Shown here: positions 1 to 64,000 of the stretch, piece by piece | Position numbering within the stretch: position 1 is the first letter of the stretch | How the letters are laid out: the number at the start of each line of letters is the position of its first letter | DNA from: Trypanosoma brucei | Taxonomy: Eukaryota | Assembly: GCA_000002445.1 (NCBI GenBank) | Contig: CP000066.1 | Location: 1,312,001-1,376,000 of the forward strand | DNA length: 64,000 bases | Direction of reading: 5' to 3' | Notes under the pieces: model-generated | What the model was told of the DNA's origin: nothing | The model's input: only the letters and a program-made list of their open reading frames with translations | The model's database searches: none | Translations under genes and position numbers: made by a program

Positions 1-1572
1 CCAAGTTACGGCGTCTTGTGGTAGCCACACACGGGCGGTAGTATCTCCACTACCACCACTCAGCGATTCCCCTTGAAATTGGATGCGGGCCAACCCATTT
101 ACTACATCCGTCACGTCTGTATTACCGTTCCGAGTGGCGTCGTTGGAAGAATGAAGTTCGGAACGACTAACCAAGATCGTGCTGAGGGTATCAAGTAACC
201 TCTCATACTCTTCTATTTTTTCCATCATGTAAAAGAGGTTAATGTTTTCGGTGGTCACCGCGCATCCGTTAAGGAAAACATGCGAGGAGCTGTGATACAT
301 GCTCCTTCCAATGGCATCCAATTCTCGAACAAATTTTGGGTCCTTTCTGGCAGCTGCAACAAAACTCATCCGAGAAAGAAGCGACGCATAATTAGGAAAA
401 TTCGTCAATACGTCCAAGAGCGCATGGAGCGGTTCTCTGCTCGGATCCATAACATATTGCGCAGCAGCAATACCGATATGAGCCTTTTCCCACGAATGAA
501 GGTCTACCTTAACTCCTTGCTCGATATTCTTACCTACAGCATCCTCAAAGTGACTCAGTTGCAAACTTTGGTCGGGATATCGCTTCTGTAACAAAGATAT
601 GTTAAATCCACCTAGAAGATGTTCTTCTCCACTCCCCATGGCACCTAAAACATCCCTTCGTCCCAGTTTGTGCTGCAAGTTCGCGGTAGATTCCCCAGCT
701 ATTCGATCATCCACCGCTCTGTACTCAGTGCTCTTTATGTCAACGGAGACACCGTACCCCTGAACTGCCAGCATGTCGTTCCACTGATTTCCTGAGACGG
801 GCAAGTGCCGAAACACCAACTTGGTTGTTTGCTTGTGACGTTTCACAGCCTGAAGGAGTCGCATGGTTTGCCCTTCCCCAACGATACCATACATGATGAC
901 AAGGTTGGGACCGTTTAAATGTGGATGAACGTGATCCAGATTGGCAATCACACCCATTGCGTTATCCGCGTTTAGTTCAGTCTCGCGGTCAGCATTACAT
1001 CCAGTGGCATCGCTGCCACTAGGTCCCTTCAATTCGAGCTCCTTCGCAAGTTTATGCTCGTCGCAAAACGCCTTGTTTCCAATCAGCGCAAAAGGCCTTC
1101 CCTCAGCAGCACATCCACCCGTGCGATTTATTGCCCTCCCCGCCAGCTGCCGATGCGCCTCCACCGTGGGGGAATGCATCCTGACAGCTAGTTTGGTTGT
1201 TAAGAAGGCCACGTGGTGTGGCGGGTGTTTGTTGCTCTGCATTATATCCATCAGCACGTCGTACTGTTCCTTCTGAGTCATGGTACGGGCGCCACCACTC
1301 CTATTCGTTGCTTCTGCTCGGAGCCAAACATCTTCCAAGCATTTGTAAAACCCGGAGGGCGCATCATCATGTGTTTGAGTCCCTACCGGCACGGTAAGTG
1401 AAGCTACCGCCTCACATCCCTCCTGAAGTAACGGAGTTTCGGTCCATGGTGCCACCACCTTCACATATACGCCTTTGCCTTCCACTGTTAACACGTGACA
1501 ATGTATGGATGCAACAAAAATGAAGACAATCAATTGCCTAATTTCATTGCTCCTGAGCGTGCAGCAGCTCAT
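1..1572 (-). CDS. UGGT: UDP-glucose:glycoprotein glucosyltransferase (UGGT), N-terminal ~520 aa; CDS continues beyond window start
   Basis: Hand scan: the minus-strand frame (plus-strand codon starts p=1 mod 3) has no stop from 1 to 1608. An in-frame TAA lies at 1611..1609 and the first ATG at 1572..1570. The predicted N-terminus MSCCTLRSNEIRQLIVFIFVASIHCHVLTVEG is signal-peptide-like. KVVAPWTETPLLQEGCEAVAS resembles the human UGGT1 N-terminus (TKWFSTPLLLEASEFLA). KLVFRHLPVSGN...GYGVSVDIKSTEYRAVDD matches the human UGGT1 motif INYVFRHY...GYGVELAIKSTEYKAKDD. It is not in the supplied ORF track because it lacks an in-window stop. Confidence 0.7.
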   Translation of the reverse strand, partial: MSCCTLRSNEIRQLIVFIFVASIHCHVLTVEGKGVYVKVVAPWTETPLLQEGCEAVASLTVPVGTQTHDDAPSGFYKCLEDVWLRAEATNRSGGARTMTQKEQYDVLMDIMQSNKHPPHHVAFLTTKLAVRMHSPTVEAHRQLAGRAINRTGGCAAEGRPFALIGNKAFCDEHKLAKELELKGPSGSDATGCNADRETELNADNAMGVIANLDHVHPHLNGPNLVIMYGIVGEGQTMRLLQAVKRHKQTTKLVFRHLPVSGNQWNDMLAVQGYGVSVDIKSTEYRAVDDRIAGESTANLQHKLGRRDVLGAMGSGEEHLLGGFNISLLQKRYPDQSLQLSHFEDAVGKNIEQGVKVDLHSWEKAHIGIAAAQYVMDPSREPLHALLDVLTNFPNYASLLSRMSFVAAARKDPKFVRELDAIGRSMYHSSSHVFLNGCAVTTENINLFYMMEKIEEYERLLDTLSTILVSRSELHSSNDATRNGNTDVTDVVNGLARIQFQGESLSGGSGDTTARVWLPQDAVTW

Positions 1573-1789
1573 TGGTTCTTTGTGTAACTTACTTAGTTCA
1601 ATTCCTTTTTATTTATTTTCCTTCTGCAGAAATGGGATTAATGGCGCCCGGCAGTGATACAGAAGAGAAGCCATACGTCAGCGCATCGTCACTCATGTGT
1701 GTACAACCCGTGTGGTACATTTATTTTGTATTTATTGGGATGGAATAGGGGGAGCAAAGCAGAATATACAACAAGCCAGTGTTCTAACG

Positions 1790-2060
1790 TGCGCAGTTGT
1801 GGTAAAAATAAAAGGAAAAGCAAAGAAAAAAAAACCAACTACAACACATACCCACAAATATACACACATGTAGAAGTACTTATTTGATGGTCGCGAGTGA
1901 AAGACAACCCACGCAATCGGACATGAAAGGTGTCGTCACCATCCACAAGAAAAGTAGTAAAGAGCAGGGAGAGAAACAACGAAAAGAAAAAAAAAAGAGA
2001 AAGAGAGAGATAAATAGATAGGTAGATAGAGAGCTTTGTACAACACGACGGGAGAAAAGA
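1790..2060 (-). promoter_or_regulatory. Purine-rich (plus-strand) region: polypyrimidine tracts on the minus strand upstream of UGGT; candidate trans-splicing acceptor region
   Basis: Plus-strand A/G-rich runs at 1790-1860 and 1960-2060 (gagcagggagagaaacaacgaaaagaaaaaaaaaagagaaagagagag) lie 5' of the minus-strand UGGT ATG at 1572. Trypanosomatid trans-splicing uses a polypyrimidine tract followed by an AG. Confidence 0.4.
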
Positions 2061-3275
2061 AAGAAAAAAGAAAGGTTGAAGGAATGGCTTATTCCGTGCT
2101 TATGTAGAGAGGAACACACTACGTTACGACATTTGAAGCAACTGTTGCAGAAGTAATGGAGGGAAAGGATGAATGGGATGAAGAAAAACAAAAACAAACA
2201 AGTGAAAGGAGTGGAAAAAGAAAGGGGAGATGCGTGGATGTGTGAGAGGGAAAATGTAAAATCAATAACAAAAAAAAACTTTTACGCACATTGAGAAGAG
2301 GAGGAGGAGAAGAGAGAGAGAGAGGGGGGATCCTCCAAATTCAAAAAGAAAAAAACAATGACGTAAAATTTTATTTTGTATTTTCTTTTTATTTTTTCCC
2401 TCTCACTGTCAAAAAATTTTTTTTTAGCTACAGAAGACGGAAGCAAAAAAAGAAAAAAAAAGAGAAAAAAGACCGATTCCTTCACTTTACCGCATTTCCT
2501 TTTTTTCTTACCCACTTCTGCCTTGGTGCTGCAATAGAGAAGATGGTTAGCATAACACATTAACCAGCAGGCCAACCGGAAGAGTAAAAAAACAAAACAA
2601 AACAAATCAAAAGAAAAGACAAAAAAGCGAGGGAAAAGGAAATCCACAACCGATCACCCACATGTCGTTTTATTTCATGTCATATAACATTTTAAAAGAT
2701 AATAATAATAATAATATTTTTAATACCTATACCCATGCCTCGTTTCGTCTCGGCATTTAAGTTACGTCTTAAGTCATTTTTTCTTTTTTTTTTTTGGTCC
2801 TTTCTTTTTTCTTTTCTTTTAGTAGTGTATGTAAGCAATCCACTCTGCTTCCCCCGCTGATAATGATATCGTAATGCAAGTGAAAAAAGGATTGGGATTG
2901 ACATAAGAGATACAGCGGTGGCTGAACGAACCCAAGTAATGAGAGGGTGACGACTGTGGAAACACACAGGTCCATAAAAAGGAATTCTCTACCCTCTTTT
3001 TGGTTCGCTTGTTTCAGCCACATTCTTCTTCCTTTCCCCTTTGCCCTCTCCGAAAAAGTAAAAAAAAAAATGAAAAAAAATTTCTGTTGTCCAGGCCAGC
3101 GTCACCACAAGTACTCAGCCTCTCACTTCTCCACACGATCGGTATCTTCTTTGTTACCACTCGTCTTTACTAACTTGAAAATGATTATTCCTCCTGACTT
3201 CTTTTTTATCATATTTATTGCCTCCTTCCCCTCAATAATTTTTTTTTTTGCCCCCACCTTCCCCCTCGTGTTTCT

Positions 3276-4136
3276 TCACACACCGCTACGACAAGCCATG
3301 AAACGCGTGGCACCGTATGTGAGACCCGCAGCTGATAAATTCCATACGGTCGCTCCCACCGCCTTCCACACGTTGGCATAACTCCCAAAGAAGACCTCCG
3401 ACTGCCCGACGCTTACAACAAAAATCCCCGCCGCTAAAGTGCACAGGGCAACGAGTTCACTGCGCGCTGAACTAAGTTCAGAACCCATAAAAGGCAAAAG
3501 TGGAAGAACCCACCCCAACGTATATCCAATAGAGGAGGGAATAGCAGCATCCACTACCGCTTCCCACCCCGCTGGTGGCTCGAGGCGGGAATACCCAAGT
3601 TCTTCAACCATCATTAGATTTGCAAAGGCTTCTCGATGCTTCGCGAAAATGCGCGTGATCATATGCGCTTCCTCCTCCAGGAGCCCTTGCGCTCTGTAAA
3701 TTGCAACCATCTCTTGTATTTCTCCAGCGATATGGTTGTCAATTTCCCAAAGTTCACGCTGAAGTTCCACTTCGTACACCGCTCTTTCAAATAGCAGGGA
3801 GCGGCATACCGTAAAGGCGATACCCACGCCGCCCGAAAAGGCATGTGCAATTAGCAGCGGAGCGAAACGCTTATCCTGTGAAGTGGATCCCAAACTTGAG
3901 CGGTACATGCCAGCCAAAGCACCGATGGCACCGGCCGCGCACGTGAATCCCGTAAGACAGCCACAAACAAGCGACCGATTCCTAAGGGCACTGTTCTTTC
4001 GTATATCAACGTTAAAATGTTCCATTCTATTATCGTGGGCATCTCGGGAACGTTTGGGGTCACCAAAGGAACATCGCGCCTCGTCTTTTTCCGTGAGGCG
4101 AAAGCTGTCCATCTCAAGACACCTGCTATAAACCAA
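3276..4136 (-). CDS. VIT1/CCC1-family vacuolar iron transporter-like membrane protein
   Basis: 286-aa ORF. The N-terminal cytosolic segment is followed by a Gly/Ala-rich transmembrane segment (LTGFTCAAGAIGALAG). The central acidic helix ELQRELWEIDNHIAGEIQEMVAIYRAQGLLEEEAHMITRIF resembles the VIT1/CCC1 metal-binding cytoplasmic domain (pattern RExWEI..E.EE...IY...G). A hydrophobic C-terminal half follows. The true start may be the internal M (MDSFRL) at 4112. Confidence 0.65.
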   Translation of the reverse strand: MVYSRCLEMDSFRLTEKDEARCSFGDPKRSRDAHDNRMEHFNVDIRKNSALRNRSLVCGCLTGFTCAAGAIGALAGMYRSSLGSTSQDKRFAPLLIAHAFSGGVGIAFTVCRSLLFERAVYEVELQRELWEIDNHIAGEIQEMVAIYRAQGLLEEEAHMITRIFAKHREAFANLMMVEELGYSRLEPPAGWEAVVDAAIPSSIGYTLGWVLPLLPFMGSELSSARSELVALCTLAAGIFVVSVGQSEVFFGSYANVWKAVGATVWNLSAAGLTYGATRFMACRSGV

Positions 4137-4270
4137 AGCAACGGAGAGATAAAATGCCTAATGTTTTTGAATGCTTTCCGAAGCAAACAGAAGGCCAAGT
4201 TTCAACTCTTGAAATATGCTCCGTGTCCGTTCGAGTTCCAACTGGAGGATGGATGCAGCCGGTAAAACAA

Positions 4271-4300
4271 TATATATATATATATATATATGTATGTGTA
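4271..4300. repeat. (TA)n/(TG)n microsatellite
   Basis: tatatatatatatatatatata followed by tgtatgtgta. Confidence 0.9.
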
Positions 4301-5238
4301 TAACTTAATTAGAAACTAAATAGAACAGAAACAATCCAACAACCCACACAAATTCCGATAATCTAGGTCATGTGTGCAGGTTAGAGGGGCCAATAAAAAA
4401 GGAACAAGAAGAAAATTAATGATTTAAAGGGGAGTGCACAAACGTCCAACCATAAATAGAACAATGAGGGATACAATGAGAATACACATGCCGATGCATG
4501 CATAGTTAATGTCGTGCGCGGAAGATTACTGAACATAAACACATATTTATATATCAGTGCAGTTGGTTCTTTTGCACCACCATTATGCGCAGCAGGAGCG
4601 TGTTAGAACGATTAAGTCCGTTGGAGCGAAGACACCACCCTCCACAGGCAACACCAACGACAACTGCGCATAGTGACGGTGAATGGGGAAAGAGAAGTGT
4701 TATAAACATCTGAAACAAGTAAACATTCAGAAAGGTGAGGCGGCTGCCTTCCTGCATTCTCACTTCTCTACCACCAAAAGCGTGTGATCAACTAAAAAAT
4801 TAAATAAATAAAAGACGTCCGTGAGGGTGTTGACATGTGTGCAGATAAGTTGGTGTATCTGAGCGCCGCAACTTTAACGCCTAAACGAGTCCGTAATTCA
4901 CCTTCCCTTCCCTCACCCATCATCACACCATGTATAGGGAGTATTCTTCTTTTTGGCCCGCCATACGCACCTACAGAAAAGCTAAAAGTGCCAACCGCTG
5001 ATGTTGCCCCACACCCTTTGAATTTTTGATTAAAACAAACTTATTTATTGGTCACGATAAGTACGTGTGTCTTTAAATGTTCATCGAAGCCACGGGATTT
5101 AACTGACTACACCTCATCCACACAACAAATACATACACGCACATATATGTATACGCATATTATTAAGTGAATGGGTAAGTTCGATTCATTGTAGTGTTGA
5201 CACATTCACCCTCCAAACGCACTACCAATTTCTTGTGC

Positions 5239-5904
5239 TTATATCTTTCCTCGAAGGGCATTAGGTATCATTTGCTTTGTGGACTCCACAACCGTGTGAT
5301 ACAAGGTTACCATGTCCAACGTTGATGAAAACATGTCTGCGAAGCCAAAGAAGAACATGGAAGGAATGACACCGCGGGCGTACTCCAATGCAAAGCATGG
5401 ACCAGGCATTTTATACTGCTTTGCCGTGTGCTTTGGAAGGTAATGCTGGTCGCCAGGTTTGTATACTTCCGGCACTGTGGAATTCGGTAGCGCCGCCCAT
5501 TGTTCCCCATGAATAATAGTGAAGAAGTCTTCTGCCAAGTGGTAACGACCGGTGTGGCCTTCCGTCCCCACAGCAGTGCCAAATATAATGATGTACTCGG
5601 AAAAGGACGCGTGAAGAAGCTTCATGGAACCCATTGCCCCGCCTGCATTGTTCCACATCCATCGACTACTATTTGTTGTGTGTGCGGGGTACGTTGCAAG
5701 AACTCCTTCGATCACCTCGGCAATGACCGCGTCGGCGGAGGGATTATCCCCATATTTACTTCGAGCGTTTGAAATGCTCTGTTTGACGATGGTCTGAAGT
5801 TCCTTGGGATCAAACACCCAATTCTCTGGGCGGTTTACCAGGTGGACAAAACCCGCTAGGGTGACCGTGAGCAGGAAAACAAAAAGTGTTTTGCAGAGAC
5901 CCAT
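5239..5904 (-). CDS. C-8 sterol isomerase (ERG2) / sigma-1 receptor family protein
   Basis: 221-aa ORF with an N-terminal transmembrane helix. WMWNNAGGAMGSMKLLHASFSEYIIIFGTAVGTEGHTGRYHLAEDFFTIIHGEQW aligns closely with human sigma-1 receptor ([56 protein letters not shown]). YARGVIPSMFFFGFADMFSST aligns with [21 protein letters not shown]. Confidence 0.85.
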   Translation of the reverse strand: MGLCKTLFVFLLTVTLAGFVHLVNRPENWVFDPKELQTIVKQSISNARSKYGDNPSADAVIAEVIEGVLATYPAHTTNSSRWMWNNAGGAMGSMKLLHASFSEYIIIFGTAVGTEGHTGRYHLAEDFFTIIHGEQWAALPNSTVPEVYKPGDQHYLPKHTAKQYKMPGPCFALEYARGVIPSMFFFGFADMFSSTLDMVTLYHTVVESTKQMIPNALRGKI

Positions 5905-6468
5905 TGTTGTCCCGCTGACCGCTTTAAGTCAATTTTCTCTTATGAGCCTACCAATTTGGGGTTCCTAATGGAATAAAAAAGTTTCCGCTCTTCCTGTCAC
6001 TTCCCTTTTCGACTATATATATATATATATAGGCTTATACACTATTTAAAATGAAGTAGGAACACACATGCCGAGGTGTCATACAGAGTTATGCATCAAC
6101 CCCCGACAACGGAAAAGAGTCGAAACAACGTCGGTTCGACAAGGCAAAAAAAAAAAAAAACGCTCTGGAGTGTCGAGCGGACACCAAGCGGATAAAGAAG
6201 CAAAACATTACTCTCTCCACTTCCCATTGTTATTACATCCAGGCTCTCGCATCGATACAGTGGCAGCTACCCAGATGCAACGTTACGCAGCGTAGTGGCC
6301 AAAGTTAGGAGGAAGACAATGTTGGAAACAAGGCGTCTTTCACAGAATTAAGAGAAAGAGAAAAAAAAAGCAAGAAATACTACGGTTGTGTAAAGGCTAT
6401 CTTGCGCAGCAAGGATACGTAGCGTACAGGTGTGTGGAAAGCCAAAAAAAAAAGCAAGAAACAGTTAT

Positions 6469-6500
6469 ACATATATATATATATATATATATAATATGTA
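6469..6500. repeat. (AT)n microsatellite
   Basis: atatatatatatatatatatatataatatgtatgtatat. Confidence 0.9.
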
Positions 6501-6524
6501 TGTATATACGTGCTTTCCCCCTCT

Positions 6525-8330
6525 CTAGTTGTTTGACTTCCATAACCGTATGCATCCATCGCTACCACCCGATATCAAAGTTCCATCCGCGGCGCCGAAG
6601 ACGGCCGACACACCGCCTCGGTGGGCTGCATCCTCCATTCTCCGCGTTTTTGCCTCAAGATCCCACAAAATGAGCGAGGCATCCATGCTTCCAGAGAACA
6701 GACGGGTGTTACTGTTGTAAGCAAAGGACAGCGAAGTCACCCGGAGTGTATGGAAAACCAAGTCTTTGTGAAGTACGCTACCATCTGCCCACGACCACAC
6801 AAATATATTCCTGTTTGCGTCACCTGAGGCAACCACTTGACCATCGTGAGAGAAGGCGAGGCACGCCACTGCACCCGTGTGGTGACCCGCGAACTGCACT
6901 TTCGCCTCCGGTGGAGCGCTCTCAGTTATTTGATAACCTTTTACCAGTTTTTCTCCACCCACAATAATCATTTGACCTCGGGCAGCGGCGCTGCAGCCGT
7001 CAAACCTATCGAGCTTTTCTTCAGCAATCTTAGAGCCTGCAGAGTTAATAACGATGAAGCTGTTCCGTAACAGCAGTACTGCAGTGCCATCCTCGGTTAC
7101 AGTTAACGCCGTAACAGCAGTGACATCTTGCGAAACAACGGCCGGGGTACTGTCATTGGGGTCATAGCGGAGTAACTCACTCCCAGCTACAATGTACAAC
7201 TTACCACCGCTAAATGCCGCTGCGGTAATGAGATCGGCTGACAGGGGCACCTCACTTGCCTCACCGGCTGCGGCTGCCGCCGTGTCACGCCAAATAAGTG
7301 CGCGGTCAACACTGACTGATACCATCAGCTCATCCGATTCCTTGTGTAGCAGGAAAATCCGTCCTTGATGCCCCAAGAAAGTTCGTGTCATTTCACCCTT
7401 CTCATTTATTAATGTGAGCTTACCACCGAATGAAACCGAAACCACACCCCGCGCTGTATATGCAACCCCCTGCTGCATATCTAGAACCCGATTCCCAGTA
7501 GAGCATGTTGCGATGTTCGACGCTGAGGTTACATCGAAAACCTTCACGGTCTTATCAGCGCTAGCTGTCGCAATTAGTTTACCGTCTGGGCTCCATGCAA
7601 GGGAGAAGATGCTACCCTTGTGGTCTACGCTAATGCTTCCCTTCTTATCGCCCGTCCTTCCATCAAGTAGAATGATATTACCTGTGCGGGCAACCGTTGC
7701 GATAGTTTCCATATCCGGACTGTAACGCACACACATAACCTTCTCGTTGTGTTCTTTTACGTTGCAGGTGAACTTAAAGGGAACACCCTCATAGAAACCC
7801 ACCATATTATCCGCACTTCCGGTTACCGCGCGAAATGGTCGATCCCCCCGCACATCACACGAAAGGATACTCTGTGTGTGGCCATTAATGCTTCCGATTG
7901 TATTTCCTGACACGGTTACCGCGGCCGCGAAGTTGTTCCGTCCGTCACCCACCACCACAAGCCGTTCCTCATCTCGTGTCCACGCCACGTCCCGGACTGG
8001 TCCTTCCAGTAGCTGCCCGTTGTATTTCTCTTGTGTGCCGTTACGCCGCTCCCACAAGCGCACATTTCCCTTTTGATCTCCGGATGCCACGAATTTGCTG
8101 GAAGGACTTATGCGCACTGCAGTTACTGGCGACGTGTGGTGCCAACAACAGAGGATGGAATCCGCCCCTGTGGTTGAGATGTCACGCACCACCACATTGT
8201 TACCACTACCGTATGCCACAAGCGTGTCATGAGCCGAAATTGACGTCGGTGTTGCTCGTGTTGTGGAGGGCGCACTAGGAATAATACCCTCAAGTTGCAG
8301 TTGATGAACTGACATGAACAAAGGGTGCAA
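6525..8330 (-). CDS. Actin-interacting protein 1 (AIP1/WDR1), WD40-repeat protein
   Basis: 601-aa ORF with many WD repeats (KFVASGDQKGNVRLWE; KLIATASADKTVKVFD; GSDGCIRLWK). FYEGVPFKFTCNVKEHNEKVMCVRYSPDMETIATV matches the AIP1 signature FY.GPPFKF...H..FV..VR.SPDG. About 600 aa with 14 blades is the typical AIP1 architecture. Confidence 0.75.
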   Translation of the reverse strand: MHPLFMSVHQLQLEGIIPSAPSTTRATPTSISAHDTLVAYGSGNNVVVRDISTTGADSILCCWHHTSPVTAVRISPSSKFVASGDQKGNVRLWERRNGTQEKYNGQLLEGPVRDVAWTRDEERLVVVGDGRNNFAAAVTVSGNTIGSINGHTQSILSCDVRGDRPFRAVTGSADNMVGFYEGVPFKFTCNVKEHNEKVMCVRYSPDMETIATVARTGNIILLDGRTGDKKGSISVDHKGSIFSLAWSPDGKLIATASADKTVKVFDVTSASNIATCSTGNRVLDMQQGVAYTARGVVSVSFGGKLTLINEKGEMTRTFLGHQGRIFLLHKESDELMVSVSVDRALIWRDTAAAAAGEASEVPLSADLITAAAFSGGKLYIVAGSELLRYDPNDSTPAVVSQDVTAVTALTVTEDGTAVLLLRNSFIVINSAGSKIAEEKLDRFDGCSAAARGQMIIVGGEKLVKGYQITESAPPEAKVQFAGHHTGAVACLAFSHDGQVVASGDANRNIFVWSWADGSVLHKDLVFHTLRVTSLSFAYNSNTRLFSGSMDASLILWDLEAKTRRMEDAAHRGGVSAVFGAADGTLISGGSDGCIRLWKSNN

Positions 8331-9360
8331 CCCCTAAAGGTTTTTTTGTCTTCCCTTTAGTTGTTTCGGTTTGAGGTATCGTGCTTTCTCTCTAACGTTG
8401 TTATCCCTCCAGTTCCCTTCCAAATTCTTGTTTATTGTTTACAAATGGTACCCCCTTTCCGCTTTTCTTTTTTTTTTTAAACAAAAAATATGACTTCACT
8501 CCCCGTGTCCACGGCAGAAAACATGGAGGACAGATGATCGACACATCGATACTGCACGTACGCGTGTGAGTGTGAGTTCACATGCAAATGCAAGTGTAAG
8601 AGAAAGTACTGGGGGCGCCTCATTGGAATATATAACTGCGCTTTTCCTTTTTTTTTTTTGCAAACTATGAGTAGGAAAGTATTTTTTTATATTTGTCGCG
8701 AAAGCCCGCCAATAACATTTATTCTTTCCGTTTTCCCTCTCTTACGGTATCCCACCAGGATGTCCTTAAGGGGACATTTCGCCAAACAGTTCGGTAGTTG
8801 GTGCCGAGTAAAGAAAAAAAGGAAAGAGTTAGGGGTGATGCCAAAGCCGCGGGGATGAAAAAAGGCAGCAAAAATTAAAAAAAAACATCAAAATGTTCTA
8901 AACAAAACTGCCTGCAATGGAATAAAAAGAAAAGAAAGATGGAAAACTGTAAAGTAAAACGCAACGCAACTTCTGCTTAAAAGTTTTGAACCAATTCAAC
9001 AATGTTTCCGGTTCCTTCCCTTAGTGGTTGAGGGAGAACAGGGAACAAAAATACAAAAATAACGAGGAAATAAAGAGACTGCACGAAAAATATATGGCAG
9101 AGTTAGTGTGTTCTTTTTCTTTTTGTGTTTTCCATGGGGCATCCCGAAAGTAGACGCGATAAAAAGAGGAATCGGAGTGCGAAGTAGCAATAGCGGAGGC
9201 TCGCTTCATAGGTGCCAGTAGTTCTCCTTGGTGAATATAAGTTAAATGAAAGCAATGTTATAAAATTAACCCCTCTTCCCTTCTTGGGCCCTTTCCACCA
9301 AACCTCTCTCTTGCCTGTTTGGTAATACGCATATATACATACTTATGTATACATTTAATA

Positions 9361-9380
9361 ATATATATATATATATATAT
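9361..9380. repeat. (AT)10 microsatellite
   Basis: atatatatatatatatatat. Confidence 0.9.
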
Positions 9381-9694
9381 TCACGTTTTCATACCTCTGT
9401 GCAGAGATTTGGACATGTGTTCATGCCAATCTGTTTCTTTACATGAAGACGTGGGGGGGGGGGGAGGGGAGGAAAAGCATTCCCGGGCTCATGGTTAACC
9501 ATCTCCCTTTTCCCCCCTATTCATTGCGATTGTCTTCCCTCTGTTAATTAACACGTAGGTGCTGCTCCCCCTTCCCTCCATAGCTAGCTAGCGTCAAAAA
9601 CTCAATACAACCGTAGTGGTATACCATCAAACTTCAAGCTTTTTCATTACATTTAGAGATCCGTCGTCGCCCGCTCCGATAAGTTTTGCAGAAG

Positions 9695-10993
9695 CTACGA
9701 ATCTTTTGTGTCTTTCTCAGCTTCTTCTGTGGTCCCTTCCGCGTCAATGCTGTTGGCATGCGGTACGTGTGAGGGGATGAATGTGAAAAATGGGTGCTGC
9801 AGCGCCTCCTCTGCTGTAAGCCGATGTTGCGGTTCGTAGGCCAGGAGACGGACAAGGAGATCTACGCCATTCTCACCAATGATATCCAACGCCTTATGCC
9901 TAATGAAGTACCTGGTTAAGTTTATCCTTGCCAAGTCGCTTGTATTGCCACATTGTACCCGACTATATTTCTTTTGCAGATCCTCAAGAAAACTACTCAG
10001 CGCAGGCGCGTGCTTTCCATAGTGTGCGTATAGATTCATGCTGGGAAAGGTAGAAGATGTGGGTGGGCCTAAGCGGCTAAATATGCACATCAGCTGTTCC
10101 ACCTCACTACGCCCACGAAAGAGCGTGCTGCCGCTTGCAGCTTCAGCAACGATGCAAGCCACACTCCACATATCCGCAGTGAAGCGGTAATTTATGTTTC
10201 CCAGAATAACATCGGGGCTGCGATACCATAACGTAATAGCTTCATGTTGGTATTTTTTAACGGGAATTCCATCCATACGGCTAAGACCAAAGTCTGTTAC
10301 CTTTAGGATGTACGATGGTGTTGGGGTTTCCTCTTTCCCATCGCTACTAGGCCCCTCATTACCTTGTTGTCTCGACCCTTTTCGTACACTCTTTAGTAGA
10401 ATATTCTGCGGTTTCAGATCCCTATGAGAAATTTCTTTTCGGTGAAGATAGCACACACCCCGCAGTAAATCCCTCATCATTTGGCGATATATTTTTGGAT
10501 CAGTGAAGTGGCGACCCGGTTGGCGCTTCAAATATGACGCTAAATCTCCCCCATCACAGAATTCGGTGATTATATATACACAATTCCTATCGACAACAAC
10601 ATCGTACAACTTGACGAGGTTACTTCCACCGACCAGAGCGACCTCATCATCACCAGGTGGATCCTCGAGTGACCGACTAATCTCTTTGAGAACCATCACC
10701 TCCCGGAGCGCAGATGCGGGCAACCCTTCCTTGTCATCACCACAACGTGTCCGCTTTAAAGCAACCACATCTCCACCACCGTCTTCCTCTTCCTTCTCAT
10801 GCCGCGTTGAATCGTTCCCGTTGGGCTTTACTTCTCGATCCTTATTTGCTTGTGTGCTACGTGTTGCTTTAAACACGTCACCGTACATCCCACTACCAAG
10901 AAAGTCTGTTCCCGTATGGAACGTGTAGTCGTGAACTCTTCTGAGTTTGCCACCAGCTACCGAACGATCAGCGTCTGTCATTTTATGTATCAA
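9695..10993 (-). CDS. cdc2-related / cyclin-dependent kinase family protein kinase with N-lobe and activation-segment inserts
   Basis: 432-aa ORF. Kinase motifs: GSGMYGDVF, VALKRTR, a PSTAIRE-like helix ALREVMVLKEI, HRDLKPQNILL, DFGLSR, WYRSPDVILG (CDK WYRAPEILLG), DMWSVACIVAEA and SEVEQLMCIFSRLGPP (CDK SEIDQLFRIFRTLGTP). Confidence 0.75.
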   Translation of the reverse strand: MIHKMTDADRSVAGGKLRRVHDYTFHTGTDFLGSGMYGDVFKATRSTQANKDREVKPNGNDSTRHEKEEEDGGGDVVALKRTRCGDDKEGLPASALREVMVLKEISRSLEDPPGDDEVALVGGSNLVKLYDVVVDRNCVYIITEFCDGGDLASYLKRQPGRHFTDPKIYRQMMRDLLRGVCYLHRKEISHRDLKPQNILLKSVRKGSRQQGNEGPSSDGKEETPTPSYILKVTDFGLSRMDGIPVKKYQHEAITLWYRSPDVILGNINYRFTADMWSVACIVAEAASGSTLFRGRSEVEQLMCIFSRLGPPTSSTFPSMNLYAHYGKHAPALSSFLEDLQKKYSRVQCGNTSDLARINLTRYFIRHKALDIIGENGVDLLVRLLAYEPQHRLTAEEALQHPFFTFIPSHVPHANSIDAEGTTEEAEKDTKDS

Positions 10994-11886
10994 GTGAAGC
11001 CACGAAACAAAGTGGGAATACCTGTGGTAAAAAACTGCAGTGAAGTGAAATGTTTAATAGATATATATTGTGCGTGTACGGAAGGAAGTGCCCGTTGTTG
11101 AAACCTGCTTGCACTACCTTTATATAGAGAAGATATGCATACGCATAAGAAGAGCAATAACACGAAGCCGTCTACCAATGCACAGATGTGAAGAAAAGAG
11201 GAAGAGCTGCAGAAGAGGGGGAAATGGATAAAGGCGATGGTCGGAGTAATGAGAACCACCGTCGTAGCCGTCCTGGTCCACCGTGGAAGGCGGTTGAGCC
11301 AACAGCAGGAATGCCATCCTTTGTTAACACTATTTTAGCGCCAATAACCACGCAAGGGGCGATATAAAAGCAAGGTAGTGGAAATGACTACTAAAGCACG
11401 ACGAGAATAAATCGAAAAAAAATATTCCCGTACGGCTTCAAAAATAAAAAAAGATGCTACCACGACTCTTCAACACAGAAACCTTGCGTAAAACCCTTCC
11501 ACTTCTCTCATACTCTTCATAAGCAGTTCAACTCTTTTGCACATTTCTTCAGTGTTTATCTCATTTTATTTATTTTTCCACAAATTCTTCTCCTTCCCTC
11601 ACTTTTCCCCCTTTTTCTTCGGTTTATTTCCCACACACACACAGACTTCTACTTTTTGTTTACTCGCGGGTGTATTCTCCTCCCCTCCATTGCATTCCTT
11701 CACGGGCGCAAAATGCGCTGCATCATTAAACCACAACGACCAAGATGTGCAACGGATGGGGAAGCTAAGTGCAAGCGCAAGTAAACAAACGTATGCGGAC
11801 TGACGAAGAGGATAGCAGGCAAGGAAGGCAAGTCCAAAACAAAAGAATTGCAATAGCAAAACAAACGTACAAAATGAAGCAGTTGC

Positions 11887-11916
11887 ATATACATATATAT
11901 ATATATATATATACGT
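11887..11916. repeat. (AT)n microsatellite
   Basis: atatacatatatatatatatatatatatac. Confidence 0.9.
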
Positions 11917-11975
11917 ATATGAGTGTATACATAACCTTGTATATACGTACGCGTCTCCTCTTTGAAACCTTTCAA

Positions 11976-13313
11976 CTACCTATCCTCGTTGGAAGCAGTG
12001 CTTTTCATACACTCAAAGTCAAACGGCTTCCCATGGATGCGTTTGAAGAGGTCGAGAATGTTACCGGCGGCGCTCTCAAAGTGTGTTGCAGGATCAAAAC
12101 TGTTGCTGATGAAACACTTGCTCGCCGTACCGTCATCGAGGGGTTCATAGAGGTCTGACACTGAAACAAATGTCTCGATGGTGCTACCAATGACCTTTAA
12201 GCCAGGTTGAATGTCCATCATGGGGTCCGCCACATTCTCCACAGTTGTGCCGATGATGGCTATATAGTAACCTGGGGGGCACACCTTGTTGTTAGCACCA
12301 AGTTGCAGTATGTACACGTCATTCTTGCGCTTCAGCTCCTTTTGTGGAATGATAATTTGGCACGAAGCGCACTCTGGTTTCAGGTTTGGGATCGGGTGAT
12401 TCATAATGGCTATGCACCGAACTACTTTGCCCGACACCTTCACTCGATCAGGGAAGTAGGAGGGATCACCAACCACAAGCTTGGCGAATGCCTTTTTCCC
12501 CTCGCTTTCAATGGACTCAAAGACGCCCGCCTCGTTAAAGTTCACCTTTGTGACGGGTGTTTGAAGCATGTAGGTCCCACCGTAAACAGCGCAAAGACGA
12601 GAGAATGCCTGAGGCAACTCACCGTTCCCATACAGGGGGTAAACATATGGCGACTGGTTATACATGTTGAAGGACTCTTCGTACAGCTTGCAGCGCATGA
12701 CAGTTTCGATTGCTGGACGCTGAAGGTAGTCATCGTTCGTGTGCAGGGCAACGGCGTGGCCAACGAAGTCAATAGTATCGTTTCCAATACCGAATTCTTT
12801 GTATAGATCCGCCATGGTCATTGTGCGAAGGTTATGTCCCTTGTGTGTTTTTGGAACATTCGGGTCGTAGGCACCAATAAACTCAAACAACTTCGCCCCT
12901 CTCCGCTTTTCGAAGAACCCCATCAAAGGAGAGACTAGCGCCTCCGCCTCCGTTGCCGGAACCTTTGATATCTTCCCGTTTTTCATAACGAAGGAGTTGT
13001 CAATGAGCATAAACTCCATATTATACCTCTCAATTACGGTAGCCCGGAGGATCTTCACGAGTTCGCCAGCGCACATGAGCACCTTTGGAATGAGGTCCAC
13101 ACTGTACAGGTGACTGCGGCCTAATGCCTCAGGGGGCGTGCCCTTGCCAAACTTTTTATACAACTGCTCAAGGTTGAGGCTAGCAGCCTCGCCACCATAG
13201 TATGAGTTACGGTCGACGTGCAGCACCTTGTAGCCATTTACCGACAAGAGGCCGCTGAGAACACACTCCGTCAACCCTGTGCCGCACACAATTGCATCGT
13301 ACGTTTCCTCCAT
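11976..13313 (-). CDS. GDI: Rab GDP-dissociation inhibitor (GDI)
   Basis: 445-aa ORF. MEETYDAIVCGTGLTECVLSGLLSVNGYKVLHVDRNSYYGGEAASLNLEQLYKKF is near-identical in pattern to the metazoan RabGDI N-terminus ([43 protein letters not shown]). Typical GDI length. Confidence 0.9.
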   Translation of the reverse strand: MEETYDAIVCGTGLTECVLSGLLSVNGYKVLHVDRNSYYGGEAASLNLEQLYKKFGKGTPPEALGRSHLYSVDLIPKVLMCAGELVKILRATVIERYNMEFMLIDNSFVMKNGKISKVPATEAEALVSPLMGFFEKRRGAKLFEFIGAYDPNVPKTHKGHNLRTMTMADLYKEFGIGNDTIDFVGHAVALHTNDDYLQRPAIETVMRCKLYEESFNMYNQSPYVYPLYGNGELPQAFSRLCAVYGGTYMLQTPVTKVNFNEAGVFESIESEGKKAFAKLVVGDPSYFPDRVKVSGKVVRCIAIMNHPIPNLKPECASCQIIIPQKELKRKNDVYILQLGANNKVCPPGYYIAIIGTTVENVADPMMDIQPGLKVIGSTIETFVSVSDLYEPLDDGTASKCFISNSFDPATHFESAAGNILDLFKRIHGKPFDFECMKSTASNEDR

Positions 13314-13945
13314 ATTTTTTTTCTCTGGATTCGCAGATTTCCCTCTTCACAACGCCAATACTAACAGAAATAATAATCACTGTGATTCCCCTTTCAACCC
13401 CGACACTCGCCTATTCTTTTTCTTTCTTTCTCTTCTTGGTGATGTAAACACAAGTTAGATGTGTTAAACTGCTTGTTTTGTTCATAAATTATAAAGATGA
13501 GTGAGGGAGGCATTTAGGTACCGAAAGGAAGACAGAGGGCCAACGGCATTCAGCCCATTATTTGGGGAAGATGGGTTCAAGTTATCAGAAGCCTGTGAAG
13601 ATTAGTGAGCTGGTGCATGGCGACTTTTATCAGCCGCATGATGCAACACAACAGAAAACAAAAATACACGGTAACTGAAGAACAACCACATCCTCAACAG
13701 CCCAACTTGGATACAGGCACACAACTTTGTCATGCACACCAACCGCATGCACCCACCAATGAAATAAAGCAAACTGCGAAGTCGCTTGGAATGGATCCAT
13801 CCGCTTGTATCAAATTCTCTGTAGTGCCACCAGCGCGCTCCGTGAGGGATCCACCGCAGCGACGACCTCAGCAAGTTAAAAAAAAAAAAGAGGATAATTC
13901 AGGAGGATACACGAGGAGGGGGGGGGCGGCGGACACCAGCACCCC

Positions 13946-15445
13946 CTAATGTTCCCCTGATTCCTTGTAGTGTCCACGCAAACTTCCTTTCACATTCCGC
14001 GAGGTTTCACTTGGAGTACAGAGCGGATTCATCCCTAACGCTTGCATATGAGCCCGCCCCATGACATGTTCCGTCATGCGAGACCACCCCACAAACACGT
14101 CGCAGGCATAGCAGTAGTTGAGCACGGGTGGGTTCAAAAGATCCTGTGCCTCGACATCATTCATGACTCTCTGCTTTACCAGTCGAAGGCGGTTAATTGC
14201 CTCGTCGCGGCGGTTGGCATTACGTCGTTCAATAATGTCTGCCACAACCTCCGATTCCTTGACGAAGCACGCGCCCCGATGGCTTAACAAACATTTAACG
14301 TCCACAAATTCCTTCATGGCCGATGTCATTATATCACCTGCGACCACAGGGTCGTCCCCACCCGGACAGAGGGCACCATAGCACTGTTGTAAAGCCATGG
14401 TGGTTGCCTCAAACGTCGAGACACCACTTTGCCTAGTCCTCTTACGCAGCGCTTTAAAGAGGGAAGCGTAGGATTCGTCGATACGCAGCGCTACGCGGGG
14501 GATATGACGTGGAATGTGGCGGTTGAGTGCGTTTGCCTGGCTCCACGTCGCGTCCATAAGTAATAAATGAACTCTGTGAGTGCTACCTATGTTCTTAACG
14601 AAATCTTCCAGAAGGAATGCATCCTTCTCGGGGTAGAGTGAAACAGTGTGGATGGCATCGTCGGAGGGGAAATCGTAGTTTCCTTCTTCCGTGCGTACGG
14701 CAGGCAAGTCATTCAGATAGGCATCATCCTCCGGAACACCCCAAATGCGTATCGGTGCACCTAAAATAAATGCGGCTATATGACCAGAGTTTGTCCCTCG
14801 CATAAACTCCTCCGGATGCAACACAATTGTGACTTCGACAGCGGAGTGCTGTCCGATTTCAAGCATCCGCTGTCTATATTGTTCCAGTCTGTTACAAAAA
14901 CATAGACTCTTTGAGAACCAACACCATAGGCAAACGTCTTTCCTCATCGCAGCCAACATTTGAGTTGATAAACGTCGCTTCACGGAGGCCTCATGGCGTT
15001 TCTCCAGCGGGAGGGATGCCACATACGCCCGCCACTCAGGACTTTCAGTTTCGTGGAAGAAAAGAGCCCCCGTCCCACTTCTCGGCGGAGAAACCGTAGC
15101 TCCCTCGCTATCATCATCACTCTGAAGGCCAACGTACTCAACTAGCCGGAGTAAACTCTCCTTGTACGGGTTAACCGCAATTTTCATCCCTGTAGACTCG
15201 TCGGTAGCCAAATGACAGCGCAGCGTCCAGCTTTTACGTGCCCTTTTTTGTTCCTTAATCGTTGCCCCAGTTACCGCACCTGCACTGAAGCACACTCGCA
15301 ATGCGGCGACAACACAGAGGCGAATCAAGAAGTAGTGGTAAGGAGATATAATGTATGGCACAAAAACTCTTTTGCCTTGATTGGTCTGGCAGATTTGACG
15401 TAGTAAACTGACCTCATGCGATGAATGCAAAACACCCATATTCAC
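13946..15445 (-). CDS. DTW-domain protein (tRNA-uridine aminocarboxypropyltransferase-like) with C-terminal C2H2 (U1/matrin-like) zinc finger
   Basis: 499-aa ORF. Cys cluster CLWCWFSKSLCFC (C-x2-C-x6-C-x-C) is followed downstream by HLLLMDATWSQANAL, which contains the D-x-T-W signature of DTW domains. The C-terminus NYCYACDVFVGWSRMTEHVMGRAH is a C-x2-C...H-x5-H U1/matrin-type zinc finger. The start may be an internal Met. Confidence 0.6.
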   Translation of the reverse strand: MNMGVLHSSHEVSLLRQICQTNQGKRVFVPYIISPYHYFLIRLCVVAALRVCFSAGAVTGATIKEQKRARKSWTLRCHLATDESTGMKIAVNPYKESLLRLVEYVGLQSDDDSEGATVSPPRSGTGALFFHETESPEWRAYVASLPLEKRHEASVKRRLSTQMLAAMRKDVCLWCWFSKSLCFCNRLEQYRQRMLEIGQHSAVEVTIVLHPEEFMRGTNSGHIAAFILGAPIRIWGVPEDDAYLNDLPAVRTEEGNYDFPSDDAIHTVSLYPEKDAFLLEDFVKNIGSTHRVHLLLMDATWSQANALNRHIPRHIPRVALRIDESYASLFKALRKRTRQSGVSTFEATTMALQQCYGALCPGGDDPVVAGDIMTSAMKEFVDVKCLLSHRGACFVKESEVVADIIERRNANRRDEAINRLRLVKQRVMNDVEAQDLLNPPVLNYCYACDVFVGWSRMTEHVMGRAHMQALGMNPLCTPSETSRNVKGSLRGHYKESGEH

Positions 15446-15585
15446 ACTCTATGAGTCTTAAACCACCGAGAAAGTCGACAGCACAATGTAACCTAATCAA
15501 CATTGTAACGAGTAGTGCAAATCTGTGAAGAGAAAGTAAAACTGCAAGCGAATAGCAGTAACCTTTACCGAAAACAAAAAATAAC

Positions 15586-16773
15586 TCAGGACTTCCCTTT
15601 TCCGTGGCATACGGGGCAGTCCTTTCCTTTTGTCCGCCTAGACTTGCTTAGTCGCGCAGCAAGTGTTGCCTCCCATTCATGACCACATGCCATGCATAGC
15701 CACCACAACTTTGTTTGATCCGTTGGCTCCACCTGACCGGGTTGCAAGTCACCATTTTTAAGGGGATGCCACTCCTGCAACAGCCCATTCTCATACTTGC
15801 TAAAGTCAGCATCGAGGTTCAACATCGAGCATGACGGACACTTCGCCTTGTCGGAGACCATGTCCTTGATTCGTGCCTTAAAGCTTGTGTTGCAGTTGGA
15901 GCAGCGCCAATAGGCGGATTTGTTGCTGCTCGCCGCAACTGTCTTTGGGTCCACACACGGATCATTGAGGGATTGATCCCAGAGCTGAACAAAACGTGCG
16001 GTCAGACGAGGATTTCGGATCTGCTCGCACTGAGGACACTTCGTTCGAAGACATGTACGCACAAATACGCCACTCTTCCACTTGAACCCACATTCCACGC
16101 ACTTCCACGACACCACTCGGGCGCTGTCTACTAAAACCTCACCAGCAGGCTCCTCATTCGTATCTTCATCGTATTCCGCCACCAAATCTGGAAAGCGGTC
16201 TTTTAAATATCTACTTTCCCCATCAGTGGGTGCAATCTCATCTACTCCGTCGGCGGCGGTTTCCCCTGCAGATGCGGCTACTTCATCATCTTCAGGTTCC
16301 TCAGCGGCATCATATTCATCTGCTACAACCGATTCAACCACCCGCCGGCGGCCTCGTGGTGAAATGCCATCCGCCCCGTTGAGGACATCGTCGGCTTCCA
16401 CCAATGGGAAACCTTCCTCCTCCTCTTCTTCCCATGGTTTTGCGCTGTCCCCTCTAATATCATCTGCATCGAACCCATCCCCTTTGTTCTCATCATTTCC
16501 CACTGCTTTCGATGCCGCCCCGCCTCGGCGGGTTTTGCGCTTACCTTCGACGGAGGTATTCCTCGTGCTTTCAGATCCCACCGCATCGGATTTCTTCTTC
16601 CGACGCTGCTGCTTAACCTCAGCTGCTCCCGCACCTGTTGTAGCGAAGCGTACAGATGTGAAAAGAACTATAGTTGCATGGGGACGAGTAACTACGCCTA
16701 CATTCATGACGCATCTTAGCGCTAAAGCGGGCCACATCACAAAACGCGGTTGGTGGAGGAGTTGTCTCAACAT
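15586..16773 (-). CDS. Hypothetical protein with tandem zinc-ribbon (W-x-C-x2-C ... C-P-x-C) repeats; mitochondrial-presequence-like N-terminus
   Basis: 395-aa ORF. N-terminus MLRQLLHQPRFVMWPALALRCVMNVG is Arg-rich and amphipathic. An acidic stretch (EEEEEEG, DDVLNGADG) follows. The C-terminal half holds about three repeats of W.C.eCGf.W...........CP.C (WKCVECGFKWKS...KCPQC; WRCSNCNTSFKA...KCPSC; WLCMACGHEWEA...DCPVC). Confidence 0.55.
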   Translation of the reverse strand: MLRQLLHQPRFVMWPALALRCVMNVGVVTRPHATIVLFTSVRFATTGAGAAEVKQQRRKKKSDAVGSESTRNTSVEGKRKTRRGGAASKAVGNDENKGDGFDADDIRGDSAKPWEEEEEEGFPLVEADDVLNGADGISPRGRRRVVESVVADEYDAAEEPEDDEVAASAGETAADGVDEIAPTDGESRYLKDRFPDLVAEYDEDTNEEPAGEVLVDSARVVSWKCVECGFKWKSGVFVRTCLRTKCPQCEQIRNPRLTARFVQLWDQSLNDPCVDPKTVAASSNKSAYWRCSNCNTSFKARIKDMVSDKAKCPSCSMLNLDADFSKYENGLLQEWHPLKNGDLQPGQVEPTDQTKLWWLCMACGHEWEATLAARLSKSRRTKGKDCPVCHGKGKS

Positions 16774-17018
16774 GTTGGGGGTAAACTAACTGCAATATGG
16801 CAGGCTTAACTGTTTAATGCAACCCCACTCATTTATTGAAACACCGGGGAACATCATGTGAGATCGCCACAAAACCCAGCCGTTGCACATATGTTACACA
16901 GTAAAAAGAAGGAAAAAAAAGGGTGAGGGAGGGAGAAAGTGGAGATATATGTGTCTTACTGTATGCAGAACCACGTGTGGAACTACTCGCCAACGCACAA
17001 TAGCAGTTCCGAGACGGC

Positions 17019-17023
<5 letters not shown>

Positions 17024-17049
<26 letters not shown>
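17024..17049. repeat. (TA)n microsatellite
   Basis: gtatatatatatatatatatatatatata. Confidence 0.9.
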
Positions 17050-18990
17050 AGGTTCACAGGTAGTGAAATCGATCTATCCCTCGTATCCTTCAGTGTGTTT
17101 GCGCACCTGATTCAAGAAAGGGAAGACAACAAATGAATACAAAAAAAAAAACAACACTCACTGCAGCGCTCATTATTGATATCAGGGTTGCTGTTGTTGT
17201 TGTTGTGTGTGCGTGTGTGTTTGAGTTTGTTAGGTTTCAACTGTTTCGCAGAAATATCATGACCATCCCATTACCTCACTTCTTATCTTTGGCTTTTTAT
17301 TTTCCTCCCTTCCCATTCGTTGAAAATAACCGCCATCCCTATTCTTTTTTCTTTTTTTTTTTTCCATTATGGTGTCACAACCCCCCTCCTCTTTTTTTCT
17401 CTCTACCATCCTCACGTACCTTTTTTACTCACCAAGACGCATAAACAAGAGCGGTAAAAGTAAGGTATTCACACATACGTTCCCCCCTTCTCTGTTCCCT
17501 CCTTCCTCATACACGCTAAGAAGTTTCTTGTGATAAATGTTATCACAACTTCAAAAGCAGAGCAATCAAAGATAATTAAAAAAAAAATGAGGATAAAGCC
17601 AAAAGAGGTAAAAAAAAAGTAATCACATCTCCAGGCTGTTCACGGTGGAAGCAGCCGAATCAACCACAACCACCATCCATATACATTTTTTTTTTTTACA
17701 GAAAAAAGAGGGGGAACTTGAAAATAGCAATAAACGTAGCGAAGTGAGACGAAATAAGAAAAAGGAAGAGTAACACGCAAAAAAGGCATTTAGAAAAAAA
17801 CAACAACAACAACAACAACGAAACAACAAAAAAGGGGAGGGGTGACCGGGTACAAACAGAAGCACATCACACATCAACACACATTTAAATATATAAACAT
17901 TTTTGAGACCGCACGCAGAAAGTTGGATAAAAAGAAGAAAAGGCTACAGTGGCAAGAAAAAGTAGGAAAATAATAAAGACGAAAATAGGGTGAGGGGGAG
18001 AAAACAATAATATAAACAATAATAACAATAATTATGATGATGATTGGTGCCATTTTTCTTTTTCACTGCTTTTTTCTTTTTTTTTTTTAAGTTTTTATTG
18101 TCTTTTCCTTGATCTACTGCCTCAAAATGCGCAACAAAAATTAAACTCTATGGATTTTTTTATATAATTTTATTCTCCTTTCTCCTTACGGAAAAATGCA
18201 TCACTTCATAAATGACAAATAGCAAAAAACAGAAATGCGAAAAAACAAAAAAAAAAACATGTCCAGCACATTCCCCTCCAAGTATTGCTTCTTTTTTTTT
18301 TTTTGTCCATCTGTTTGTATCCAGCATAATAATAGTAATAGTGGTAATAACAAAAATAATAATAACAAAACAATGAAGAAAATTTCTTTTTCACGCCCCG
18401 TTATTTTTGGTAAGCATTCACCTCTTCTTTTTTTTTTTTGGTCCTCCTGCACCCTTCATTCTTCATTTCTATCCCAAAATTTCTCAACATATAATTAGAA
18501 GCGGTCATTAAACTACCCATTCGCTCATTCATTCATTAAGGAAAAGGAAAAAAAAAAACAACATCAAAAATACCAAAAAGAGAAGGAGACGCACACCCGC
18601 GGAAACGCGTATATGAATATATAAATATATATTTATATACGGAAGGTAAAACAAAAACGAAGAAAGAAAAAAAAGAAAAAAAGAGAGATGAAGCGTTAGA
18701 AGGGGTTCAAGGAATAAAATAAGGTAGCAAAAAAGAAAAAAAAAGAAATCAAAACATATATTGGAAAAAAAAACAAGCAGAAAAGAAAACTTAGCCGTAT
18801 CAATCAAGTAACGCCCCCTAAGTGCACTTTGAAGAAAAAATTTCAGGAACATGGACAGGTACTTAGCTTTAAAGGAAGCAAAAAGAAAAAAAAAGGAAAT
18901 ATTGAAAGGTAAAATGCACATCACGACTTGTGTTGGTTCATGCGGGTGGAGTGGAACCTTGCAAACCGCGATAGATTTTCTTTTTTGTTT

Positions 18991-20631
18991 TTAGATCCTG
19001 GCGGTATCGCAGAGAGTAACCCTCACCTCGTTCCAGTGCCGGTCAAGACTCCTCCATGAATGCAGTACATTCAGGAATAGGTCAGGAGCTAAACTGGTCT
19101 TCCCCATCAGTTGTTTACAATCATTATGAATGCTTCTGTTCTTTCCATCAAACGCAGTGACCACATTCCGCACGGCATCCATGATCTCGTCCCTTTGCTT
19201 TACATCTTCCACATTAGATAAGTCATACGCTCCGCGTTGTTCCCTCAACTTCTCCACTTCTTCATGCTGAAGGTTGATACGGATCAAAAGCTCTTTGAGT
19301 GCTTGTCCATTCTCTGACGAACCTTTGCTCACTGGCGCCTCAGGCCGGAACCCTTTACAGTTTGCCATGCCGAAGCCACCACTTCTTGACGTGCAACCAC
19401 TCTCAACGTTGGAGCTGTGGGACCGCTTCCTTGGAACCCGCGAATTATACAGTTCCGATGTTGTCCGCGCGGCATCCGGTTCTTCCGCAGAAACCGCAGC
19501 ACTTGCCTTCCCGAATGTGCTGGTGTTGTTGTCATTGGCATCGGTAGCAACGACAGAATTATCGTTTCCAGACGTAAGCTCACTTTCTATGGTGTAGGTG
19601 ATATCTCTTTCCTGTGAGATGGTGGGGGGACTGCGTGCTTGCGGCTCTGGGAGTCCGGTAGACGATTGTGTCAAGGGAACATCTGCGCTGGTTTGTATTT
19701 TTGGGGGTGTCACTGCGTCTGACTCAGGTTTCTTTTCACACAGTGTAGAATTGAGGGAAAGGCGACGAGATGCCGCCACGGAACTGCTTGATGTTTCTGA
19801 CAGCCGAATTCTCCGTGGGGGGAGGTCCAGTGAGAACTGCTCGTCAGCCCTTTTATCGCCACTATTTTTTTCCAAGAACATGTTCATAACAACTGCCAGT
19901 ACATGCGCGGGGTGCTCTTCCGGATAGTCAGGACCACTTGGTAGTGGTAGCGGGTTATGCTCCAGAGCCGTTTCCCTCACGTGGCGCGTAATGTCCCCAC
20001 GGCGAAGTAGCTTCCCGCAAAGAAGGGGGCAGAACAATTTCTTTTCTTGACACATCCTCTTATGCTGCACGGGGTCATCAGGATCGGTGAGGTATCTTCT
20101 GCACAGTGAACACTGTCGTGGTCCTGATGAGGGGGCTGGAGTTGACTCCACTTCCAGACAACCGGTCATCGCCACGGATGTGTTCCAATCATTTGTTTTT
20201 TGTGCATTGTCGTTTTCAATTAGCAGCGGTTGTGCCGCACAGTGCTCTTTCGGGGTATCCTTGACAATTAGACGTTTACACACAGTGCTTCCGTTGGTGG
20301 CAACGGCACTGAGTTCCGCCACACTCAGAGAGGGTGCGGCACATCCCTCTTTGGTAGCATACGAGGGTCGTTGATTCTGATATCCAATTGCCCCATTTGA
20401 AAGAGTTGTTACTTCGTTGGAATTATCAGTCAGCAGACCTTGGGCTTGATTCACCATTGCTTGTCTTACACATACTGTAGTAAGCTGGCTGGCACTTAGC
20501 TGAACGGAGCGGCTTGACGACACGCCATAGCTTTGTTTGGAGGAAACACTAGACGAGTGCGTTTTGAGTGCTAATTCGTTTACACCACGCCGTTGGGGTT
20601 CACACTCCGAGAGGGTGTGTTGCATGCTCAT
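18991..20631 (-). CDS. Hypothetical Ser-rich protein with one C2HC/TRAF-like zinc-finger segment
   Basis: 546-aa ORF, long and uninterrupted on the same strand as its neighbours. Low-complexity Ser/Thr-rich sequence. CSLCRRYLTDPDDPVQHKRMCQEKKLFCPLLCGKLLRRGDITRHV gives a Cys/His zinc-binding pattern. C-terminal coiled-coil-like segment (LQHEEVEKLREQRG). Confidence 0.5.
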   Translation of the reverse strand: MSMQHTLSECEPQRRGVNELALKTHSSSVSSKQSYGVSSSRSVQLSASQLTTVCVRQAMVNQAQGLLTDNSNEVTTLSNGAIGYQNQRPSYATKEGCAAPSLSVAELSAVATNGSTVCKRLIVKDTPKEHCAAQPLLIENDNAQKTNDWNTSVAMTGCLEVESTPAPSSGPRQCSLCRRYLTDPDDPVQHKRMCQEKKLFCPLLCGKLLRRGDITRHVRETALEHNPLPLPSGPDYPEEHPAHVLAVVMNMFLEKNSGDKRADEQFSLDLPPRRIRLSETSSSSVAASRRLSLNSTLCEKKPESDAVTPPKIQTSADVPLTQSSTGLPEPQARSPPTISQERDITYTIESELTSGNDNSVVATDANDNNTSTFGKASAAVSAEEPDAARTTSELYNSRVPRKRSHSSNVESGCTSRSGGFGMANCKGFRPEAPVSKGSSENGQALKELLIRINLQHEEVEKLREQRGAYDLSNVEDVKQRDEIMDAVRNVVTAFDGKNRSIHNDCKQLMGKTSLAPDLFLNVLHSWRSLDRHWNEVRVTLCDTARI

Positions 20632-20940
20632 TCAAAAAAAAAAAAATTGCGACAATAATAACAACTATTATTATTACTACCACTACTAAAACCTCGTTGA
20701 CACTGCTTTCAGCGCGGCTCGCCAACTGACGAAATGCTCTTGTCCCAAGACTGCGGTTATGCGGCGACCAAACAACAAAAAAGGAAAAAGAAAAAAATTC
20801 TCTACTAATAACAAAGTAAGCCGCCGGTGTCTCTAATGGAAAAAGAAGGATATGAGGACCATGGGAAAGGGAGAGCGAATAGGCTTCTACAGAGCAAATA
20901 CAAAGGCAGTAATGATCACACCAACCCGATAAATGCACAC

Positions 20941-20966
20941 ACACACACACATATATATATATATAA
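20941..20966. repeat. Compound (CA)5(TA)n microsatellite
   Basis: acacacacacatatatatatatataa. Confidence 0.9.
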
Positions 20967-22485
20967 TCGCAAAACGGATGACCAACAGCACGTCAAAATG
21001 ACACTTGATCATTACCTCTTCCGAATCCGATTCCTGTGCGCACCGTCCAGCACCCGAACTAACGAAGACACCATTCATCTGCGTGTGTTCTTACAAGTGA
21101 ATGGGGCCTTCGTTTGGAATTTCCGCATAAACGCGGCACATTTGGCGGTTTCTCACAAAAAACCACATCGTCCCCAAAATATCCCCGCTATCATGTTAAC
21201 GGACAATCAAATTAACTTTTCCACATTGTCAACAATGGTGAAACAAAATCAAAGGAGTTCGACGGGGGGATACATGGTTCGTCCGGTACTCATTTCCTTC
21301 TTTGGGATTCCAACTTAATGCATAAAATATAATCACGACACAAGGTCGAAACAAATTCAGTCCTGCCTCACAAGATGTCTCTCTCATAGAGGTTTGGTTA
21401 TGACATTGGATTGAGGTTACGAAATAGTGAATGGGGAAACGCAAAAGTAATGAGCAAACGGTCAACCACAAGATTTTATCACGTTCTGTTCATTTCGTAA
21501 TAACCGACAGCAAATACGGTGGACATTATCCTAAACATTTTTTTCTTATCTGGCTGAAAATACTCACAAGACCAGAGACATTGAGACAAGGCAACAGAAA
21601 ATATGGAAGAGAGGGAAAATACAAACACGAAGTGAGTAAACGGAAGAACGTCACCGCACCACAGATATGTGGTTATGGCAAAAGTACACACAGCGGCAGA
21701 TTGCAACAGATACATTACTCACAATCAGGTAATTAAAAAAACATAAGGTTTGCACAGTAAAAGTAGTGAAGAAGAAGCAAAAGGCAAAAAGTATTTTTAA
21801 AAAAAAAGCATTGAGAAATGCGCGCTTGACACGCGGCCATTCGGAGTCGCACGAGGTAGAGCCAGAAAAAAAAAAGGACGAAAACGCCCGTCCACGTAAG
21901 GAGTAGTGTACCAGCACGCTCCTTCAACTTTGTTTTTTTTTTCCTCTCCAACCACACCAAGCCGCAAACAGATACAAAGACACAATAATTCCCGTCTCCG
22001 AGTTAACCCACATGCGACCTACCTGATCAAAGAGTGGAAGGTGAAGGCAAACAAAAAAAAGCAAAGACCAAAGCAAAACAGGTTACAACGAAGAGTTGTA
22101 AGGATATAAACACCCGAAAATCCCATTATTCAAAGATTCCGTTCTTACAAAGAAGGGTCAATACGAAAAACATGTCAGGATTCGTAGCAACAAAGTGATG
22201 TCAGAGAATAGACATCAAGGAAAATCATGTTTGAGTAACCAAACAAGGTACCTACATTTTTTAGAGTGTATTCCCATCTTTTCTTCATTACACACTTCGT
22301 TACATACAAGTACTTCCTTCATACACAAAAGATCTGTCCGCAAACATTCCCGCATATTCCATCACAATGTAAAGACCCATTCGTACAATCCAATTTTTTC
22401 GTGTTGCAGTCTCGCACGTCTCAGCAACACTGCATATCCCTTCAGCTCATAATCCCAACAGACACACGCATATAAACCGCAAAGC

Positions 22486-24468
22486 CTAAATAAGAGCAAA
22501 CTCTCGAACACTGTCAAGGGCGGTACGCGCCTTCGTTAAAGCAGTCATCATCGCCGTGGTGGCGCTTCGTTGCTGAGCAATTTGTGGTGGCTCCGCAAGC
22601 AATTCCTCAACGGACCTTTCAGAATACAGTTTTCGCACCAACCTGGCATACACATCCTCACGCAACTTAGTTATCATGAGAAGAGTGATCGCTTTCGGTA
22701 CCTGATCAGCAACATTACTCTTCACAACAGCAAAGTAGCCCTCCACCATCTCACGAACCGCATCGTTGATATACTGTTCATGCGTTGACATTTTTTCATT
22801 TAGTTTGATGGAAGATGGTACAGCACCCATGTTGGATTTCTCCCCTTGAGAGACAATTGATTCTATCAGTCCCTTTCCACTTTTATCCTTGCTCACCTTC
22901 GCCTTACCCTTATCTTTATCATTTTCATTACCACCTTCCTCCTTTGACTCTTGGGCATTGCCACCAAATATTTTGATGAACGATCGCTGCACAAGATCCT
23001 CCATCAGTGGATGTTTCACATTGATGAAACCACGTTCAGCAGCAATGATTGTTTTGACATGCTCTACCGTGGGCGCACGGAATTCATTCAGCGCCTCACG
23101 GCATATATCCACAACAGCCTGCTTCAGTTTGGGGAAGCGCTCCAACTTGATTGAGCAGGCGTCGACGATCTTTATGAGTTCCTCGTACGTAAACTGCACG
23201 CACTTGAGTGACGGATCCTCCAAGCGCCCGATCTGCTGTTTTGCAAGTGCAACAAACACGTGATCTGATGGAAACAGGGACGCGTGCATACCAGCCATGT
23301 TCCGCGCATTAATGCGAATATACTCGTCGGTAAGGTCATTCTTCGCACTGATGCCGTTAACATATGTAGAGAAACATTCATGGAATATATAGTCAAGGCG
23401 GGCGCCACCAAGCAGTTCCTTAGAAGCATCCGATGCACCGCCATCAATTGTGTGGTTGATTGCGTCGCAAAACACTTTGATTAATGCCAGCATGCTAGCA
23501 CCAGGATCCACTCTGTCATGCTCACGCATACCAAGCCTTTCCATCTGTTTCCTTGTATCATCCAAGAGCTTGTCTACATGACTCTTTAACTCTGGAATAA
23601 CCATCTTGATGTGCTCGAGCAAGAGACCATTTAACTTCTGTGTCAGGTACTCTGTGCCCTGTGTGTCAGCAATGGACGCATATGCCGGGTGGTTGCGAAA
23701 AAATTCCTTTTCATCGTCACGAGCCGCTTGCATCCCCTTTGATGTATTTATATCATGTTGGCTGCGGTTAACGACACCAACGAAGCCGTGTCGAAGAGAC
23801 AAAACCTTCCCAGTAAGGATGTCGTACGCATCAGTGCCGCGATCCATAAGGTCCAGTTTCGTTAACACGGCAATTGTTCTCTCCCCCTCGGGATCCAACT
23901 GCTTGGCTATCTGGAGCGAAGAGCTCGTGGCCAAGTCAGCGTTTGCAGGAGATATCGCAAGAATAATTGTGTTTGAAGGAGAGATGTAACGCGTTACCAT
24001 ACTCTTGATCTGCCGATCGATATCTTTTGGTTGGTCACCAACGGCGTTCATCACGAGCCCGGGAAGATCGACAAGTGTCAGGTTAAGCACATGGGATGAG
24101 TAAATCTTGAGATTAATAGGCTTATCCGTAATAGCGGAGTGCCCAGCAACTTCCGTTGTACGGTTCTGAATCTCCTCATTGATCTCAGAAAAATCAAAAA
24201 ACTTCTTATTGGGTCTGTGGAGAAACTCACCCCATTCATCCTTGTTTGACCTTGGTAACTGTACCAGCTGCAAAACCAGTGGGCACCGTGTCACAATGCC
24301 TGAACCACGAGGAAGGAAATCCTTACCGACAATAGCCTCCAGCACACTGCTTTTGCCGGCACTCTGACTTCCCACAACAGCAATCTGTGGGAGGTTAAGC
24401 TTGATGTTCATCTTGACATTTGCAAAGGCATCGTGTAGGTCATTGACGACCGAGATGAGTCGCTCCAT
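22486..24468 (-). CDS. DLP1: Dynamin-like protein, copy A (probably TbDLP1)
   Basis: 660-aa ORF. Dynamin GTPase motifs: G1 VVGSQSAGKSSVLEAIVG; DLPG; TKLD. Middle domain and GED present. About 97% identical to copy B at 32510..34492. Assignment of DLP1 versus DLP2 to copy A versus B is from recalled Tb927.3.4720/4760 gene order and is uncertain. Confidence 0.9.
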   Translation of the reverse strand: MERLISVVNDLHDAFANVKMNIKLNLPQIAVVGSQSAGKSSVLEAIVGKDFLPRGSGIVTRCPLVLQLVQLPRSNKDEWGEFLHRPNKKFFDFSEINEEIQNRTTEVAGHSAITDKPINLKIYSSHVLNLTLVDLPGLVMNAVGDQPKDIDRQIKSMVTRYISPSNTIILAISPANADLATSSSLQIAKQLDPEGERTIAVLTKLDLMDRGTDAYDILTGKVLSLRHGFVGVVNRSQHDINTSKGMQAARDDEKEFFRNHPAYASIADTQGTEYLTQKLNGLLLEHIKMVIPELKSHVDKLLDDTRKQMERLGMREHDRVDPGASMLALIKVFCDAINHTIDGGASDASKELLGGARLDYIFHECFSTYVNGISAKNDLTDEYIRINARNMAGMHASLFPSDHVFVALAKQQIGRLEDPSLKCVQFTYEELIKIVDACSIKLERFPKLKQAVVDICREALNEFRAPTVEHVKTIIAAERGFINVKHPLMEDLVQRSFIKIFGGNAQESKEEGGNENDKDKGKAKVSKDKSGKGLIESIVSQGEKSNMGAVPSSIKLNEKMSTHEQYINDAVREMVEGYFAVVKSNVADQVPKAITLLMITKLREDVYARLVRKLYSERSVEELLAEPPQIAQQRSATTAMMTALTKARTALDSVREFALI

Positions 24469-24736
24469 AGGATCAAAAGTATCTAATAAAGGTGTAAGAT
24501 ATTAGTGTGCATGTGTGTGTGAAGAGGGGGAGATATAAACATCAACAAGGAAAGAACCACATGCAAGAACAATGATAACGAACATAAGGTGGGAATTCGG
24601 AAGACACTGTCACACATTTATCGTCACAGAGGTAGATTTTGCCTCATAGAAGAAGAGGGAAATATGATCTATTTTACAGGGTATGAGGTTGTGCGGCCCC
24701 CCTTACCTAGTCACAGCAGTATGGATCAGTAATCTT

Positions 24737-25903
24737 TCACCCGGTTCCATCCTCATTTTTATCGTCACTCAGAAGACCAAGCAACCGCTGTCGCCGCCGC
24801 CTCGCCTCAGAAACCTCCTGCAAAACGTGTGGTGCGTACGGTATCCTAATTCGCAGTTCACCATTCACCGAGCTGCGTTGTACATTAACACCCGAGGGAG
24901 CAACCTCTTGGCTTAACGGAACCTGGATGAGTTTCTCCTTAACAAACACTCGTATGTAGTTCACTTCCACTTGTACGTCAATTAGCGTTGTGGAGAGGAA
25001 TCTCGGTACCTTCACTGTCAACACAACTGCTTCACCATCATCCGCTTCCTCGTCAAGAGTGAAGGGGAGTTTGGGTTCGTTTCTCAGCAGAAGCCGCCCG
25101 TGCTTCGCTATCTCCTCCTCCGCAGTGAGACGCTGCGGCTTCCTTTCCAACTCTTCACGTATCGCGCCGAACTGACTAGACCGCTCACGTTCCCGTTGCT
25201 CTTCCCTTTTGCGCCTCTCCTCCTCCTCCTTCTCGCGCAGCATCTGGAGCCGCTCCTCTGGAGTATGGCCATATAAACGCTCACCCTTCTCGTTGTATCG
25301 TGGCGGAAAGGGGTCAACGCCTCGTGCAACCATCTCTGACTTGATACGCTCCGCTTCCTGCAGTCGCAGTGCCTCCTCATTCACAGCGACTGAAATGTCG
25401 TCTTTGCTTTGACGCGCCTCCAGCCGCTCTGTCTTAATTACCTCTTCTCCATCGAGCTCACGCAGCTGCGGCAGCGCGTGCACAACGTAGGCACGGTACC
25501 CGGCCACCTTCGTGCATGGGTTTCCAGTAAGATGCAACTGGTCCAGGAAAGCGTTCGCCCGCAGGCGCTCCACGCATGTCACGTCCGCCACAAAGTTCAG
25601 CGTCAGATCCAGACGCTCCAGGGCCTCACATCCCTCGAGACCTTCGATGTAAGTAATATTGTTCACAGCAAGGTTCAAATATTTGAGATACTTGAGATGC
25701 TGTAGGCCCTCGATGCGGGAAATGTAGTTGTTGCACAAGTATAGGATCTCCAGCTCACGACACGCGTCCCCAATGAGCTCGATCCTTTCAATGTCCTGCT
25801 GATGCAGTGCCACCTCCTTCAGGTTGCTTAGGCAACCTTCATTGTGCTCCGCGCGACGCCGAAGAAGGTCGGTAGTGATGCGGCCCATTGCTTGTATGAA
25901 CAA
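24737..25903 (-). CDS. LRTP: LRRC6/TILB (seahorse, LRTP-like) leucine-rich-repeat + coiled-coil + CS-domain protein, copy A
   Basis: 388-aa ORF. MGRITTDLLRRRAEHNEGCLSNLKEVALHQQDIERIE...ILYLCNNYISRIEGL...LNLAVNNITYIEGLEGCEALERLDLTLNF..LTGNPC is collinear with human LRRC6 (MGWITEDLIRRNAEHND...LSLHQQEIERLEHI...[43 protein letters not shown]..MGNPC). A charged coiled-coil follows (EKEEEERRKREEQRERER). A C-terminal CS/p23-like domain is present (VVLTVKVPRFLSTTLIDVQVEVNYIRVFVKEKLIQVPL, human [35 protein letters not shown]). Confidence 0.8.
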   Translation of the reverse strand: MFIQAMGRITTDLLRRRAEHNEGCLSNLKEVALHQQDIERIELIGDACRELEILYLCNNYISRIEGLQHLKYLKYLNLAVNNITYIEGLEGCEALERLDLTLNFVADVTCVERLRANAFLDQLHLTGNPCTKVAGYRAYVVHALPQLRELDGEEVIKTERLEARQSKDDISVAVNEEALRLQEAERIKSEMVARGVDPFPPRYNEKGERLYGHTPEERLQMLREKEEEERRKREEQRERERSSQFGAIREELERKPQRLTAEEEIAKHGRLLLRNEPKLPFTLDEEADDGEAVVLTVKVPRFLSTTLIDVQVEVNYIRVFVKEKLIQVPLSQEVAPSGVNVQRSSVNGELRIRIPYAPHVLQEVSEARRRRQRLLGLLSDDKNEDGTG

Positions 25904-26095
25904 TTAAAACAAAGGTCCGCTGCTTATGCCGCCCGCCCTATAAGCAACAGGATACTCTATACCTTGAAGAAGGAACGGAAAGAAGTGATGAAATAGGGAG
26001 AACGCGGCAATACCGGAATGCTGATGCACTAATGGGACCGCATAGCACCGCTACGGAATTCTCGATAGAAACTACACCCGAGACCATTACGTACC

Positions 26096-27370
26096 TCAGA
26101 GTGGCGGCATGGTGGGGGCTCCACAGCTACTATCCCCAAATGCCATCTGCAGTGCCCGCCGCGCGTCGTCAAAACGCTGGTGATCCCCAGACAACATCGC
26201 CTCGTCCACCACCTCAGTGTGGCGCAGCAGCACCGTGTCTTCGTCGCGCAGTTTGTGTCTGTACTCATAGTGTCCCAGCCGCACCAACTCACGCCCCGCA
26301 ACGGACGCGCGCATAAGCGTCAGGAAGGTGTCCATCAACACCTCGTAGAACGGTGACGACATGGCATGCCGCCGCAGCAGCATGTGCAAGCCTGACACCG
26401 TTGAGTCCAGCGCCTCGTGCGAGCCTGCGGGAAAGACGGCGCGGATAGCATCACGGTGGCGGAAGTGGTAGTCAAGGCGGCGTCCGAACACGAACTCACG
26501 CGCCGCATGATTTGTGCATGCCATCGCTATGGTTGCTACAGCGCATGAGGGCAACGGAGATCCCAGTGGAAGTCCCAGCACACCATTCACCAGCTGCTCT
26601 GTTGCACTAGTCGCGTGCTGCAGATAAGACATCGTCGCTGACACGGACCCAGGGTACTCACTACTTACCAACCCGGCACCCATGCTACACAGTGGTACAC
26701 ACCCGTTCACGAGCGAAAGAATTTCCGCTGCCAATGGTCCATCTAACCACGTAACACTCTCTCGTCGCCAGAGCCGCTCCGTCAGCGACTGCAATGAACG
26801 GGAAAGCTCAACGTCAGCCTTACCACCCAAAGCGAACGAAAGCGTGACACCGCTATTCCTATTGGCATCACCTCCATCACACGCAGCCGCAGACGTCACG
26901 GCCCATTCCCTTGCAAAAAGAGGCCCGGACACAACAACTAACTTCGATGGCAGATCCTGAGACACCCGCCCAAGCTGCTCCAGTGGCGTCAAGCCTTCTC
27001 TAGTAAAACCACGTGTGAACAGGAGCATCGGCGCGTCAGCGTGATTCTGCGCGCACCTAACCATCGGGGGCGTATGAGCGCCGTCATTTTCCAGGCACGT
27101 CGCTGGGACGCATGAAAGTACAGCATCCACACCTACGTCATCCTTTATGGGCTCCGCATCTACAGCGCGCACTGTCAACCCCGATGGCGCTCGTATGCGT
27201 CGGTCAGCCAGGCGGAAAGTGCGTGAGCCATACTGCACATCATGAAGGTAGTCACGGTCACGCCCTACCATCGTCACCTCACAAGACGCGGCCGCCCCAT
27301 TCGCTAGCAGAGAGAGGGCACATGCAGTCCCCAGCTCCCCACTACCAAGCACAAGTAGTCGGGTGCGCAT
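26096..27370 (-). CDS. Hypothetical protein with N-terminal NAD(P)-binding Rossmann-fold motif, copy A
   Basis: 424-aa ORF. MRTRLLVLGSGELGTACALSLLANG fits the GxGxxG dinucleotide-binding pattern of GPDH-like or ketopantoate-reductase-like oxidoreductases. The rest is not confidently assignable by eye. Identical to the copy at 36120..37394. Confidence 0.55.
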   Translation of the reverse strand: MRTRLLVLGSGELGTACALSLLANGAAASCEVTMVGRDRDYLHDVQYGSRTFRLADRRIRAPSGLTVRAVDAEPIKDDVGVDAVLSCVPATCLENDGAHTPPMVRCAQNHADAPMLLFTRGFTREGLTPLEQLGRVSQDLPSKLVVVSGPLFAREWAVTSAAACDGGDANRNSGVTLSFALGGKADVELSRSLQSLTERLWRRESVTWLDGPLAAEILSLVNGCVPLCSMGAGLVSSEYPGSVSATMSYLQHATSATEQLVNGVLGLPLGSPLPSCAVATIAMACTNHAAREFVFGRRLDYHFRHRDAIRAVFPAGSHEALDSTVSGLHMLLRRHAMSSPFYEVLMDTFLTLMRASVAGRELVRLGHYEYRHKLRDEDTVLLRHTEVVDEAMLSGDHQRFDDARRALQMAFGDSSCGAPTMPPL

Positions 27371-27740
27371 GACAAATTCACAGATCTGCCCCGTACCTCA
27401 CCGCTCCAAACATCAAACCTTGGAGAGGCAACATCAAAGGAGGATAGGGAACAACAAAGACATATGGAGGAGTAGCAACCGCAGGCTGCAACACTGTAGT
27501 GACGGGGAACCAACAAAAAATATGCAAACGCCATGTCCACCACTCACAAGCAAGCTGGTGGGAAGTCTCCCGATGAATGGTAAAATAAATGTTACCCACT
27601 CATGCGCTAGCAATAAACTTTACCAATACTACCTCCTTCATGTTTCTCATTTCTCCCTCCCCAACCCTAAAAATAAAATTCACCTGTGTTTCCTGCACAC
27701 ACAGTCATGCGTAGTGGAGCCATGCACAAAATATACTGGC

Positions 27741-30356
27741 TCACCGCGGAAAGAACAGGTAGGAGAGCTTTTGTCCACATCCCCACCGGCTCTGTAACCA
27801 GCCGCTCATCCTTATGCGCTCCACAGCTCGGTGCACGGCCAGTCGCGCATGAGGAAGCGGATTCAATCGGAAGAATTCGTCGAACTCCTTAGCATATGCT
27901 TCACCCGTGAGTGAAGAGCCAACAGCTTCCACGATGGCCTGAATCCGAAACGTTCCGCTTCCCCACTGCTTCTCGATTCCCTGGAAGTGCTTCTTGAACA
28001 GCGACCAGACATAGCCATTTGGAAGAGAGGGGCTTCCCGCCATCGCAGAAAATATCACACCACCATACTGTGACCGGATACCGTCGTTATAGATACAGCG
28101 CTTCGCAATACCCTCGACAAATTCGGCATCCTCGGCATAGCAGACGGCTCGCAGCAACGAGCGGCATAACTCTACGTTGTCATGAGCCTCCGCAAACCGA
28201 TTCCACACAGTCTGCGCACGTGCCGAAGTTTCCCCGGGTCCTAAGCGTATATACGCTGCCAGGGACATGGTAAGCGTGTCGGCGGTATACGTTGACCCTC
28301 CCAGATAAGCATCTGCTTCCTTCAGTGCCCACTCAACTGCTGGCAGCGCGAGTGCCTCCTTTGCAGACAGGCAATGAAGTGCCGTGGAAATGCATGCGTT
28401 GATAAAGAAGGCACGCTGCAGGCGCTCCTCTGCCGTACACGGTTCTGTCGAAACAAGCTTCGTCGCCACAACCATAATCTGGTACATTAGATTGTGTCGC
28501 AGCTCCCGCCGCACGTTGCCATCTTCCACGAATCCAAGGAAGTCATTCATATCGTGGTAGTACTCCTGCCACACTCCCGCATTCAACTCTCGCTCTGTGA
28601 GGACGCACCGGAGGATAGACAAACGCTCCACGTCATTATTTCCCATGTACACGGACGCCAGTGTGTCTGCAATCAAACCACAACGGTCAGGGATGGTAAG
28701 AGACTTGTATGCCCCCAACAATGACGAGAAGCTTGCTTCATCGTATCTGCAACGAAAGAAGCCTCGCCTCCGCGGGTTTGCGTTAATCCAGGGCGACTGA
28801 GCGAGCTCTTTAGGGAGATCCACACGCTGTTCCCCGCTCCCCCGCAAGGCGACACGGTGGCTGGTCCCATTGGCGCCTTCCAACACCACAGGCACACACC
28901 ATAGAGTACTCCTCCGCTCAGTCGCAGAGGCAAATTGACAAGGCTCTTGGCGCAGTATAACTACGCCAGACGATGGGCGGCTGACGTGGACAAGAGGGAA
29001 ACCCATCTGTGTTGTGAAAGAATCCATCGCCTCCGTCAGTGGGACCCCAGAGGACTCTTCCAGTGCCTCCCACAGTTGTTTCGTCGTTGTTGCGCCATAG
29101 CGATGCTTTTTGATGTAATGGGCCACCGAAGATGCCCACTTCTCGCCTAGGAACGCCTCTAGCATGTGCACCAGACCCATCCCCTTGTCGTAGCTAATCG
29201 CGTCGAATATCTGAGTAATCTCCGCGGGATCGCGGATGGGAACTTCCACAGGATGACTGTGCTCGTACATGTCACTTATCAGTGCGCTCGCCACACTTGC
29301 GTTGGCGTCCTCGTTGGCCCTCCATGCCGGCTGTAATTGGTGGGCAGCGTCATAGCCACACCACGAGGCAAATCCCTCCTTCAGCCATAGTCCTTCCCAC
29401 CAGTTGACGGTCACCAGGTTGCCAAACCAGTTGTGCGACACCTCGTGGCAGATCAACTCCGCGGCACCCTTCAGTGCTGCAACACTGGACGTTTCTTCAT
29501 CCACCAAAATGGCCTCCACGCAGGCAATGCAACCCCAGTTTTCCATCCCCCCGATTGGAAAGTCCGGTACGGCGACGACATCTAACTTGGGTAGGGGGTA
29601 CTTGCAATCAAAGAACTTCTCGAAGTACTCCAATGCAAAGGCGGTAGTGCGGAGTGCGAATGCTGCGCGCTGCAGCTTTCCAGGTACTGTGTAGACCCTT
29701 ATCGGTATGCCACAGGTTGTGGTACCAATGTGTTCCAGTTCCCCCACGAAACACGCGGTGAGATATGGAGGCACTGCGGGCACCATCTCAAAATCATAGG
29801 TCACGACATTGGACTCCACCTTCTTCGCACGGAGCGGACCGTTCGACAGCACCGTGTAGTTTTCCATGTCGCACGGAAGGGACACACGGAGCTTGAAGTC
29901 TGCACGGGCTGCCGGCTCGTCCTGACAGATGTAAAAGCAGCGCGCTGCTGTCGGCTCAAAATGCGTAGCAGCCATGCGGTGCTCCGTGCCGTCACCAGTT
30001 TTGAAGCACACACGGTAAAAGCCCCTCATTTCCTCTCGAATTTCTTGCGTGTAGCTGAACGTCACCGTGTGCTCCTCCGCAGTTTCACCACTCAGCTGCA
30101 ACTGCAAGGTGCTGGCCTCTTGGTTGTGCCCCACAATTGTCGCCCCACACACCTCGTGAATAGCCATCGTTGAGTTGTAATGCAACTGCAGCTCCTTTGA
30201 TCCTTCCACATCAGCCGCCCTTCGCAGTACAATTGTTTCCTTCCCATCGTACTTCCAACCTGCGAGGTCTACGCTGACGTGCAAGTCGTAGGACACAGGG
30301 ACGAAGGGGTTGCGTAACTTCACCGTATTCGCGGCATCTGAGGGGAGAGTTGGCAT
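27741..30356 (-). CDS. M1-family zinc aminopeptidase (puromycin-sensitive/aminopeptidase N-like), copy A
   Basis: 871-aa ORF. GGMENWG (GAMEN exopeptidase motif). HEVSHNWFGNLVTVNWWEGLWLKEGFASW is the gluzincin HExxH-x18-E motif. ERAP1-like C-terminal helical domain. Confidence 0.9.
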   Translation of the reverse strand: MPTLPSDAANTVKLRNPFVPVSYDLHVSVDLAGWKYDGKETIVLRRAADVEGSKELQLHYNSTMAIHEVCGATIVGHNQEASTLQLQLSGETAEEHTVTFSYTQEIREEMRGFYRVCFKTGDGTEHRMAATHFEPTAARCFYICQDEPAARADFKLRVSLPCDMENYTVLSNGPLRAKKVESNVVTYDFEMVPAVPPYLTACFVGELEHIGTTTCGIPIRVYTVPGKLQRAAFALRTTAFALEYFEKFFDCKYPLPKLDVVAVPDFPIGGMENWGCIACVEAILVDEETSSVAALKGAAELICHEVSHNWFGNLVTVNWWEGLWLKEGFASWCGYDAAHQLQPAWRANEDANASVASALISDMYEHSHPVEVPIRDPAEITQIFDAISYDKGMGLVHMLEAFLGEKWASSVAHYIKKHRYGATTTKQLWEALEESSGVPLTEAMDSFTTQMGFPLVHVSRPSSGVVILRQEPCQFASATERRSTLWCVPVVLEGANGTSHRVALRGSGEQRVDLPKELAQSPWINANPRRRGFFRCRYDEASFSSLLGAYKSLTIPDRCGLIADTLASVYMGNNDVERLSILRCVLTERELNAGVWQEYYHDMNDFLGFVEDGNVRRELRHNLMYQIMVVATKLVSTEPCTAEERLQRAFFINACISTALHCLSAKEALALPAVEWALKEADAYLGGSTYTADTLTMSLAAYIRLGPGETSARAQTVWNRFAEAHDNVELCRSLLRAVCYAEDAEFVEGIAKRCIYNDGIRSQYGGVIFSAMAGSPSLPNGYVWSLFKKHFQGIEKQWGSGTFRIQAIVEAVGSSLTGEAYAKEFDEFFRLNPLPHARLAVHRAVERIRMSGWLQSRWGCGQKLSYLFFPR

Positions 30357-30639
30357 GTTAAACCCTTGATTGATAACTTGTTAACTTGTCTGAAAAGTGA
30401 GAAAGCGCAAGGTTGCAATCAGTGAGGACAACACGCGGCAGGAGGGGGGAGGGTTCGAGTTGCGAAAGAGGTGTGACAGGGCACAGAACGACCTCCTACA
30501 GCACGCAGTACAATCAAAGCGAAAAGGGATTTACACGGTGTAGAGCAATAGAGTTGAACTCGTTTTGGAGTGGTGCTTGGGTTTATTAATACTTTTTTTT
30601 TTTTTTGATTAACTGCCGATGTAAATAATTTTTTATTTG

Positions 30640-32390
30640 ATGTTCATAGGTTGATTGTATTTCTTGACGGTTTGACTGCTCTGATTTGCACTTTAGTTAT
30701 CTGTTGAAGCTGCATTATTGTTAACGCACGGTTTTGATTCCGTTGTTTTCCCACACCATGAAGGAGAAATATCTTTGAAGTTTGCTGTTGTGTTTTTGTC
30801 CTCATCATTTCTTTTCTGAGAAAATCTGAAAATAGATGGCCGTTCATTTATACCAGGTTGGTATATGGACCACTGTCATTTTTCTTCAAACCTTTGTTGC
30901 CATATCCCACAGATTTATCAAAACGGTATGCACACTGCAACAGAACAAACACTGTTCCCTTTTTTCCAGCACATTCGTCTGGCTGAGATGCCTGGTCACG
31001 TTGTTACCCTTTCAAACAGAGCGGTTAACTTTTCTTCGCCTAACAGAAAAAAATGCCTCACTCCATAGTTTAAAAGCTTCCGTTGGTCACATAATCGAAT
31101 GTTTTGTCCCTCCGCAGGACAACGCTGTCTCTACCTTCAGTGTCAGCGTTAACCGTTCGTTTTCCCCCATTAAACATGAATTGCGAGTGGTCTGGCTTGG
31201 CTCCGTGCGAACACGCATACTTTAAAGAACACGTCCCCGTAACCTCACGTTTCTAACGGAGTGAAAAGGTCCGACAGTATTCGAAACACGTGCAATTCAA
31301 CACAACGTGTGTGAAGGAAGAAAGAGCGGAAAAACAACACAAGTTATTGCGAAGGCAAGCAAGGAGTCAAACGCCACATACTCTTTCATTGCAAACTTTC
31401 ACTTGCATAGCGGGGCAGCAGACTCTAAGGCGCGCGGCGGTTAATAACATTGCGCTCCTACGGCTCAAAACCGGCGCTAACTTTGTTCCGTGCAAGCAGG
31501 ACTATGATGCAAGCAAAACCACACAGCAAAGAGACCTAGCCTACAATCGAGCCTTGACTCCAAGCAAACAGAAGGAGAAAGATTCGAATATATAAATCAG
31601 GAATAGAGAACAACAGCGCCGCCGGCTTGCAAACGAAAAACAGCAGATGACAAAAGGAATACAAATTTTCTCCGCTGCTCTCTCGGCGTATTTCTTTATG
31701 GGCAGAAGTTACAACACAACTCACTACAGTCAAAAATTGGAATTCTCTTCTGTATTTAGCACCTTTCTCAGTGATGGTGGCCTCTGATCTTGCTAACACC
31801 TCTCCGCACATCCCGGATACGGTGGCGACTTTCACAGGCCAGAGGAAAAGAAAAAAGAAACGGGGGAAAAACACTACCACCAATACTGAAAGAGAAGGTC
31901 CCTTTATATATTTTTGCTTCTTCGCACCATATTTCTTGCCCCTCTATCAGCAGCGACATGCAGGAGCAGCGTGACAAGAAGGCGATAGGAAACCAGAAGG
32001 CATGACATTTAGGTGCCACACCCGTCGCACCCCGTTAAGTGAGTAACAGCGATATAAATTAAAAACAAAAAAAGAAAAATAACGTCAGAACCAGAAGAAA
32101 TACAAAACAACGCCAGCCAAAAACAGAAAATAAAAATGATGCAGAGCACAAACGTCGATATGGGGAGCAGGAGCCACACCTGCCACACTGCCCTAAACGG
32201 ATAAACAATAAAAGGGCTCGCGTTACTAAACACAAGCAATATAGAACAATAACAAAACTTACCCAGCTCTTTATACTACCTCTACAACAACAAAATAATA
32301 AAGATATATATATATATATATCAGCGATACTACTGTTCCTTTGGACATATATCATCGATCGAAAAAACACGAAAAGAGGCCTTCCCCCAA
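30640..32390 (-). pseudogene. Decayed, 5'-truncated paralogous remnant of the 619-aa coiled-coil gene (40639..42498) in the inter-copy spacer
   Basis: Collinear degenerate similarity at about +10,024 to +10,040 offset. Example: 30701-30760 ctgttgaagctgcattattgttaacgca versus 40601-40630 ttgttgaagatttgtagctgttgttaacaaa. Example: 30835-30870 ttcttttctgag...gttcatttataccaggttggtatatgg versus 40755-40860 ttcttttgtgag...gttcatttgtgtgtggtagcatatgg. Example: 31745-31830 cctttctcagtgatgg...ggatacggtggcgactttcacagg versus 41785-41870 cctttctcagcgaagg...ggttacggcactgcactgg. Only short ORFs (under 120 aa) remain on the minus strand here. Confidence 0.5.
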
Positions 32391-32509
32391 ATGTAAAGAC
32401 CCATTCGTACAATCCAATTTTTTCGTGTTGCAGTCTCGCACGTCTCAGCAACACTGCATATCCCTTCAGCCCATAATCCCAACAGACACACGCATATAAA
32501 CCGCAAAGC

Positions 32510-34492
32510 CTAAATAAGAGCAAACTCTCGAACACTGTCAAGGACGGTACGCGCCTTCGTTAAAGCAGTCATCATCGCCGTGGTGGCGCTTCGTTGCTGA
32601 GCAATTTGTGGTGGCTCCGCAAGCAACTCTCCAACGGTCCTTTCAGAATACAGTTTTCGCACCAACCTGGCATACACATCCTCACGCAACTTAGTTATCA
32701 TGAGAAGAGTGATCGCTTTCGGTACCTGATCAGCAACATTACTCTTCACAACAGCAAAGTAGCCCTCCACCATCTCACGAATTGCATCGTTGATATACTG
32801 TTCATGCGTTGACATTTTACCGTTCAACTTAATGGAAGATGGTACAGCACCCATGTTGGATTTCTCCCCTTGAGAGACGGCAGATTCTATCAGTCCTTTG
32901 ACACCTTTATCCTTGCTCACCTTCGCCTTACCCTTATCTTTATCATTTTCATTACCACCTTCCTCCTTTGACTCTTGGGCATTGCCACCAAATATTTTGA
33001 TGAACGATCGCTGCACAAGATCCTCCATCAGTGGATGTTTCACATTGATGAAACCACGTTCAGCAGCAATGATTGTTTTAACATGCTCTACCGTGGGCGC
33101 ACGGAATTCATTCAGCGCCTCACGGCATATATCCACAACAGCCTGCTTCAGTTTGGGGAAGCGCTCCAACTTGATTGAGCAGGCGTCGACGATCTTTATG
33201 AGTTCCTCGTACGTAAATTGCACGCACTTGAGTGACGGATCCTCCAAGCGCCCGATCTGCTGTTTTGCAAGTGCAACAAACACGTGATCTGATGGAAACA
33301 GGGACGCGTGCATACCAGCCATGTTCCGTGCATTAATGCGAATATACTCGTCGGTAAGGTCATTCTTCGCACTGATGCCGTTAACATATGTAGAGAAACA
33401 TTCATGGAATATATAGTCAAGGCGGGCGCCACCAAGCAGTTCCTTAGAAGCATCCGATGCACCGCCATCAATTGTGTGGCTGAGTGTGTCGCAAAACACT
33501 TTGATTAATGCCAGCATGCTAGCACCAGGATCGATATTGTCTTGCTCACGCATACCAAGCCTTTCCATCTGTTTCCTTGTATCATCCAAGAGCTTGTCTA
33601 CATGACTCTTTAACTCTGGAATAACCATCTTGATGTGCTCGAGCAAGAGACCATTTAACTTCTGTGTCAGGTACTCTGTGCCCTGTGTGTCAGCAATGGA
33701 CGCATATGCCGGGTGGTTGCGAAAAAATTCCTTTTCATCGTCACGAGCCGCTTGCATCCCCTTTGATGTATTTATATCATGTTGGCTGCGGTTAACGACA
33801 CCAACGAAGCCGTGTCGAAGAGGCAAAACCTTCCCAGTAAGGATGTCGTACGCATTAGTGCCGCGATCCATAAGGTCCAGTTTCGTTAACACCCCAAGGG
33901 TCCTCAGACCTTCGGGATCCAACTGCTTGGCTATCTGGAGCGAAGAGCTCGTGGCCAAGTCAGCGTTTGCAGGAGATATCGCAAGAATAATTGTGTTTGA
34001 AGGAGAGATGTAACGCGTTACCATACTCTTGATCTGCCGATCGATATCTTTTGGTTGGTCACCAACGGCGTTCATCACGAGCCCGGGAAGATCGACAAGT
34101 GTCAGGTTAAGCACATGGGATGAGTAAATCTTGAGATTAATAGGCTTATCCGTAATAGCGGAGTGCCCAGCAACTTCCGTTGTACGGTTCTGAATCTCCT
34201 CATTGATCTCAGAAAAATCAAAAAACTTCTTATTGGGTCTGTGGAGAAACTCACCCCATTCATCCTTGTTTGACCTTGGTAACTGTACCAGCTGCAAAAC
34301 CAGTGGGCACCGTGTCACAATGCCTGAACCACGAGGAAGGAAATCCTTACCGACAATAGCCTCCAGCACACTGCTTTTGCCGGCACTCTGACTTCCCACA
34401 ACAGCAATCTGTGGGAGGTTAAGCTTGATGTTCATCTTGACATTTGCAAAGGCATCGTGTAGGTCATTGACGACCGAGATGAGTCGCTCCAT
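32510..34492 (-). CDS. DLP2: Dynamin-like protein, copy B (probably TbDLP2)
   Basis: 660-aa ORF with the same motifs as copy A. It differs at about 17 residues: ERTIAV to LRTLGV, TDAY to TNAY, LSLRH to LPLRH, REHDRVDP to REQDNIDP, CDAINH to CDTLSH, plus several C-terminal changes. The N-terminal GTPase domain is identical. Confidence 0.9.
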   Translation of the reverse strand: MERLISVVNDLHDAFANVKMNIKLNLPQIAVVGSQSAGKSSVLEAIVGKDFLPRGSGIVTRCPLVLQLVQLPRSNKDEWGEFLHRPNKKFFDFSEINEEIQNRTTEVAGHSAITDKPINLKIYSSHVLNLTLVDLPGLVMNAVGDQPKDIDRQIKSMVTRYISPSNTIILAISPANADLATSSSLQIAKQLDPEGLRTLGVLTKLDLMDRGTNAYDILTGKVLPLRHGFVGVVNRSQHDINTSKGMQAARDDEKEFFRNHPAYASIADTQGTEYLTQKLNGLLLEHIKMVIPELKSHVDKLLDDTRKQMERLGMREQDNIDPGASMLALIKVFCDTLSHTIDGGASDASKELLGGARLDYIFHECFSTYVNGISAKNDLTDEYIRINARNMAGMHASLFPSDHVFVALAKQQIGRLEDPSLKCVQFTYEELIKIVDACSIKLERFPKLKQAVVDICREALNEFRAPTVEHVKTIIAAERGFINVKHPLMEDLVQRSFIKIFGGNAQESKEEGGNENDKDKGKAKVSKDKGVKGLIESAVSQGEKSNMGAVPSSIKLNGKMSTHEQYINDAIREMVEGYFAVVKSNVADQVPKAITLLMITKLREDVYARLVRKLYSERTVGELLAEPPQIAQQRSATTAMMTALTKARTVLDSVREFALI

Positions 34493-34760
34493 AGGATCAA
34501 AAGTATCTAATAAAGGTGTAAGATATTAGTGTGCATGTGTGTGTGAAGAGGGGGAGATATAAACATCAACAAGGAAAGAACCACATGCAAGAACAATGAT
34601 AACGAACATAAGGTGGGAATTCGGAAGACACTGTCACACATTTATCGTCACAGAGGTAGATTTTGCCTCATAGAAGAAGAGGGAAATATGATCTATTTTA
34701 CAGGGTATGAGGTTGTGCGGCCCCCCTTACCTAGTCACAGCAGTATGGATCAGTAATCTT

Positions 34761-35927
34761 TCACCCGGTTCCATCCTCATTTTTATCGTCACTCAGAAGA
34801 CCAAGCAACCGCTGTCGCCGCCGCCTCGCCTCAGAAACCTCCTGCAAAACGTGTGGTGCGTACGGTATCCTAATTCGCAGTTCACCATTCACCGAGCTGC
34901 GTTGTACATTAACACCCGAGGGAGCAACCTCTTGGCTTAACGGAACCTGGATGAGTTTCTCCTTAACAAACACTCGTATGTAGTTCACTTCCACTTGTAC
35001 GTCAATTAGCGTTGTGGAGAGGAATCTCGGTACCTTCACTGTCAACACAACTGCTTCACCATCATCCGCTTCCTCGTCAAGAGTGAAGGGGAGTTTGGGT
35101 TCGTTTCTCAGCAGAAGCCGCCCGTGCTTCGCTATCTCCTCCTCCGCAGTGAGACGCTGCGGCTTCCTTTCCAACTCTTCACGTATCGCGCCGAACTGAC
35201 TAGACCGCTCACGTTCCCGTTGCTCTTCCCTTTTGCGCCTCTCCTCCTCCTCCTTCTCGCGCAGCATCTGGAGCCGCTCCTCTGGAGTATGGCCATATAA
35301 ACGCTCACCCTTCTCGTTGTATCGTGGCGGAAAGGGGTCAACGCCTCGTGCAACCATCTCTGACTTGATACGCTCCGCTTCCTGCAGTCGCAGTGCCTCC
35401 TCATTCACAGCGACTGAAATGTCGTCTTTGCTTTGACGCGCCTCCAGCCGCTCTGTCTTAATTACCTCTTCTCCATCGAGCTCACGCAGCTGCGGCAGCG
35501 CGTGCACAACGTAGGCACGGTACCCGGCCACCTTCGTGCATGGGTTTCCAGTAAGATGCAACTGGTCCAGGAAAGCGTTCGCCCGCAGGCGCTCCACGCA
35601 TGTCACGTCCGCCACAAAGTTCAGCGTCAGATCCAGACGCTCCAGGGCCTCACATCCCTCGAGACCTTCGATGTAAGTAATATTGTTCACAGCAAGGTTC
35701 AAATATTTGAGATACTTGAGATGCTGTAGGCCCTCGATGCGGGAAATGTAGTTGTTGCACAAGTATAGGATCTCCAGCTCACGACACGCGTCCCCAATGA
35801 GCTCGATCCTTTCAATGTCCTGCTGATGCAGTGCCACCTCCTTCAGGTTGCTTAGGCAACCTTCATTGTGCTCCGCGCGACGCCGAAGAAGGTCGGTAGT
35901 GATGCGGCCCATTGCTTGTATGAACAA
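34761..35927 (-). CDS. LRTP: LRRC6/TILB (LRTP-like) protein, copy B (identical to copy A)
   Basis: 388-aa ORF, 100% identical in translation to 24737..25903. Confidence 0.8.
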   Translation of the reverse strand: MFIQAMGRITTDLLRRRAEHNEGCLSNLKEVALHQQDIERIELIGDACRELEILYLCNNYISRIEGLQHLKYLKYLNLAVNNITYIEGLEGCEALERLDLTLNFVADVTCVERLRANAFLDQLHLTGNPCTKVAGYRAYVVHALPQLRELDGEEVIKTERLEARQSKDDISVAVNEEALRLQEAERIKSEMVARGVDPFPPRYNEKGERLYGHTPEERLQMLREKEEEERRKREEQRERERSSQFGAIREELERKPQRLTAEEEIAKHGRLLLRNEPKLPFTLDEEADDGEAVVLTVKVPRFLSTTLIDVQVEVNYIRVFVKEKLIQVPLSQEVAPSGVNVQRSSVNGELRIRIPYAPHVLQEVSEARRRRQRLLGLLSDDKNEDGTG

Positions 35928-36119
35928 TTAAAACAAAGGTCCGCTGCTTATGCCGCCCGCCCTATAAGCAACAGGATACTCTATACCTTGAAGAAGGAAC
36001 GGAAAGAAGTGATGAAATAGGGAGAACGCGGCAATACCGGAATGCTGATGCACTAATGGGACCGCATAGCACCGCTACGGAATTCTCGATAGAAACTACA
36101 CCCGAGACCATTACGTACC

Positions 36120-37394
36120 TCAGAGTGGCGGCATGGTGGGGGCTCCACAGCTACTATCCCCAAATGCCATCTGCAGTGCCCGCCGCGCGTCGTCAAAACG
36201 CTGGTGATCCCCAGACAACATCGCCTCGTCCACCACCTCAGTGTGGCGCAGCAGCACCGTGTCTTCGTCGCGCAGTTTGTGTCTGTACTCATAGTGTCCC
36301 AGCCGCACCAACTCACGCCCCGCAACGGACGCGCGCATAAGCGTCAGGAAGGTGTCCATCAACACCTCGTAGAACGGTGACGACATGGCATGCCGCCGCA
36401 GCAGCATGTGCAAGCCTGACACCGTTGAGTCCAGCGCCTCGTGCGAGCCTGCGGGAAAGACGGCGCGGATAGCATCACGGTGGCGGAAGTGGTAGTCAAG
36501 GCGGCGTCCGAACACGAACTCACGCGCCGCATGATTTGTGCATGCCATCGCTATGGTTGCTACAGCGCATGAGGGCAACGGAGATCCCAGTGGAAGTCCC
36601 AGCACACCATTCACCAGCTGCTCTGTTGCACTAGTCGCGTGCTGCAGATAAGACATCGTCGCTGACACGGACCCAGGGTACTCACTACTTACCAACCCGG
36701 CACCCATGCTACACAGTGGTACACACCCGTTCACGAGCGAAAGAATTTCCGCTGCCAATGGTCCATCTAACCACGTAACACTCTCTCGTCGCCAGAGCCG
36801 CTCCGTCAGCGACTGCAATGAACGGGAAAGCTCAACGTCAGCCTTACCACCCAAAGCGAACGAAAGCGTGACACCGCTATTCCTATTGGCATCACCTCCA
36901 TCACACGCAGCCGCAGACGTCACGGCCCATTCCCTTGCAAAAAGAGGCCCGGACACAACAACTAACTTCGATGGCAGATCCTGAGACACCCGCCCAAGCT
37001 GCTCCAGTGGCGTCAAGCCTTCTCTAGTAAAACCACGTGTGAACAGGAGCATCGGCGCGTCAGCGTGATTCTGCGCGCACCTAACCATCGGGGGCGTATG
37101 AGCGCCGTCATTTTCCAGGCACGTCGCTGGGACGCATGAAAGTACAGCATCCACACCTACGTCATCCTTTATGGGCTCCGCATCTACAGCGCGCACTGTC
37201 AACCCCGATGGCGCTCGTATGCGTCGGTCAGCCAGGCGGAAAGTGCGTGAGCCATACTGCACATCATGAAGGTAGTCACGGTCACGCCCTACCATCGTCA
37301 CCTCACAAGACGCGGCCGCCCCATTCGCTAGCAGAGAGAGGGCACATGCAGTCCCCAGCTCCCCACTACCAAGCACAAGTAGTCGGGTGCGCAT
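36120..37394 (-). CDS. Hypothetical Rossmann-fold protein, copy B (identical to copy A)
   Basis: 424-aa ORF identical to 26096..27370. Confidence 0.55.
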   Translation of the reverse strand: MRTRLLVLGSGELGTACALSLLANGAAASCEVTMVGRDRDYLHDVQYGSRTFRLADRRIRAPSGLTVRAVDAEPIKDDVGVDAVLSCVPATCLENDGAHTPPMVRCAQNHADAPMLLFTRGFTREGLTPLEQLGRVSQDLPSKLVVVSGPLFAREWAVTSAAACDGGDANRNSGVTLSFALGGKADVELSRSLQSLTERLWRRESVTWLDGPLAAEILSLVNGCVPLCSMGAGLVSSEYPGSVSATMSYLQHATSATEQLVNGVLGLPLGSPLPSCAVATIAMACTNHAAREFVFGRRLDYHFRHRDAIRAVFPAGSHEALDSTVSGLHMLLRRHAMSSPFYEVLMDTFLTLMRASVAGRELVRLGHYEYRHKLRDEDTVLLRHTEVVDEAMLSGDHQRFDDARRALQMAFGDSSCGAPTMPPL

Positions 37395-37764
37395 GACAAA
37401 TTCACAGATCTGCCCCGTACCTCACCGCTCCAAACATCAAACCTTGGAGAGGCAACATCAAAGGAGGATAGGGAACAACAAAGACATATGGAGGAGTAGC
37501 AACCGCAGGCTGCAACACTGTAGTGACGGGGAACCAACAAAAAATATGCAAACGCCATGTCCACCACTCACAAGCAAGCTGGTGGGAAGTCTCCCGATGA
37601 ATGGTAAAATAAATGTTACCCACTCATGCGCTAGCAATAAACTTTACCAATACTACCTCCTTCATGTTTCTCATTTCTCCCTCCCCAACCCTAAAAATAA
37701 AATTCACCTGTGTTTCCTGCACACACAGTCATGCGTAGTGGAGCCATGCACAAAATATACTGGC

Positions 37765-40380
37765 TCACCGCGGAAAGAACAGGTAGGAGAGCTTTTGTCC
37801 ACATCCCCACCGGCTCTGTAACCAGCCGCTCATCCTTATGCGCTCCACAGCTCGGTGCACGGCCAGTCGCGCATGAGGAAGCGGATTCAATCGGAAGAAT
37901 TCGTCGAACTCCTTAGCATATGCTTCACCCGTGAGTGAAGAGCCAACAGCTTCCACGATGGCCTGAATCCGAAACGTTCCGCTTCCCCACTGCTTCTCGA
38001 TTCCCTGGAAGTGCTTCTTGAACAGCGACCAGACATAGCCATTTGGAAGAGAGGGGCTTCCCGCCATCGCAGAAAATATCACACCACCATACTGTGACCG
38101 GATACCGTCGTTATAGATACAGCGCTTCGCAATACCCTCGACAAATTCGGCATCCTCGGCATAGCAGACGGCTCGCAGCAACGAGCGGCATAACTCTACG
38201 TTGTCATGAGCCTCCGCAAACCGATTCCACACAGTCTGCGCACGTGCCGAAGTTTCCCCGGGTCCTAAGCGTATATACGCTGCCAGGGACATGGTAAGCG
38301 TGTCGGCGGTATACGTTGACCCTCCCAGATAAGCATCTGCTTCCTTCAGTGCCCACTCAACTGCTGGCAGCGCGAGTGCCTCCTTTGCAGACAGGCAATG
38401 AAGTGCCGTGGAAATGCATGCGTTGATAAAGAAGGCACGCTGCAGGCGCTCCTCTGCCGTACACGGTTCTGTCGAAACAAGCTTCGTCGCCACAACCATA
38501 ATCTGGTACATTAGATTGTGTCGCAGCTCCCGCCGCACGTTGCCATCTTCCACGAATCCAAGGAAGTCATTCATATCGTGGTAGTACTCCTGCCACACTC
38601 CCGCATTCAACTCTCGCTCTGTGAGGACGCACCGGAGGATAGACAAACGCTCCACGTCATTATTTCCCATGTACACGGACGCCAGTGTGTCTGCAATCAA
38701 ACCACAACGGTCAGGGATGGTAAGAGACTTGTATGCCCCCAACAATGACGAGAAGCTTGCTTCATCGTATCTGCAACGAAAGAAGCCTCGCCTCCGCGGG
38801 TTTGCGTTAATCCAGGGCGACTGAGCGAGCTCTTTAGGGAGATCCACACGCTGTTCCCCGCTCCCCCGCAAGGCGACACGGTGGCTGGTCCCATTGGCGC
38901 CTTCCAACACCACAGGCACACACCATAGAGTACTCCTCCGCTCAGTCGCAGAGGCAAATTGACAAGGCTCTTGGCGCAGTATAACTACGCCAGACGATGG
39001 GCGGCTGACGTGGACAAGAGGGAAACCCATCTGTGTTGTGAAAGAATCCATCGCCTCCGTCAGTGGGACCCCAGAGGACTCTTCCAGTGCCTCCCACAGT
39101 TGTTTCGTCGTTGTTGCGCCATAGCGATGCTTTTTGATGTAATGGGCCACCGAAGATGCCCACTTCTCGCCTAGGAACGCCTCTAGCATGTGCACCAGAC
39201 CCATCCCCTTGTCGTAGCTAATCGCGTCGAATATCTGAGTAATCTCCGCGGGATCGCGGATGGGAACTTCCACAGGATGACTGTGCTCGTACATGTCACT
39301 TATCAGTGCGCTCGCCACACTTGCGTTGGCGTCCTCGTTGGCCCTCCATGCCGGCTGTAATTGGTGGGCAGCGTCATAGCCACACCACGAGGCAAATCCC
39401 TCCTTCAGCCATAGTCCTTCCCACCAGTTGACGGTCACCAGGTTGCCAAACCAGTTGTGCGACACCTCGTGGCAGATCAACTCCGCGGCACCCTTCAGTG
39501 CTGCAACACTGGACGTTTCTTCATCCACCAAAATGGCCTCCACGCAGGCAATGCAACCCCAGTTTTCCATCCCCCCGATTGGAAAGTCCGGTACGGCGAC
39601 GACATCTAACTTGGGTAGGGGGTACTTGCAATCAAAGAACTTCTCGAAGTACTCCAATGCAAAGGCGGTAGTGCGGAGTGCGAATGCTGCGCGCTGCAGC
39701 TTTCCAGGTACTGTGTAGACCCTTATCGGTATGCCACAGGTTGTGGTACCAATGTGTTCCAGTTCCCCCACGAAACACGCGGTGAGATATGGAGGCACTG
39801 CGGGCACCATCTCAAAATCATAGGTCACGACATTGGACTCCACCTTCTTCGCACGGAGCGGACCGTTCGACAGCACCGTGTAGTTTTCCATGTCGCACGG
39901 AAGGGACACACGGAGCTTGAAGTCTGCACGGGCTGCCGGCTCGTCCTGACAGATGTAAAAGCAGCGCGCTGCTGTCGGCTCAAAATGCGTAGCAGCCATG
40001 CGGTGCTCCGTGCCGTCACCAGTTTTGAAGCACACACGGTAAAAGCCCCTCATTTCCTCTCGAATTTCTTGCGTGTAGCTGAACGTCACCGTGTGCTCCT
40101 CCGCAGTTTCACCACTCAGCTGCAACTGCAAGGTGCTGGCCTCTTGGTTGTGCCCCACAATTGTCGCCCCACACACCTCGTGAATAGCCATCGTTGAGTT
40201 GTAATGCAACTGCAGCTCCTTTGATCCTTCCACATCAGCCGCCCTTCGCAGTACAATTGTTTCCTTCCCATCGTACTTCCAACCTGCGAGGTCTACGCTG
40301 ACGTGCAAGTCGTAGGACACAGGGACGAAGGGGTTGCGTAACTTCACCGTATTCGCGGCATCTGAGGGGAGAGTTGGCAT
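37765..40380 (-). CDS. M1-family zinc aminopeptidase, copy B (identical to copy A)
   Basis: 871-aa ORF identical to 27741..30356, with the same GAMEN and HExxH-E motifs. Confidence 0.9.
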   Translation of the reverse strand: MPTLPSDAANTVKLRNPFVPVSYDLHVSVDLAGWKYDGKETIVLRRAADVEGSKELQLHYNSTMAIHEVCGATIVGHNQEASTLQLQLSGETAEEHTVTFSYTQEIREEMRGFYRVCFKTGDGTEHRMAATHFEPTAARCFYICQDEPAARADFKLRVSLPCDMENYTVLSNGPLRAKKVESNVVTYDFEMVPAVPPYLTACFVGELEHIGTTTCGIPIRVYTVPGKLQRAAFALRTTAFALEYFEKFFDCKYPLPKLDVVAVPDFPIGGMENWGCIACVEAILVDEETSSVAALKGAAELICHEVSHNWFGNLVTVNWWEGLWLKEGFASWCGYDAAHQLQPAWRANEDANASVASALISDMYEHSHPVEVPIRDPAEITQIFDAISYDKGMGLVHMLEAFLGEKWASSVAHYIKKHRYGATTTKQLWEALEESSGVPLTEAMDSFTTQMGFPLVHVSRPSSGVVILRQEPCQFASATERRSTLWCVPVVLEGANGTSHRVALRGSGEQRVDLPKELAQSPWINANPRRRGFFRCRYDEASFSSLLGAYKSLTIPDRCGLIADTLASVYMGNNDVERLSILRCVLTERELNAGVWQEYYHDMNDFLGFVEDGNVRRELRHNLMYQIMVVATKLVSTEPCTAEERLQRAFFINACISTALHCLSAKEALALPAVEWALKEADAYLGGSTYTADTLTMSLAAYIRLGPGETSARAQTVWNRFAEAHDNVELCRSLLRAVCYAEDAEFVEGIAKRCIYNDGIRSQYGGVIFSAMAGSPSLPNGYVWSLFKKHFQGIEKQWGSGTFRIQAIVEAVGSSLTGEAYAKEFDEFFRLNPLPHARLAVHRAVERIRMSGWLQSRWGCGQKLSYLFFPR

Positions 40381-40638
40381 GTTAAACCCTTGATTGATAA
40401 CTTGTTAACTTGTCTGAAAAGTGAGAAAGCGCAAGGTTGCAATCAGTGAGGACAACACGCGGCAGGAGGGGGGAGGGTTCGAGTTGCGAAAGAGGTGTGA
40501 CAGGGCACAGAACGACCTCCTACAGCACGCAGTACAATCAAAGCGAAAAGGGATTTACACGGTGTAGAGCAATAGAGTTGAACTCGTTTTGGAGTGGTGT
40601 TGTTGAAGATTTGTAGCTGTTGTTAACAAAATGTGGGC

Positions 40639-42498
40639 CTACAAAGGCTTTTCGTTGTTTGTGTATTCGACTAGTTTTTCTGAAAGAAGCCTTATCTGGC
40701 TCTGAAATGCGTTACGCATTCTCTCTGTTTCGTCGTGTTGCTGTTGTTGAATAGCTTCTAATCGGTGTATTTTCTTTTGTGAGCTCTCTATAATCGAACA
40801 TTTATTTGCTAATTCAAGAAGTACGCAGTTCATTTGTGTGTGGTAGCATATGGCAGATAGATCCGTGGAGTAAAGTGCCTGCAAAACTTCGTTTTCATCT
40901 AATATTGTTGGGGTTGCTGTAACTATATTTTGTTGAATCTCTTCCCGTGGCTGTGCATACGACATGTTGGGCAACCCCATCCCTTTGTGCGTATGATTAT
41001 CTGAGACATATGCTGAGGCAGTATTGCAATTCTGTACCCTTTTTGCGAATGATTCAGTGAATTCAGCAATGTGTTGTAGGACCGTTCGCAAGGGGCTTGG
41101 AAGGATGCTACTTGTTAGTTCCCTCAGCAACTCTGCAAGCTTCCCCATTGCCTCTTGCAGATGGTCTGAAGCCCCACAGCCTTGCCACCAAAACCTTTCA
41201 AGTGCTATCATCCACTCAACTGAATCGTAGCTCTCTTGACTCATAACCGTGTGAGAGTCCGAACATATGAATCGGACCGAATTGACTACACCACGTACGG
41301 CGGCTAGGGCCTCCATGATAGAATGTGTCATCGTTTCCACTAGAGTAGGCTTGCCAGCATTCGCATTTCCATTTTGATTACCACCACCCATCATGAAACA
41401 GGCATCGACAAGAAGTCGAGCATGCTCTAACAAAAGTGTTAGCCACCGTTCAACGCTGGATAGAATTTGGTTTTGCGTGATCAATACCTCTGTCATTGTC
41501 TCGTCGGAGGGAGTGGGATTGGCCAACGCAACCTCCAACTTCTCAGCGTGCCCCAAGAGGGAGGTTTTCTGCTCAATGTGTACACCCAGTAGTGTAATAA
41601 GCCGATCCTTGTAGCAGCGTATGTTGCCGGACGTGGTCGACGCCAGGTGTGAGCCGAATGAATCGCGGAGGGAGGTGACAAGGACGGATATCGCCTCCAT
41701 CAGCGTTTTAAAGGAACTGATGACCGCCCTAACCGTGCCTCTCGCGAGGTTTCCACTAACTTCGTGCGGTAGGGTCGTTTGATACTCCTTTCTCAGCGAA
41801 GGCACAACGGTAAGGGAAGTCCCACTTTGGCGGTTACGGCACTGCACTGGCTGCCGCGACAGGGTGAAAAAGTGATGGCAAAAATTAACTAGCGCCTTCT
41901 GAGTGACATAATCCACATTGAGTTGCTCATGTGCCTGCTTCATTGCGTCCGCCAGGCTGCGCAGTTCCATGATCTCTGCTTGCAGCACCTGTAGTTCGGC
42001 CTTCTGTTGGCTGCATTGCGTTTCCCATTCCCGTTTGTGGGTTTCATAGTTTGACTGCAATTCAAAGAGCTGCTTGTGAACATTTTCATTCTCCAAGACG
42101 ATTTTCTCTTGATCCTCAGGGGACAAGTTAATTCCAGTTGACGCAGCACTGGTGGACGACACCTTCTTCGCGTTTAACAAGCCATCAGTTCCATCTGCGC
42201 CTGAGACGAGCGACGAGAGGCCCTTCCACGACGTTTTGCTGGTTGCAACAGCTTGTTTGAGCTTGCGTTCTGCTTCAAGTTCCACTGTCTTTAGTTTCCG
42301 TTGTAGATTTTTATTTTCCTCCTGCACCCGAGCGAGCTCTTCCCCGATGCTCGTCATCTGCTGCCGCAGCTGTTCGTTTTGTTGCTCCAAAACTTGCTTC
42401 TGTTTCGTCACCGTAACAACTGCCTTCTTGAGAAGCGATATTTTTGTTTCGGCATCACTGTTGGCCATCATGGCCGCAACTTCCTCCTTCGTAGACAT
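40639..42498 (-). CDS. Hypothetical coiled-coil protein
   Basis: 619-aa ORF. The N-terminal ~200 aa is strongly heptad-like with charged residues (LEQQNEQLRQQMTSIGEELARVQEENKNLQRKLKTVELEAERKLKQ). A second coiled-coil lies at the C-terminus (HRLEAIQQQQHDETERMRNAFQSQIRLLSEKL). A degenerate paralogous remnant lies in the spacer 30640..32390. Confidence 0.6.
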   Translation of the reverse strand: MSTKEEVAAMMANSDAETKISLLKKAVVTVTKQKQVLEQQNEQLRQQMTSIGEELARVQEENKNLQRKLKTVELEAERKLKQAVATSKTSWKGLSSLVSGADGTDGLLNAKKVSSTSAASTGINLSPEDQEKIVLENENVHKQLFELQSNYETHKREWETQCSQQKAELQVLQAEIMELRSLADAMKQAHEQLNVDYVTQKALVNFCHHFFTLSRQPVQCRNRQSGTSLTVVPSLRKEYQTTLPHEVSGNLARGTVRAVISSFKTLMEAISVLVTSLRDSFGSHLASTTSGNIRCYKDRLITLLGVHIEQKTSLLGHAEKLEVALANPTPSDETMTEVLITQNQILSSVERWLTLLLEHARLLVDACFMMGGGNQNGNANAGKPTLVETMTHSIMEALAAVRGVVNSVRFICSDSHTVMSQESYDSVEWMIALERFWWQGCGASDHLQEAMGKLAELLRELTSSILPSPLRTVLQHIAEFTESFAKRVQNCNTASAYVSDNHTHKGMGLPNMSYAQPREEIQQNIVTATPTILDENEVLQALYSTDLSAICYHTQMNCVLLELANKCSIIESSQKKIHRLEAIQQQQHDETERMRNAFQSQIRLLSEKLVEYTNNEKPL

Positions 42499-42949
42499 CC
42501 TATCGAAGGAAGTTAATTTGATAATGCAAGGTGCACGAACAAAGCAAGGATAAACAAAGAAAATACAAGACAGACCTTAACAATATACTTACCTCCGTAA
42601 AATAAAGAGAAGAAAAAGTGAAGATATGAAAATATGGGAATGGGAGAAACGCAAGCAAAACCTCAAGAAAAATTGTGAACGTGCATGGGTAGGGGGCAGG
42701 CATACGTCGCTAAAGATGGACGCGTGCCGGAGCGATGAAAACGGAGGCAACAACGACAAGGATGATACAACCCACGCTTAAAACTACGTGGAGGCGTGAC
42801 AAACATGCCTACCAACCCCGGTTATACACCAGCTTCCACCTTCTCTCCGCAGTAAGGTCACAAAAGCGCCGTCCTTTACTTTGCTTCGGTGATGTGTTTT
42901 CAAGACTGTCGCACCCGATAGGTGAAAGCGGTGCGTGCAGATATGTAAG

Positions 42950-43801
42950 TCAAACCAACCTCACGCGTCCCTCCAAGATATACGGCCTGAATGTGCGGTA
43001 AGGGACGATAAAAACCTCACCGGCATGAACCGTCTGCTCGGCGTCGTCGCCAAGCCTCACTACCCCTAAATCATCCAGCACGACGCAAAATACGTAGTGG
43101 TCAATATCTGGAATTGGCAGCACCTCGTTACCCTCGGCGTATGGTGCGTTGGGCACCAACTGCTGTAGCTCAGAGGGTGCCGACTGCAGCCCCGCTTGTC
43201 TCACACATTTGCTTATCAATTCAGCAAGCCGGTCAGCCACAACGATCTCGTTATGCGAAAGGTGCTCCCGCAACTGTGTGTGTGCTTCAGCACCGGATTG
43301 AGACTCGTAATTAATTGTAAGGGCAAGGGCCTCAATCTTCCGTAATCGACACCGCAGCAATTCACACAGAAAGAATTGTGCACGCTGCACCTCTAGCGCC
43401 ATGATGTCCGAAGGTTTAAAAGGAAGAAGGGAAACGCCAGAGTCGCTTCCGGCTGCCTTTTGTCTTTCGTCCGTGCCGAGTAACCTAATTTGCTCGTTTT
43501 GAGCGACAATCTGCGCCACAACACTATCAACGATGGCCTCGGGATAGGGTAGAATATCCGGAGCACACCGCTCATTTTCCGTCGCTTGTATGAGAGACTT
43601 GAGGAGATGGCCCGGGGCGGCATGAGACGGGAACGGAAAGGTTTCGTCGTTAGCTGCCCCGGCAGCCACCAAATCCGCGCCTCCAACAGTATTGCTAGTC
43701 GAGAGGCGAGGGCTGCCTTCCCTGCTGAGAGCCTCGTCGAGTTGATCCTCAAAAAACATACGTCTCCTAGAAATTGGAGGTACAAAATGGGAAAATGACA
43801 T
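42950..43801 (-). CDS. SLD5: GINS complex subunit Sld5 (GINS4)
   Basis: 283-aa ORF. RAQFFLCELLRCRLRKIEALA matches the Sld5 signature (R.RF.L..YLR.RL.KIEK). The C-terminal beta-domain ends GEVFIVPYRTFRPYILEGRVRLV (human SLD5 ends ...IIRYKTIAPLVASGAVQLI). Confidence 0.65.
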   Translation of the reverse strand: MSFSHFVPPISRRRMFFEDQLDEALSREGSPRLSTSNTVGGADLVAAGAANDETFPFPSHAAPGHLLKSLIQATENERCAPDILPYPEAIVDSVVAQIVAQNEQIRLLGTDERQKAAGSDSGVSLLPFKPSDIMALEVQRAQFFLCELLRCRLRKIEALALTINYESQSGAEAHTQLREHLSHNEIVVADRLAELISKCVRQAGLQSAPSELQQLVPNAPYAEGNEVLPIPDIDHYVFCVVLDDLGVVRLGDDAEQTVHAGEVFIVPYRTFRPYILEGRVRLV

Positions 43802-45382
43802 TCTTGAAAATAAATCACCAATTAACGATAACCTACACTAAGTGAGCACCGCCAGCTGATGCACACAACTCTTTGTGCAAGGTTCGGTGGATGCACAACG
43901 GGAGGATGACCCATCCCGGTGTTTTTATGCTTAACAACTGCCTGCCGCCCCGCCCCCGAAAAGACAGCACATCTCCCACTAAATTACCAACTCCAAAACA
44001 TTCTTGTCCACTGGAAAAAAAAAAAGAATGCAAATCGTACTGGCTGATTGACATAAAATTCCATAAGGTAGAAAGGAGTGCAAAAGATGGCCGCACAGTA
44101 TCTGCACGCGCGTACGCGAGCAAAAGTGTGACCCCGCACCGTCAGCCAATACGATCAAATGATTGCTCCAACACCACATCGCTTGCGCCCCACACTGGGA
44201 TTCTGAACCCCTACAAAAAAAGGGGGGGACGTCCACATAATTCGGTGCTGGCTGAGCCGGCACCGTTCTTTTTCTATTTTTTTCGTCTACACTCGCTGGA
44301 TGTTTACTTCCCCCCCTCTCCATCCCTCCCTCCCTCGAAAGGCCTCATAAGGGATTGCATATGATCTCACACCGCTTCCGTGGACCGGGTAAGGAGTATG
44401 GTATGGGAGCACAAATTCAATACTTTTCCTTGCAGTCTCACACTACTGCTAGAAGATAAATCAATAATTTGTGTTTGAGGAGTCATGTCAACAATGAAAT
44501 CGATGCATCCATGAACTTGAGGGAATATAAGGGAGAAAATAAGGGGGAGAAGAAAAAACACTAACAAACACGATCGCTTCGATCTGTGCGTGGTTAGAGA
44601 CATGGACACGACCGGAGTAAAAAAAAAAAAGCAACGTAAACACGACTCAAAATGTCTGCTTAGACGAGTACCTGATTACACAAACTGGTGAGTGCACGCC
44701 CTCTCTCCACATTCCTAGCTTCTAACCATCCTGCGTAACCGGTTGCTTTACCATCACCTCAATGTGATAAATAGTCCGTCGTGGCGGCCCCGCTTTCCCC
44801 TTGGGTTCATACAAAGAAGCAAACAAACAGCGGCATGTGCAGGGGAACATGTGCAACACGAAGCGCCCAGCGAAACTAAATTACAAAGAGCGGTACCGAC
44901 CTGCGGTTTCGGCGAGATAACCCCCACTCTTTAGCTGTGGCGTACGCTTCTGTACGAAAGGCGACGCAGTCATAACGATACTGTAGGATTAAGCGAACAA
45001 TGAATAAGAGCACACAAGATCTACTCGAAGAATAGAGTTCCCAACAAATAAAAATTAAAAAAAGAGGAACAGCCCTTCAACCGGAGTTTTGCTTTGCCCT
45101 CTCCCCACCTCCTCGACCCCAACAATTTCCTTTAATCTGTTTTCATCGCTTTCTTTTTTGTTTTCATTTTTACTTTGTAGATATAACGGTGAAGCTACTC
45201 TACCATTCAGACCACCAGTTGACTCTACCCAGCTTTCAGCAGCAGACGAAATCTTATAGCAGTGCAGCAGCGCTTTCATTTCTGACGCCCACCATGTTTT
45301 GTTTCGTGCCAACCATGTTGTTTCACTACCCTTCTGCGGGAGTTGAAACAGACCGCGGCAGGATGATGGTTGGCGTTATTTA

Positions 45383-46348
45383 TTAGGTAGCTTTTTCCGT
45401 GGAGGCATTCCTCGCCTGCTGCCGAAGCAACAAAATCCTGTTCACATGCTTCTGCATAACCTCACGCAGCCCCTGAGAGATATCCTCCGCTGTTGAATCC
45501 TCGTTGTACTTGTACTCGCCGAAACATACGTACACGTCCGCGGGGAATCCCGGGATTTCATTCATCGCAGGTGGCCAAACTTCATGGCAGCCGTTGTGCA
45601 CCATATAATAAAGTCGTGACCGGTGCTTCGTTATCATTGCGAACGTACCGAGGCGGAAGTCCTTTAGTGTCTCTGGTGTTCGGTTTAGGGCACCCTCTGG
45701 AAATACGCAAAGGTTTCCCCCTGCGTTTACGAACTCGTCAGCCTCTTCTGCTACCAACGCCTGCTTCTCCTTGTCCACAGCGAAGCTGCCCCCGGTTGAG
45801 GTAAAGTAAACGGGCAGGTGTCCACACGTATCGATAACTTTGCCCATGAACGGCAAACTCCACAGCGACCTTTTTGCAAACGCTTTCACATTCCTCATAT
45901 AGCTCAAAGGGATGAGCTGTGTAAACAGAATTGTATCGAAGAAGGATGTGTGGCAAGAGCACATCACACCACTGTGGTGAATGCCGTGAGGATCGAGGGA
46001 ACCTTCCATGATCTTGATGTGGATGTGAGGCGAAAGAAACCACAGCACTTTCCCCATAAGGAGACAAGAAAGCCAACAAGCTATGTTTGCGCCTTGTTGC
46101 CTGCTTACCCACTTATTGTAGCGCGCAATACGAATGGGTAGGCACAGAAGGTAGAGTACTATCACTACAGTTACGAGACAAGACACGAACCACAACCGCA
46201 TGACTATCACCGGACAGCGCCGCTCGCGCAGGAGGTACCAGAACCCCATAAAAAGAGCTGCAGCTAAAAGTAGCCCCAGTATCGTCACGACGATCGCCAT
46301 ATTTGAAGAAATGAAAAAGAAAGTACAGCCACCAGGCAACTTAGTCAC
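45383..46348 (-). CDS. PlsC-family acyltransferase (1-acylglycerol-3-phosphate O-acyltransferase-like)
   Basis: 321-aa ORF. N-terminal transmembrane helices. HTSFFD is the H-x4-D acyltransferase motif I. FPEGAL is motif III (FPEGTR-like). The start may be the internal Met at 46300 (MAIVVTILG). Confidence 0.65.
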   Translation of the reverse strand: MTKLPGGCTFFFISSNMAIVVTILGLLLAAALFMGFWYLLRERRCPVIVMRLWFVSCLVTVVIVLYLLCLPIRIARYNKWVSRQQGANIACWLSCLLMGKVLWFLSPHIHIKIMEGSLDPHGIHHSGVMCSCHTSFFDTILFTQLIPLSYMRNVKAFAKRSLWSLPFMGKVIDTCGHLPVYFTSTGGSFAVDKEKQALVAEEADEFVNAGGNLCVFPEGALNRTPETLKDFRLGTFAMITKHRSRLYYMVHNGCHEVWPPAMNEIPGFPADVYVCFGEYKYNEDSTAEDISQGLREVMQKHVNRILLLRQQARNASTEKAT

Positions 46349-46854
46349 AAAAGAACCAACCAGTCAAACTATATAATGTAGCTTTTTTCTTGAAAAATGG
46401 GGAAGAGAAAAGAACGTGAGCCAGAGATGGGTAAGAGCAGTAGGTCCCCCTTTCCAACAGTACATGTAAATATTTCCGTACAAGCATGTACGGGATGTGG
46501 AAACACAAAAAAAATTCGAACAATATTAGTGGGTATAAGAATCCAGCGACAAATAAACGTAACAAAACATATGAAGGTCAGTAGCATAAAGGGGGGGGGG
46601 AAGGAAAAAAGGAGCGGAACAGGTCCCGTGCGCAATAACAGTCCCAAACAAATCGACCCCCGCCACGCCAGCTACTTTTCTTTCGCTTTCATCTTTTTTT
46701 CTTCCACTTTCCCCACCTTTCTCAATACACGGGATCTCACAGGTAGATACGTAAATACATATATTTGTGTGTATGAGAATATGCGGAGAAGGAGATCAGT
46801 AGTGTTAGCTCTGAAGAGAAAATACAATACGAAAGGAAAAAAAAAGGAGAGATT

Positions 46855-46880
46855 GGGGGGGGGGGGGGCGGGGGGTGGGA
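46855..46880. repeat. G-homopolymer / G-rich tract (G16 C G6 T G3)
   Basis: ggggggggggggggggcggggggtggg in the intergenic region. Potential G-quadruplex former. Similar G-runs occur at 9452-9475 and 46589-46600. A C14 run lies at 58775-58790. Confidence 0.8.
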
Positions 46881-48572
46881 GCTATGTTGCGCAGAATCAC
46901 TTTCTTTTTTTTTTTTGCCGCCGGAACCCTGTTTGGTGCTACCAAATTATGAAAGAGATAAACAGACAAACTACAAATCATTAGTGGGAATGGGTGGGGG
47001 AAACAAAGAAAAGAAATTGAGAAATCCGCTGGGGTTATATGAGGAGAACGCCCTTCCTTGTTCTCCCGCACACACATACACAGGCACGCACGTGTATGGA
47101 TACAAACAAGCATATAAATATGAAAGTATATCTACGCCTATTTTCCTTTCCATTGACAATATTATTATTATTATGCTGTGATATACTTACAACAGCATAC
47201 GTGCAAGTGTAAGCTGATTTGGGTCCGGTGTTACATTAATATATATATGAGCTTGTTTGTATCCGTGTACGTGTGTGTACTTCTCTCTCCCCTCTTAGTC
47301 TTTAGTTTTGACTTCTGTTTCACTTTGTTTTAACCAAAGGCAGAACGGAGATGAATATCATAATAAATGACGACTACTTGTTGGCGTGCGCACGCAAGTT
47401 GCAAAGAAGTTGTGGATCCTTCACTTTTCTTTTGTCTCACCCGTTCCTATTCCCTCATTTCATCCCCGTATTTATGAATATACATAAATGTATTTCTCAT
47501 TATAATTATCATTTATTAAGCAATATTAAGCATGAAAGAGAAAAGGAAGGAAAACAAGGGACACCTGGACCTTTGTGTTTTCCTCCCTTCTTTCGCTGCA
47601 CCTATATACCACCGTGTCATTGACAAGGCCTTCCCGACGCCGCGCTACACACTCCCTTCGCATATCGTCTCTACTTCTCATTTTCATATTTCATTTCATC
47701 GCGATTGCGTGGACAATTATCGTTTCGGCCTGAGCTTAATTGCTTTTGGCCCCTCGCATTTATTGCATTTGGCGTTTGTTTTCCCTTTCCTGTTTCATTA
47801 TTCATCTCTTCTTTTGTATCTCCGGCGGTAGTATCGTCGTCACTCTCCCTCCTTCCATTTCTCTCACTTTTCGCTTTAACAACAATCATAACAATAACAG
47901 TAATGATAGCTAAATGGAGGGAACTGCCAACAGCAGTGCAAACGAACAGACAAGTAACACTGTTTAGGAATCGGCAGAATGAAATGCACTACCTCTACCA
48001 ACCGTTGCCAAAGCAACGAAAGGGTAAATACTTCCTCTTCTAGTTTTGGTTCATTTCGTTTCGCTTCTTTTGTCCTGTTTTCTTTTCTTTTTTCGTCGTT
48101 GCTGACGGTTATTATATTAAACAAAATCAATAAATGAAATGAAGCAAGGTGCCTGTTCACGAACAATGTCCGTGTGCGTGTGTGTGGGGAGGGGGAGGAG
48201 TAAAAATACGTAAACGCGCGCGACCTTTTTTCCTTTTGAATACACTCGATGGTGTGCGCGTGGAGGGGGAATATCAGACAAAACAAAACCATATGTCATA
48301 GAGGCTACAGAAAAAAAAAAAGAGTGGCCACATTACTTGACATTGTCAAGTAACCCCCCCAAAAAATGGCGGAAGGCTTACGAAAGGCAAGCCTTTATCA
48401 CAATAGTAACAGTTTCGTGTAAAGGGGAGGGTGGAAAAGCAAAAAAACAAAAACAAACTTAAAGGAAGAGAGAGGGGGAGAGGTCTCATTCTTTCCCCCT
48501 CGCCCTCCGTTGCTCCTGGGTAATTAAAATATATCGTTGGGTAGCTCCCTCATCGTGGAGGTAGCGGCTGAC

Positions 48573-49247
48573 TCAGCACGCCGAAGCCATCCCGACCATA
48601 GCGGTTTTGGTAGTAAAACATGAATTAGAGGTTGCCGAGGACAAAAGATGCCGGGGAATATGGCAGGGTCGGGGCCGCGTCTGTGCAAGGGGTGGAATAG
48701 CCGTGTCACCCACCACGTCCTTTTCGTGGCTGGAACCAAGAATGCAGCTGAAGTTGCGAACACTCACTACGCGATCACCCTTGGAAATCACATTCCCACT
48801 GGGAGCGCACTGTCCCGTGGAGTACGAGCAATGCTCTCCCCGCAGGAAGGCTGAGAATTCTCTCGACACTGCCCCAAAGTTGTCCCCGGTAGGAACAACA
48901 CCGTAGACAGGTTGCACCGGTGGGGTGGTAAACTCCCTGGCCATCACAGTCTCGGGGAAGGAGGTATCAAACGTCCCCTGCGTTGGACTTACCAACATTA
49001 CGCACTGAGGGAAGGTGGCGCTCAGGGGAGTTATCAGTTCTGAGGTTGAGCCAATATGGGCACTGGGCAGGAGCGCCACAGCAGCCGGGGCTGCTGCTGG
49101 TGGCCACACAGCCATTTGCTGCTGCAGTAACGCAAATGGCGCAGCCTGAGCCGTGGGCATTGCCGCGACCAGTGGTTGTGGGTTGCCGTAGATCGGGCTG
49201 CTGTACTCCCAGCGTGGTATGTCTGAAAATACACCGGGAATCTCCAT
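48573..49247 (-). CDS. Hypothetical protein (track ORF 48573..49529 trimmed to first Met after the upstream pyrimidine tract)
   Basis: The track ORF starts inside a minus-strand polypyrimidine tract (plus-strand 49440..49530 is purine-rich, MYFLIFLYFLFVYLYF), a typical splice-acceptor tract. The next in-frame Met is MEIPGVFSDIPRWEYSSPIYG at 49247. No family recognised by eye. Confidence 0.4.
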   Translation of the reverse strand: MEIPGVFSDIPRWEYSSPIYGNPQPLVAAMPTAQAAPFALLQQQMAVWPPAAAPAAVALLPSAHIGSTSELITPLSATFPQCVMLVSPTQGTFDTSFPETVMAREFTTPPVQPVYGVVPTGDNFGAVSREFSAFLRGEHCSYSTGQCAPSGNVISKGDRVVSVRNFSCILGSSHEKDVVGDTAIPPLAQTRPRPCHIPRHLLSSATSNSCFTTKTAMVGMASAC

Positions 49248-50002
49248 TCTTGCTACCCCTTTTCTTCTCGCTGTAAGCTCCACCCCTTCGTGTATTAAGG
49301 TGCCCTGTTCTTCAACGAAAACCCACGCTGTAGCTCTCCCGCTTTCACCTCCGGTTGGTTGTATTCTTTTCTCCTGAGTTGCCCTTAATATCAATGAGCT
49401 GTCGGCCACGGATATTGTCCCTGCCGAACCAACAGCACCGCAAGACAAAAAACAAACAGGACCACGATAACCACACACACAAAAATAAAGGTAAACGAAG
49501 AGAAAATAAAGAAAAATGAGGAAATACAAATGGTGCTATGCGGTAAGGAACAATTCAAATTTTTTAAAAATAAGGGAACCAGAACCAAAGGCTGGAAGCA
49601 CCCCCCTCCACAACGAGTCCGGTTACCGGACCTTTGCGCGGCATGCGGTAAAAAGGCATGTTCCCTAGCCGAAGCACTTAAAATTAGGAAAGGGCGGCAA
49701 GTGAAGGTAACCCCGAAAACCCAAGCGGCATGCCGAAATCTGAGGCTTTGACAATCAATTAACATCGGCTAAAGCTAATAAATAATGGAAAATAATAGTG
49801 GTACCAAACAAACCCAACCGTACCGCTCAAACTGGTTGCCGCTCCACAATCTTCAAACATTTTCTTTTCTTTGACACACTCCCCTTCCACGCACTGTCCC
49901 TTACTACTGGTCTGAGGGATGAGGCTCGAGGTGCCTGCAACGTGGCTTATGCTTTAGAGACGCCAAAACGGTCATCAAGCGAATCTGTTACTTCCTTGTA
50001 GA

Positions 50003-52198
50003 CTAATTAGAAACCCTTTTTCTCTTGTAAAAGTAAAGAGATGCCAAGGCAAAGGGTGGCTGCTTTGACTCCGCCACCTTTTCGTCATTAAACAACAACC
50101 ATTTCCCTGTTTCTTCATCCCGTATATGGCATACATAGTGTCCCGTCTTGGCACTGGCTCCCATGTGACTTATCATGGCGTGCAATCGGTAGCTTGCCGG
50201 TCCATCAACCTCGGGTGCAGTGACATTCCCGCGGGAAACCAATTGACCTTCAGAGCCCTCGGCCCTTGCGATTTCCCCCTCAATGTCGTTGCGGCTGAAC
50301 ACGTAATCAAGTGCCCTCTCCACGTTCATGCCTGTCTGCTGCAGCGCGTATTTTGCAATTTTTTCATCAACACCCATGCTAAGCAGTGTAGCGAGCGCCA
50401 TCTCGTCCACCGGCGTGAGCGCTGCGGAAACCGGCTTGTGTCGCAGTTCCCGCTCATTGGAAGGCATCTCCACTTCACCGCTCTGTAGTCCCTTTCCACG
50501 AAGATACTCCAAGTCAACTTCCTCCGGTACCTCTACAAACACATCCCGCTTCGTCACTGTCATTGTCTCCGCGTCGAAGTGTGCCCGACGGAGGTAAACT
50601 GCGAGAACATCCGGAAACGTCGCCACGCGTACAGTTTCGTTGTAGGTGACCTGGTTCCCGCACGCACTACAGCTGCAGTCTACTTCAATGGTTTTCATCA
50701 AAGATGTTATACAGGCTTCCAGCGAGGTCCGAGGACGACTTGCCTCAATTTCTTCTTCCGTGAGTTTGCGGTTACAAGCAGACCTCCGCTCTGCGGTACC
50801 CAGGGGGATGGGGAGCGAAAGACAACAGTCTGACTCATACGTGTAACGTACCTTGCGGCAAGAGCTACACTCAACACGATTCTCCAACTTCATCTTAAAA
50901 ATATCAACCGGGTGCCGGTTTTGCTTCGCGTCGACACATGAGGGTTTGACGTAGCGGCGCATTTCCTCCAATAGATATAAAAAGTACTCCTGGGCGTCCT
51001 GCTGCTCACTGGTGCTGAATTCGGGATGCCCCTCCGCGAAAACTTGCTTAAACTCACGTGCCGTTATACCGTTGGGCTCATCATTGTCACTTATGGAAAA
51101 TTCACCGGAAAGCAGGCCGCTGGCAACGCGCTCCACCTGGCAACTACGACACTTGTAGGGGTTTTCTCTACAGGCATTCTGGTGCCGTGTGTCGCGGCCG
51201 GCGTAGAACGCCTCTTTAAAGACCTCTAGCGACATTAGACACTGTAAAACGCAGTTCATGTAGCACGTGTTGCCGAAGTTTCGCATCCCGGTTCTTCCAG
51301 GGCCGAAAACTGGAACAAGAGTTTCCCCACTTTCCGTAATCCGGTTGAAGTCAAATTGCGACCAATAATCGTACTGTATCTCTCCGAAAGTTTTTGCAGT
51401 TTTTTTTGATGTTTTCACATCTATGCCGAAGTGCTTCATATGGGCCTCAAAGTGCACATCGGATACTTCATCATCGCAAGAATAACAGTAGAAGTCTGCG
51501 CCTGACGGAGTTATCGTGCCAAGTTTGACCACAACAGGATGCTGCGTGGTGTTGTGGTGTTCCAGTGCATGGCCCCTGCCACCTACTTCAGGTCGCGGGC
51601 AACCAACTGCCCCACATGTCACGCACATCCAATTATCCGTCTGACAACCACAACCCGCAACAACACAAGTCTCCATGTGGCTCGGCGCCGGTGAGAATGG
51701 GCTAGGTTGCTGCTCGAGACATACCAAATGTGGACACTGAGGCCGAGTAAACTGCTCTTCATTTGCGTCTATGGCTCCCTGCGCTCCTGTGGAGGTGGCA
51801 TTCAAGATACTCTGGTAGCATCCCTCAAGCAACTCGGGGGGCGACGAGAACGTGAGTGAGCACAGGGCGCAGCAGATGGCGCTCTCATATTCTTTTGGGA
51901 GTACAACGCCAAGTTTGTTCACATCCCTCGGTGCATCATCCTCCTTCTGGGGACACTCCTTCAGCCATACGTACATCGCATGGTTCGAGCGCAGTGAAAC
52001 GTGCTTCCTCACGTGCACTTCACAGAGGGCGATATGGCAACACATGCACACCAAAACACCTCCATTGTGCATGCATGTCCGGCAGCAGTAAGCGCACTCC
52101 TCCTTGTGAACGGCGGACTGATGATGCGGAGTTGTAACAGCCGATTCATCCCAGCAATGGGCACATGCCTCCTGAGTTATAGAAAAGGGAGGCGGCAT
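50003..52198 (-). CDS. Ubiquitin carboxyl-terminal hydrolase, USP5/isopeptidase-T-like (ZnF-UBP + USP + UBA)
   Basis: 731-aa ORF. Cys box GMRNFGNTCYMNCVLQCL. His box YRLHAMISHMGASAKTGHYVCHIRDEETGKWLLFNDEKV. Upstream Cys/His-rich ZnF-UBP segment (CGCQTDNWMCVTCGAVGC). UBA-like DEMALATLLSMGVDEKIAKYALQQTGMNVERALDYVF. Confidence 0.85.
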   Translation of the reverse strand: MPPPFSITQEACAHCWDESAVTTPHHQSAVHKEECAYCCRTCMHNGGVLVCMCCHIALCEVHVRKHVSLRSNHAMYVWLKECPQKEDDAPRDVNKLGVVLPKEYESAICCALCSLTFSSPPELLEGCYQSILNATSTGAQGAIDANEEQFTRPQCPHLVCLEQQPSPFSPAPSHMETCVVAGCGCQTDNWMCVTCGAVGCPRPEVGGRGHALEHHNTTQHPVVVKLGTITPSGADFYCYSCDDEVSDVHFEAHMKHFGIDVKTSKKTAKTFGEIQYDYWSQFDFNRITESGETLVPVFGPGRTGMRNFGNTCYMNCVLQCLMSLEVFKEAFYAGRDTRHQNACRENPYKCRSCQVERVASGLLSGEFSISDNDEPNGITAREFKQVFAEGHPEFSTSEQQDAQEYFLYLLEEMRRYVKPSCVDAKQNRHPVDIFKMKLENRVECSSCRKVRYTYESDCCLSLPIPLGTAERRSACNRKLTEEEIEASRPRTSLEACITSLMKTIEVDCSCSACGNQVTYNETVRVATFPDVLAVYLRRAHFDAETMTVTKRDVFVEVPEEVDLEYLRGKGLQSGEVEMPSNERELRHKPVSAALTPVDEMALATLLSMGVDEKIAKYALQQTGMNVERALDYVFSRNDIEGEIARAEGSEGQLVSRGNVTAPEVDGPASYRLHAMISHMGASAKTGHYVCHIRDEETGKWLLFNDEKVAESKQPPFALASLYFYKRKRVSN

Positions 52199-53571
52199 TA
52201 CCGCTTTGCGCGAGTTACTTTCAATACTTCACCCCACTCACCCCTGTTCTACTGGCTTCTCCTAGCCACACCTTTTCCTTGCACAAAACTTACTGTATCT
52301 CAAGAGAATGAGGGCGGTATCGCAGATATTACGCAGGATACACATGTTAGTTGATATAGCTCATTTGGCAAAATCAGGACCAATGGCGAACGTAACATGC
52401 ATGCGTTGCCTTTCACAGATAAACCAGCAGCACACCCGATGCGGCACAACCATACAGGGATCTAGAAGCTGGAAAAATTAGAACCTAACGCCGGTTGGGC
52501 GAACAGCTCACATCTACACAGGTATGCGTACCCGAAGGCTTATGGCCCTCACCCCTATACAGAGTAATAATAAAACGGCAAGAAATATCGTACAACGCTG
52601 CACGTCATGTCACCGCTGGTAGGTTGGAAGAGGCCCAGACACACCACTGGGGCGGTGGTGAGGGAGAGAGAACCTGTACCGTTCCCGTGGTTAGTAAACA
52701 TTTTCGGTCTTGTGTGACGCATGGTGCGGAAGAAAAAAAGGAGAGGACCGATGGTGTTCGCCGCAGCTGAGCCGCTCCACCGCCCATGCGGATGCATGGG
52801 ACACACAACTGGAACAGAAATGTCAGCTTAAGTCAGACTCTTGAATAACTGCAATTAAGACACACCATCGTGCGTCTTAAAATAGAGGCCACTGGCTCCT
52901 CAGACAGTTCGACATGAGAACACTTCAAGACTGACATCAGACGCGCACGACCCTCTTCTACCGGCGTCTGTGTCCATATTAATGGCCAAACCATCCGCGG
53001 CCGTTGCAGTGACACGGACGAGGTGATCATGCACCCACTTGCATCCACGCGCGAAAACCCAACTATATGATCTTCCACGCGATCCCGCCTCAAATTTTTC
53101 TACAGCACTCCTTTCCATGGATATCTCCCGATTTGCTTATCATGAGAGTTAGGTGCTTTTTCTCCAGTAGATATGCTGCGGATTCCCCGCGTGGTGGTCT
53201 CAGACACGCATCGTACGCCACTTGCCAGCCGTTTAAGCTGTTGTTTAAACAAGTGGTGCACCCAAATACCAAAAAAAAAAAAAAGAGAGGAACTAATAAA
53301 GTTCGAGCGACAAGAATTGAGCACTTTGGGATGGGATGGTGACAATCGCATCAGGTGTAAAGCATACGGTCCTGTGTCCGCAGTTTTCATCGTTACGCCT
53401 ACTAAAACTCAAAAGAGAAGAGGCGTTTCTCTAGCGCTAAACCACTGATGGGGGAAAACACAGCTCGTGCCCTCATTGCTCGTTTTAGCGCTGAAGCCCC
53501 TCTCCAATATTATACGTCCCTTGTTCCATAACCAAATAGCTACGGTTTAGGACACCGCCAAACCTACTAGC

Positions 53572-54375
53572 CTACGAATTGGTGAAGAACGGTTTCCTTT
53601 TCTCCAGGAAGGCACGCATACCTTCCTTTTGGTCAGCTGTGGCAAATGTAGCCTGGAATATCCGTCGCTCGTAATTTAGGCCCTCGCTCAGTGTTGCTTC
53701 AAACCCCCTATTGACACAATCTTTCGCAAGGGAAGTTATTAAGCAGCTGTTCAACGTAATTTTTTCAGCGACTGACATAGTTGCCGTGGTAAGTTCCTCA
53801 TGCTTCACAACACGGGAAACCAAACCAGCGCGCTCCGCCTCTTCTGCAGTATACTGTTGTCCCGTCAGCACCCATTCCATCGCTTTACTTTTACCAATTA
53901 GCCGCGCAAGCCGTTGTGTACCGCCAGCGCCCGGAATTGTTCCAATTTTAACTTCGGGTTGTCCGAAGGTCGCCTTTTCGCTGGCTACAACGATATCGCA
54001 AGACATGACAAGTTCACATCCACCGCCCAAAGCGAAACCGTTGACTGCGGCAATAACTGGTTTCTTAGCATTAGCTACAGTGTCGATACCGCGAAGCATG
54101 TCGTCCTTATAAAAGTCAACAAAACTTTTACTTGACATTGCCTTCACATCAGCACCGGCACAGAAGGCTTTACCCTCACCGGTAATGATGATGACCGACA
54201 CCGACGGATCCGCATCGTACTTCGACACGCTTTCAGCTAGCGCGCATAACAAATCCTTGTTAAGTGCATTAAGTTGAGCAGGTCTGTTAAGTGTCAGCGT
54301 CAACACAGCTCCTCTCTGAGAGCACTTAACGACAGCCTCCGTTGCAGAACGTAAAAGTGCACAGGAGCGTAACAT
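53572..54375 (-). CDS. Enoyl-CoA hydratase (crotonase family), mitochondrial
   Basis: 267-aa ORF. Presequence-like MLRSCALLRSATEAV. Crotonase motifs GEGKAFCAGADVKAM and GGGCELVMSCDIVVASEKATFGQPEVKIGTIPGAGGTQRL. Confidence 0.9.
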   Translation of the reverse strand: MLRSCALLRSATEAVVKCSQRGAVLTLTLNRPAQLNALNKDLLCALAESVSKYDADPSVSVIIITGEGKAFCAGADVKAMSSKSFVDFYKDDMLRGIDTVANAKKPVIAAVNGFALGGGCELVMSCDIVVASEKATFGQPEVKIGTIPGAGGTQRLARLIGKSKAMEWVLTGQQYTAEEAERAGLVSRVVKHEELTTATMSVAEKITLNSCLITSLAKDCVNRGFEATLSEGLNYERRIFQATFATADQKEGMRAFLEKRKPFFTNS

Positions 54376-56288
54376 TTAATCCATACAGATACACACCTAA
54401 ACACTTTTAGTAGGTAGCAGGGCAACTTCAAAGAGTTAAGCACAAATAATATCCTATTTTATCGCAAGTAAGCGCATGTTCACGGCGGACCGGCTCTTGC
54501 CACACATGTGATGCAAAGCCTCTTCAACATAGGGAACAAAGACATTTCCCCTACCGCTACGTCCCCACCGCACTCAAATTGTCACAGAAACTGGCAAATA
54601 CATAGGCAATAGTCAAAGGGGGGAAAGATGGTGCCTATCGTAGGTCCCACGCAGCTATGCTTTCATGGGACCATTGGAAAAGGGGCTGACCGTTGTCACC
54701 ATCCACAAATCATGTGAAAGGAGGCGACAGACTATGTTGATATACCACAGTGCAAAGGGGGACTTGGCTCCGCCTTGTGCGGCAGCCGATAAAGAGTGGG
54801 AGCGCTTCTCCACAGATAGCGAACCACGAGAGCGCATATTCACCTCGTGAACTAAATCTTTCGTCTCGTAAGCTCCCCTTCTTTGTTACCCTGTGCGGCT
54901 CGGATAAGAGTTGTTACTGCCCTCCACTTACGTTTCCCTCCCGCACTGTGATACAGGTTGGAAAAAATTGACTCTGCCACAAGTGCGGTCAAAAAAACTG
55001 GCTTGAGGAACCCACATGCAGATATCGATCCACTAAAGGACCGTGCAGCCCCCCTGCGTTAAAGCCACGGTCTGCACGTCTCCACTGGACCGGCCTATGG
55101 CGCATGACCCAACTACGGAAAAGCAAAAGAAAAAATTGGCCAACTATCGAGAAACGAGCTCTTCCACATGCCCGCAGCGGGTCTACAACTCCACTACTTG
55201 TGGAAGGATCCTTTCCAGAGTGGAATCACATGCATATTGCCTAGTTGTTGCGGAAGCGCCGCGTCAGTACTCCAATCCCAACTCGTCAAAAACAAAGCGT
55301 ACGCACACCCACGAGCCCTTCGCCCCCATGAAGGCAAAATGGGCAAAACCACTATCGTTAGTTAGGTACCTGTGGTCCGTTTTCACCGTGCATCAACCTG
55401 TCAAACAATTGCAATGGGGCGAATTCCTGAAACCACCTTATGCTGAACAGTAGGTGACAGAGTTTTTTTGTCTGCAGCATCAAGTCGACGACAGGATACC
55501 AGCGGCCGTACAAAGTAGACATACTGCCGCTCTGAGTAAACACAGGCAAGCTTCTTTGACAGGGACACATCCAACAACCAATGGCATAGGGAAAAACGTA
55601 CCTCAATTCTCCCCATCTCTACGGCATTTTACGGTGATCCAACCAATCTAAGGTGTCGGGGAGAAGCTTAGAAGGCGCGAATAATAGTTTAGTAGTGAAG
55701 CCGTCGATGTTCACGTTGCGTCGCCAAACTGGAACAGCCGTCCACCAACACCGTAACAATTAAAAAAAAAGCAGTGAAAGTAGGCGTTTCGTCCTAATTT
55801 CCCACTACCTTACAGCAGTGCAAGAAGGGAAAAGGTGCCAGCACTGGCACAGAGTGGCACTTAGAAAATGTCCGCTGGCCCTTCCCTATGGCCGTTCACC
55901 TCTAACCTGATACGCTGCCAAGAACTAAAACATACAACCGCAAACCAAATTCTCTTATGGTACAGACAGTTGCTCGGGCCAACCACGTTGCCCTGGTTTT
56001 ATGTGTGCCCAGACATTTGCTATTGAAGTCAACGCAGAAGTGAAGCAAAGGAGCTTTGTAAGCTACAAAAGTGTGACACCTTACGGTCGATTATCTACGG
56101 TTCCATCAAAGTATGTAGCATATATAAGCATGGAAAGAAATAGGGTAATAGGCGTGCTTTGTGCCTGTCACCCATCCGTACGTCTTTGTGTGCGTAAGTA
56201 TATATTTTAAAAAAAATTGTGCCAGTACAAAAATAACAGGACAGCACACCCTTTAATATAAAGTGTACAAACATACAAACTTCATATA

Positions 56289-57473
56289 CTACAGAACACC
56301 TAGCATTTCCAATTTTATGTTCACTTCCTTTGCGACGTCTTCTTGGCTGCGCTTCAGGTCCTCTGTTTTCTTTGCATCATTGTTGATAAGGTGAGTCATA
56401 TGCTCTACGGCCATTTTGACATTTTTAACGGCCAGTTCTTCAGTACAGCCTTCAAAGAAGGGGTGTTTCAATAACTCGGCGGCTGATGGTCGTTCCTGTG
56501 GATCCCGAACGAGACATTTCTTGATGAAATCTCGGGCTTCTTCAGAGTACACCGGCTTTTCCGGTAAGGATGGGGTAGTTTCACCCGCTATTTTCCCTAG
56601 CAGCTGGAACAAGTTCATCTCATCTGGGGGAGCCCACGGGTTCTTCCCCGTCACCGTGGCGATCACTGTAAGACCCAGAGACCATATATCACTACTGAAG
56701 CTGTAAACGGTTTGCTCCAGGCGTTCGGGGGCCATAAAATACATTGTCCCTACGTAGGTTGAAGATACATCAAGCGTTTGCACCAGCTTCGAAACCCCAA
56801 AGTCACTAATCTTAACATATCCGTCGTCACGAATAAGCAGATTGCTTGGTTTTAGATCCCTATGAATAACGCGCTTTGTGTCATGGAGGTATACGAGACC
56901 AGATACAACCTGAAAAAAAATATCTCGCAATATGGTTTCCTCTATGCCCTCCCAGAAGTAGCTCATATCCTTTAGGGTGTAAGCCATCCACTCCATGGGT
57001 ATCACAATGGCACCTTCCTCCGAATCCCAAAACGCCCCCAGATTCTTCATGACAAAGGGGGAGTTGGACTGTGAACTGAAGAAGGATAATTCCCGATCTA
57101 CTTCATCTCGGTGTAACTTTGATGTTATTGGTATGTGCTTCAGCGCAACGGGGGTTCCGTCTTTAAGCCTCGCGAATCGAACGGTGCCGCTTGCGCCCCG
57201 GCCAATAATTCTGCGTGATGTGCAATCGATATCTTCTTTCGTCACACTCCCAAGTATTTTCCTCCCATCTGTAGTAAACATACCCGACTCATTAAGCAAG
57301 AATGCCCGCAACTGAAGGCAGTTATTATTCTTTATTTGATACGATTGCAAGTCATGCTGGGTTTTTTCCACTGCCACAAGATCTAACGCAATCCCCTTCC
57401 TTTTCATTTGGATTGGAATCCGTTCAGAGACACGCGCTGCGTAGTACGAGTTGGGCGCGCCAAGAGCAATCAA
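56289..57473 (-). CDS. MKK1: MAP kinase kinase (STE7 family)
   Basis: 394-aa ORF. IGRGASGTVRFARLKDGTPVALKHI, HRDLKPSNLLI, DFGVSK. The activation loop LVQTLDVSSTYVGTMYFMAPERL carries the MAP2K S-x3-S/T pattern. The symbol MKK1 rests on recalled chromosome-3 gene order (Tb927.3.4860) and is uncertain. Confidence 0.75.
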   Translation of the reverse strand: MIALGAPNSYYAARVSERIPIQMKRKGIALDLVAVEKTQHDLQSYQIKNNNCLQLRAFLLNESGMFTTDGRKILGSVTKEDIDCTSRRIIGRGASGTVRFARLKDGTPVALKHIPITSKLHRDEVDRELSFFSSQSNSPFVMKNLGAFWDSEEGAIVIPMEWMAYTLKDMSYFWEGIEETILRDIFFQVVSGLVYLHDTKRVIHRDLKPSNLLIRDDGYVKISDFGVSKLVQTLDVSSTYVGTMYFMAPERLEQTVYSFSSDIWSLGLTVIATVTGKNPWAPPDEMNLFQLLGKIAGETTPSLPEKPVYSEEARDFIKKCLVRDPQERPSAAELLKHPFFEGCTEELAVKNVKMAVEHMTHLINNDAKKTEDLKRSQEDVAKEVNIKLEMLGVL

Positions 57474-57723
57474 CAGAGGGTTATTTTTACGACCTTACAC
57501 TAGTTTTTTTTGTTCAGAAAGAAAGTGGGTATGCCAGTTATGTAAGTCCGAAGTCTCTGAATATACAAAAAAAAACAGTATGTGCATAGATAAGGTGGAG
57601 ATTTTATTCATTTCACAATTACAAAAAAAACCATTAGAACTATGAAGAACTTAATGTGTGTAGACAGAACAGAAAAGTCGAGGGGGTGTGTAACAATATG
57701 TATACGTTAGGTAGGAAATTCTC

Positions 57724-58695
57724 CTACCATTGATCTTTAGGCGAAGGTATGGTATCGACGTGACCCTCGCCACTGCTGTAACCACCGTCCAACCCGAGGA
57801 AAACACTATCTCCCTGCGTGCCAGCGGTTGAAGCACACACCGCTGGATGCTTGTCTGACCTTTCGGTGGCTGAAGATCTTTTGTGAGTCTCGTTCACAGG
57901 TGCGGCCCAGTGCAGATGCTTGGACCGGCCACAAGTGGCACAAAGAGGCCTCCCCCATTGAGGTCTGAAACTACCACACACAACACCAATGTTATTTCTC
58001 TTTGGTGTCGCTTTCATTTTTTCTGCTTCCTGCCTAAAGCGGGAGACGGCGCTGTTCACAGCATCGAACGGTACACGTTGTTGACAGGAGGTCCGCGCGG
58101 CAAGCGCTGACGATGCGGACTCCACCGGGTTGTTGCGATGGCTACGTTCTCTTACCTGCTTCTTGGGCGTCCCGTCCCGAGATCCAGGGGCAGAATGGGG
58201 TCCGACACAATGGTCCACGTGATCTCGGCTGCCACGACGAGCCATCGACGATCTGTTCTGCACTCCGCTGTACGAAACCGCCCGCCTCAAACTTTTTACA
58301 GGCGGTGCAGCCTTCTCTCCAAACTTGATAACTTTGGGAGAAGGTAATGGACAGACCGTATGATGTAAGGAAGGCGTGATATCATTTACTCGATTTTTAC
58401 ATCGTGCAGTAAATGGCAGACCTTTGTTGCTAGTTTGTAAGGCCATAGGTCGTGGCCGAATGACCAAAGTGCCTTCATTTTTTCCTTGAAAAACGTTATG
58501 AAGTAGGAACCTGTTGGAGAGTACAGCGTCTTGATATTCTGCTTGAATCTCCGAAGGTTTCAAATTTCGCACTCGCAAAAATTCGGGTACTTTTAAAAGG
58601 ACATCAGATACGTCGGATGTTTCGTCCACTACAAGTTTAACCGCTTCATCATCGGTATGATGTGGTTCTCGCAACCACACTTTGACTACTCCCAT
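57724..58695 (-). CDS. Hypothetical protein (track ORF 57724..58788 trimmed to Met after the G/C homopolymer)
   Basis: The track ORF begins MGGGG within a C14 (plus-strand) homopolymer at 58775..58790. The next Met gives MGVVKVWLREPHHTDDEAVKLVVDETSDVSDVLLKVPEFL. A basic, Ser-rich C-terminal half follows. No family recognised. Confidence 0.4.
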   Translation of the reverse strand: MGVVKVWLREPHHTDDEAVKLVVDETSDVSDVLLKVPEFLRVRNLKPSEIQAEYQDAVLSNRFLLHNVFQGKNEGTLVIRPRPMALQTSNKGLPFTARCKNRVNDITPSLHHTVCPLPSPKVIKFGEKAAPPVKSLRRAVSYSGVQNRSSMARRGSRDHVDHCVGPHSAPGSRDGTPKKQVRERSHRNNPVESASSALAARTSCQQRVPFDAVNSAVSRFRQEAEKMKATPKRNNIGVVCGSFRPQWGRPLCATCGRSKHLHWAAPVNETHKRSSATERSDKHPAVCASTAGTQGDSVFLGLDGGYSSGEGHVDTIPSPKDQW

Positions 58696-60190
58696 TGTCG
58701 GTGTCGAAACTGCGAAGAAGGGGAAAAGGCGCGCCACAATAAATTTGAGTTGACTGAGCAGCATGCAACTACTCCCCCCCCCCCCCAAGATGCGGGGGTA
58801 TGCTCATCAAGAGGAGAGGTGGTGCAACAAGGCTATAAATGAAGGTGGATGACAATGATTTTTCTCCACGGCGAAGAGAAAGCTTGTATTAAAGAAAAAT
58901 TCTTTTGAAATTACAGACCCCTTCAATAAAACATTAATTTGCCGACTCCAGACACTCTTACAAAGGGGGGGGGACACGTGTAATGCTAAGGGATCAGATA
59001 TCGTGGGTACCTTACAGACGCACAGCCTCTTCATCCAATAAACCAATAACCATCCTCAACCACCTCAACACACAGTGCGACCGGAGTAGTGTTCCTCAGA
59101 AGCGTCGACACTTCACATATTTCTCCGCACAGCCACCCCAATATTAGGACTTCATTCTGTGTTTACTGCGGCAGTTCATCGCATGCCAGACGGGAATACC
59201 ACCACATATTCACATACTGTTACAACAAATCATTGATCCGTGCCCATGCTACATAATAATATATAAGAAAACTAGTTTGCTTCCCGTTAGTACGCACCTC
59301 CAAGCAAACGTTCAAAAAGAACGAAAACATTGGTCCATCTCCAACGCATTAGAGGAACAGATGAGGGCTTCGTATTGCCCTTCTGATTTCACAACCTTCT
59401 CATGGGAGAAATGCCGCGAGCTGTTGCCGGTCTCCTCAGATAAAAATACACAGATGTCGTTGATACTCCCCTCCTCAGCCCGAATTGTACGTTATAATAT
59501 GATTACCTATATAAGTGCCTAATGGTTACCGTAATTTGGGTGACAAACGCCATGAATCCTGTTACCGATGGACGCGTTGTAGTTAAACTCGAAAAAAAAA
59601 AACACTCACCAGAAGTATCCAAAATATTAAACACGATCACCATCGACATGTGGATCGCATCTTCATCCTTGTCAGGTCCCCCCAAACAAGCTCACAGATC
59701 CTGCGGTACTATAATTGTCTGAGTCGCGCTGATTTCTGCTGTTTTGGTATTACCGCGGTGAGGCCATCTCATAGTGTATCGCGCTTACAAGAGCGTTCCT
59801 TTGACACCCCGCTACTTTTTAAGCTGCCCCACGTGCCATCATGTCAAACTGTTTGACCGACGAGATTGTGCAGGCATTAGGACAAAAGAAATATAAAATG
59901 AACACAGGAACGGTGATTGTCGTTGCCAGCAGTAGTCTATCAAAAATAATAAAAGGCACGAGGAGACGTAGACAATCAGCGAAGAAATTGCAGGTGTATT
60001 TGAACTGAAACTCTGCTGAGGACTCATATGACTCCCTATCTTTCACGCAAGACATTAGCGGCCAAAGAGTTTCGCATGTTTTCTTATATTTACTCCTTAC
60101 GTTTTAGTATCACTCGTTCCCTCACCAAATAAGACTCAATGGAGTTTACCCGCTTCAACTATGCTAGTGTTTCATTCAGCCTTCACCATC

Positions 60191-60745
60191 TTATTCAAAG
60201 GCTAGAAGAGGGTTTTGGAACAGTTCATCAAATTCTGTCAGCGCGCGCTCGAGGAACTCTATGTCCTTGCACTCCGGAGAAAAAAACCTGAAGAGAGAAT
60301 CGGTTCGAGCCTTCTCGGTTCCAGGTTTCCATAGTATGGGTTGCAGAGAAAGTGTATTTACACTGGGATCAAGCTCACGGGAGAAGGTTCCCTCTTTCAC
60401 AAACATGTTCGGGCGAAAAGTCACCGACACGCAACGGCAGATAGACCCGTCCCTAACACTTGTCTTCACTCTAAAGTCTGTCAGAGCCCGTACAATTTTT
60501 GGATCAATTGTACCATTTAGTAACCCCATAAGGGGAGATTCCACTGCCACAAATGCACTGCCCCAAAACCCTTCTATTTTTTCCAGCTCGAGGTGCCGTT
60601 TATCGAAAAGTGGTTCAATCTTTGACCGGAAATCAATGCGCACTTGATTTGTAAATTCTTCGATTTCCTTTTCCACAGCTGTCACTTTCTCATTGCATTG
60701 AGTAACCGCATTAAGAACGTCCACCGGTATGGAGCTCATCTTCAC
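60191..60745 (-). CDS. Nucleosome assembly protein (NAP/SET family)
   Basis: 184-aa ORF. EPLFDKRHLELEKIEGFWGSAFVAVESP matches the SET/NAP pattern ([26 protein letters not shown]). ILWKPGTEK matches IKWKSGKD. SLFRFFSPE matches ESFFTWF. Compact NAP domain length. Confidence 0.7.
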   Translation of the reverse strand: MKMSSIPVDVLNAVTQCNEKVTAVEKEIEEFTNQVRIDFRSKIEPLFDKRHLELEKIEGFWGSAFVAVESPLMGLLNGTIDPKIVRALTDFRVKTSVRDGSICRCVSVTFRPNMFVKEGTFSRELDPSVNTLSLQPILWKPGTEKARTDSLFRFFSPECKDIEFLERALTEFDELFQNPLLAFE

Positions 60746-60946
60746 TTGTTGTGTTCTATATGACGCAATTGAGTTTCAAACGCAGAAGTCCACCAGGACG
60801 AAGAACAGGAAACAGCGAAGTAGAAGGAAGACAAAAAGTAATACGTCAAGTAGCAAAAGAAAATAATAAATTGACCACCACAAGTTCAGTAACCCTGAAC
60901 CTGCTCCAAAGGGGGGGGATCCGAGTGCAAAGATGTTACAAGCATT

Positions 60947-61561
60947 TCAAATCCTTTTCGCTAAAGCCACACCCAGAGAACACATTATACGAATGCCATT
61001 GTACAAAAGTGGGTACGCTGGTGCATTTTCTGCGCCATTTTGCTCCCCGAGCTCCTGGTGATGCAGTTCTTCATCCCTGAACCGAGCAACATACTCCATG
61101 ACTTCTGCCCAGTCCTTTTCATCCTTGCCTTTCGAAGCACCTTCCGACTCCTCGAGGGATTGTAGCTCCCTAAGCTGATCATTATAGTGCTGTGCTATTG
61201 TGACTTCAACAGCAGCATGGCAACACATTACTGCATCCTTTCCCAGAAGAGCGGTGCAACTACCCATCACAAAGGCGCCCACGTGAAACAGTGGATCTAG
61301 TAACGTCAAGCGCACCGAATGCTTACGAGCTAGGTGACCCATAACCTCTTCGTGAACGAGCTCATCCCTCAGTATCTCCTTGACAACTGGCACGCCACTA
61401 TCGAGGGGGGACATCCATAGCAACTGATACTTGCATATGCGCACCGCAGCCACTTCCCCAGCCTGGTCAACGCGCACAGCTTCATCGAGCTTTTGCCGCT
61501 TCGCCGCGCTTCTGAAAACACGAGCTGGGTTCTGAAGGTTAACCACCGATCTGCGTAACAT
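60947..61561 (-). CDS. COQ7: Ubiquinone biosynthesis protein COQ7 (5-demethoxyubiquinone hydroxylase)
   Basis: 204-aa ORF. [14 protein letters not shown] matches COQ7 (IRVDHAGEYGANRI). [34 protein letters not shown] matches [44 protein letters not shown] matches FRDEELEHHD. APAYPLL matches APAYAVL. The di-iron E-x-x-H ligands are present. Confidence 0.9.
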   Translation of the reverse strand: [204 protein letters not shown]

Positions 61562-64000
61562 ACCTAACTAGCTTCAAGGGAAGGCATTTAGCAAACAAAC
61601 AAACATACAAAAGGATATATTGCCTAAAATGGTCGCGCAGCGAATGAATTGCTGAGACAAAGACTCCCAAACTATACCCCCTCTGGGATCAAGTAGGAAA
61701 TGAACATACTGTGGGATACTCGCGTTGGATCCGCCTCCTGTGAACCAGTATTTTCCATACGAGATGGCTGCTTTAGCGAAAAACCGACGAAGCAGTTCAC
61801 ATGCGTACACGGAGATGCGCACGCCGAGGTCAACCCTGGCTGGCCCGCTCCAGAACCGACTCCCAGTGCTGCCGCTGCAGAGAAGAGGGGAGAACGGCGA
61901 TGAATTCAGCGTGAGAACCCAGTTTACAATACCGTGGTGGGGCTCCTCCTACGCTACTTTGCCCACAAAAGCAGCCACACTCAACGCCTCCAGGCACGTG
62001 GAGGAAAATAAAGAAAGGTAAGAATCTCTTCTAACCCGAGACGGTGGCTCCACAGACCCTCAGCCTACTTCTAGCAACCAACGCAGTCGAGGACGGTAAT
62101 GAGAGGGAGGAAGCAGCCCGTTCACAATCAGCTCCAGGAAGCAAGAAAGACCTCGTAACCGCTGCTCCGAGTCGGGTGCCCACACGGGCAAAACTCCGCG
62201 CACCCTTTCGGGCCTCGGCACAGACCCAGTGCGATTCCCCATCCCACCTCTCCCAAAAAGTCCACCAGTGCGCTGTGCTTTCCACCTGACCACAGTCGTC
62301 CTGTTGCCAATATAACCCATTTCTTAAGGGAAGCCCCGTCGTCCACAGTTAAAAAGACGGCGTGTGGTCGTAGCGCCATGGGACTCTCCATATCTGTGCC
62401 TGCTGCTGAAATGCTCGCCCCGGCGATTGCCGTCCCTACAGCAGGCTCGTCTATTCAGTGAAAAAGAGAGGGGAGTTGGCATGTTGCGTGTGTGTGTCGG
62501 GGCTCAGTGCCTTCGTTGCTCCTTTGGGATTTCAGTATCAGTTTTTTACTCTCAGCACGCGCGTCGGCCACGCATAGGCCGCCTTTCCCGTTGGGGCGGC
62601 GTTCGCGCCCTTCTTTGAACGGGGTCGGCTTTACCCCTTTATCGTTTCCGTTTTTTTTTTTTCGAGGCTTCCTCCAGCCATATGTTCTGAGGATGGGTGT
62701 TGGGTACAAACTTCGTTGAAGTACCTGCTTAAGGTTCCTATTTTTTAGTTGTTTATCCCCCAAGTGGGGGTTACCTCGTCTGCGCCTTTGCCTGTGTGGG
62801 GCGCGGAAGACGGGACGGCTTACGACGGAGAGAGGTGCTCCTTTACAGGGGTAGAACGTTGCCAAACTTTTACTGTTTAGCCAAATCTTTTTGGTATATA
62901 TTTTGAGTATTAATTACCCTTTGGAGTGTGCACGTGTTGTTTTCCTTCACTTATACGCGTGTTCCCCGACTTCCAACTGTTGTGCAAGTCTCTTCCTTGG
63001 TTATTAAAAAAACACTAGTGGTTACAAGTTGCTTTACCATATCCTTACCGGTTGTTTTATTAAGGTGGTTCCGTTCAATTATGCGCGTAAGATGACGTGA
63101 TGTATTTATGTAATACGCATAGGCTTGTGTAAATGTGGTTTTCCACAATTCCCACAAATGTGTTACTGTGGATAGTTGTTTTTGTTCCGTTACGCTTCTT
63201 TGTTTTTAGACTATCGCGCACGTCACGGTTTAGGTCGCTTCCACTGCTCTTGTTGTTGTTGCAACGTCCTCGGCTATCTTCTTTGTATTGATAAGTGCGC
63301 CCGTCCGTCATAGCTAACCTGGTTGTTGTTAAGGGTTGTCAAATCTACCTATGCTTAGTACTTTATGCATTTAGGATATGCGCAGAACTGAACTTACTTC
63401 GTTTTTGCTGCCTCATTTGCCGATTCAGCACAGATGGGATGCTTTGCGTCTGCTTCATGGGGTGTGGAGGTGACGGTTTTTAGGTAACAGCCGACCTGCG
63501 TTTCTTTGTACCACTCTTTGGAGGACGACACTCCCTTTTTTGTGTCGCTGGGAGAAAGCGAGTAGTCGGAAAAACGAATGGTTCGCATCAGCGGTTGTTT
63601 ACTTCTTCAGTTTTGTTGTTTGTCACCCCCGTTTATGTGGCTGTTCGTGCAGATTTGTGCTTGTGGTAACCTGTGGAATGGTGGGCAAATCAGTAAAATC
63701 GTAGCGGTTGAGCCGTTTTAGCGCACATTTGGTGATTTCTTATGAGCAGTTTATAATAGGGGGTAAAGAGTGTTTCTGCCCCTTACGTCATAGGGTGGTT
63801 GTGCCTGTGGCGATGGTGCAGGACGGAATATTCTAGGTAACTTCTGGTTGTTCCGTGCTGCTAACCATATGGGGGAAATGCATGTTTGATTCTCTTGTTG
63901 GTTGTATTTAACAGCAAGTGATAACTTTGTCTGTTTCTTGTCATCATTTTCGAAGGTGACTGTTCCACTGAAATGTGATATTTTGCCGCCGACTTCGCCC
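61562..64000. promoter_or_regulatory. Gene-free region with a strand-composition switch; candidate divergent strand-switch / RNA Pol II transcription start region
   Basis: No ORF over 140 aa on either strand. The plus strand is C/A-rich at about 61900-62330 (GT-rich on the minus coding strand, immediately upstream of the minus-strand PTU). The plus strand becomes G/T-rich from about 62500 to 64000 (gtggttccgttcaattatgcgcg..., ttgttgttgttgcaacgtcc..., ggttgttgttaagggttgtc). Confidence 0.35.

Follow-up and report, generated by a model that had tools for sequence, protein, structure and literature searches.

Probable homogenisation by gene conversion of a tandemly duplicated four-gene block at the Trypanosoma brucei DLP1/DLP2 locus

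The window, a 64,000-nt stretch of chromosome 3 of Trypanosoma brucei brucei TREU927, carries two direct copies of an 8.2-kb four-gene block, which differ from each other almost exclusively in their dynamin-like protein (DLP) genes. On the evidence of sequence comparisons, we consider it probable (roughly 75%) that the duplication is old, that the copies have been held alike by gene conversion, and that short patches of the DLP gene have escaped this process, probably by selection. The four-gene duplication was published by Benz, Stribrna, Hashimi and Lukes (2017, PLoS One 12:e0177200; PMC5421789), who reported that the LRTP, hypothetical and aminopeptidase ORFs are 100% identical and that the DLPs differ by 19 amino acids. 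Neither the layout of the locus nor its identical gene duplicates are new, nor is the finding as first stated. The evidence for concerted evolution and a four-copy array of the same unit in T. vivax are new here.

Structure and gene content of the repeat

Offset comparison and megablast demonstrated that 22366-30575 and 32390-40599 are direct copies of one 8,210-bp unit that align without gaps at an offset of 10,024 bp, as the original prediction of two tandem copies with this period had it. The units differ by 45 mismatches and 0 gaps (99.45% identity), and outside both repeat ends the identity drops straight to background. A match of this length cannot have arisen by chance. The features of the locus, all on the minus strand, are as follows.

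22366..30575, minus strand: repeat copy 1, the downstream unit (aminopeptidase, GPDH-N-like protein, LRTP, DLP1)
32390..40599, minus strand: repeat copy 2, the upstream unit by transcription direction (aminopeptidase, GPDH-N-like protein, LRTP, DLP2)
23888..30575, minus strand: perfectly identical segment of 6,688 bp (partner 33912-40599)
22447..23887, minus strand: the sole variable segment in the repeat, with 45 differences (partner 32471-33911)
30576..32389, minus strand: unique 1,814-bp spacer, comprising the distal DLP2 3' UTR and the upstream region of the copy-1 aminopeptidase
22486..24468, minus strand: TbDLP1 (Tb927.3.4720), dynamin-like, 660 aa; exact match to AAZ10505/XP_844064
32510..34492, minus strand: TbDLP2 (Tb927.3.4760), 660 aa; exact match to AAZ10509
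24737..25888 (copy 2, 34761-35912), minus strand: LRTP, DNAAF11/LRRC6-like (Tb927.3.4730), 383 aa; from Pfam, the DAL972 annotation and the publication
26096..27370 (copy 2, 36120-37394), minus strand: conserved hypothetical protein with a Rossmann fold (Tb927.3.4740), 424 aa; AAZ10507 = AAZ10511
27741..30356 (copy 2, 37765-40380), minus strand: M1 aminopeptidase (Tb927.3.4750), 871 aa; AAZ10508 = AAZ10512
40639..42498, minus strand: upstream single-copy neighbour of 619 aa without a Pfam domain; 39 nt separate its stop codon from the repeat boundary
18991..20631, minus strand: downstream single-copy neighbour, 546 aa

All 45 mismatches are confined to 22447-23887 of copy 1. The self-alignment that had been proposed as a check gave 0 mismatches at 23888-30575, a segment which comprises three complete ORFs, their intergenic DNA and the DLP ORF up to nt 581. 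The expectation that the copies differ only inside the DLP ORFs was borne out for 44 of the 45 differences; the remaining one (22447/32471) lies in the 3' UTR, 39 nt past the stop codon. Likewise, the identity of the ORFs given as 388, 424 and 871 aa was confirmed, but the 388-aa LRTP ORF is a mechanical call starting at TTG, and the annotated ATG at 25888/35912 yields a protein of 383 aa.

The four gene identities proposed at the outset (DLP, LRTP/LRRC6, Rossmann protein and M1 aminopeptidase) were upheld by Pfam. The DLPs contain Dynamin_N (2e-54), Dynamin_M (1.5e-80) and GED (5.7e-23), the domain set of a classical DLP/Drp1-type dynamin; LRTP contains LRR_9 and CS_DNAAF11_C, the 424-aa protein contains NAD_Gly3P_dh_N, and the 871-aa protein contains peptidase M1 and ERAP1_C. 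In exact protein look-ups, each of the three non-DLP proteins had two accessions. The assignment to the T. brucei DLP1/DLP2 locus, which was also part of the original prediction, agrees with the exact protein matches and with the published description (PMC5421789): we found the same 19 amino-acid differences between the DLPs, and the first nucleotide difference is at ORF position 582 (published, at least 512 identical nt). Both units are inside one minus-strand polycistronic transcription unit. Benz et al. described the same duplicated genes (Tb927.3.4720-4750 and 4760-4790) with conserved intergenic regions, whereas the exact boundaries, the unique spacer and the evidence for gene conversion come from the present analysis.

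Rfam gathering, tRNA and tandem-repeat scans of the 64-kb window revealed no functional element; the only tandem-repeat match was a 20-nt repeat (1.9 copies) in each unit. A short-read contig in Logan (ERR7929162_5963) spans unit positions 267-5823 at 99.4% identity. The spacer contains no convincing ORF, Rfam match or tRNA, and has no similarity elsewhere in the window. It showed none to the copy-1 downstream flank or to the T. vivax spacers described below, either by blastn at word size 7 or by local alignment, whose scores were judged against dinucleotide shuffles (z, -0.2 to 2.2). On the other side of copy 1, a unique 1,734-bp sequence (20632-22365) separates the 546-aa gene from the repeat and carries the distal DLP1 3' UTR. 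Because the repeat ends 120 nt past the DLP stop codon, the DLP1 and DLP2 mRNAs differ in their distal 3' UTRs, and this difference is a plausible candidate for the basis of the published opposite stage regulation of DLP1 and DLP2.

Divergence within and between subspecies

The comparison covered three genomes from a single species complex: TREU927, T. b. gambiense DAL972 and T. b. equiperdum (T. equiperdum; PacBio assembly). The two-unit layout, the boundaries and the spacer are common to all of them (period, 10,021 bp in DAL972 and approximately 10,018 bp in the T. equiperdum assembly, which has many single-base deletions), and the spacer is approximately 99% conserved in both DAL972 and T. 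equiperdum. Two units are present in each of these two subspecies, whose copy number had been proposed as a check. Since the boundaries and spacer are identical in three subspecies that differ by 0.5-1.9%, the duplication predates their split. The agreement of three independent assemblies, one of them PacBio, on layout and spacer also supports the earlier assumption of two real copies rather than an assembly duplication.

In 6,107 bp outside DLP, all 28 differences between TREU927 and DAL972 were common to both copies of each genome, and none was copy-specific. The divergence between these strains was 0.46% in this part and 0.9-1.9% in the spacer and flanks. In T. equiperdum, the two copies were only 4 substitutions apart over the same 6,107 bp. 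Paralogues within a genome are closer to each other than orthologues between genomes, even though the duplication is older than the split; this is the pattern of concerted evolution. The TREU927 and DAL972 assemblies are Sanger-based, so that the perfect 6-kb identity could partly be a consensus effect, and DAL972 was assembled with TREU927 as the template (PMC2854126). The extent of truly perfect identity would still depend on the assemblies.

The DLP genes differ by 21 synonymous and 23 non-synonymous changes (dN/dS, 0.30). The differences cluster at codons 194-200, 317-320, 336-338, 530-538, 554-558, 570-571 and 619-622, with additional isolated sites; 29 of the 43 gaps between them were 5 nt or less, whereas 10,000 random placements gave on average 6.5 such gaps and never more than 15. 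At codons 194-200, for example, 19 nt contain 9 changes, and at codons 554-558, 13 nt contain 7. DLP1 has E196, I199 and A200, matching the published states (PMC5421789), and DLP2 has L196, L199 and G200. There are approximately seven such short patches, each of at most 9 codons, which are copy-specific in every genome examined.

Between TREU927 and DAL972, the variable DLP part proved to be a mosaic: 38 copy-specific sites are common to both subspecies, and 6 strain-specific sites, located between the patches, are common to both paralogues. Three of the strain-specific sites shared by both paralogues, at unit positions 7037, 7754 and 7850, lie only 18-33 nt from a patch; therefore, read mis-assignment cannot explain them. 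V435 is present in both TREU927 DLPs, and I435 in all other sequences compared, including T. congolense. In addition, T. equiperdum DLP2 is a mosaic of patches, three of which have been converted to the DLP1 state, which shows that conversion at the scale of patches does occur.

Synonymous divergence between DLP1 and DLP2 was 0.65 adjacent to amino-acid differences, 0.24 at 2 codons, 0.05 at 3-5 codons and 0 at 6-20 codons. Selection against conversion between paralogues is expected to leave neutral divergence highest at the selected sites and lower further away, and the observed decay fits this model. The islands extend only about 2 codons to each side, less than simple tract-based conversion models would lead one to expect; such narrow islands could alternatively have come from clustered multi-nucleotide mutations.

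Explanations for the identity and for the patches

In the mechanism that we favour, the 8.2-kb block would have been duplicated before T. b. brucei, T. b. gambiense and T. b. equiperdum split, and recurrent non-reciprocal exchange (gene conversion) between the units would keep the copies identical or nearly so, acting within the DLP gene too. Converted patch variants would most likely be removed by selection for the functional differences between DLP1 and DLP2. The original prediction left the choice between a very recent duplication and homogenisation; the cross-genome comparison supports the latter and speaks against the former. The 6,688 bp of perfect identity would be expected if the whole block had been duplicated very recently, with the identity reflecting youth and DLP then diverging fast through positive selection or local hypermutation, and the published phylogeny does put the duplication in the T. 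brucei clade only (PMC5421789). However, the shared boundaries and spacer across 0.5-1.9% of orthologous divergence do not agree with youth, nor do the DLP1 and DLP2 patch states common to different subspecies, and a duplication older than the subspecies split would give at least about 28 copy-specific differences outside DLP, where 0 were found. Because about half of the DLP differences are synonymous (dN/dS, 0.30), there is no signature of positive selection. These comparisons leave the recent-duplication explanation effectively refuted.

It is also improbable that the two copies are real but that their identity outside DLP is a collapsed consensus written twice, the true copies differing more. 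A near-identical 8-kb repeat is indeed hard for Sanger reads, and DAL972 was ordered on the TREU927 template (PMC2854126). Against this, the PacBio assembly of T. equiperdum resolves both copies with only the 4 substitutions mentioned above, and strain-specific sites occur in both paralogues within 18-33 nt of copy-specific patches. Furthermore, each DLP isoform has been cloned and tagged in published experiments, and resequencing of the constructs confirmed the copy-specific differences (PMC5421789). Unequal crossing-over (cycles of two, one and two copies) was rejected by inference as the homogeniser, because the spacer and one DLP isoform would be lost in such cycles, which does not agree with the conservation of the spacer and of both isoforms.

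A further explanation, which we regard as unlikely, accepts the homogenisation but attributes the patches to a few clustered multi-nucleotide events that persist through anti-recombination by mismatch repair, not through selection. The patches would have originated by error-prone repair or by micro-conversion from a diverged donor, and heteroduplex formation would be blocked by the dense mismatches. The extreme clustering of the differences, as at codons 194-200 and 554-558, and the confinement of synonymous divergence to within two codons of an amino-acid difference are in accord with this, as is the fact that, where the two DLPs differ in nucleotide, outgroups are about as often like DLP1 as like DLP2 (T. 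vivax matched DLP1 at 14, DLP2 at 16 and neither at 14, with synonymous sites between T. brucei and T. vivax saturated at pS 0.78). On the other hand, no donor sequence for the patches was found in the 64-kb window on either strand, and the patches are convertible, as seen in T. equiperdum DLP2, so that the barrier is not absolute. In addition, the differences in function and phosphorylation that have been published fall in the patches, notably in insert B (PMC5421789): DLP1 and DLP2 are unlike in stage-specific abundance, phosphorylation and rescue ability, bloodstream-form cells are rescued by DLP1 and not by DLP2, and DLP1-specific phosphorylation sites adjoin the insert-B patch. As far as the sequences go, the data would fit either selection or a mechanical barrier formed by mismatch-repair rejection at densely mismatched patches.

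Consequences and comparison with other arrays

If the identity reflects active homogenisation, the surviving differences between DLP1 and DLP2 are good candidates for functionally important residues. The LRTP, aminopeptidase and Rossmann gene pairs are predicted to be simple dosage duplicates, since both the coding sequences and the intergenic flanks are identical in the three non-DLP pairs. Knock-outs, CRISPR edits, RNA-seq mapping and copy-number calls for these two-copy genes must allow for the duplication, and the locus is likely to be collapsed in short-read assemblies.

The copy number in T. vivax, which had been proposed as a check, proved to be four: contig SOPI01000639.1 of the long-read assembly GCA_021307395.1 contains four tandem copies of the orthologous four-gene unit. 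As in T. brucei, the same four genes occur in the same order. The T. vivax core starts upstream of the aminopeptidase, within the short stretch that separates this gene from the orthologue of the 619-aa gene, and ends approximately 80 nt past the DLP stop codon. A spacer lies between successive cores and is missing at both ends of the array. In T. vivax, T. cruzi and T. theileri alike, the aminopeptidase gene has the orthologue of the 619-aa gene as its immediate upstream neighbour. In contrast to the two copies of T. brucei, the T. vivax array has four, with cores of 7,720 bp and spacers of 1,094 bp, and its DLP copies are essentially undifferentiated and lack patches. The T. vivax spacers have no detectable similarity to the T. 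brucei spacer, and common descent of the arrays is thus unproven. T. cruzi has one copy of the unit, and T. melophagium has three DLP genes.

Benz et al. restricted the duplication to the T. brucei subclade, and a 2026 preprint repeats that the DLP duplication is T. brucei-specific. The four units of T. vivax and the three DLP genes of T. melophagium contradict this claim and change the framing of the argument of a 'specialisation for high endocytosis in T. brucei'. We tentatively suggest, at somewhat less than even odds, that the DLP block is an old salivarian array whose age has been masked by continuous conversion, which would also give the paralogues a species-specific appearance, with selection maintaining approximately seven micro-islands of at most 9 codons each in T. 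brucei. If true, nature would here offer an unusually clear example of paralogues that sub-functionalise while under concerted evolution.

The segmental duplications described by Jackson et al. (2010; PMC2854126) likewise involve multiple genes within core chromosomes. However, their copy number varies between subspecies and their copies are strongly diverged, whereas the DLP block has a conserved copy number and conserved boundaries and is homogenised. Concerted evolution of tandem arrays is established in T. brucei (Jackson 2007, BMC Evol Biol 7:54; PMC1855330). Like the DLP block, those arrays consist of direct repeats in a polycistronic unit whose copies within a genome are closer than orthologues, and their homogenisation ends where the repeat structure is broken; the DLP locus does not appear in the main text of that paper. 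Unlike those arrays, the DLP block is a heterogeneous four-gene unit of 8.2 kb in only two copies with a unique spacer, and one of its member genes retains fixed micro-islands of paralogue divergence.

The tandem four-gene unit

Self-comparison of the window at an offset of 10,024 bp yielded a single high-identity block, in which 22366-30575 matched 32390-40599 over 8,210 bp with no gaps and 45 mismatches, and megablast agreed. At both block ends the identity fell to background within 1-2 bases, and neither the 1,814-bp spacer that separates the copies (30576-32389) nor the outer flanks had similarity to other parts of the window. The predicted tandem duplication of a four-gene, 8.2-kb unit with a 10,024-bp period was thus reproduced. 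The long ORFs between approximately 14 and 50 kb were all on the minus strand, a layout typical of kinetoplastid polycistronic units, and the two units share one transcription unit.

Genes of each unit in the direction of transcription, as assigned by Pfam
First, minus strand: M1 aminopeptidase, 871 aa
Second, minus strand: Rossmann protein with a glycerol-3-phosphate-dehydrogenase-type N-terminus, 424 aa
Third, 24737-25903 and 34761-35927, minus strand: LRTP, LRR and CS-domain protein of the DNAAF11/LRRC6 type
Fourth, 22486-24468 (TbDLP1) and 32510-34492 (TbDLP2), minus strand: dynamin-like protein (DLP), 660 aa

Exact-sequence look-ups identified the source as chromosome 3 of T. brucei brucei TREU927 and returned two dynamin accessions (AAZ10505 and AAZ10509) and two accessions each for the 424-aa protein and the aminopeptidase. 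The two DLP genes were distinguished by residues E196/I199/A200 (TbDLP1) and L196/L199/G200 (TbDLP2). The LRTP ORF had been predicted to encode 388 aa from a mechanical TTG start; the true start lies five codons further on, at the ATG at 25888 and 35912, which gives 383 aa, as annotated in other assemblies. The sole tandem repeat within 18-44 kb, 1.9 copies of the 20-nt motif GGAGAGGCAACAACAAAGGA, is intergenic between the aminopeptidase and Rossmann genes of both units (27422-27459 and 37446-37483). Downstream of the single-copy 546-aa gene next to the array, 17000-19000 is strongly AT-rich (GC 0.31-0.38 vs approximately 0.48 elsewhere), and its ORFs are all spurious and of low complexity; it probably represents an intergenic stretch or a long 3' UTR.

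All 45 mismatches were confined to 22447-23887. The segment 23888-30575 (6,688 bp), which takes in the opening 581 nt of the dynamin ORF as well as three whole ORFs with all their intervening intergenic DNA, matched its partner copy at 100%, so that the full identity claimed for the non-DLP ORFs and intergenic DNA stands. The accompanying claim that the copies differ only inside the DLP ORFs holds for 44 of the 45 mismatches; the other lies in the 3' UTR, 39 nt past the DLP stop codon.

The match to the reported DLP1/DLP2 locus was borne out by the exact protein look-ups and the published gene list (PMC5421789). Under 'Genomic organisation', Benz et al. 2017 described three more genes duplicated alongside the DLPs, Tb927.3.4730/4770 (LRTP), 4740/4780 (hypothetical) and 4750/4790 (aminopeptidase M1), with the three ORF pairs 100% identical, and confirmed the DLP1/DLP2 differences by resequencing (PMC5421789). 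Since the four-gene duplication is already in that paper, the original prediction as first written is a correct rediscovery of a known feature; its observation is confirmed and its interpretation supported.

Identity outside the DLP genes

The original prediction had left open a very recent duplication or ongoing homogenisation. Six units were aligned, two from each of TREU927, T. b. gambiense DAL972 (FN554966.1) and the PacBio-based assembly of T. b. equiperdum IVM-t1 (CM010674.1). The proposed check of copy number in other subspecies gave two units each in DAL972 and T. equiperdum, with boundaries and spacer as in TREU927 and periods of 10,021 bp and approximately 10,018 bp, respectively. 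This shared arrangement in three lineages indicates that the duplication is older than their split. Orthologous flanks and spacer diverged by 0.9-1.9% between these lineages, and the repeated cores outside DLP by 0.46%.

In the 6,107 bp of the unit outside DLP, all 28 sites that vary between TREU927 and DAL972 were strain-specific, with both copies alike within a genome, and no copy-specific site was found in the units of these two genomes. Because independent evolution of copies predating the split would predict at least approximately 28 copy-specific differences, the observed value of 0 indicates that the copies were homogenised after the strains separated. Homogenisation is accordingly the favoured alternative. 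On this sequence evidence, the identity outside DLP is due to concerted evolution, not to a young duplication. Both genomes were assembled from Sanger data, DAL972 with TREU927 as template, and the 'perfect' identity outside DLP may be a slight overstatement. Near-identity is supported by the PacBio assembly, in which the T. equiperdum copies differed outside DLP by four substitutions, all inside 76 bp of the Rossmann gene.

Divergence patches within DLP

The variable part of DLP contained 38 copy-specific sites common to TREU927 and DAL972, 8 singleton sites, and 6 strain-specific sites common to both paralogues and interspersed among the copy-specific ones. Several strain-specific sites were only 18-33 nt from a copy-specific patch (a short cluster of DLP1/DLP2 differences), so read mis-assignment was not their source. 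Residue 435, for example, is V in both TREU927 DLPs and I in all other sequences, including T. congolense. The differences were strongly clustered, with 29 of 43 neighbour gaps at 5 nt or less, compared with a random mean of 6.5 and maximum of 15 (10,000 trials). DLP1 and DLP2 differed by 21 synonymous and 23 non-synonymous changes (dN/dS 0.30).

dS between DLP1 and DLP2 by distance from an amino-acid difference
Adjacent codon: 0.65
2 codons: 0.24
3-5 codons: 0.05
6-20 codons: 0
Beyond 20 codons: about 0.01

Such a decay would be expected if gene conversion wipes all but short segments around the residues that need to differ. A burst of positive selection does not fit differences that are half synonymous, the dN/dS or the decay of dS. 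Alternatively, the very narrow islands may have arisen as clustered multi-nucleotide mutations that a mismatch-repair barrier has preserved; no donor sequence for the patches was found in the window. Conversion at the scale of patches does occur, as indicated by T. equiperdum DLP2 (CM010674.1), a mosaic with DLP1 states at three patches (codons 336-338, 558 and 619-622). T. equiperdum has no insect stage, and this conversion is consistent with relaxed constraint, although the evidence is one genome whose assembly is error-prone. In the DLP1 copy of that assembly, 1,983 bp hold four deletion events, vs approximately 0.5 per kb in the remainder of the units, which may be PacBio error or real decay. 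The database entry Q8ITV0 (GenBank/UniProt, T. brucei 'dynamin-related protein') is only 90% identical to DLP1 owing to two garbled frameshift-like stretches; it is otherwise DLP1-type, yet has the DLP2 insert-B states V531 and A538, which may reflect either a chimeric clone or natural mosaicism in another strain.

The alignments show homogenisation both outside DLP and in the DLP segments separating the patches, and conservation of the patches across subspecies. We infer that the patches persist because selection removes convertants, which fits published work in which DLP1 and DLP2 differed in stage-specific abundance, ability to rescue and phosphorylation adjoining the insert-B patch (PMC5421789). 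The repeat ends 120 nt past the DLP stop codon; beyond it, DLP2 mRNA would enter the spacer, and DLP1 mRNA a different 1.7-kb region. Trypanosome genes are regulated chiefly via 3' UTRs, and given this and the position of the repeat end, differing distal 3' UTRs would be the simplest explanation of the opposite stage regulation. The members of the LRTP, Rossmann and aminopeptidase pairs have the same coding sequence and the same intergenic DNA on both sides, apart from the region upstream of aminopeptidase position -219, and are probably plain dosage duplicates.

The unit in other trypanosomes

The duplication was published as confined to the T. brucei subclade (PMC5421789), and a 2026 preprint repeats that. 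T. cruzi (719-kb contig, GCA_003177095.1) and T. theileri have one unit, with the gene order of T. brucei. T. melophagium (JAJSEB010000018.1) has a separate amplification of DLP alone, downstream of a single aminopeptidase/Rossmann/LRTP set, with three tandem copies (6800-8791, 10001-11992 and 15977-17968; 98-99% nucleotide identity, 8 variable codons). In a long-read assembly of T. vivax (GCA_021307395.1, contig SOPI01000639.1, 1275663-1320821), the orthologous four-gene unit occurs four times in tandem, with a period of 8,814 bp, 7,720-bp cores of approximately 99.85% identity and three identical 1,094-bp spacers. An independent short-read T. vivax contig begins exactly at the core boundary, as expected of a repeat branch point. 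The published restriction is contradicted by these four units and is untenable with current assemblies. No patches were seen among the T. vivax DLP copies compared, several of which are split by frameshifts, probably long-read errors.

In T. vivax vs T. brucei, the core starts 105 vs 219 nt before the aminopeptidase ATG and 144 vs 39 nt past the stop codon of the upstream single-copy 619-aa gene (in T. vivax, its orthologue), and ends 80 vs 120 nt past the DLP stop codon. The gap between that gene and the aminopeptidase ATG, which must house the polyadenylation signals of the former and the trans-splicing signals of the latter, is 258 bp in T. brucei (40381-40638), 249 bp in T. vivax and 418 bp in T. 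cruzi. As it is short in T. vivax too, it looks ancestral. Spacers of T. brucei and T. vivax were unalignable, and synonymous sites saturated. In both species a spacer copy is absent from both array ends, for which a single old duplication of core together with spacer would be the simplest account; a terminal spacer copy would have diverged beyond recognition while the cores stayed alike. We give the full reading, an ancient array with selected DLP islands, a probability of about 0.4.

The present analysis adds homogenisation, in place of recency, as the source of the identity, and gives evidence against a duplication specific to T. brucei. Concerted evolution at the DLP1/DLP2 locus was not described in the literature searched; the process itself is well documented in tandem arrays of T. 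brucei (PMC1855330).

Follow-up and report, generated by a model that had tools for sequence, protein, structure and literature searches.

Why should two tandem dynamin genes, lying in a repeat unit that is otherwise identical, differ in a few very narrow patches? The genes TbDLP1 and TbDLP2 of Trypanosoma brucei raise this question, for which a sequence-only reading of the locus had offered gene conversion with breakpoints inside DLP or selection maintaining paralog-specific residues against homogenization. Our analysis points to concerted evolution in which the divergent islands are probably kept by selection on two proteins that are not interchangeable.

The pair itself is known. Benz, Stribrna, Hashimi and Lukes (2017; PMC5421789) described a four-gene duplication in which the other three ORFs are 100% identical and the two DLPs differ at 19 amino acids with an invariant N-terminus, so that the gene pair, its differences, its distinct 3′UTRs and its partial functional specialization are already published; gene conversion, concerted evolution, nucleotide island structure and dating are not mentioned there. 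What is new in this known kind of pattern is the set of 35 concerted sites, the 38 paralog-specific sites shared between subspecies, the decay of silent differences from 31% to about 1% of codons, and a four-copy array in Trypanosoma vivax.

The tandem repeat and its two dynamin-like genes

The window analyzed, 64,000 nt of chromosome 3 of T. brucei TREU927, contains a direct repeat without gaps at an offset of 10,024 nt, with units of 8,210 nt each that carry the same four genes (Table 1). The 1,814-nt spacer between the units has no homology to either outer flank of the array by sensitive BLAST, and it supplies the distal 3′UTR and intergenic region of TbDLP2. A scan of the spacer for bacterial promoters and terminators was disregarded as irrelevant in a trypanosome. 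The DLP genes had been read as sharing only about 120 nt of 3′ flank before running into unrelated sequence, and this is what the alignment gives; the SNP within the flank, however, lies at 22447 (T) versus 32471 (C) and not at 22444/32468. It is found in the TREU927 DLP1 copy only, among the sequences that reach this position (the other DLP1 loci end short of it).

Table 1. Position of the repeat units, genes and paralog differences in the window (amino-acid changes are written from DLP1 to DLP2)
Feature	Position	Strand	Description	Basis
Repeat unit 1 (downstream)	22366–30575		aminopeptidase M1, 424-aa hypothetical protein, LRTP, TbDLP1 (all on the minus strand)	ungapped identity; ORFs and Pfam
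Repeat unit 2 (upstream)	32390–40599		identical four-gene content, TbDLP2 last	ungapped identity; ORFs and Pfam
Inter-unit spacer	30576–32389		unique, 1,814 nt	sensitive BLAST, self-match only
TbDLP1 CDS (Tb927.3.4720)	22486–24468	-	660 aa; Dynamin_N, Dynamin_M, GED	exact match to XP_844064
TbDLP2 CDS (Tb927.3.4760)	32510–34492	-	660 aa	exact match to XP_844068
3′ flank common to both DLP genes	22366–22485	-	120 nt (about 128 nt by BLAST), one SNP at 22447	
Island 1, codons 194–200	23869–23887	-	7 of 7 codons differ, 9 nt in 19; E196L, I199L, A200G and 4 synonymous	
Single sites D213N (23832) and S224P (23799)	23799–23832	-	non-synonymous, G domain between G4 and G5	
Island 2, codons 317–320	23509–23518	-	H317Q, R319N, V320I	
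Island 3, codons 336–338	23456–23463	-	A336T, I337L, N338S; predicted first stalk helix	model
Isolated synonymous differences 23305, 23194, 23056	23056–23305	-	each private to one TREU927 copy	
Islands 4 and 5, codons 530–532 and 537–538	22855–22881	-	S530G, G531V, I538A and synonymous changes	
Island 6, codons 554–558	22795–22807	-	5 of 5 codons differ, 7 nt in 13; E558G the sole protein change	
Codons 570–571	22758–22759	-	V571I in GED stalk helix; codon 570 change synonymous	
Island 7, codons 619–622	22603–22614	-	S619T, E621G and synonymous changes	
A650V	22520	-	predicted C-terminal bundle-signaling-element helix	model

Both translations are exactly those of the deposited TREU927 proteins, and the state E196/I199/A200 backs the assignment of the downstream copy to DLP1 of Benz et al. 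(PMC5421789). Each protein has a large N-terminal GTPase domain (Pfam Dynamin_N, E = 2e-54, residues 29–205; solved G domains align to residues 1–298) with the P-loop GSQSAGKS and the G4 motif TKLD, followed by the stalk and effector domains (Dynamin_M, E = 1.5e-80, 213–487; GED, E = 5.7e-23, 564–654) with long stalk helices in the model. By this domain content, they are Drp1-type dynamin-like proteins of the dynamin superfamily. Human Drp1 (DNM1L) and dynamin-1 show the same domain order, strong similarity (E about 1e-138) and a conserved TKLD. Pfam gave no match to a PH or proline-rich domain in TbDLP; unlike classical dynamin-1, the trypanosome proteins carry instead a short insert B (residues 504–546) that is predicted to be disordered, with pLDDT below 50 and no secondary structure in the model. 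Just before G4, DLP1 has the Drp1-like RT[IL]AV and DLP2 the dynamin-like RT[IL]GV, while P224 of DLP2 corresponds to P236 of Drp1. The two TbDLPs are only 3% apart, whereas animal Drp1 and the dynamins are widely diverged.

Published experiments, which include copy-specific 3′UTR primers, are consistent with functional specialization and with different 3′UTRs: DLP1 and DLP2 differ in stage abundance; DLP1 alone rescues endocytosis and growth of the bloodstream form, and in procyclic cells neither DLP alone rescues fully (PMC5421789). These RNAi-rescue data concern whole proteins.

Clustering of the differences and their place in the protein

The two units differ at exactly 45 positions, every one between 22447 and 23887, and are identical over the 6,688 nt from 23888 to 30575. 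For 45 differences placed uniformly over 8,210 nt, the chance of landing without exception in the first 1,522 nt is about 1e-33. Within that stretch, neighboring differences are separated by gaps of 5 nt or less in 29 of 44 cases, where 6.2 would be expected and 100,000 permutations reached 16 at most (P < 1e-5). The patchiness that the sequence-only reading described inside an otherwise homogenized repeat of about 8 kb is thereby borne out, a uniform spread along the ORF is ruled out, and its example strings and peptide pairs (ERTIAV/LRTLGV, REHDRVDP/REQDNIDP and CDAINH/CDTLSH) were all found. The divergent sites form eight multi-difference islands and three single residues—about a dozen islands of 1–19 nt—that span the last two-thirds of DLP and give the 19 amino-acid differences (~3% divergence); each of the eight multi-difference islands includes at least one amino-acid change.

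In other respects the earlier description needs correction. It had identical sequence between its two patches, but three isolated synonymous differences lie there, each of them private to one TREU927 copy and therefore a recent point mutation. It had the whole GTPase domain identical and the differences confined to the middle domain and GED; yet 5 of the 19 amino-acid differences lie inside the G domain near G4, and others fall in insert B (S530G, G531V, I538A) and in the stretch before the GED (E558G). Benz et al. (PMC5421789) counted three differences in the GTPase domain, as against our five, which follow from the structural limits of the domain.

Islands were located from predicted secondary structure and model confidence. 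Island 1 lies inside Dynamin_N on the G-domain strand leading to G4 (residues 203–206), and D213N and S224P are within the G domain as set by the solved constructs. Island 2 would occupy a loop (312–321, in a block of pLDDT 67) that joins the bundle-signaling-element helix to the first stalk helix. Islands 4 and 5 sit in the disordered insert B, adjoining the published DLP1-specific phosphosites S537 and S540 (PMC5421789). Island 6, with E558G, is modeled in a non-helical stretch right before the GED helix, and island 7 in a short helix past the break that ends the GED stalk helix. The synonymous change at codon 570 is private to TREU927 DLP1. The eight multi-difference islands and three single residues are candidate specificity determinants in five candidate regions (the G4-proximal strand, the hinge between bundle-signaling element and stalk, the first stalk helix, insert B by the DLP1 phosphosites, and the GED), and they bear on the question of what sets the DLP that supports bloodstream-form endocytosis apart from its partner.

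Compared across 66 homologues, the 19 amino-acid differences favor columns of weak conservation (mean 0.38 vs. 0.53, P = 0.007), as expected if many of them are merely tolerated. At three conserved columns one copy departs from the prevailing residue: DLP1 has A in place of G200 (100% G) and V in place of I571 (82%), and DLP2 has N in place of D213 (89%). Polarity was read at the protein level, because third positions are saturated and the island nucleotides could not be polarized with T. vivax, T. melophagium, T. grayi, T. conorhini or T. cruzi marinkellei; the closest outgroup, T. congolense, entered as protein states only.

Homogenization between the copies and explanations for the islands

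Comparison with T. b. gambiense (DAL972) revealed 35 concerted sites in the 8.2-kb unit, at which the two TREU927 copies agree on one base and the two gambiense copies on a different one, although the identity of the gambiense copies, from a genome assembled de novo, is possibly inflated in part by assembly of the repeat. Six of the 35 lie inside DLP between the divergent islands, as near as 18–33 nt to one of them, and T. equiperdum has the gambiense state at the concerted sites within DLP. Sites private to a single copy number only seven across 8.2 kb, all in the DLP part beside the 3′ edge and none in the 6.1 kb upstream. These concerted sites show that homogenization between the copies is ongoing, also between the islands. 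Contigs of other T. brucei runs from Logan end at the start of DLP.

The islands themselves are older than the subspecies split and appear stable. Thirty-eight paralog-specific sites are identical in TREU927 and T. b. gambiense, five coding differences and the 3′-flank SNP being private to one TREU927 copy, and all divergence peaks are kept between these two strains. In T. equiperdum DLP2 three of the peaks are at the DLP1 state (three genomes were compared in total, and the T. equiperdum assembly is of moderate quality with indel errors), so not every lineage needs all of the islands. T. equiperdum lacks an insect stage.

Silent differences follow the amino-acid differences closely. Codons with a synonymous difference make up 8 of 26 at a distance of one codon from an amino-acid difference, 2 of 21 at two, 1 of 19 at three and 4 of 367 beyond three (fractions of 0.31, 0.10, 0.05 and 0.01; Fisher P = 1e-7); this profile replaced a naive island pS of 0.84, which is saturated and biased by how islands are delimited. 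At the nearest distance the fraction matches the synonymous-codon difference that separates T. conorhini from T. cruzi marinkellei (0.31) and reaches half of the saturated figure for T. brucei and other species (0.57–0.61); by this yardstick silent divergence beside the amino-acid differences is at the level of separate species. The changes within the islands have passed through purifying selection, 18 of 38 being synonymous as against an expectation of about 24%, which fits many independent substitutions and not one random multi-base event per island. The dN/dS comparison proposed for the variable patches gave no sign of positive selection (whole gene 0.31; island pN/pS 0.35), so the case for selection rests on persistence against conversion and not on rate ratios. 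Gene conversion and paralog-specific selection, offered as alternatives, are supported together, by the concerted sites on the one hand and by the shared paralog-specific sites with their species-level silent surroundings on the other, but patch boundaries can move, as T. equiperdum DLP2 demonstrates.

Gene conversion, possibly with unequal crossing-over, would keep overwriting one 8.2-kb unit with the other, so that new mutations in either unit would be lost or spread to both. Selection would remove those conversion events that overwrite island residues, the two DLPs not being interchangeable. The ends of conversion tracts would rarely split silent differences from a selected residue within one to three codons; such differences could then accumulate to species-level divergence, with sequence further off wiped clean. 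Divergence peaks of this kind around selected sites under gene conversion are known from theory (Innan; Teshima and Innan) and from exon 5 of the human red/green opsins (reviewed in PMC3924837). DLP resembles the opsin and theoretical cases in near-identity held by conversion, in divergence that is sharply local at amino-acid differences and in being older than the flanks suggest, but it has about eleven very narrow peaks (1–19 nt) over four structural regions and not one broad peak. Tandem arrays of T. brucei show within-genome homogenization, subspecies-specific mosaics and divergent copies with remodeled UTRs (Jackson, 2007, PMC1855330; Jackson et al., 2010, PMC2854126). The DLP unit represents the same process in the same organism, but those surveys covered single-gene arrays (of more than three copies in PMC2854126), and the two-copy, four-gene DLP unit is unmentioned there.

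The islands might also persist mechanically, their residues being immaterial, which we regard as unlikely. They lie within 1.5 kb of the 3′ edge of the repeat, where only 120 nt of homology is left to anchor tracts, and dense mismatches could trigger mismatch-repair rejection of heteroduplex, so that tracts stop and islands grow by mutation. The confinement of all 45 differences and of the seven single-copy private mutations to DLP beside this edge, with none in the 6.1 kb upstream, agrees with such a barrier, as do the preference of amino-acid differences for variable columns, a pN/pS below 1 and the conversion of individual islands in T. equiperdum. However, the opposite edge of the repeat (30575) shows zero divergence, so an edge effect alone is insufficient, and the six concerted sites between islands mean that conversion tracts do operate there. 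A barrier also leaves unaccounted for the origin of the first dense cluster under efficient homogenization, the amino-acid change in every island and the decay of silent differences specifically around amino-acid differences, and the two proteins differ functionally in published data (PMC5421789). We infer that what maintains the islands is selection acting on protein function, and not mechanics alone.

A young duplication in which each island was made at once, either through one mutation that hit several clustered nucleotides or through conversion with a short patch of a third, strongly diverged DLP-like sequence in the genome or in another trypanosome, seems quite improbable. It would explain the extreme density of differences (9 in 19 nt, 7 in 13 nt) within perfect identity, and single complex events would likewise produce a steep decay with distance, but neither version of any island is templated elsewhere in the window (both strands, up to two mismatches, chance matches only), neither copy's islands are similar in nucleotide sequence to T. 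vivax, T. melophagium, T. grayi, T. conorhini or T. cruzi marinkellei, and only two DLP copies are reported in T. brucei (PMC5421789). Random events would give only about half as many synonymous changes, the two largest islands keep the amino acid in 4 of 7 and 4 of 5 codons, and selection would still be needed to explain eight events in 1.4 kb beside 6.7 kb that had none. A recent duplication that has since gathered random point mutations, or errors of assembly, would suit the five coding differences and the 3′-flank SNP that are private to one TREU927 copy; as explanations of the whole pattern both are refuted by clustering far past chance, by the recurrence of 38 differences in the independent T. 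b. gambiense assembly and of most in T. equiperdum, and by the construct sequencing of Benz et al., which confirmed the differences (PMC5421789).

The array in other trypanosomes

Benz et al. (PMC5421789) placed the duplication in the T. brucei subclade only. A long-read contig of T. vivax, however, carries four tandem units of peptidase, hypothetical protein, LRTP and DLP at a period of about 8.8 kb, and T. melophagium has three tandem DLP genes; the four T. vivax units mean that duplication of the DLP unit is not confined to the T. brucei clade, and the belief in a T. brucei-only duplication is corrected. The unit is present as a single copy in a long-read contig of T. cruzi and also in contigs of T. 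theileri and T. grayi (assembly type unspecified). In T. cruzi marinkellei, a 653-aa gene that lies upstream of the peptidase was considered as a second DLP for its matching length but proved unrelated on direct comparison.

The T. vivax copies are homogenized as well, with only four substitutions among them and no comparable islands; should both species have inherited one array, the islands either belong to the T. brucei lineage alone or have disappeared from T. vivax. The T. vivax inter-unit spacer is unlike its own flanks, so that the junction is of the same kind as in T. brucei, but the two spacers have no detectable similarity. The four T. vivax units together with the single copies elsewhere would agree with an array that is old and of salivarian origin, and the duplication would be far older than the T. 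brucei subspecies and might go back to the salivarian ancestor. Only tentatively can the fuller scenario be put forward that the array has a single origin, in the common ancestor of African (salivarian) trypanosomes, that DLP1 and DLP2 are old specialized paralogs whose age is masked by concerted evolution, with some eleven micro-islands as the sole surviving record and DLP1 the more derived, and that T. equiperdum, its insect stage lost, already lets DLP1 overwrite DLP2-specific islands. Tandem duplicates in trypanosomes can look far younger than they are when judged by percent identity. The T. vivax unit begins 105–110 nt upstream of the peptidase ATG and ends 79 nt past the DLP stop codon, the corresponding distances in T. 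brucei being 219 nt and 120 nt.

Clustered divergence between TbDLP1 and TbDLP2

The window (G+C 48%) contains a single long direct repeat, its copies offset by 10,024 nt (22366–30575 and 32390–40599; 8,210 nt, ungapped), each unit of which carries four genes, including one for a dynamin-like protein (DLP). The two dynamin translations match exactly the T. brucei brucei TREU927 proteins XP_844064 and XP_844068; under the naming of Benz et al. 2017 (PMC5421789) the copy with E196/I199/A200 is therefore TbDLP1 (Tb927.3.4720), and the other is TbDLP2 (Tb927.3.4760). LRTP is an orthologue of DNAAF11/TilB (dynein axonemal assembly factor 11, LRRC6), with LRR_9 and CS_DNAAF11_C domains and homologues extending to fish and green algae. 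At its N-terminus the 424-residue “conserved hypothetical” weakly resembles the NAD-dependent glycerol-3-phosphate dehydrogenase fold (E = 1e-7). The 1.8-kb inter-unit spacer (30576–32389) resembles neither of the sequences that flank the array, and a simple duplicate-and-join model thus fails to explain the junction.

Coordinates of the repeat-unit genes, the sites of DLP1/DLP2 difference and DLP loci in other trypanosomes
Feature	Position	Strand	Remark
M1 aminopeptidase gene		minus	one per unit
Hypothetical protein gene	26096–27370; 36120–37394	minus	424 aa
LRTP gene	24737–25888; 34761–35912	minus	leucine-rich-repeat protein
DLP gene	22486–24468 (DLP1); 32510–34492 (DLP2)	minus	660 aa
Strand entering G4	residues 196–200		DLP1 RTIAV, DLP2 RTLGV, human Drp1 RTLAV
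Between G4 and G5	residues 213, 224
Low-confidence loop	residues 317–320		second bundle-signalling-element helix to first stalk helix
First stalk helix	residues 336–338
Disordered insert B	residues 530, 531, 538
Site ahead of S561	residue 558 (codon 22795–22797)		three residues ahead
Long GED stalk helix	residue 571
Short helix	residues 619, 621		after break ending GED stalk helix
C-terminal bundle-signalling-element helix	residue 650
T. vivax units	L016:5703–21227 and L003:1–11577		four in tandem; contig SOPI01000639.1, record 1271042–1320821
T. melophagium DLP	L004:6800–8791, 10001–11992, 15977–17968		three in tandem, DLP only
T. equiperdum DLP	L001:10001–11983 and about 20019–21983

Exactly 45 positions differ between the units, all within 22447–23887, and no difference occurs in the 6,688 nt from there to 30575, which bears out the upstream identity claimed in the sequence-only reading; the example strings and peptides cited there are also correct. 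The differences are not spread uniformly, since 29 of the 44 neighbour-to-neighbour gaps in the divergent stretch are ≤5 nt, against 6.2 expected and a maximum of 16 in 100,000 permutations. The pattern is real, and chance and artefact are excluded as its source. The coding sequence accounts for 44 of the differences, which affect 34 codons (19 with a changed amino acid, 15 synonymous only), and most of them lie in tiny clusters that we call islands. The units share 120 nt of 3' flank, as claimed, beyond which the two sequences are unrelated, and the single flank difference lies at 22447/32471 rather than 22444/32468. Benz et al. (PMC5421789) described the four-gene duplication with the other three ORFs 100% identical, confirmed the 19 substitutions by construct sequencing, noted the invariant N-terminus and used separate primers for each 3'UTR.

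The differences were placed using an AlphaFold model (mean pLDDT 83.7) and an alignment to human Drp1, with G-domain limits taken from crystallised G-domain constructs, which align to residues 1–298. An identical GTPase domain, as first proposed, does not hold: codons 194–200 all differ, inside Pfam Dynamin_N (29–205), on the strand (198–203 in the model) leading into the G4 motif TKLD. Together with D213N and S224P (DLP1 state, codon, DLP2 state), these changes put five of the 19 differences in the G domain. Nor are the differences confined to the middle domain and GED, as S530G, G531V and I538A fall in insert B, where pLDDT is below 50 over 504–546. The stretch between the two main clusters, identical according to the sequence-only reading, holds three isolated synonymous differences (23305, 23194, 23056). 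The loop carrying residues 317–320 is three residues longer in the trypanosome protein than in human Drp1. E558G lies in the non-helical stretch immediately ahead of the GED helix, close to S561, which aligns with human Drp1 S637, a regulatory PKA phosphosite; kinase recognition there could therefore differ between the paralogs, which we offer only as a lead.

Homogenisation of the units and age of the islands

Full units were aligned with their counterparts in T. b. gambiense DAL972 (L002) and T. equiperdum (L001). Between TREU927 and gambiense, about 0.4% of the sites of the repeat unit are different. At 35 concerted sites, spread over the whole 8.2-kb unit, both TREU927 copies differ from both DAL972 copies; six lie inside DLP between islands, the closest 18–33 nt from the nearest island, and at those concerted sites that lie in DLP T. 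equiperdum agrees with gambiense. Parallel mutation cannot account for these 35 sites, whereas a single mutation that is then copied from unit to unit can, and homogenisation of the two units is thus ongoing. A further 38 sites are paralog-specific and identical in both subspecies, all in DLP codons 194–650. Only seven are private to one copy, five of them found in TREU927 and two in gambiense. The 3' part of DLP contains them all, and the 6.1 kb upstream has none, so that homogenisation is measurably less efficient where the islands lie. The isolated synonymous singletons and the two synonymous island-edge sites 22807 and 22759, being private to one TREU927 copy, are recent point mutations.

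Estimated naively within the islands, synonymous divergence is saturated (pS 0.84, with 67% of third positions differing), a value biased by how the islands were delimited. An alternative measure, which escapes that bias by being conditioned only on amino-acid differences, is the fraction of neighbouring same-residue codons that are spelled differently: 8/26 (0.31) at one codon from the nearest amino-acid difference, 2/21 at two, 1/19 at three and 4/367 beyond three (Fisher's test, distance 1–2 vs. >3, P = 1e-7). On this scale T. conorhini and T. cruzi marinkellei are 0.31 apart, and T. brucei is 0.57–0.61 from every other trypanosome species examined, a saturated value. The islands are thus old, with silent divergence beside them at the level of separate species, and this is a lower bound because conversion erodes silent differences. 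Within islands 18 of 38 changes are synonymous (about 24% expected by chance; pN/pS 0.35), and the two largest keep the amino acid in 4/7 and 4/5 codons, a pattern that fits many independent substitutions under purifying selection.

This is a known kind of process in a known gene pair, concerted evolution with narrow peaks of divergence around residues probably under selection, of the same kind as in the red/green opsins and as formalised by Innan and Teshima (PMC3924837). Concerted evolution and mosaics are established in general for T. brucei tandem arrays (PMC1855330, PMC2854126), two studies that do not cover the DLP locus, and Benz et al. (PMC5421789) make no mention of gene conversion or concerted evolution.

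The chief competing explanation is neutral: conversion would be blocked by a barrier formed by the nearby repeat edge and by patches dense in mismatches. Such a barrier accounts for all divergence and all private mutations lying near the 3' edge, but not for the lack of divergence at the 5' edge, for concerted sites that lie between islands, or for silent differences being so closely tied to amino-acid ones. Less likely as the origin of the islands is a foreign donor or a mutational burst: nothing elsewhere in the window could have served as template for any island in either version, and one random complex mutation per island fits neither the synonymous excess nor the amino acids kept. Selection around particular residues remains the preferred explanation.

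Polarity of the two copies

Against T. congolense and other trypanosomatids (protein states), DLP2 has the common state at L196, G200, Q317, N319, I320, L337, G558 and I571, and DLP1 at D213, N338, S619 and E621; island dN to the outgroups is consistently higher for DLP1. DLP1 is therefore the more derived copy. In an alignment of 68 sequences the 66 other homologues and DLP2 all have G at residue 200 (100% conserved), I571 is 82% and D213 89% conserved, and the remaining difference sites are variable; the 19 sites together are below average conservation (0.38 vs. 0.53, P = 0.007). DLP1 is also the copy reported sufficient for bloodstream-form endocytosis, rescuing endocytosis and growth alone, while in procyclic forms, which have lower DLP1 and higher DLP2 abundance, neither DLP alone suffices (PMC5421789). 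The same study reports the DLP1-specific phosphosites S537 and S540, which adjoin the insert-B substitutions, and a 2026 preprint states the specialisation idea again.

DLP copies in other trypanosomes

In T. equiperdum, codons 336–338, 557–558 and 619–622 of DLP2 are in the DLP1 state and the other islands keep the DLP2 state, with one boundary inside island 554–558. The first published T. brucei DLP, an old GenBank entry (UniProt Q8ITV0), is of DLP1 type with a DLP2-type insert-B island (RVKGLIESAV); it is riddled with frameshift errors, two stretches being out of frame, and may stem from a PCR chimera, from mosaicism of the strain or from faulty sequencing. Both cases show that islands are convertible one by one, evidence of moderate weight since the T. 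equiperdum assembly has indel errors; its DLP1 copy is split by frameshifts, maybe assembly errors. The insect stage is absent in T. equiperdum, which, speculatively, would relax selection on the procyclic-enriched DLP2.

Single DLP genes are found in a long-read T. cruzi contig, T. theileri, T. grayi and T. cruzi marinkellei, the contig of the last ending about 0.8 kb after the gene. T. melophagium and T. vivax have several copies, and the published restriction of the duplication to the T. brucei subclade (PMC5421789) therefore does not hold. In T. melophagium, whose relative T. theileri has one copy, DLP alone was amplified, independently; the nine coding differences among its copies are scattered, and the T. 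brucei islands contain none of them. On the long-read T. vivax contig the unit comprises peptidase, hypothetical, LRTP and DLP and recurs about every 8.8 kb, extending from 105–110 nt upstream of the peptidase ATG to 79 nt past the DLP stop; the corresponding T. brucei distances are 219 and 120 nt. The 1.1-kb T. vivax inter-unit spacer is unlike either flank, an architecture shared with T. brucei, although the spacers of the two species are unrelated and not alignable. Only four substitutions separate the T. vivax DLP copies, and three fall in regions that differ in T. brucei too: codons 315 and 318 in the hinge loop that carries residues 317–320 in T. brucei, with one state in copies 1–2 and the other in copies 3–4, and codon 535 in insert B.

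Follow-up and report, generated by a model that had tools for sequence, protein, structure and literature searches.

The right end of the 64,000-nt window, the whole stretch of DNA that was analysed, belongs with a probability of about 0.93 to a divergent Pol II start region on Trypanosoma brucei chromosome 3, located between Tb927.3.4890 (COQ7) and Tb927.3.4900 (tRNA isopentenyltransferase, IPPT). In chromosome coordinates this divergent strand-switch region (dSSR) covers about Tb927_03_v4:1373562-1376059, and it measures 2,498 bp from the ATG of COQ7 to the ATG of IPPT. The locus is a T. brucei Pol II start region (TSR) at a dSSR and corresponds to an already known, previously catalogued pair of divergent Pol II units; the finding is correct but ordinary. 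Table S14 of Kolev et al. 2010 (PMC2936537), which gives unit names without start coordinates, types as 'Divergent' both the minus-strand unit from Tb927.3.4890 to Tb927.3.4400 and the plus-strand unit from Tb927.3.4900 to Tb927.3.5730. The same study reported 5'-triphosphate reads to be enriched 'at every divergent transcription unit' and at all sites of modified or variant histones. The two units are listed there, and the 5'-triphosphate enrichment was assigned to our locus by look-up of this study, not by read-level re-analysis.

The divergent start proposed from the letters of the window alone was thus validated by the published listing and by the plus-strand genes to its right, and the check otherwise adds little beyond confirmation. 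A full-text literature search for Tb927.3.489x and Tb927.3.490x returned no paper. By analogy with other divergent regions, the locus may additionally be an ORC1/CDC6 binding site, possibly a replication origin, and we put the chance of this at close to even. At least one such site was reported in 62 of 88 divergent switch regions, and 19 of 42 early origins were centred on divergent switch regions (Tiengwe 2012, PMC3607257), but early origins are found at no more than roughly a fifth of divergent regions, which counts against this reading.

Flanking genes and the initiation zone

COQ7 (inferred Tb927.3.4890) occupies 60947..61561 on the minus strand as a 204-aa ORF with a PF03232 domain and opens the polycistronic unit that runs leftward. 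Its protein matches XP_844081.1 of T. b. brucei TREU927 (1,653,225-bp contig) without a difference. Sequence past position 64000 was taken from a contig of T. equiperdum (GCA_001457755.2), a strain other than that of the window, which when reverse-complemented matches window positions 50947-64000 at 99.95% identity without gaps and with which the TREU927 splice-site coordinates agree. On this extension contig, the ATG of IPPT (inferred Tb927.3.4900; plus strand, window-equivalent 64060-65436, translating to 458 aa) lies 60 nt past the window end, followed on the same strand by Peptidase_A22B (signal peptide peptidase, window-equivalent 65665-66723) and LETM1 (window-equivalent 67134-68579). 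The IPPT of the extension contig shares a 90% cluster with TREU927 XP_844082.1, the accession directly after that of COQ7. Published identifiers frame the pair, with NAP2 being Tb927.3.4880 (PMC8559703) and LETM1 being Tb927.3.4920 (PMC6027440).

Past the window end there was neither a continuation on the minus strand nor a convergent gene. Since the genes found there are on the plus strand, the spacer between COQ7 and IPPT is divergent, neither convergent nor internal to an array, and the further unit that the initial annotation had expected to head rightwards is the one that begins with IPPT, Peptidase_A22B and LETM1. COQ7 (minus) and IPPT (plus) both have their 5' ends toward the spacer, and ARAGORN, Rfam and the 'Divergent' typing of Kolev et al. 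agree that no gene of another polymerase class is contained in it.

The published splice sites place the window exactly at Tb927_03_v4:1312001-1376000. Acceptors of Tb927.3.4880, Tb927.3.4890, Tb927.3.4900 and the novel transcript Tb3.NT.63 (Kolev 2010) all fall on an AG at a single offset of 1,312,000, and those of the three genes are at the correct spacing from their ATGs given the published 5'UTR lengths. This fit and the identity of COQ7 to the TREU927 protein bear out the earlier assignment to chromosome 3.

The spacer had been described as gene-free, which is accurate for open reading frames and does not extend to transcripts. No ORF in 61562-64000 is credible; the two longest measure 136 aa (a low-complexity minus-strand ORF with a TTG start) and 98 aa, and a Pfam search with ten spacer ORFs gave no match above noise. 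ARAGORN predicted no tRNA genes in the spacer, and Rfam gave no matches, whether the gathering threshold or E<=1 was applied. A search for repeats and hairpins returned just one weak 18-nt inverted pair, and the single loose G-quadruplex candidate (minus strand, 62225-62254) represents no excess over the rest of the window. The spacer does, however, hold a published trans-spliced and polyadenylated transcript, Tb3.NT.63, at 63210..63909 on the plus strand (Kolev 2010, Tables S7 and S12).

Tb3.NT.63 is listed in Table S7 of Kolev 2010 (PMC2936537) at 1375210-1375909 on the plus strand, with a length of 699 nt and an abundance of 1.09 RNA per cell, and in Table S12 with a primary acceptor at SAS 1375296, which is window position 63296. 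Its 5' end is at 63210; an AG is present at 63208-63209 and another at 63294-63295, both of them preceded by a pyrimidine tract. The transcript has no credible ORF (longest ATG ORF, 47 aa) and is the earliest processed RNA of the rightward unit. Between it and IPPT lies a further stretch of plus-strand spacer (63910..64000), with the IPPT acceptor at window-equivalent 64018, just outside the window as is the ATG at 64060; Table S12 of Kolev 2010 (PMC2936537) gives SAS 1376018 and a UTR of 42 for this gene, and the extension contig carries the AG followed by C.

On the other side, the primary trans-splice acceptor of COQ7 is at 61571..61573 on the minus strand, its AG appearing on the plus strand as CT (61572-61573). 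The mRNA begins with base 61571 and has a 5'UTR of 10 nt, as published (SAS 1373571, UTR 10; Kolev 2010, PMC2936537, Table S12). The earliest acceptors, at 61571 (minus) and 63210 (plus), bracket 1,638 bp devoid of mature mRNA, as befits a TSR. Because the first acceptors stand at these positions, productive starts are confined to approximately 1.64 kb, and the productive initiation zone of the COQ7/IPPT locus is narrowed to 61572-63209. The midpoint of the first acceptors is 62390, and the flip in strand composition at 62358 lies within about 30 nt of it.

Strand composition and the skew flip

A switch from a CA-rich to a GT-rich plus strand had been noted by eye, and sliding-window and cumulative skew both confirm the flip as real. 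The plus-strand keto skew, (G+T-A-C)/N, runs from -0.11 to -0.20 in 61600-62350 and from +0.15 to +0.27 in 62350-64000, and among all 500-nt windows in the 64 kb, the five with the highest values fall within 62501-64000. Over 69.7 kb, made up of the window and 5.7 kb of extension, the cumulative G+T skew reaches its global minimum at 62358, on a plateau at 62257-62487. We take this plateau (62257..62487) as the border of the two divergent arms, with the T-A minimum at 62267 and the G-C minimum at 62456. The change-point at the flip has a z of 8.6, which was matched by none of 2000 base shuffles and none of 2000 50-nt block shuffles, and comparable local flips (z 7.1 and -7.7) are found where a CDS borders an ordinary spacer. 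The right arm has a keto skew of +0.203 over 1659 nt versus a maximum of 0.189 in any array window of equal size. The left CA-rich part exceeds the array background only modestly, its sense skew of +0.149 being equalled in 10.5% of equal-sized array windows, and so is not exceptional. What is unique to the flip is a lasting change of sign together with so strong a right arm.

Within the initiation zone, the leftward arm (61572..62358, minus strand) has a sense keto skew of +0.164 at a GC content of 0.53, made up of a T skew of +0.224 and a G skew of +0.112. The rightward arm (62359..63209, plus strand), which precedes the first plus-strand acceptor, has a sense keto skew of +0.208, with a T skew of +0.332 and a G skew of +0.072. 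G exceeds C and T exceeds A on the coding strands of both arms, as in the GT-rich promoters of Wedel 2017, and internal array spacers have the same sign, with a pooled sense-strand keto skew of +0.096, a T skew of +0.132 and single spacers reaching +0.227. Because ordinary internal spacers share it, the GT excess is a necessary rather than a sufficient feature of a GT-rich promoter; it marks the direction of transcription and is no proof of a promoter. The expectation of a GT-rich coding strand in each direction was borne out on both arms, but the property is not specific to starts. On GT skew by itself, start regions and ordinary spacers are indistinguishable, and it is the lasting sign change that is diagnostic.

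Sequence elements associated with starts were also examined, using as a score the coding-strand TSR 10-mers of Wedel 2017 (PMC5579346; Dataset EV1). Immediately right of the flip, the rightward sense strand carries a poly-GT tract, TGCGTGTGTGTGTC, at 62485..62498 (plus), which includes three of these 10-mers (TGCGTGTGTG, GCGTGTGTGT and CGTGTGTGTG). It also carries a T12 run at 62651..62662 (plus); homopolymeric T runs disfavour nucleosomes (Wedel 2017, introduction, PMC5579346). The 10-mers occur in the initiation zone at 9:0 sense to antisense versus 74:62 in internal spacers, the numbers being small. The rightward arm contributes seven sense and no antisense matches (8.2 per kb) and the leftward arm two and none (2.5 per kb), while internal spacers carry 3.2 per kb sense and 2.7 per kb antisense. 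As a specific start marker the 10-mers were rejected, since they are almost as frequent in internal spacers. No other 10-mer is enriched nearly as strongly in the first fifth of TSRs as GGGGGGGGGG, a long G run (Wedel 2017, PMC5579346). No run of at least six G or C is present in 61562-64059, and the nearest plus-strand G10 is at window-equivalent 68667, past LETM1.

The skew might instead be the generic sense-strand composition of non-coding transcribed sequence, produced by pyrimidine tracts, U-rich UTRs and transcription-coupled mutation bias, in which case it would report the direction of Pol II transcription and not the cause of its start; the divergent start itself is undisputed by this explanation. 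We regard it as a real contender, at somewhat under even odds. It accommodates the same-sign skew and the sense 10-mer density of the internal spacers described above, as well as the comparable change-points at ordinary CDS/spacer borders, and on the right side GT richness peaks in the processed Tb3.NT.63 itself (+0.240). Against it, the segment 62359-63209, which is outside any mapped mature RNA, still retains the full skew of the rightward arm with its seven sense and no antisense 10-mers, and synthetic GT-rich elements suffice to drive orientation-dependent transcription and H2A.Z deposition (Wedel 2017, PMC5579346).

The GC-rich core and the weaker alternatives

The spacer has a GC-rich core at 61700..62700 that spans the flip. 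Its GC content of 0.53-0.58 is the highest among non-coding 400-nt windows (non-coding mean 0.436, sd 0.057). CpG-island character was considered for the core and rejected, as the observed/expected CpG ratio is not raised (0.74-1.02 versus 0.91 in the non-coding background).

A GC-rich island adjoining COQ7 was also found in five other Trypanosoma species. These islands, near COQ7 and the flip, have a GC content of 0.58-0.72 in 200 nt versus spacer medians of 0.32-0.48. COQ7 heads a divergent unit also in T. cruzi, T. theileri, T. melophagium, T. conorhini, L. donovani and Leptomonas. Peptidase_M18 (aspartyl aminopeptidase) adjoins COQ7 in six other trypanosomatids, and T. brucei has therefore been rearranged here. 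The T. brucei spacer showed no sequence conservation with those of T. cruzi, T. theileri, T. vivax and L. donovani, nor with those of T. grayi, T. conorhini and T. melophagium. The spacers of T. theileri and T. melophagium align with each other in the M18-side arm only and not in the GC island. Not even sister species have the primary sequence of the island in common.

With a GC content as high as or above that of coding sequence (0.514) and an M18 neighbour apparently lost by rearrangement, the core could be thought an unannotated or decayed coding gene, for example M18 or a retroelement relic at the synteny break, but this is very improbable. Its ORFs, none longer than 136 aa, are spread over different frames and match nothing in Pfam, tblastn with M18, kinesin and the T. 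vivax upstream ORFs returned only noise (E >= 0.3), and comparable GC islands stand beside COQ7 in species that retain M18. The two weakest alternatives, each with practically no probability, are refuted by gene orientation: a long intergenic spacer within a single unidirectional array, read through from the right, would suit the placement of all window genes on the minus strand but not the next three genes on the plus strand or the end of the minus unit at Tb927.3.4890 (Kolev 2010, Table S14), and a convergent strand-switch or termination region, for which no supporting point was found, is contradicted by the 5' ends and mapped acceptors of COQ7 and IPPT, which face a spacer holding no tRNA or other Pol III gene.

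Returning to the divergent start region, the GC island at the flip, recurring beside COQ7, is possibly the sole thread of this analysis that may be new; no description of such an island as a feature of divergent promoters was found in the literature searched. The start region of the COQ7-first array may be ancient, and its Trypanosoma GC core at the flip may have outlived the replacement of the opposite arm in T. brucei, though we consider this unlikely. If islands of this kind were general at trypanosome dSSRs, they could keep the two unidirectional start zones apart and in position, one possibility being a barrier that favours nucleosomes between GT/T-rich arms that are poor in them.

Proposed mechanism and likeness to known systems

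In the mechanism that we propose, Pol II would start two polycistronic units in the spacer, running leftward from Tb927.3.4890 to Tb927.3.4400 and rightward from Tb927.3.4900 to Tb927.3.5730, the directions demonstrated by gene orientation and by the published divergent pair. Initiation would be dispersed, with no focused core promoter, as general knowledge of other T. brucei start regions suggests. The zone would be divided at the observed flip, about 62358, into two arms that are each G+T-rich on their own sense strand. GT and T-run sequences on the sense strand would set direction, disfavour nucleosomes and promote H2A.Z deposition; a causal role for GT and the chromatin marks at the COQ7/IPPT locus would likewise be expected from what is generally known of such regions, over about 10 kb of which H2A.Z/H2B.V, H4K10ac and BDF3 are enriched. 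Trans-splicing, at the demonstrated splice sites, and polyadenylation would then resolve the rightward primary transcript into Tb3.NT.63, IPPT and later genes, and the leftward one into COQ7, NAP2 and later genes.

Siegel, in 2009, is said to have placed T. brucei Pol II start regions at divergent strand-switch regions. The closest likeness is to such T. brucei dSSR start regions (Kolev 2010, PMC2936537; Wedel 2017, PMC5579346), with which the COQ7 locus shares an ORF-less spacer of about 2.5 kb, two arms with excess GT on their sense strands, tracts of poly-GT and poly-T, and a transcript of low abundance adjoining the start zone. It differs in having no long G run, even though G10 is the top-enriched published 10-mer, and in its weakly GT-rich left arm and the 1-kb GC-rich core across the flip. 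Cordon-Obras et al. 2022, as summarised in PMC13532274 and PMC11796357, are described as finding sequence-specific unidirectional promoters, two separate ones per divergent region, with poly-T and poly-GTGT tracts at a Pol II peak and a 75-bp core promoter containing three short motifs. As far as these summaries go, the COQ7 locus resembles that model in having (GT)5 and T12 at 130-300 nt right of the flip.

The switch region of Leishmania major chromosome 1 (Martinez-Calvillo 2003, as cited in PMC5579346 and PMC2936537) appears from these citations to be likewise bidirectional, with two polycistronic units, a short spacer and no canonical promoter. Leishmania is, however, a different genus, and the orthologous COQ7 spacer of L. 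donovani is nearly without skew (-0.012 and +0.085). As an analogy only, vertebrate CpG-island promoters may be compared for their broad initiation, divergent transcription, GC-rich core and H2A.Z-flanked open chromatin. The COQ7 locus differs from them in its CpG observed/expected ratio, which stays around the background value, and T. brucei units differ in being polycistronic and resolved via trans-splicing.

Divergent gene organization at the COQ7-IPPT locus

No credible ORF was found to the right of the COQ7 start codon (ATG at 61561, minus strand). The longest ORFs measured 136 aa (TTG start, low complexity, minus strand) and 98 aa, and none of the 10 ORFs of the 2.4-kb spacer that were searched gave a Pfam match above noise, in agreement with the initial annotation, which had seen no credible ORF for 2.4 kb upstream of COQ7. 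The spacer contained no tRNA, no match to an Rfam family whether the gathering score or E<=1 was applied, and no repeats except one weak 18-nt inverted pair. The description of the right end (61562-64000) as gene-free holds for ORFs but not for transcripts, since the published transcript Tb3.NT.63 lies inside it.

Sequence for 5.7 kb past the window end was obtained from a 40.9-kb contig of GCA_001457755.2, named T. equiperdum, which encodes the COQ7 protein and whose reverse complement matches window positions 50947-64000 at 99.95% identity with 0 gaps. The next three genes on this contig are all on the plus strand, namely IPPT (tRNA isopentenyltransferase; 64060-65436 in window-equivalent numbering), a Peptidase_A22B signal peptide peptidase (65665-66723) and LETM1 (67134-68579). 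The COQ7-IPPT region is therefore divergent, as had been proposed together with a second unit heading right. The IPPT ATG lies 60 nt past the window end, giving a spacer of 2,498 bp from ATG to ATG.

COQ7 has the same protein sequence as XP_844081.1 of T. b. brucei TREU927, which is encoded on a 1,653,225-bp contig, and the TREU927 IPPT carries the next accession number, XP_844082.1, and falls in one 90% cluster with the IPPT of the extension contig. NAP2 is Tb927.3.4880 (PMC8559703) and LETM1 is Tb927.3.4920 (PMC6027440); gene order suggests that COQ7, IPPT and the peptidase are Tb927.3.4890,.4900 and.4910. Primary splice-acceptor sites were taken from Table S12 of Kolev et al. 2010 (PMC2936537), which gives 1372755 for Tb927.3.4880 (5'UTR 16 nt), 1373571 for Tb927.3.4890 (10 nt), 1375296 for Tb3.NT.63 (5'UTR not given) and 1376018 for Tb927.3.4900 (42 nt). 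After subtraction of one offset, 1,312,000, all four fall on AG dinucleotides and the acceptor-to-ATG distances fit the sequence for the three genes; thus the window is Tb927_03_v4:1312001-1376000. Table S14 of the same study catalogs the flanking putative Pol II units, Tb927.3.4890 to Tb927.3.4400 (-) and Tb927.3.4900 to Tb927.3.5730 (+), both as Divergent (PMC2936537), which supports the reading of the right end as a divergent Pol II start, a feature already in the literature.

Strand composition across the spacer and the array

The reported switch from CA-rich to GT-rich composition is real. Plus-strand G+T (keto) skew ranged from -0.11 to -0.20 over 61600-62350; between 62350 and the right end of the window it was +0.15 to +0.27, and the top five GT-rich 500-nt windows in the 64 kb were all inside 62501-64000. 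Over the window and its extension, cumulative skew reached its global minimum at 62358 (plateau 62257-62487), with turning points at 62267 for the T-A and 62456 for the G-C component. The change-point z of 8.6 was equaled in 0 of 2000 base shuffles and 0 of 2000 block shuffles.

Internal spacers of the array had a pooled sense-strand (minus) skew of +0.096 (T +0.132, G +0.049), with single spacers up to +0.227, and its coding sequence had +0.034. The left part of the feature (sense-strand skew +0.149) is not exceptional, because approximately 10% of equal-sized windows within the array attain this value, while the right part reached +0.203 across 1659 nt against 0.189 for the highest equal window. 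Ordinary gene/spacer borders can show local flips of comparable size too, so it is the sustained sign reversal, not GT richness as such, that is diagnostic.

Other features of the array were also recorded. A tandem duplication (22366-30579 and 32390-40602; 8.2 kb, 99.44% identical, period 10,024 bp) carries four genes per copy, encoding a dynamin-like protein, an LRR/DNAAF11-like protein, a glycerol-3-phosphate dehydrogenase N-terminal domain protein and an M1 aminopeptidase. T. brucei is known to have two dynamin-like genes in tandem. Inside a 2.2-kb spacer, a plus-strand 195-aa ATG ORF (46397-46984) interrupts an array that is otherwise entirely minus-strand; it had no Pfam match and is probably a chance ORF. 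GC content over 52401-53000 is unusually high for non-coding sequence, and internal spacers hold long G runs fitting G-quadruplex patterns at 9453-9469 (+), 46855-46879 (+) and 44310-44334 (-), two of these three being on the array's antisense strand. With the 1,312,000 offset, the "novel transcripts" Tb3.NT.56 to NT.61 and NT.63 (Kolev 2010) fall in long spacers of the window, the minus-strand sites being 20914-21553, 30495-31557, 43885-44515, 52394-53261, 54531-56094 and 58837-59856; ORF-empty spacers are therefore not transcript-free.

Synteny break and GC-rich island

In T. cruzi, T. theileri, T. melophagium, T. conorhini, L. donovani and Leptomonas seymouri, a unit at a divergent switch likewise begins with COQ7 and then NAP2. 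The divergent neighbor of COQ7 was a Peptidase_M18 gene, then kinesins, in all six other taxa (contigs L003, L004, L005, L007, L008 and L009), whereas T. brucei and T. equiperdum have IPPT, the signal peptide peptidase and LETM1 on that side. The T. brucei lineage therefore exchanged the opposite arm, making the COQ7 switch region (60947-64000) a synteny break. T. vivax instead has a GC-rich repeat of 1068 nt upstream of COQ7, present in two copies that are 5.8 kb apart and 99.3% identical.

No primary-sequence similarity was detectable between the COQ7 spacers of the compared species, yet they share an architecture. In T. cruzi, T. theileri, T. melophagium, T. conorhini and T. grayi, the flip is found 52-334 nt upstream of the COQ7 start codon, at the same place as a 200-nt GC peak of 0.58-0.72 in spacers whose median is 0.32-0.45 (L003 7600-7900; L004 7560-7880; upstream of COQ7 in L006, L007 and L008). 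Across T. brucei and these five other Trypanosoma, 200-nt GC in the island is 0.58-0.72 versus a spacer median of 0.32-0.48, with no primary-sequence conservation of the island. For T. brucei, the flip falls at -798 from the COQ7 ATG, and the GC-rich core around it extends over about 1 kb (61700-62700, GC 0.53-0.58), the maximum among all non-coding windows in 69.7 kb, with no raised CpG ratio and no protein or RNA-family match. A description of such an island was not found in the literature examined, and it stands as a single-locus observation.

Initiation zone and comparison with known start regions

Tb3.NT.63 (1375210-1375909, plus strand, 699 nt, approximately 1 RNA per cell; Kolev 2010 Table S7, PMC2936537) maps to window positions 63210-63909. 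AG acceptors are present at 63208-63209 and 63294-63295, both with a pyrimidine tract upstream, and no credible ORF was found in the transcript. The first acceptors of the leftward and rightward units, 61571 (-) and 63210 (+), are separated by 1,638 bp, and productive starts must therefore fall inside this interval. The flip at 62358 lies about 30 nt or less from its midpoint. The left arm (61572-62358, sense minus) has keto skew +0.164, T skew +0.224 and a sense:antisense count of 2:0 for the 10-mers of Wedel et al. 2017; for the right arm (62359-63209, sense plus) the values are +0.208, +0.332 and 7:0, and internal spacers gave 74:62.

The most likely mechanism is dispersed Pol II initiation over two unidirectional start zones lying back to back. 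Within H2A.Z-rich open chromatin, direction would come from GT- and T-rich sequence on the sense strand, and primary transcripts would then be resolved through trans-splicing and polyadenylation. For the COQ7-IPPT locus, both the presence of chromatin marks and a causal contribution of GT-rich sequence are inferred. As reported by Wedel et al. [quoted passage not shown]

The published TSR 10-mer GGGGGGGGGG was found within the unit but is missing from the start region. Long G runs, the strongest 10-mer class in the GT-rich start regions of Wedel 2017, are absent from the COQ7-IPPT start region, which differs from them in this respect. Close to the right of the flip, a TGCGTGTGTGTGTC tract occupies 62485-62498 and a run of T12 occupies 62651-62662, an arrangement resembling the poly-GTGT and poly-T that Cordon-Obras 2022 reported at a Pol II peak, as that work is represented in PMC13532274.
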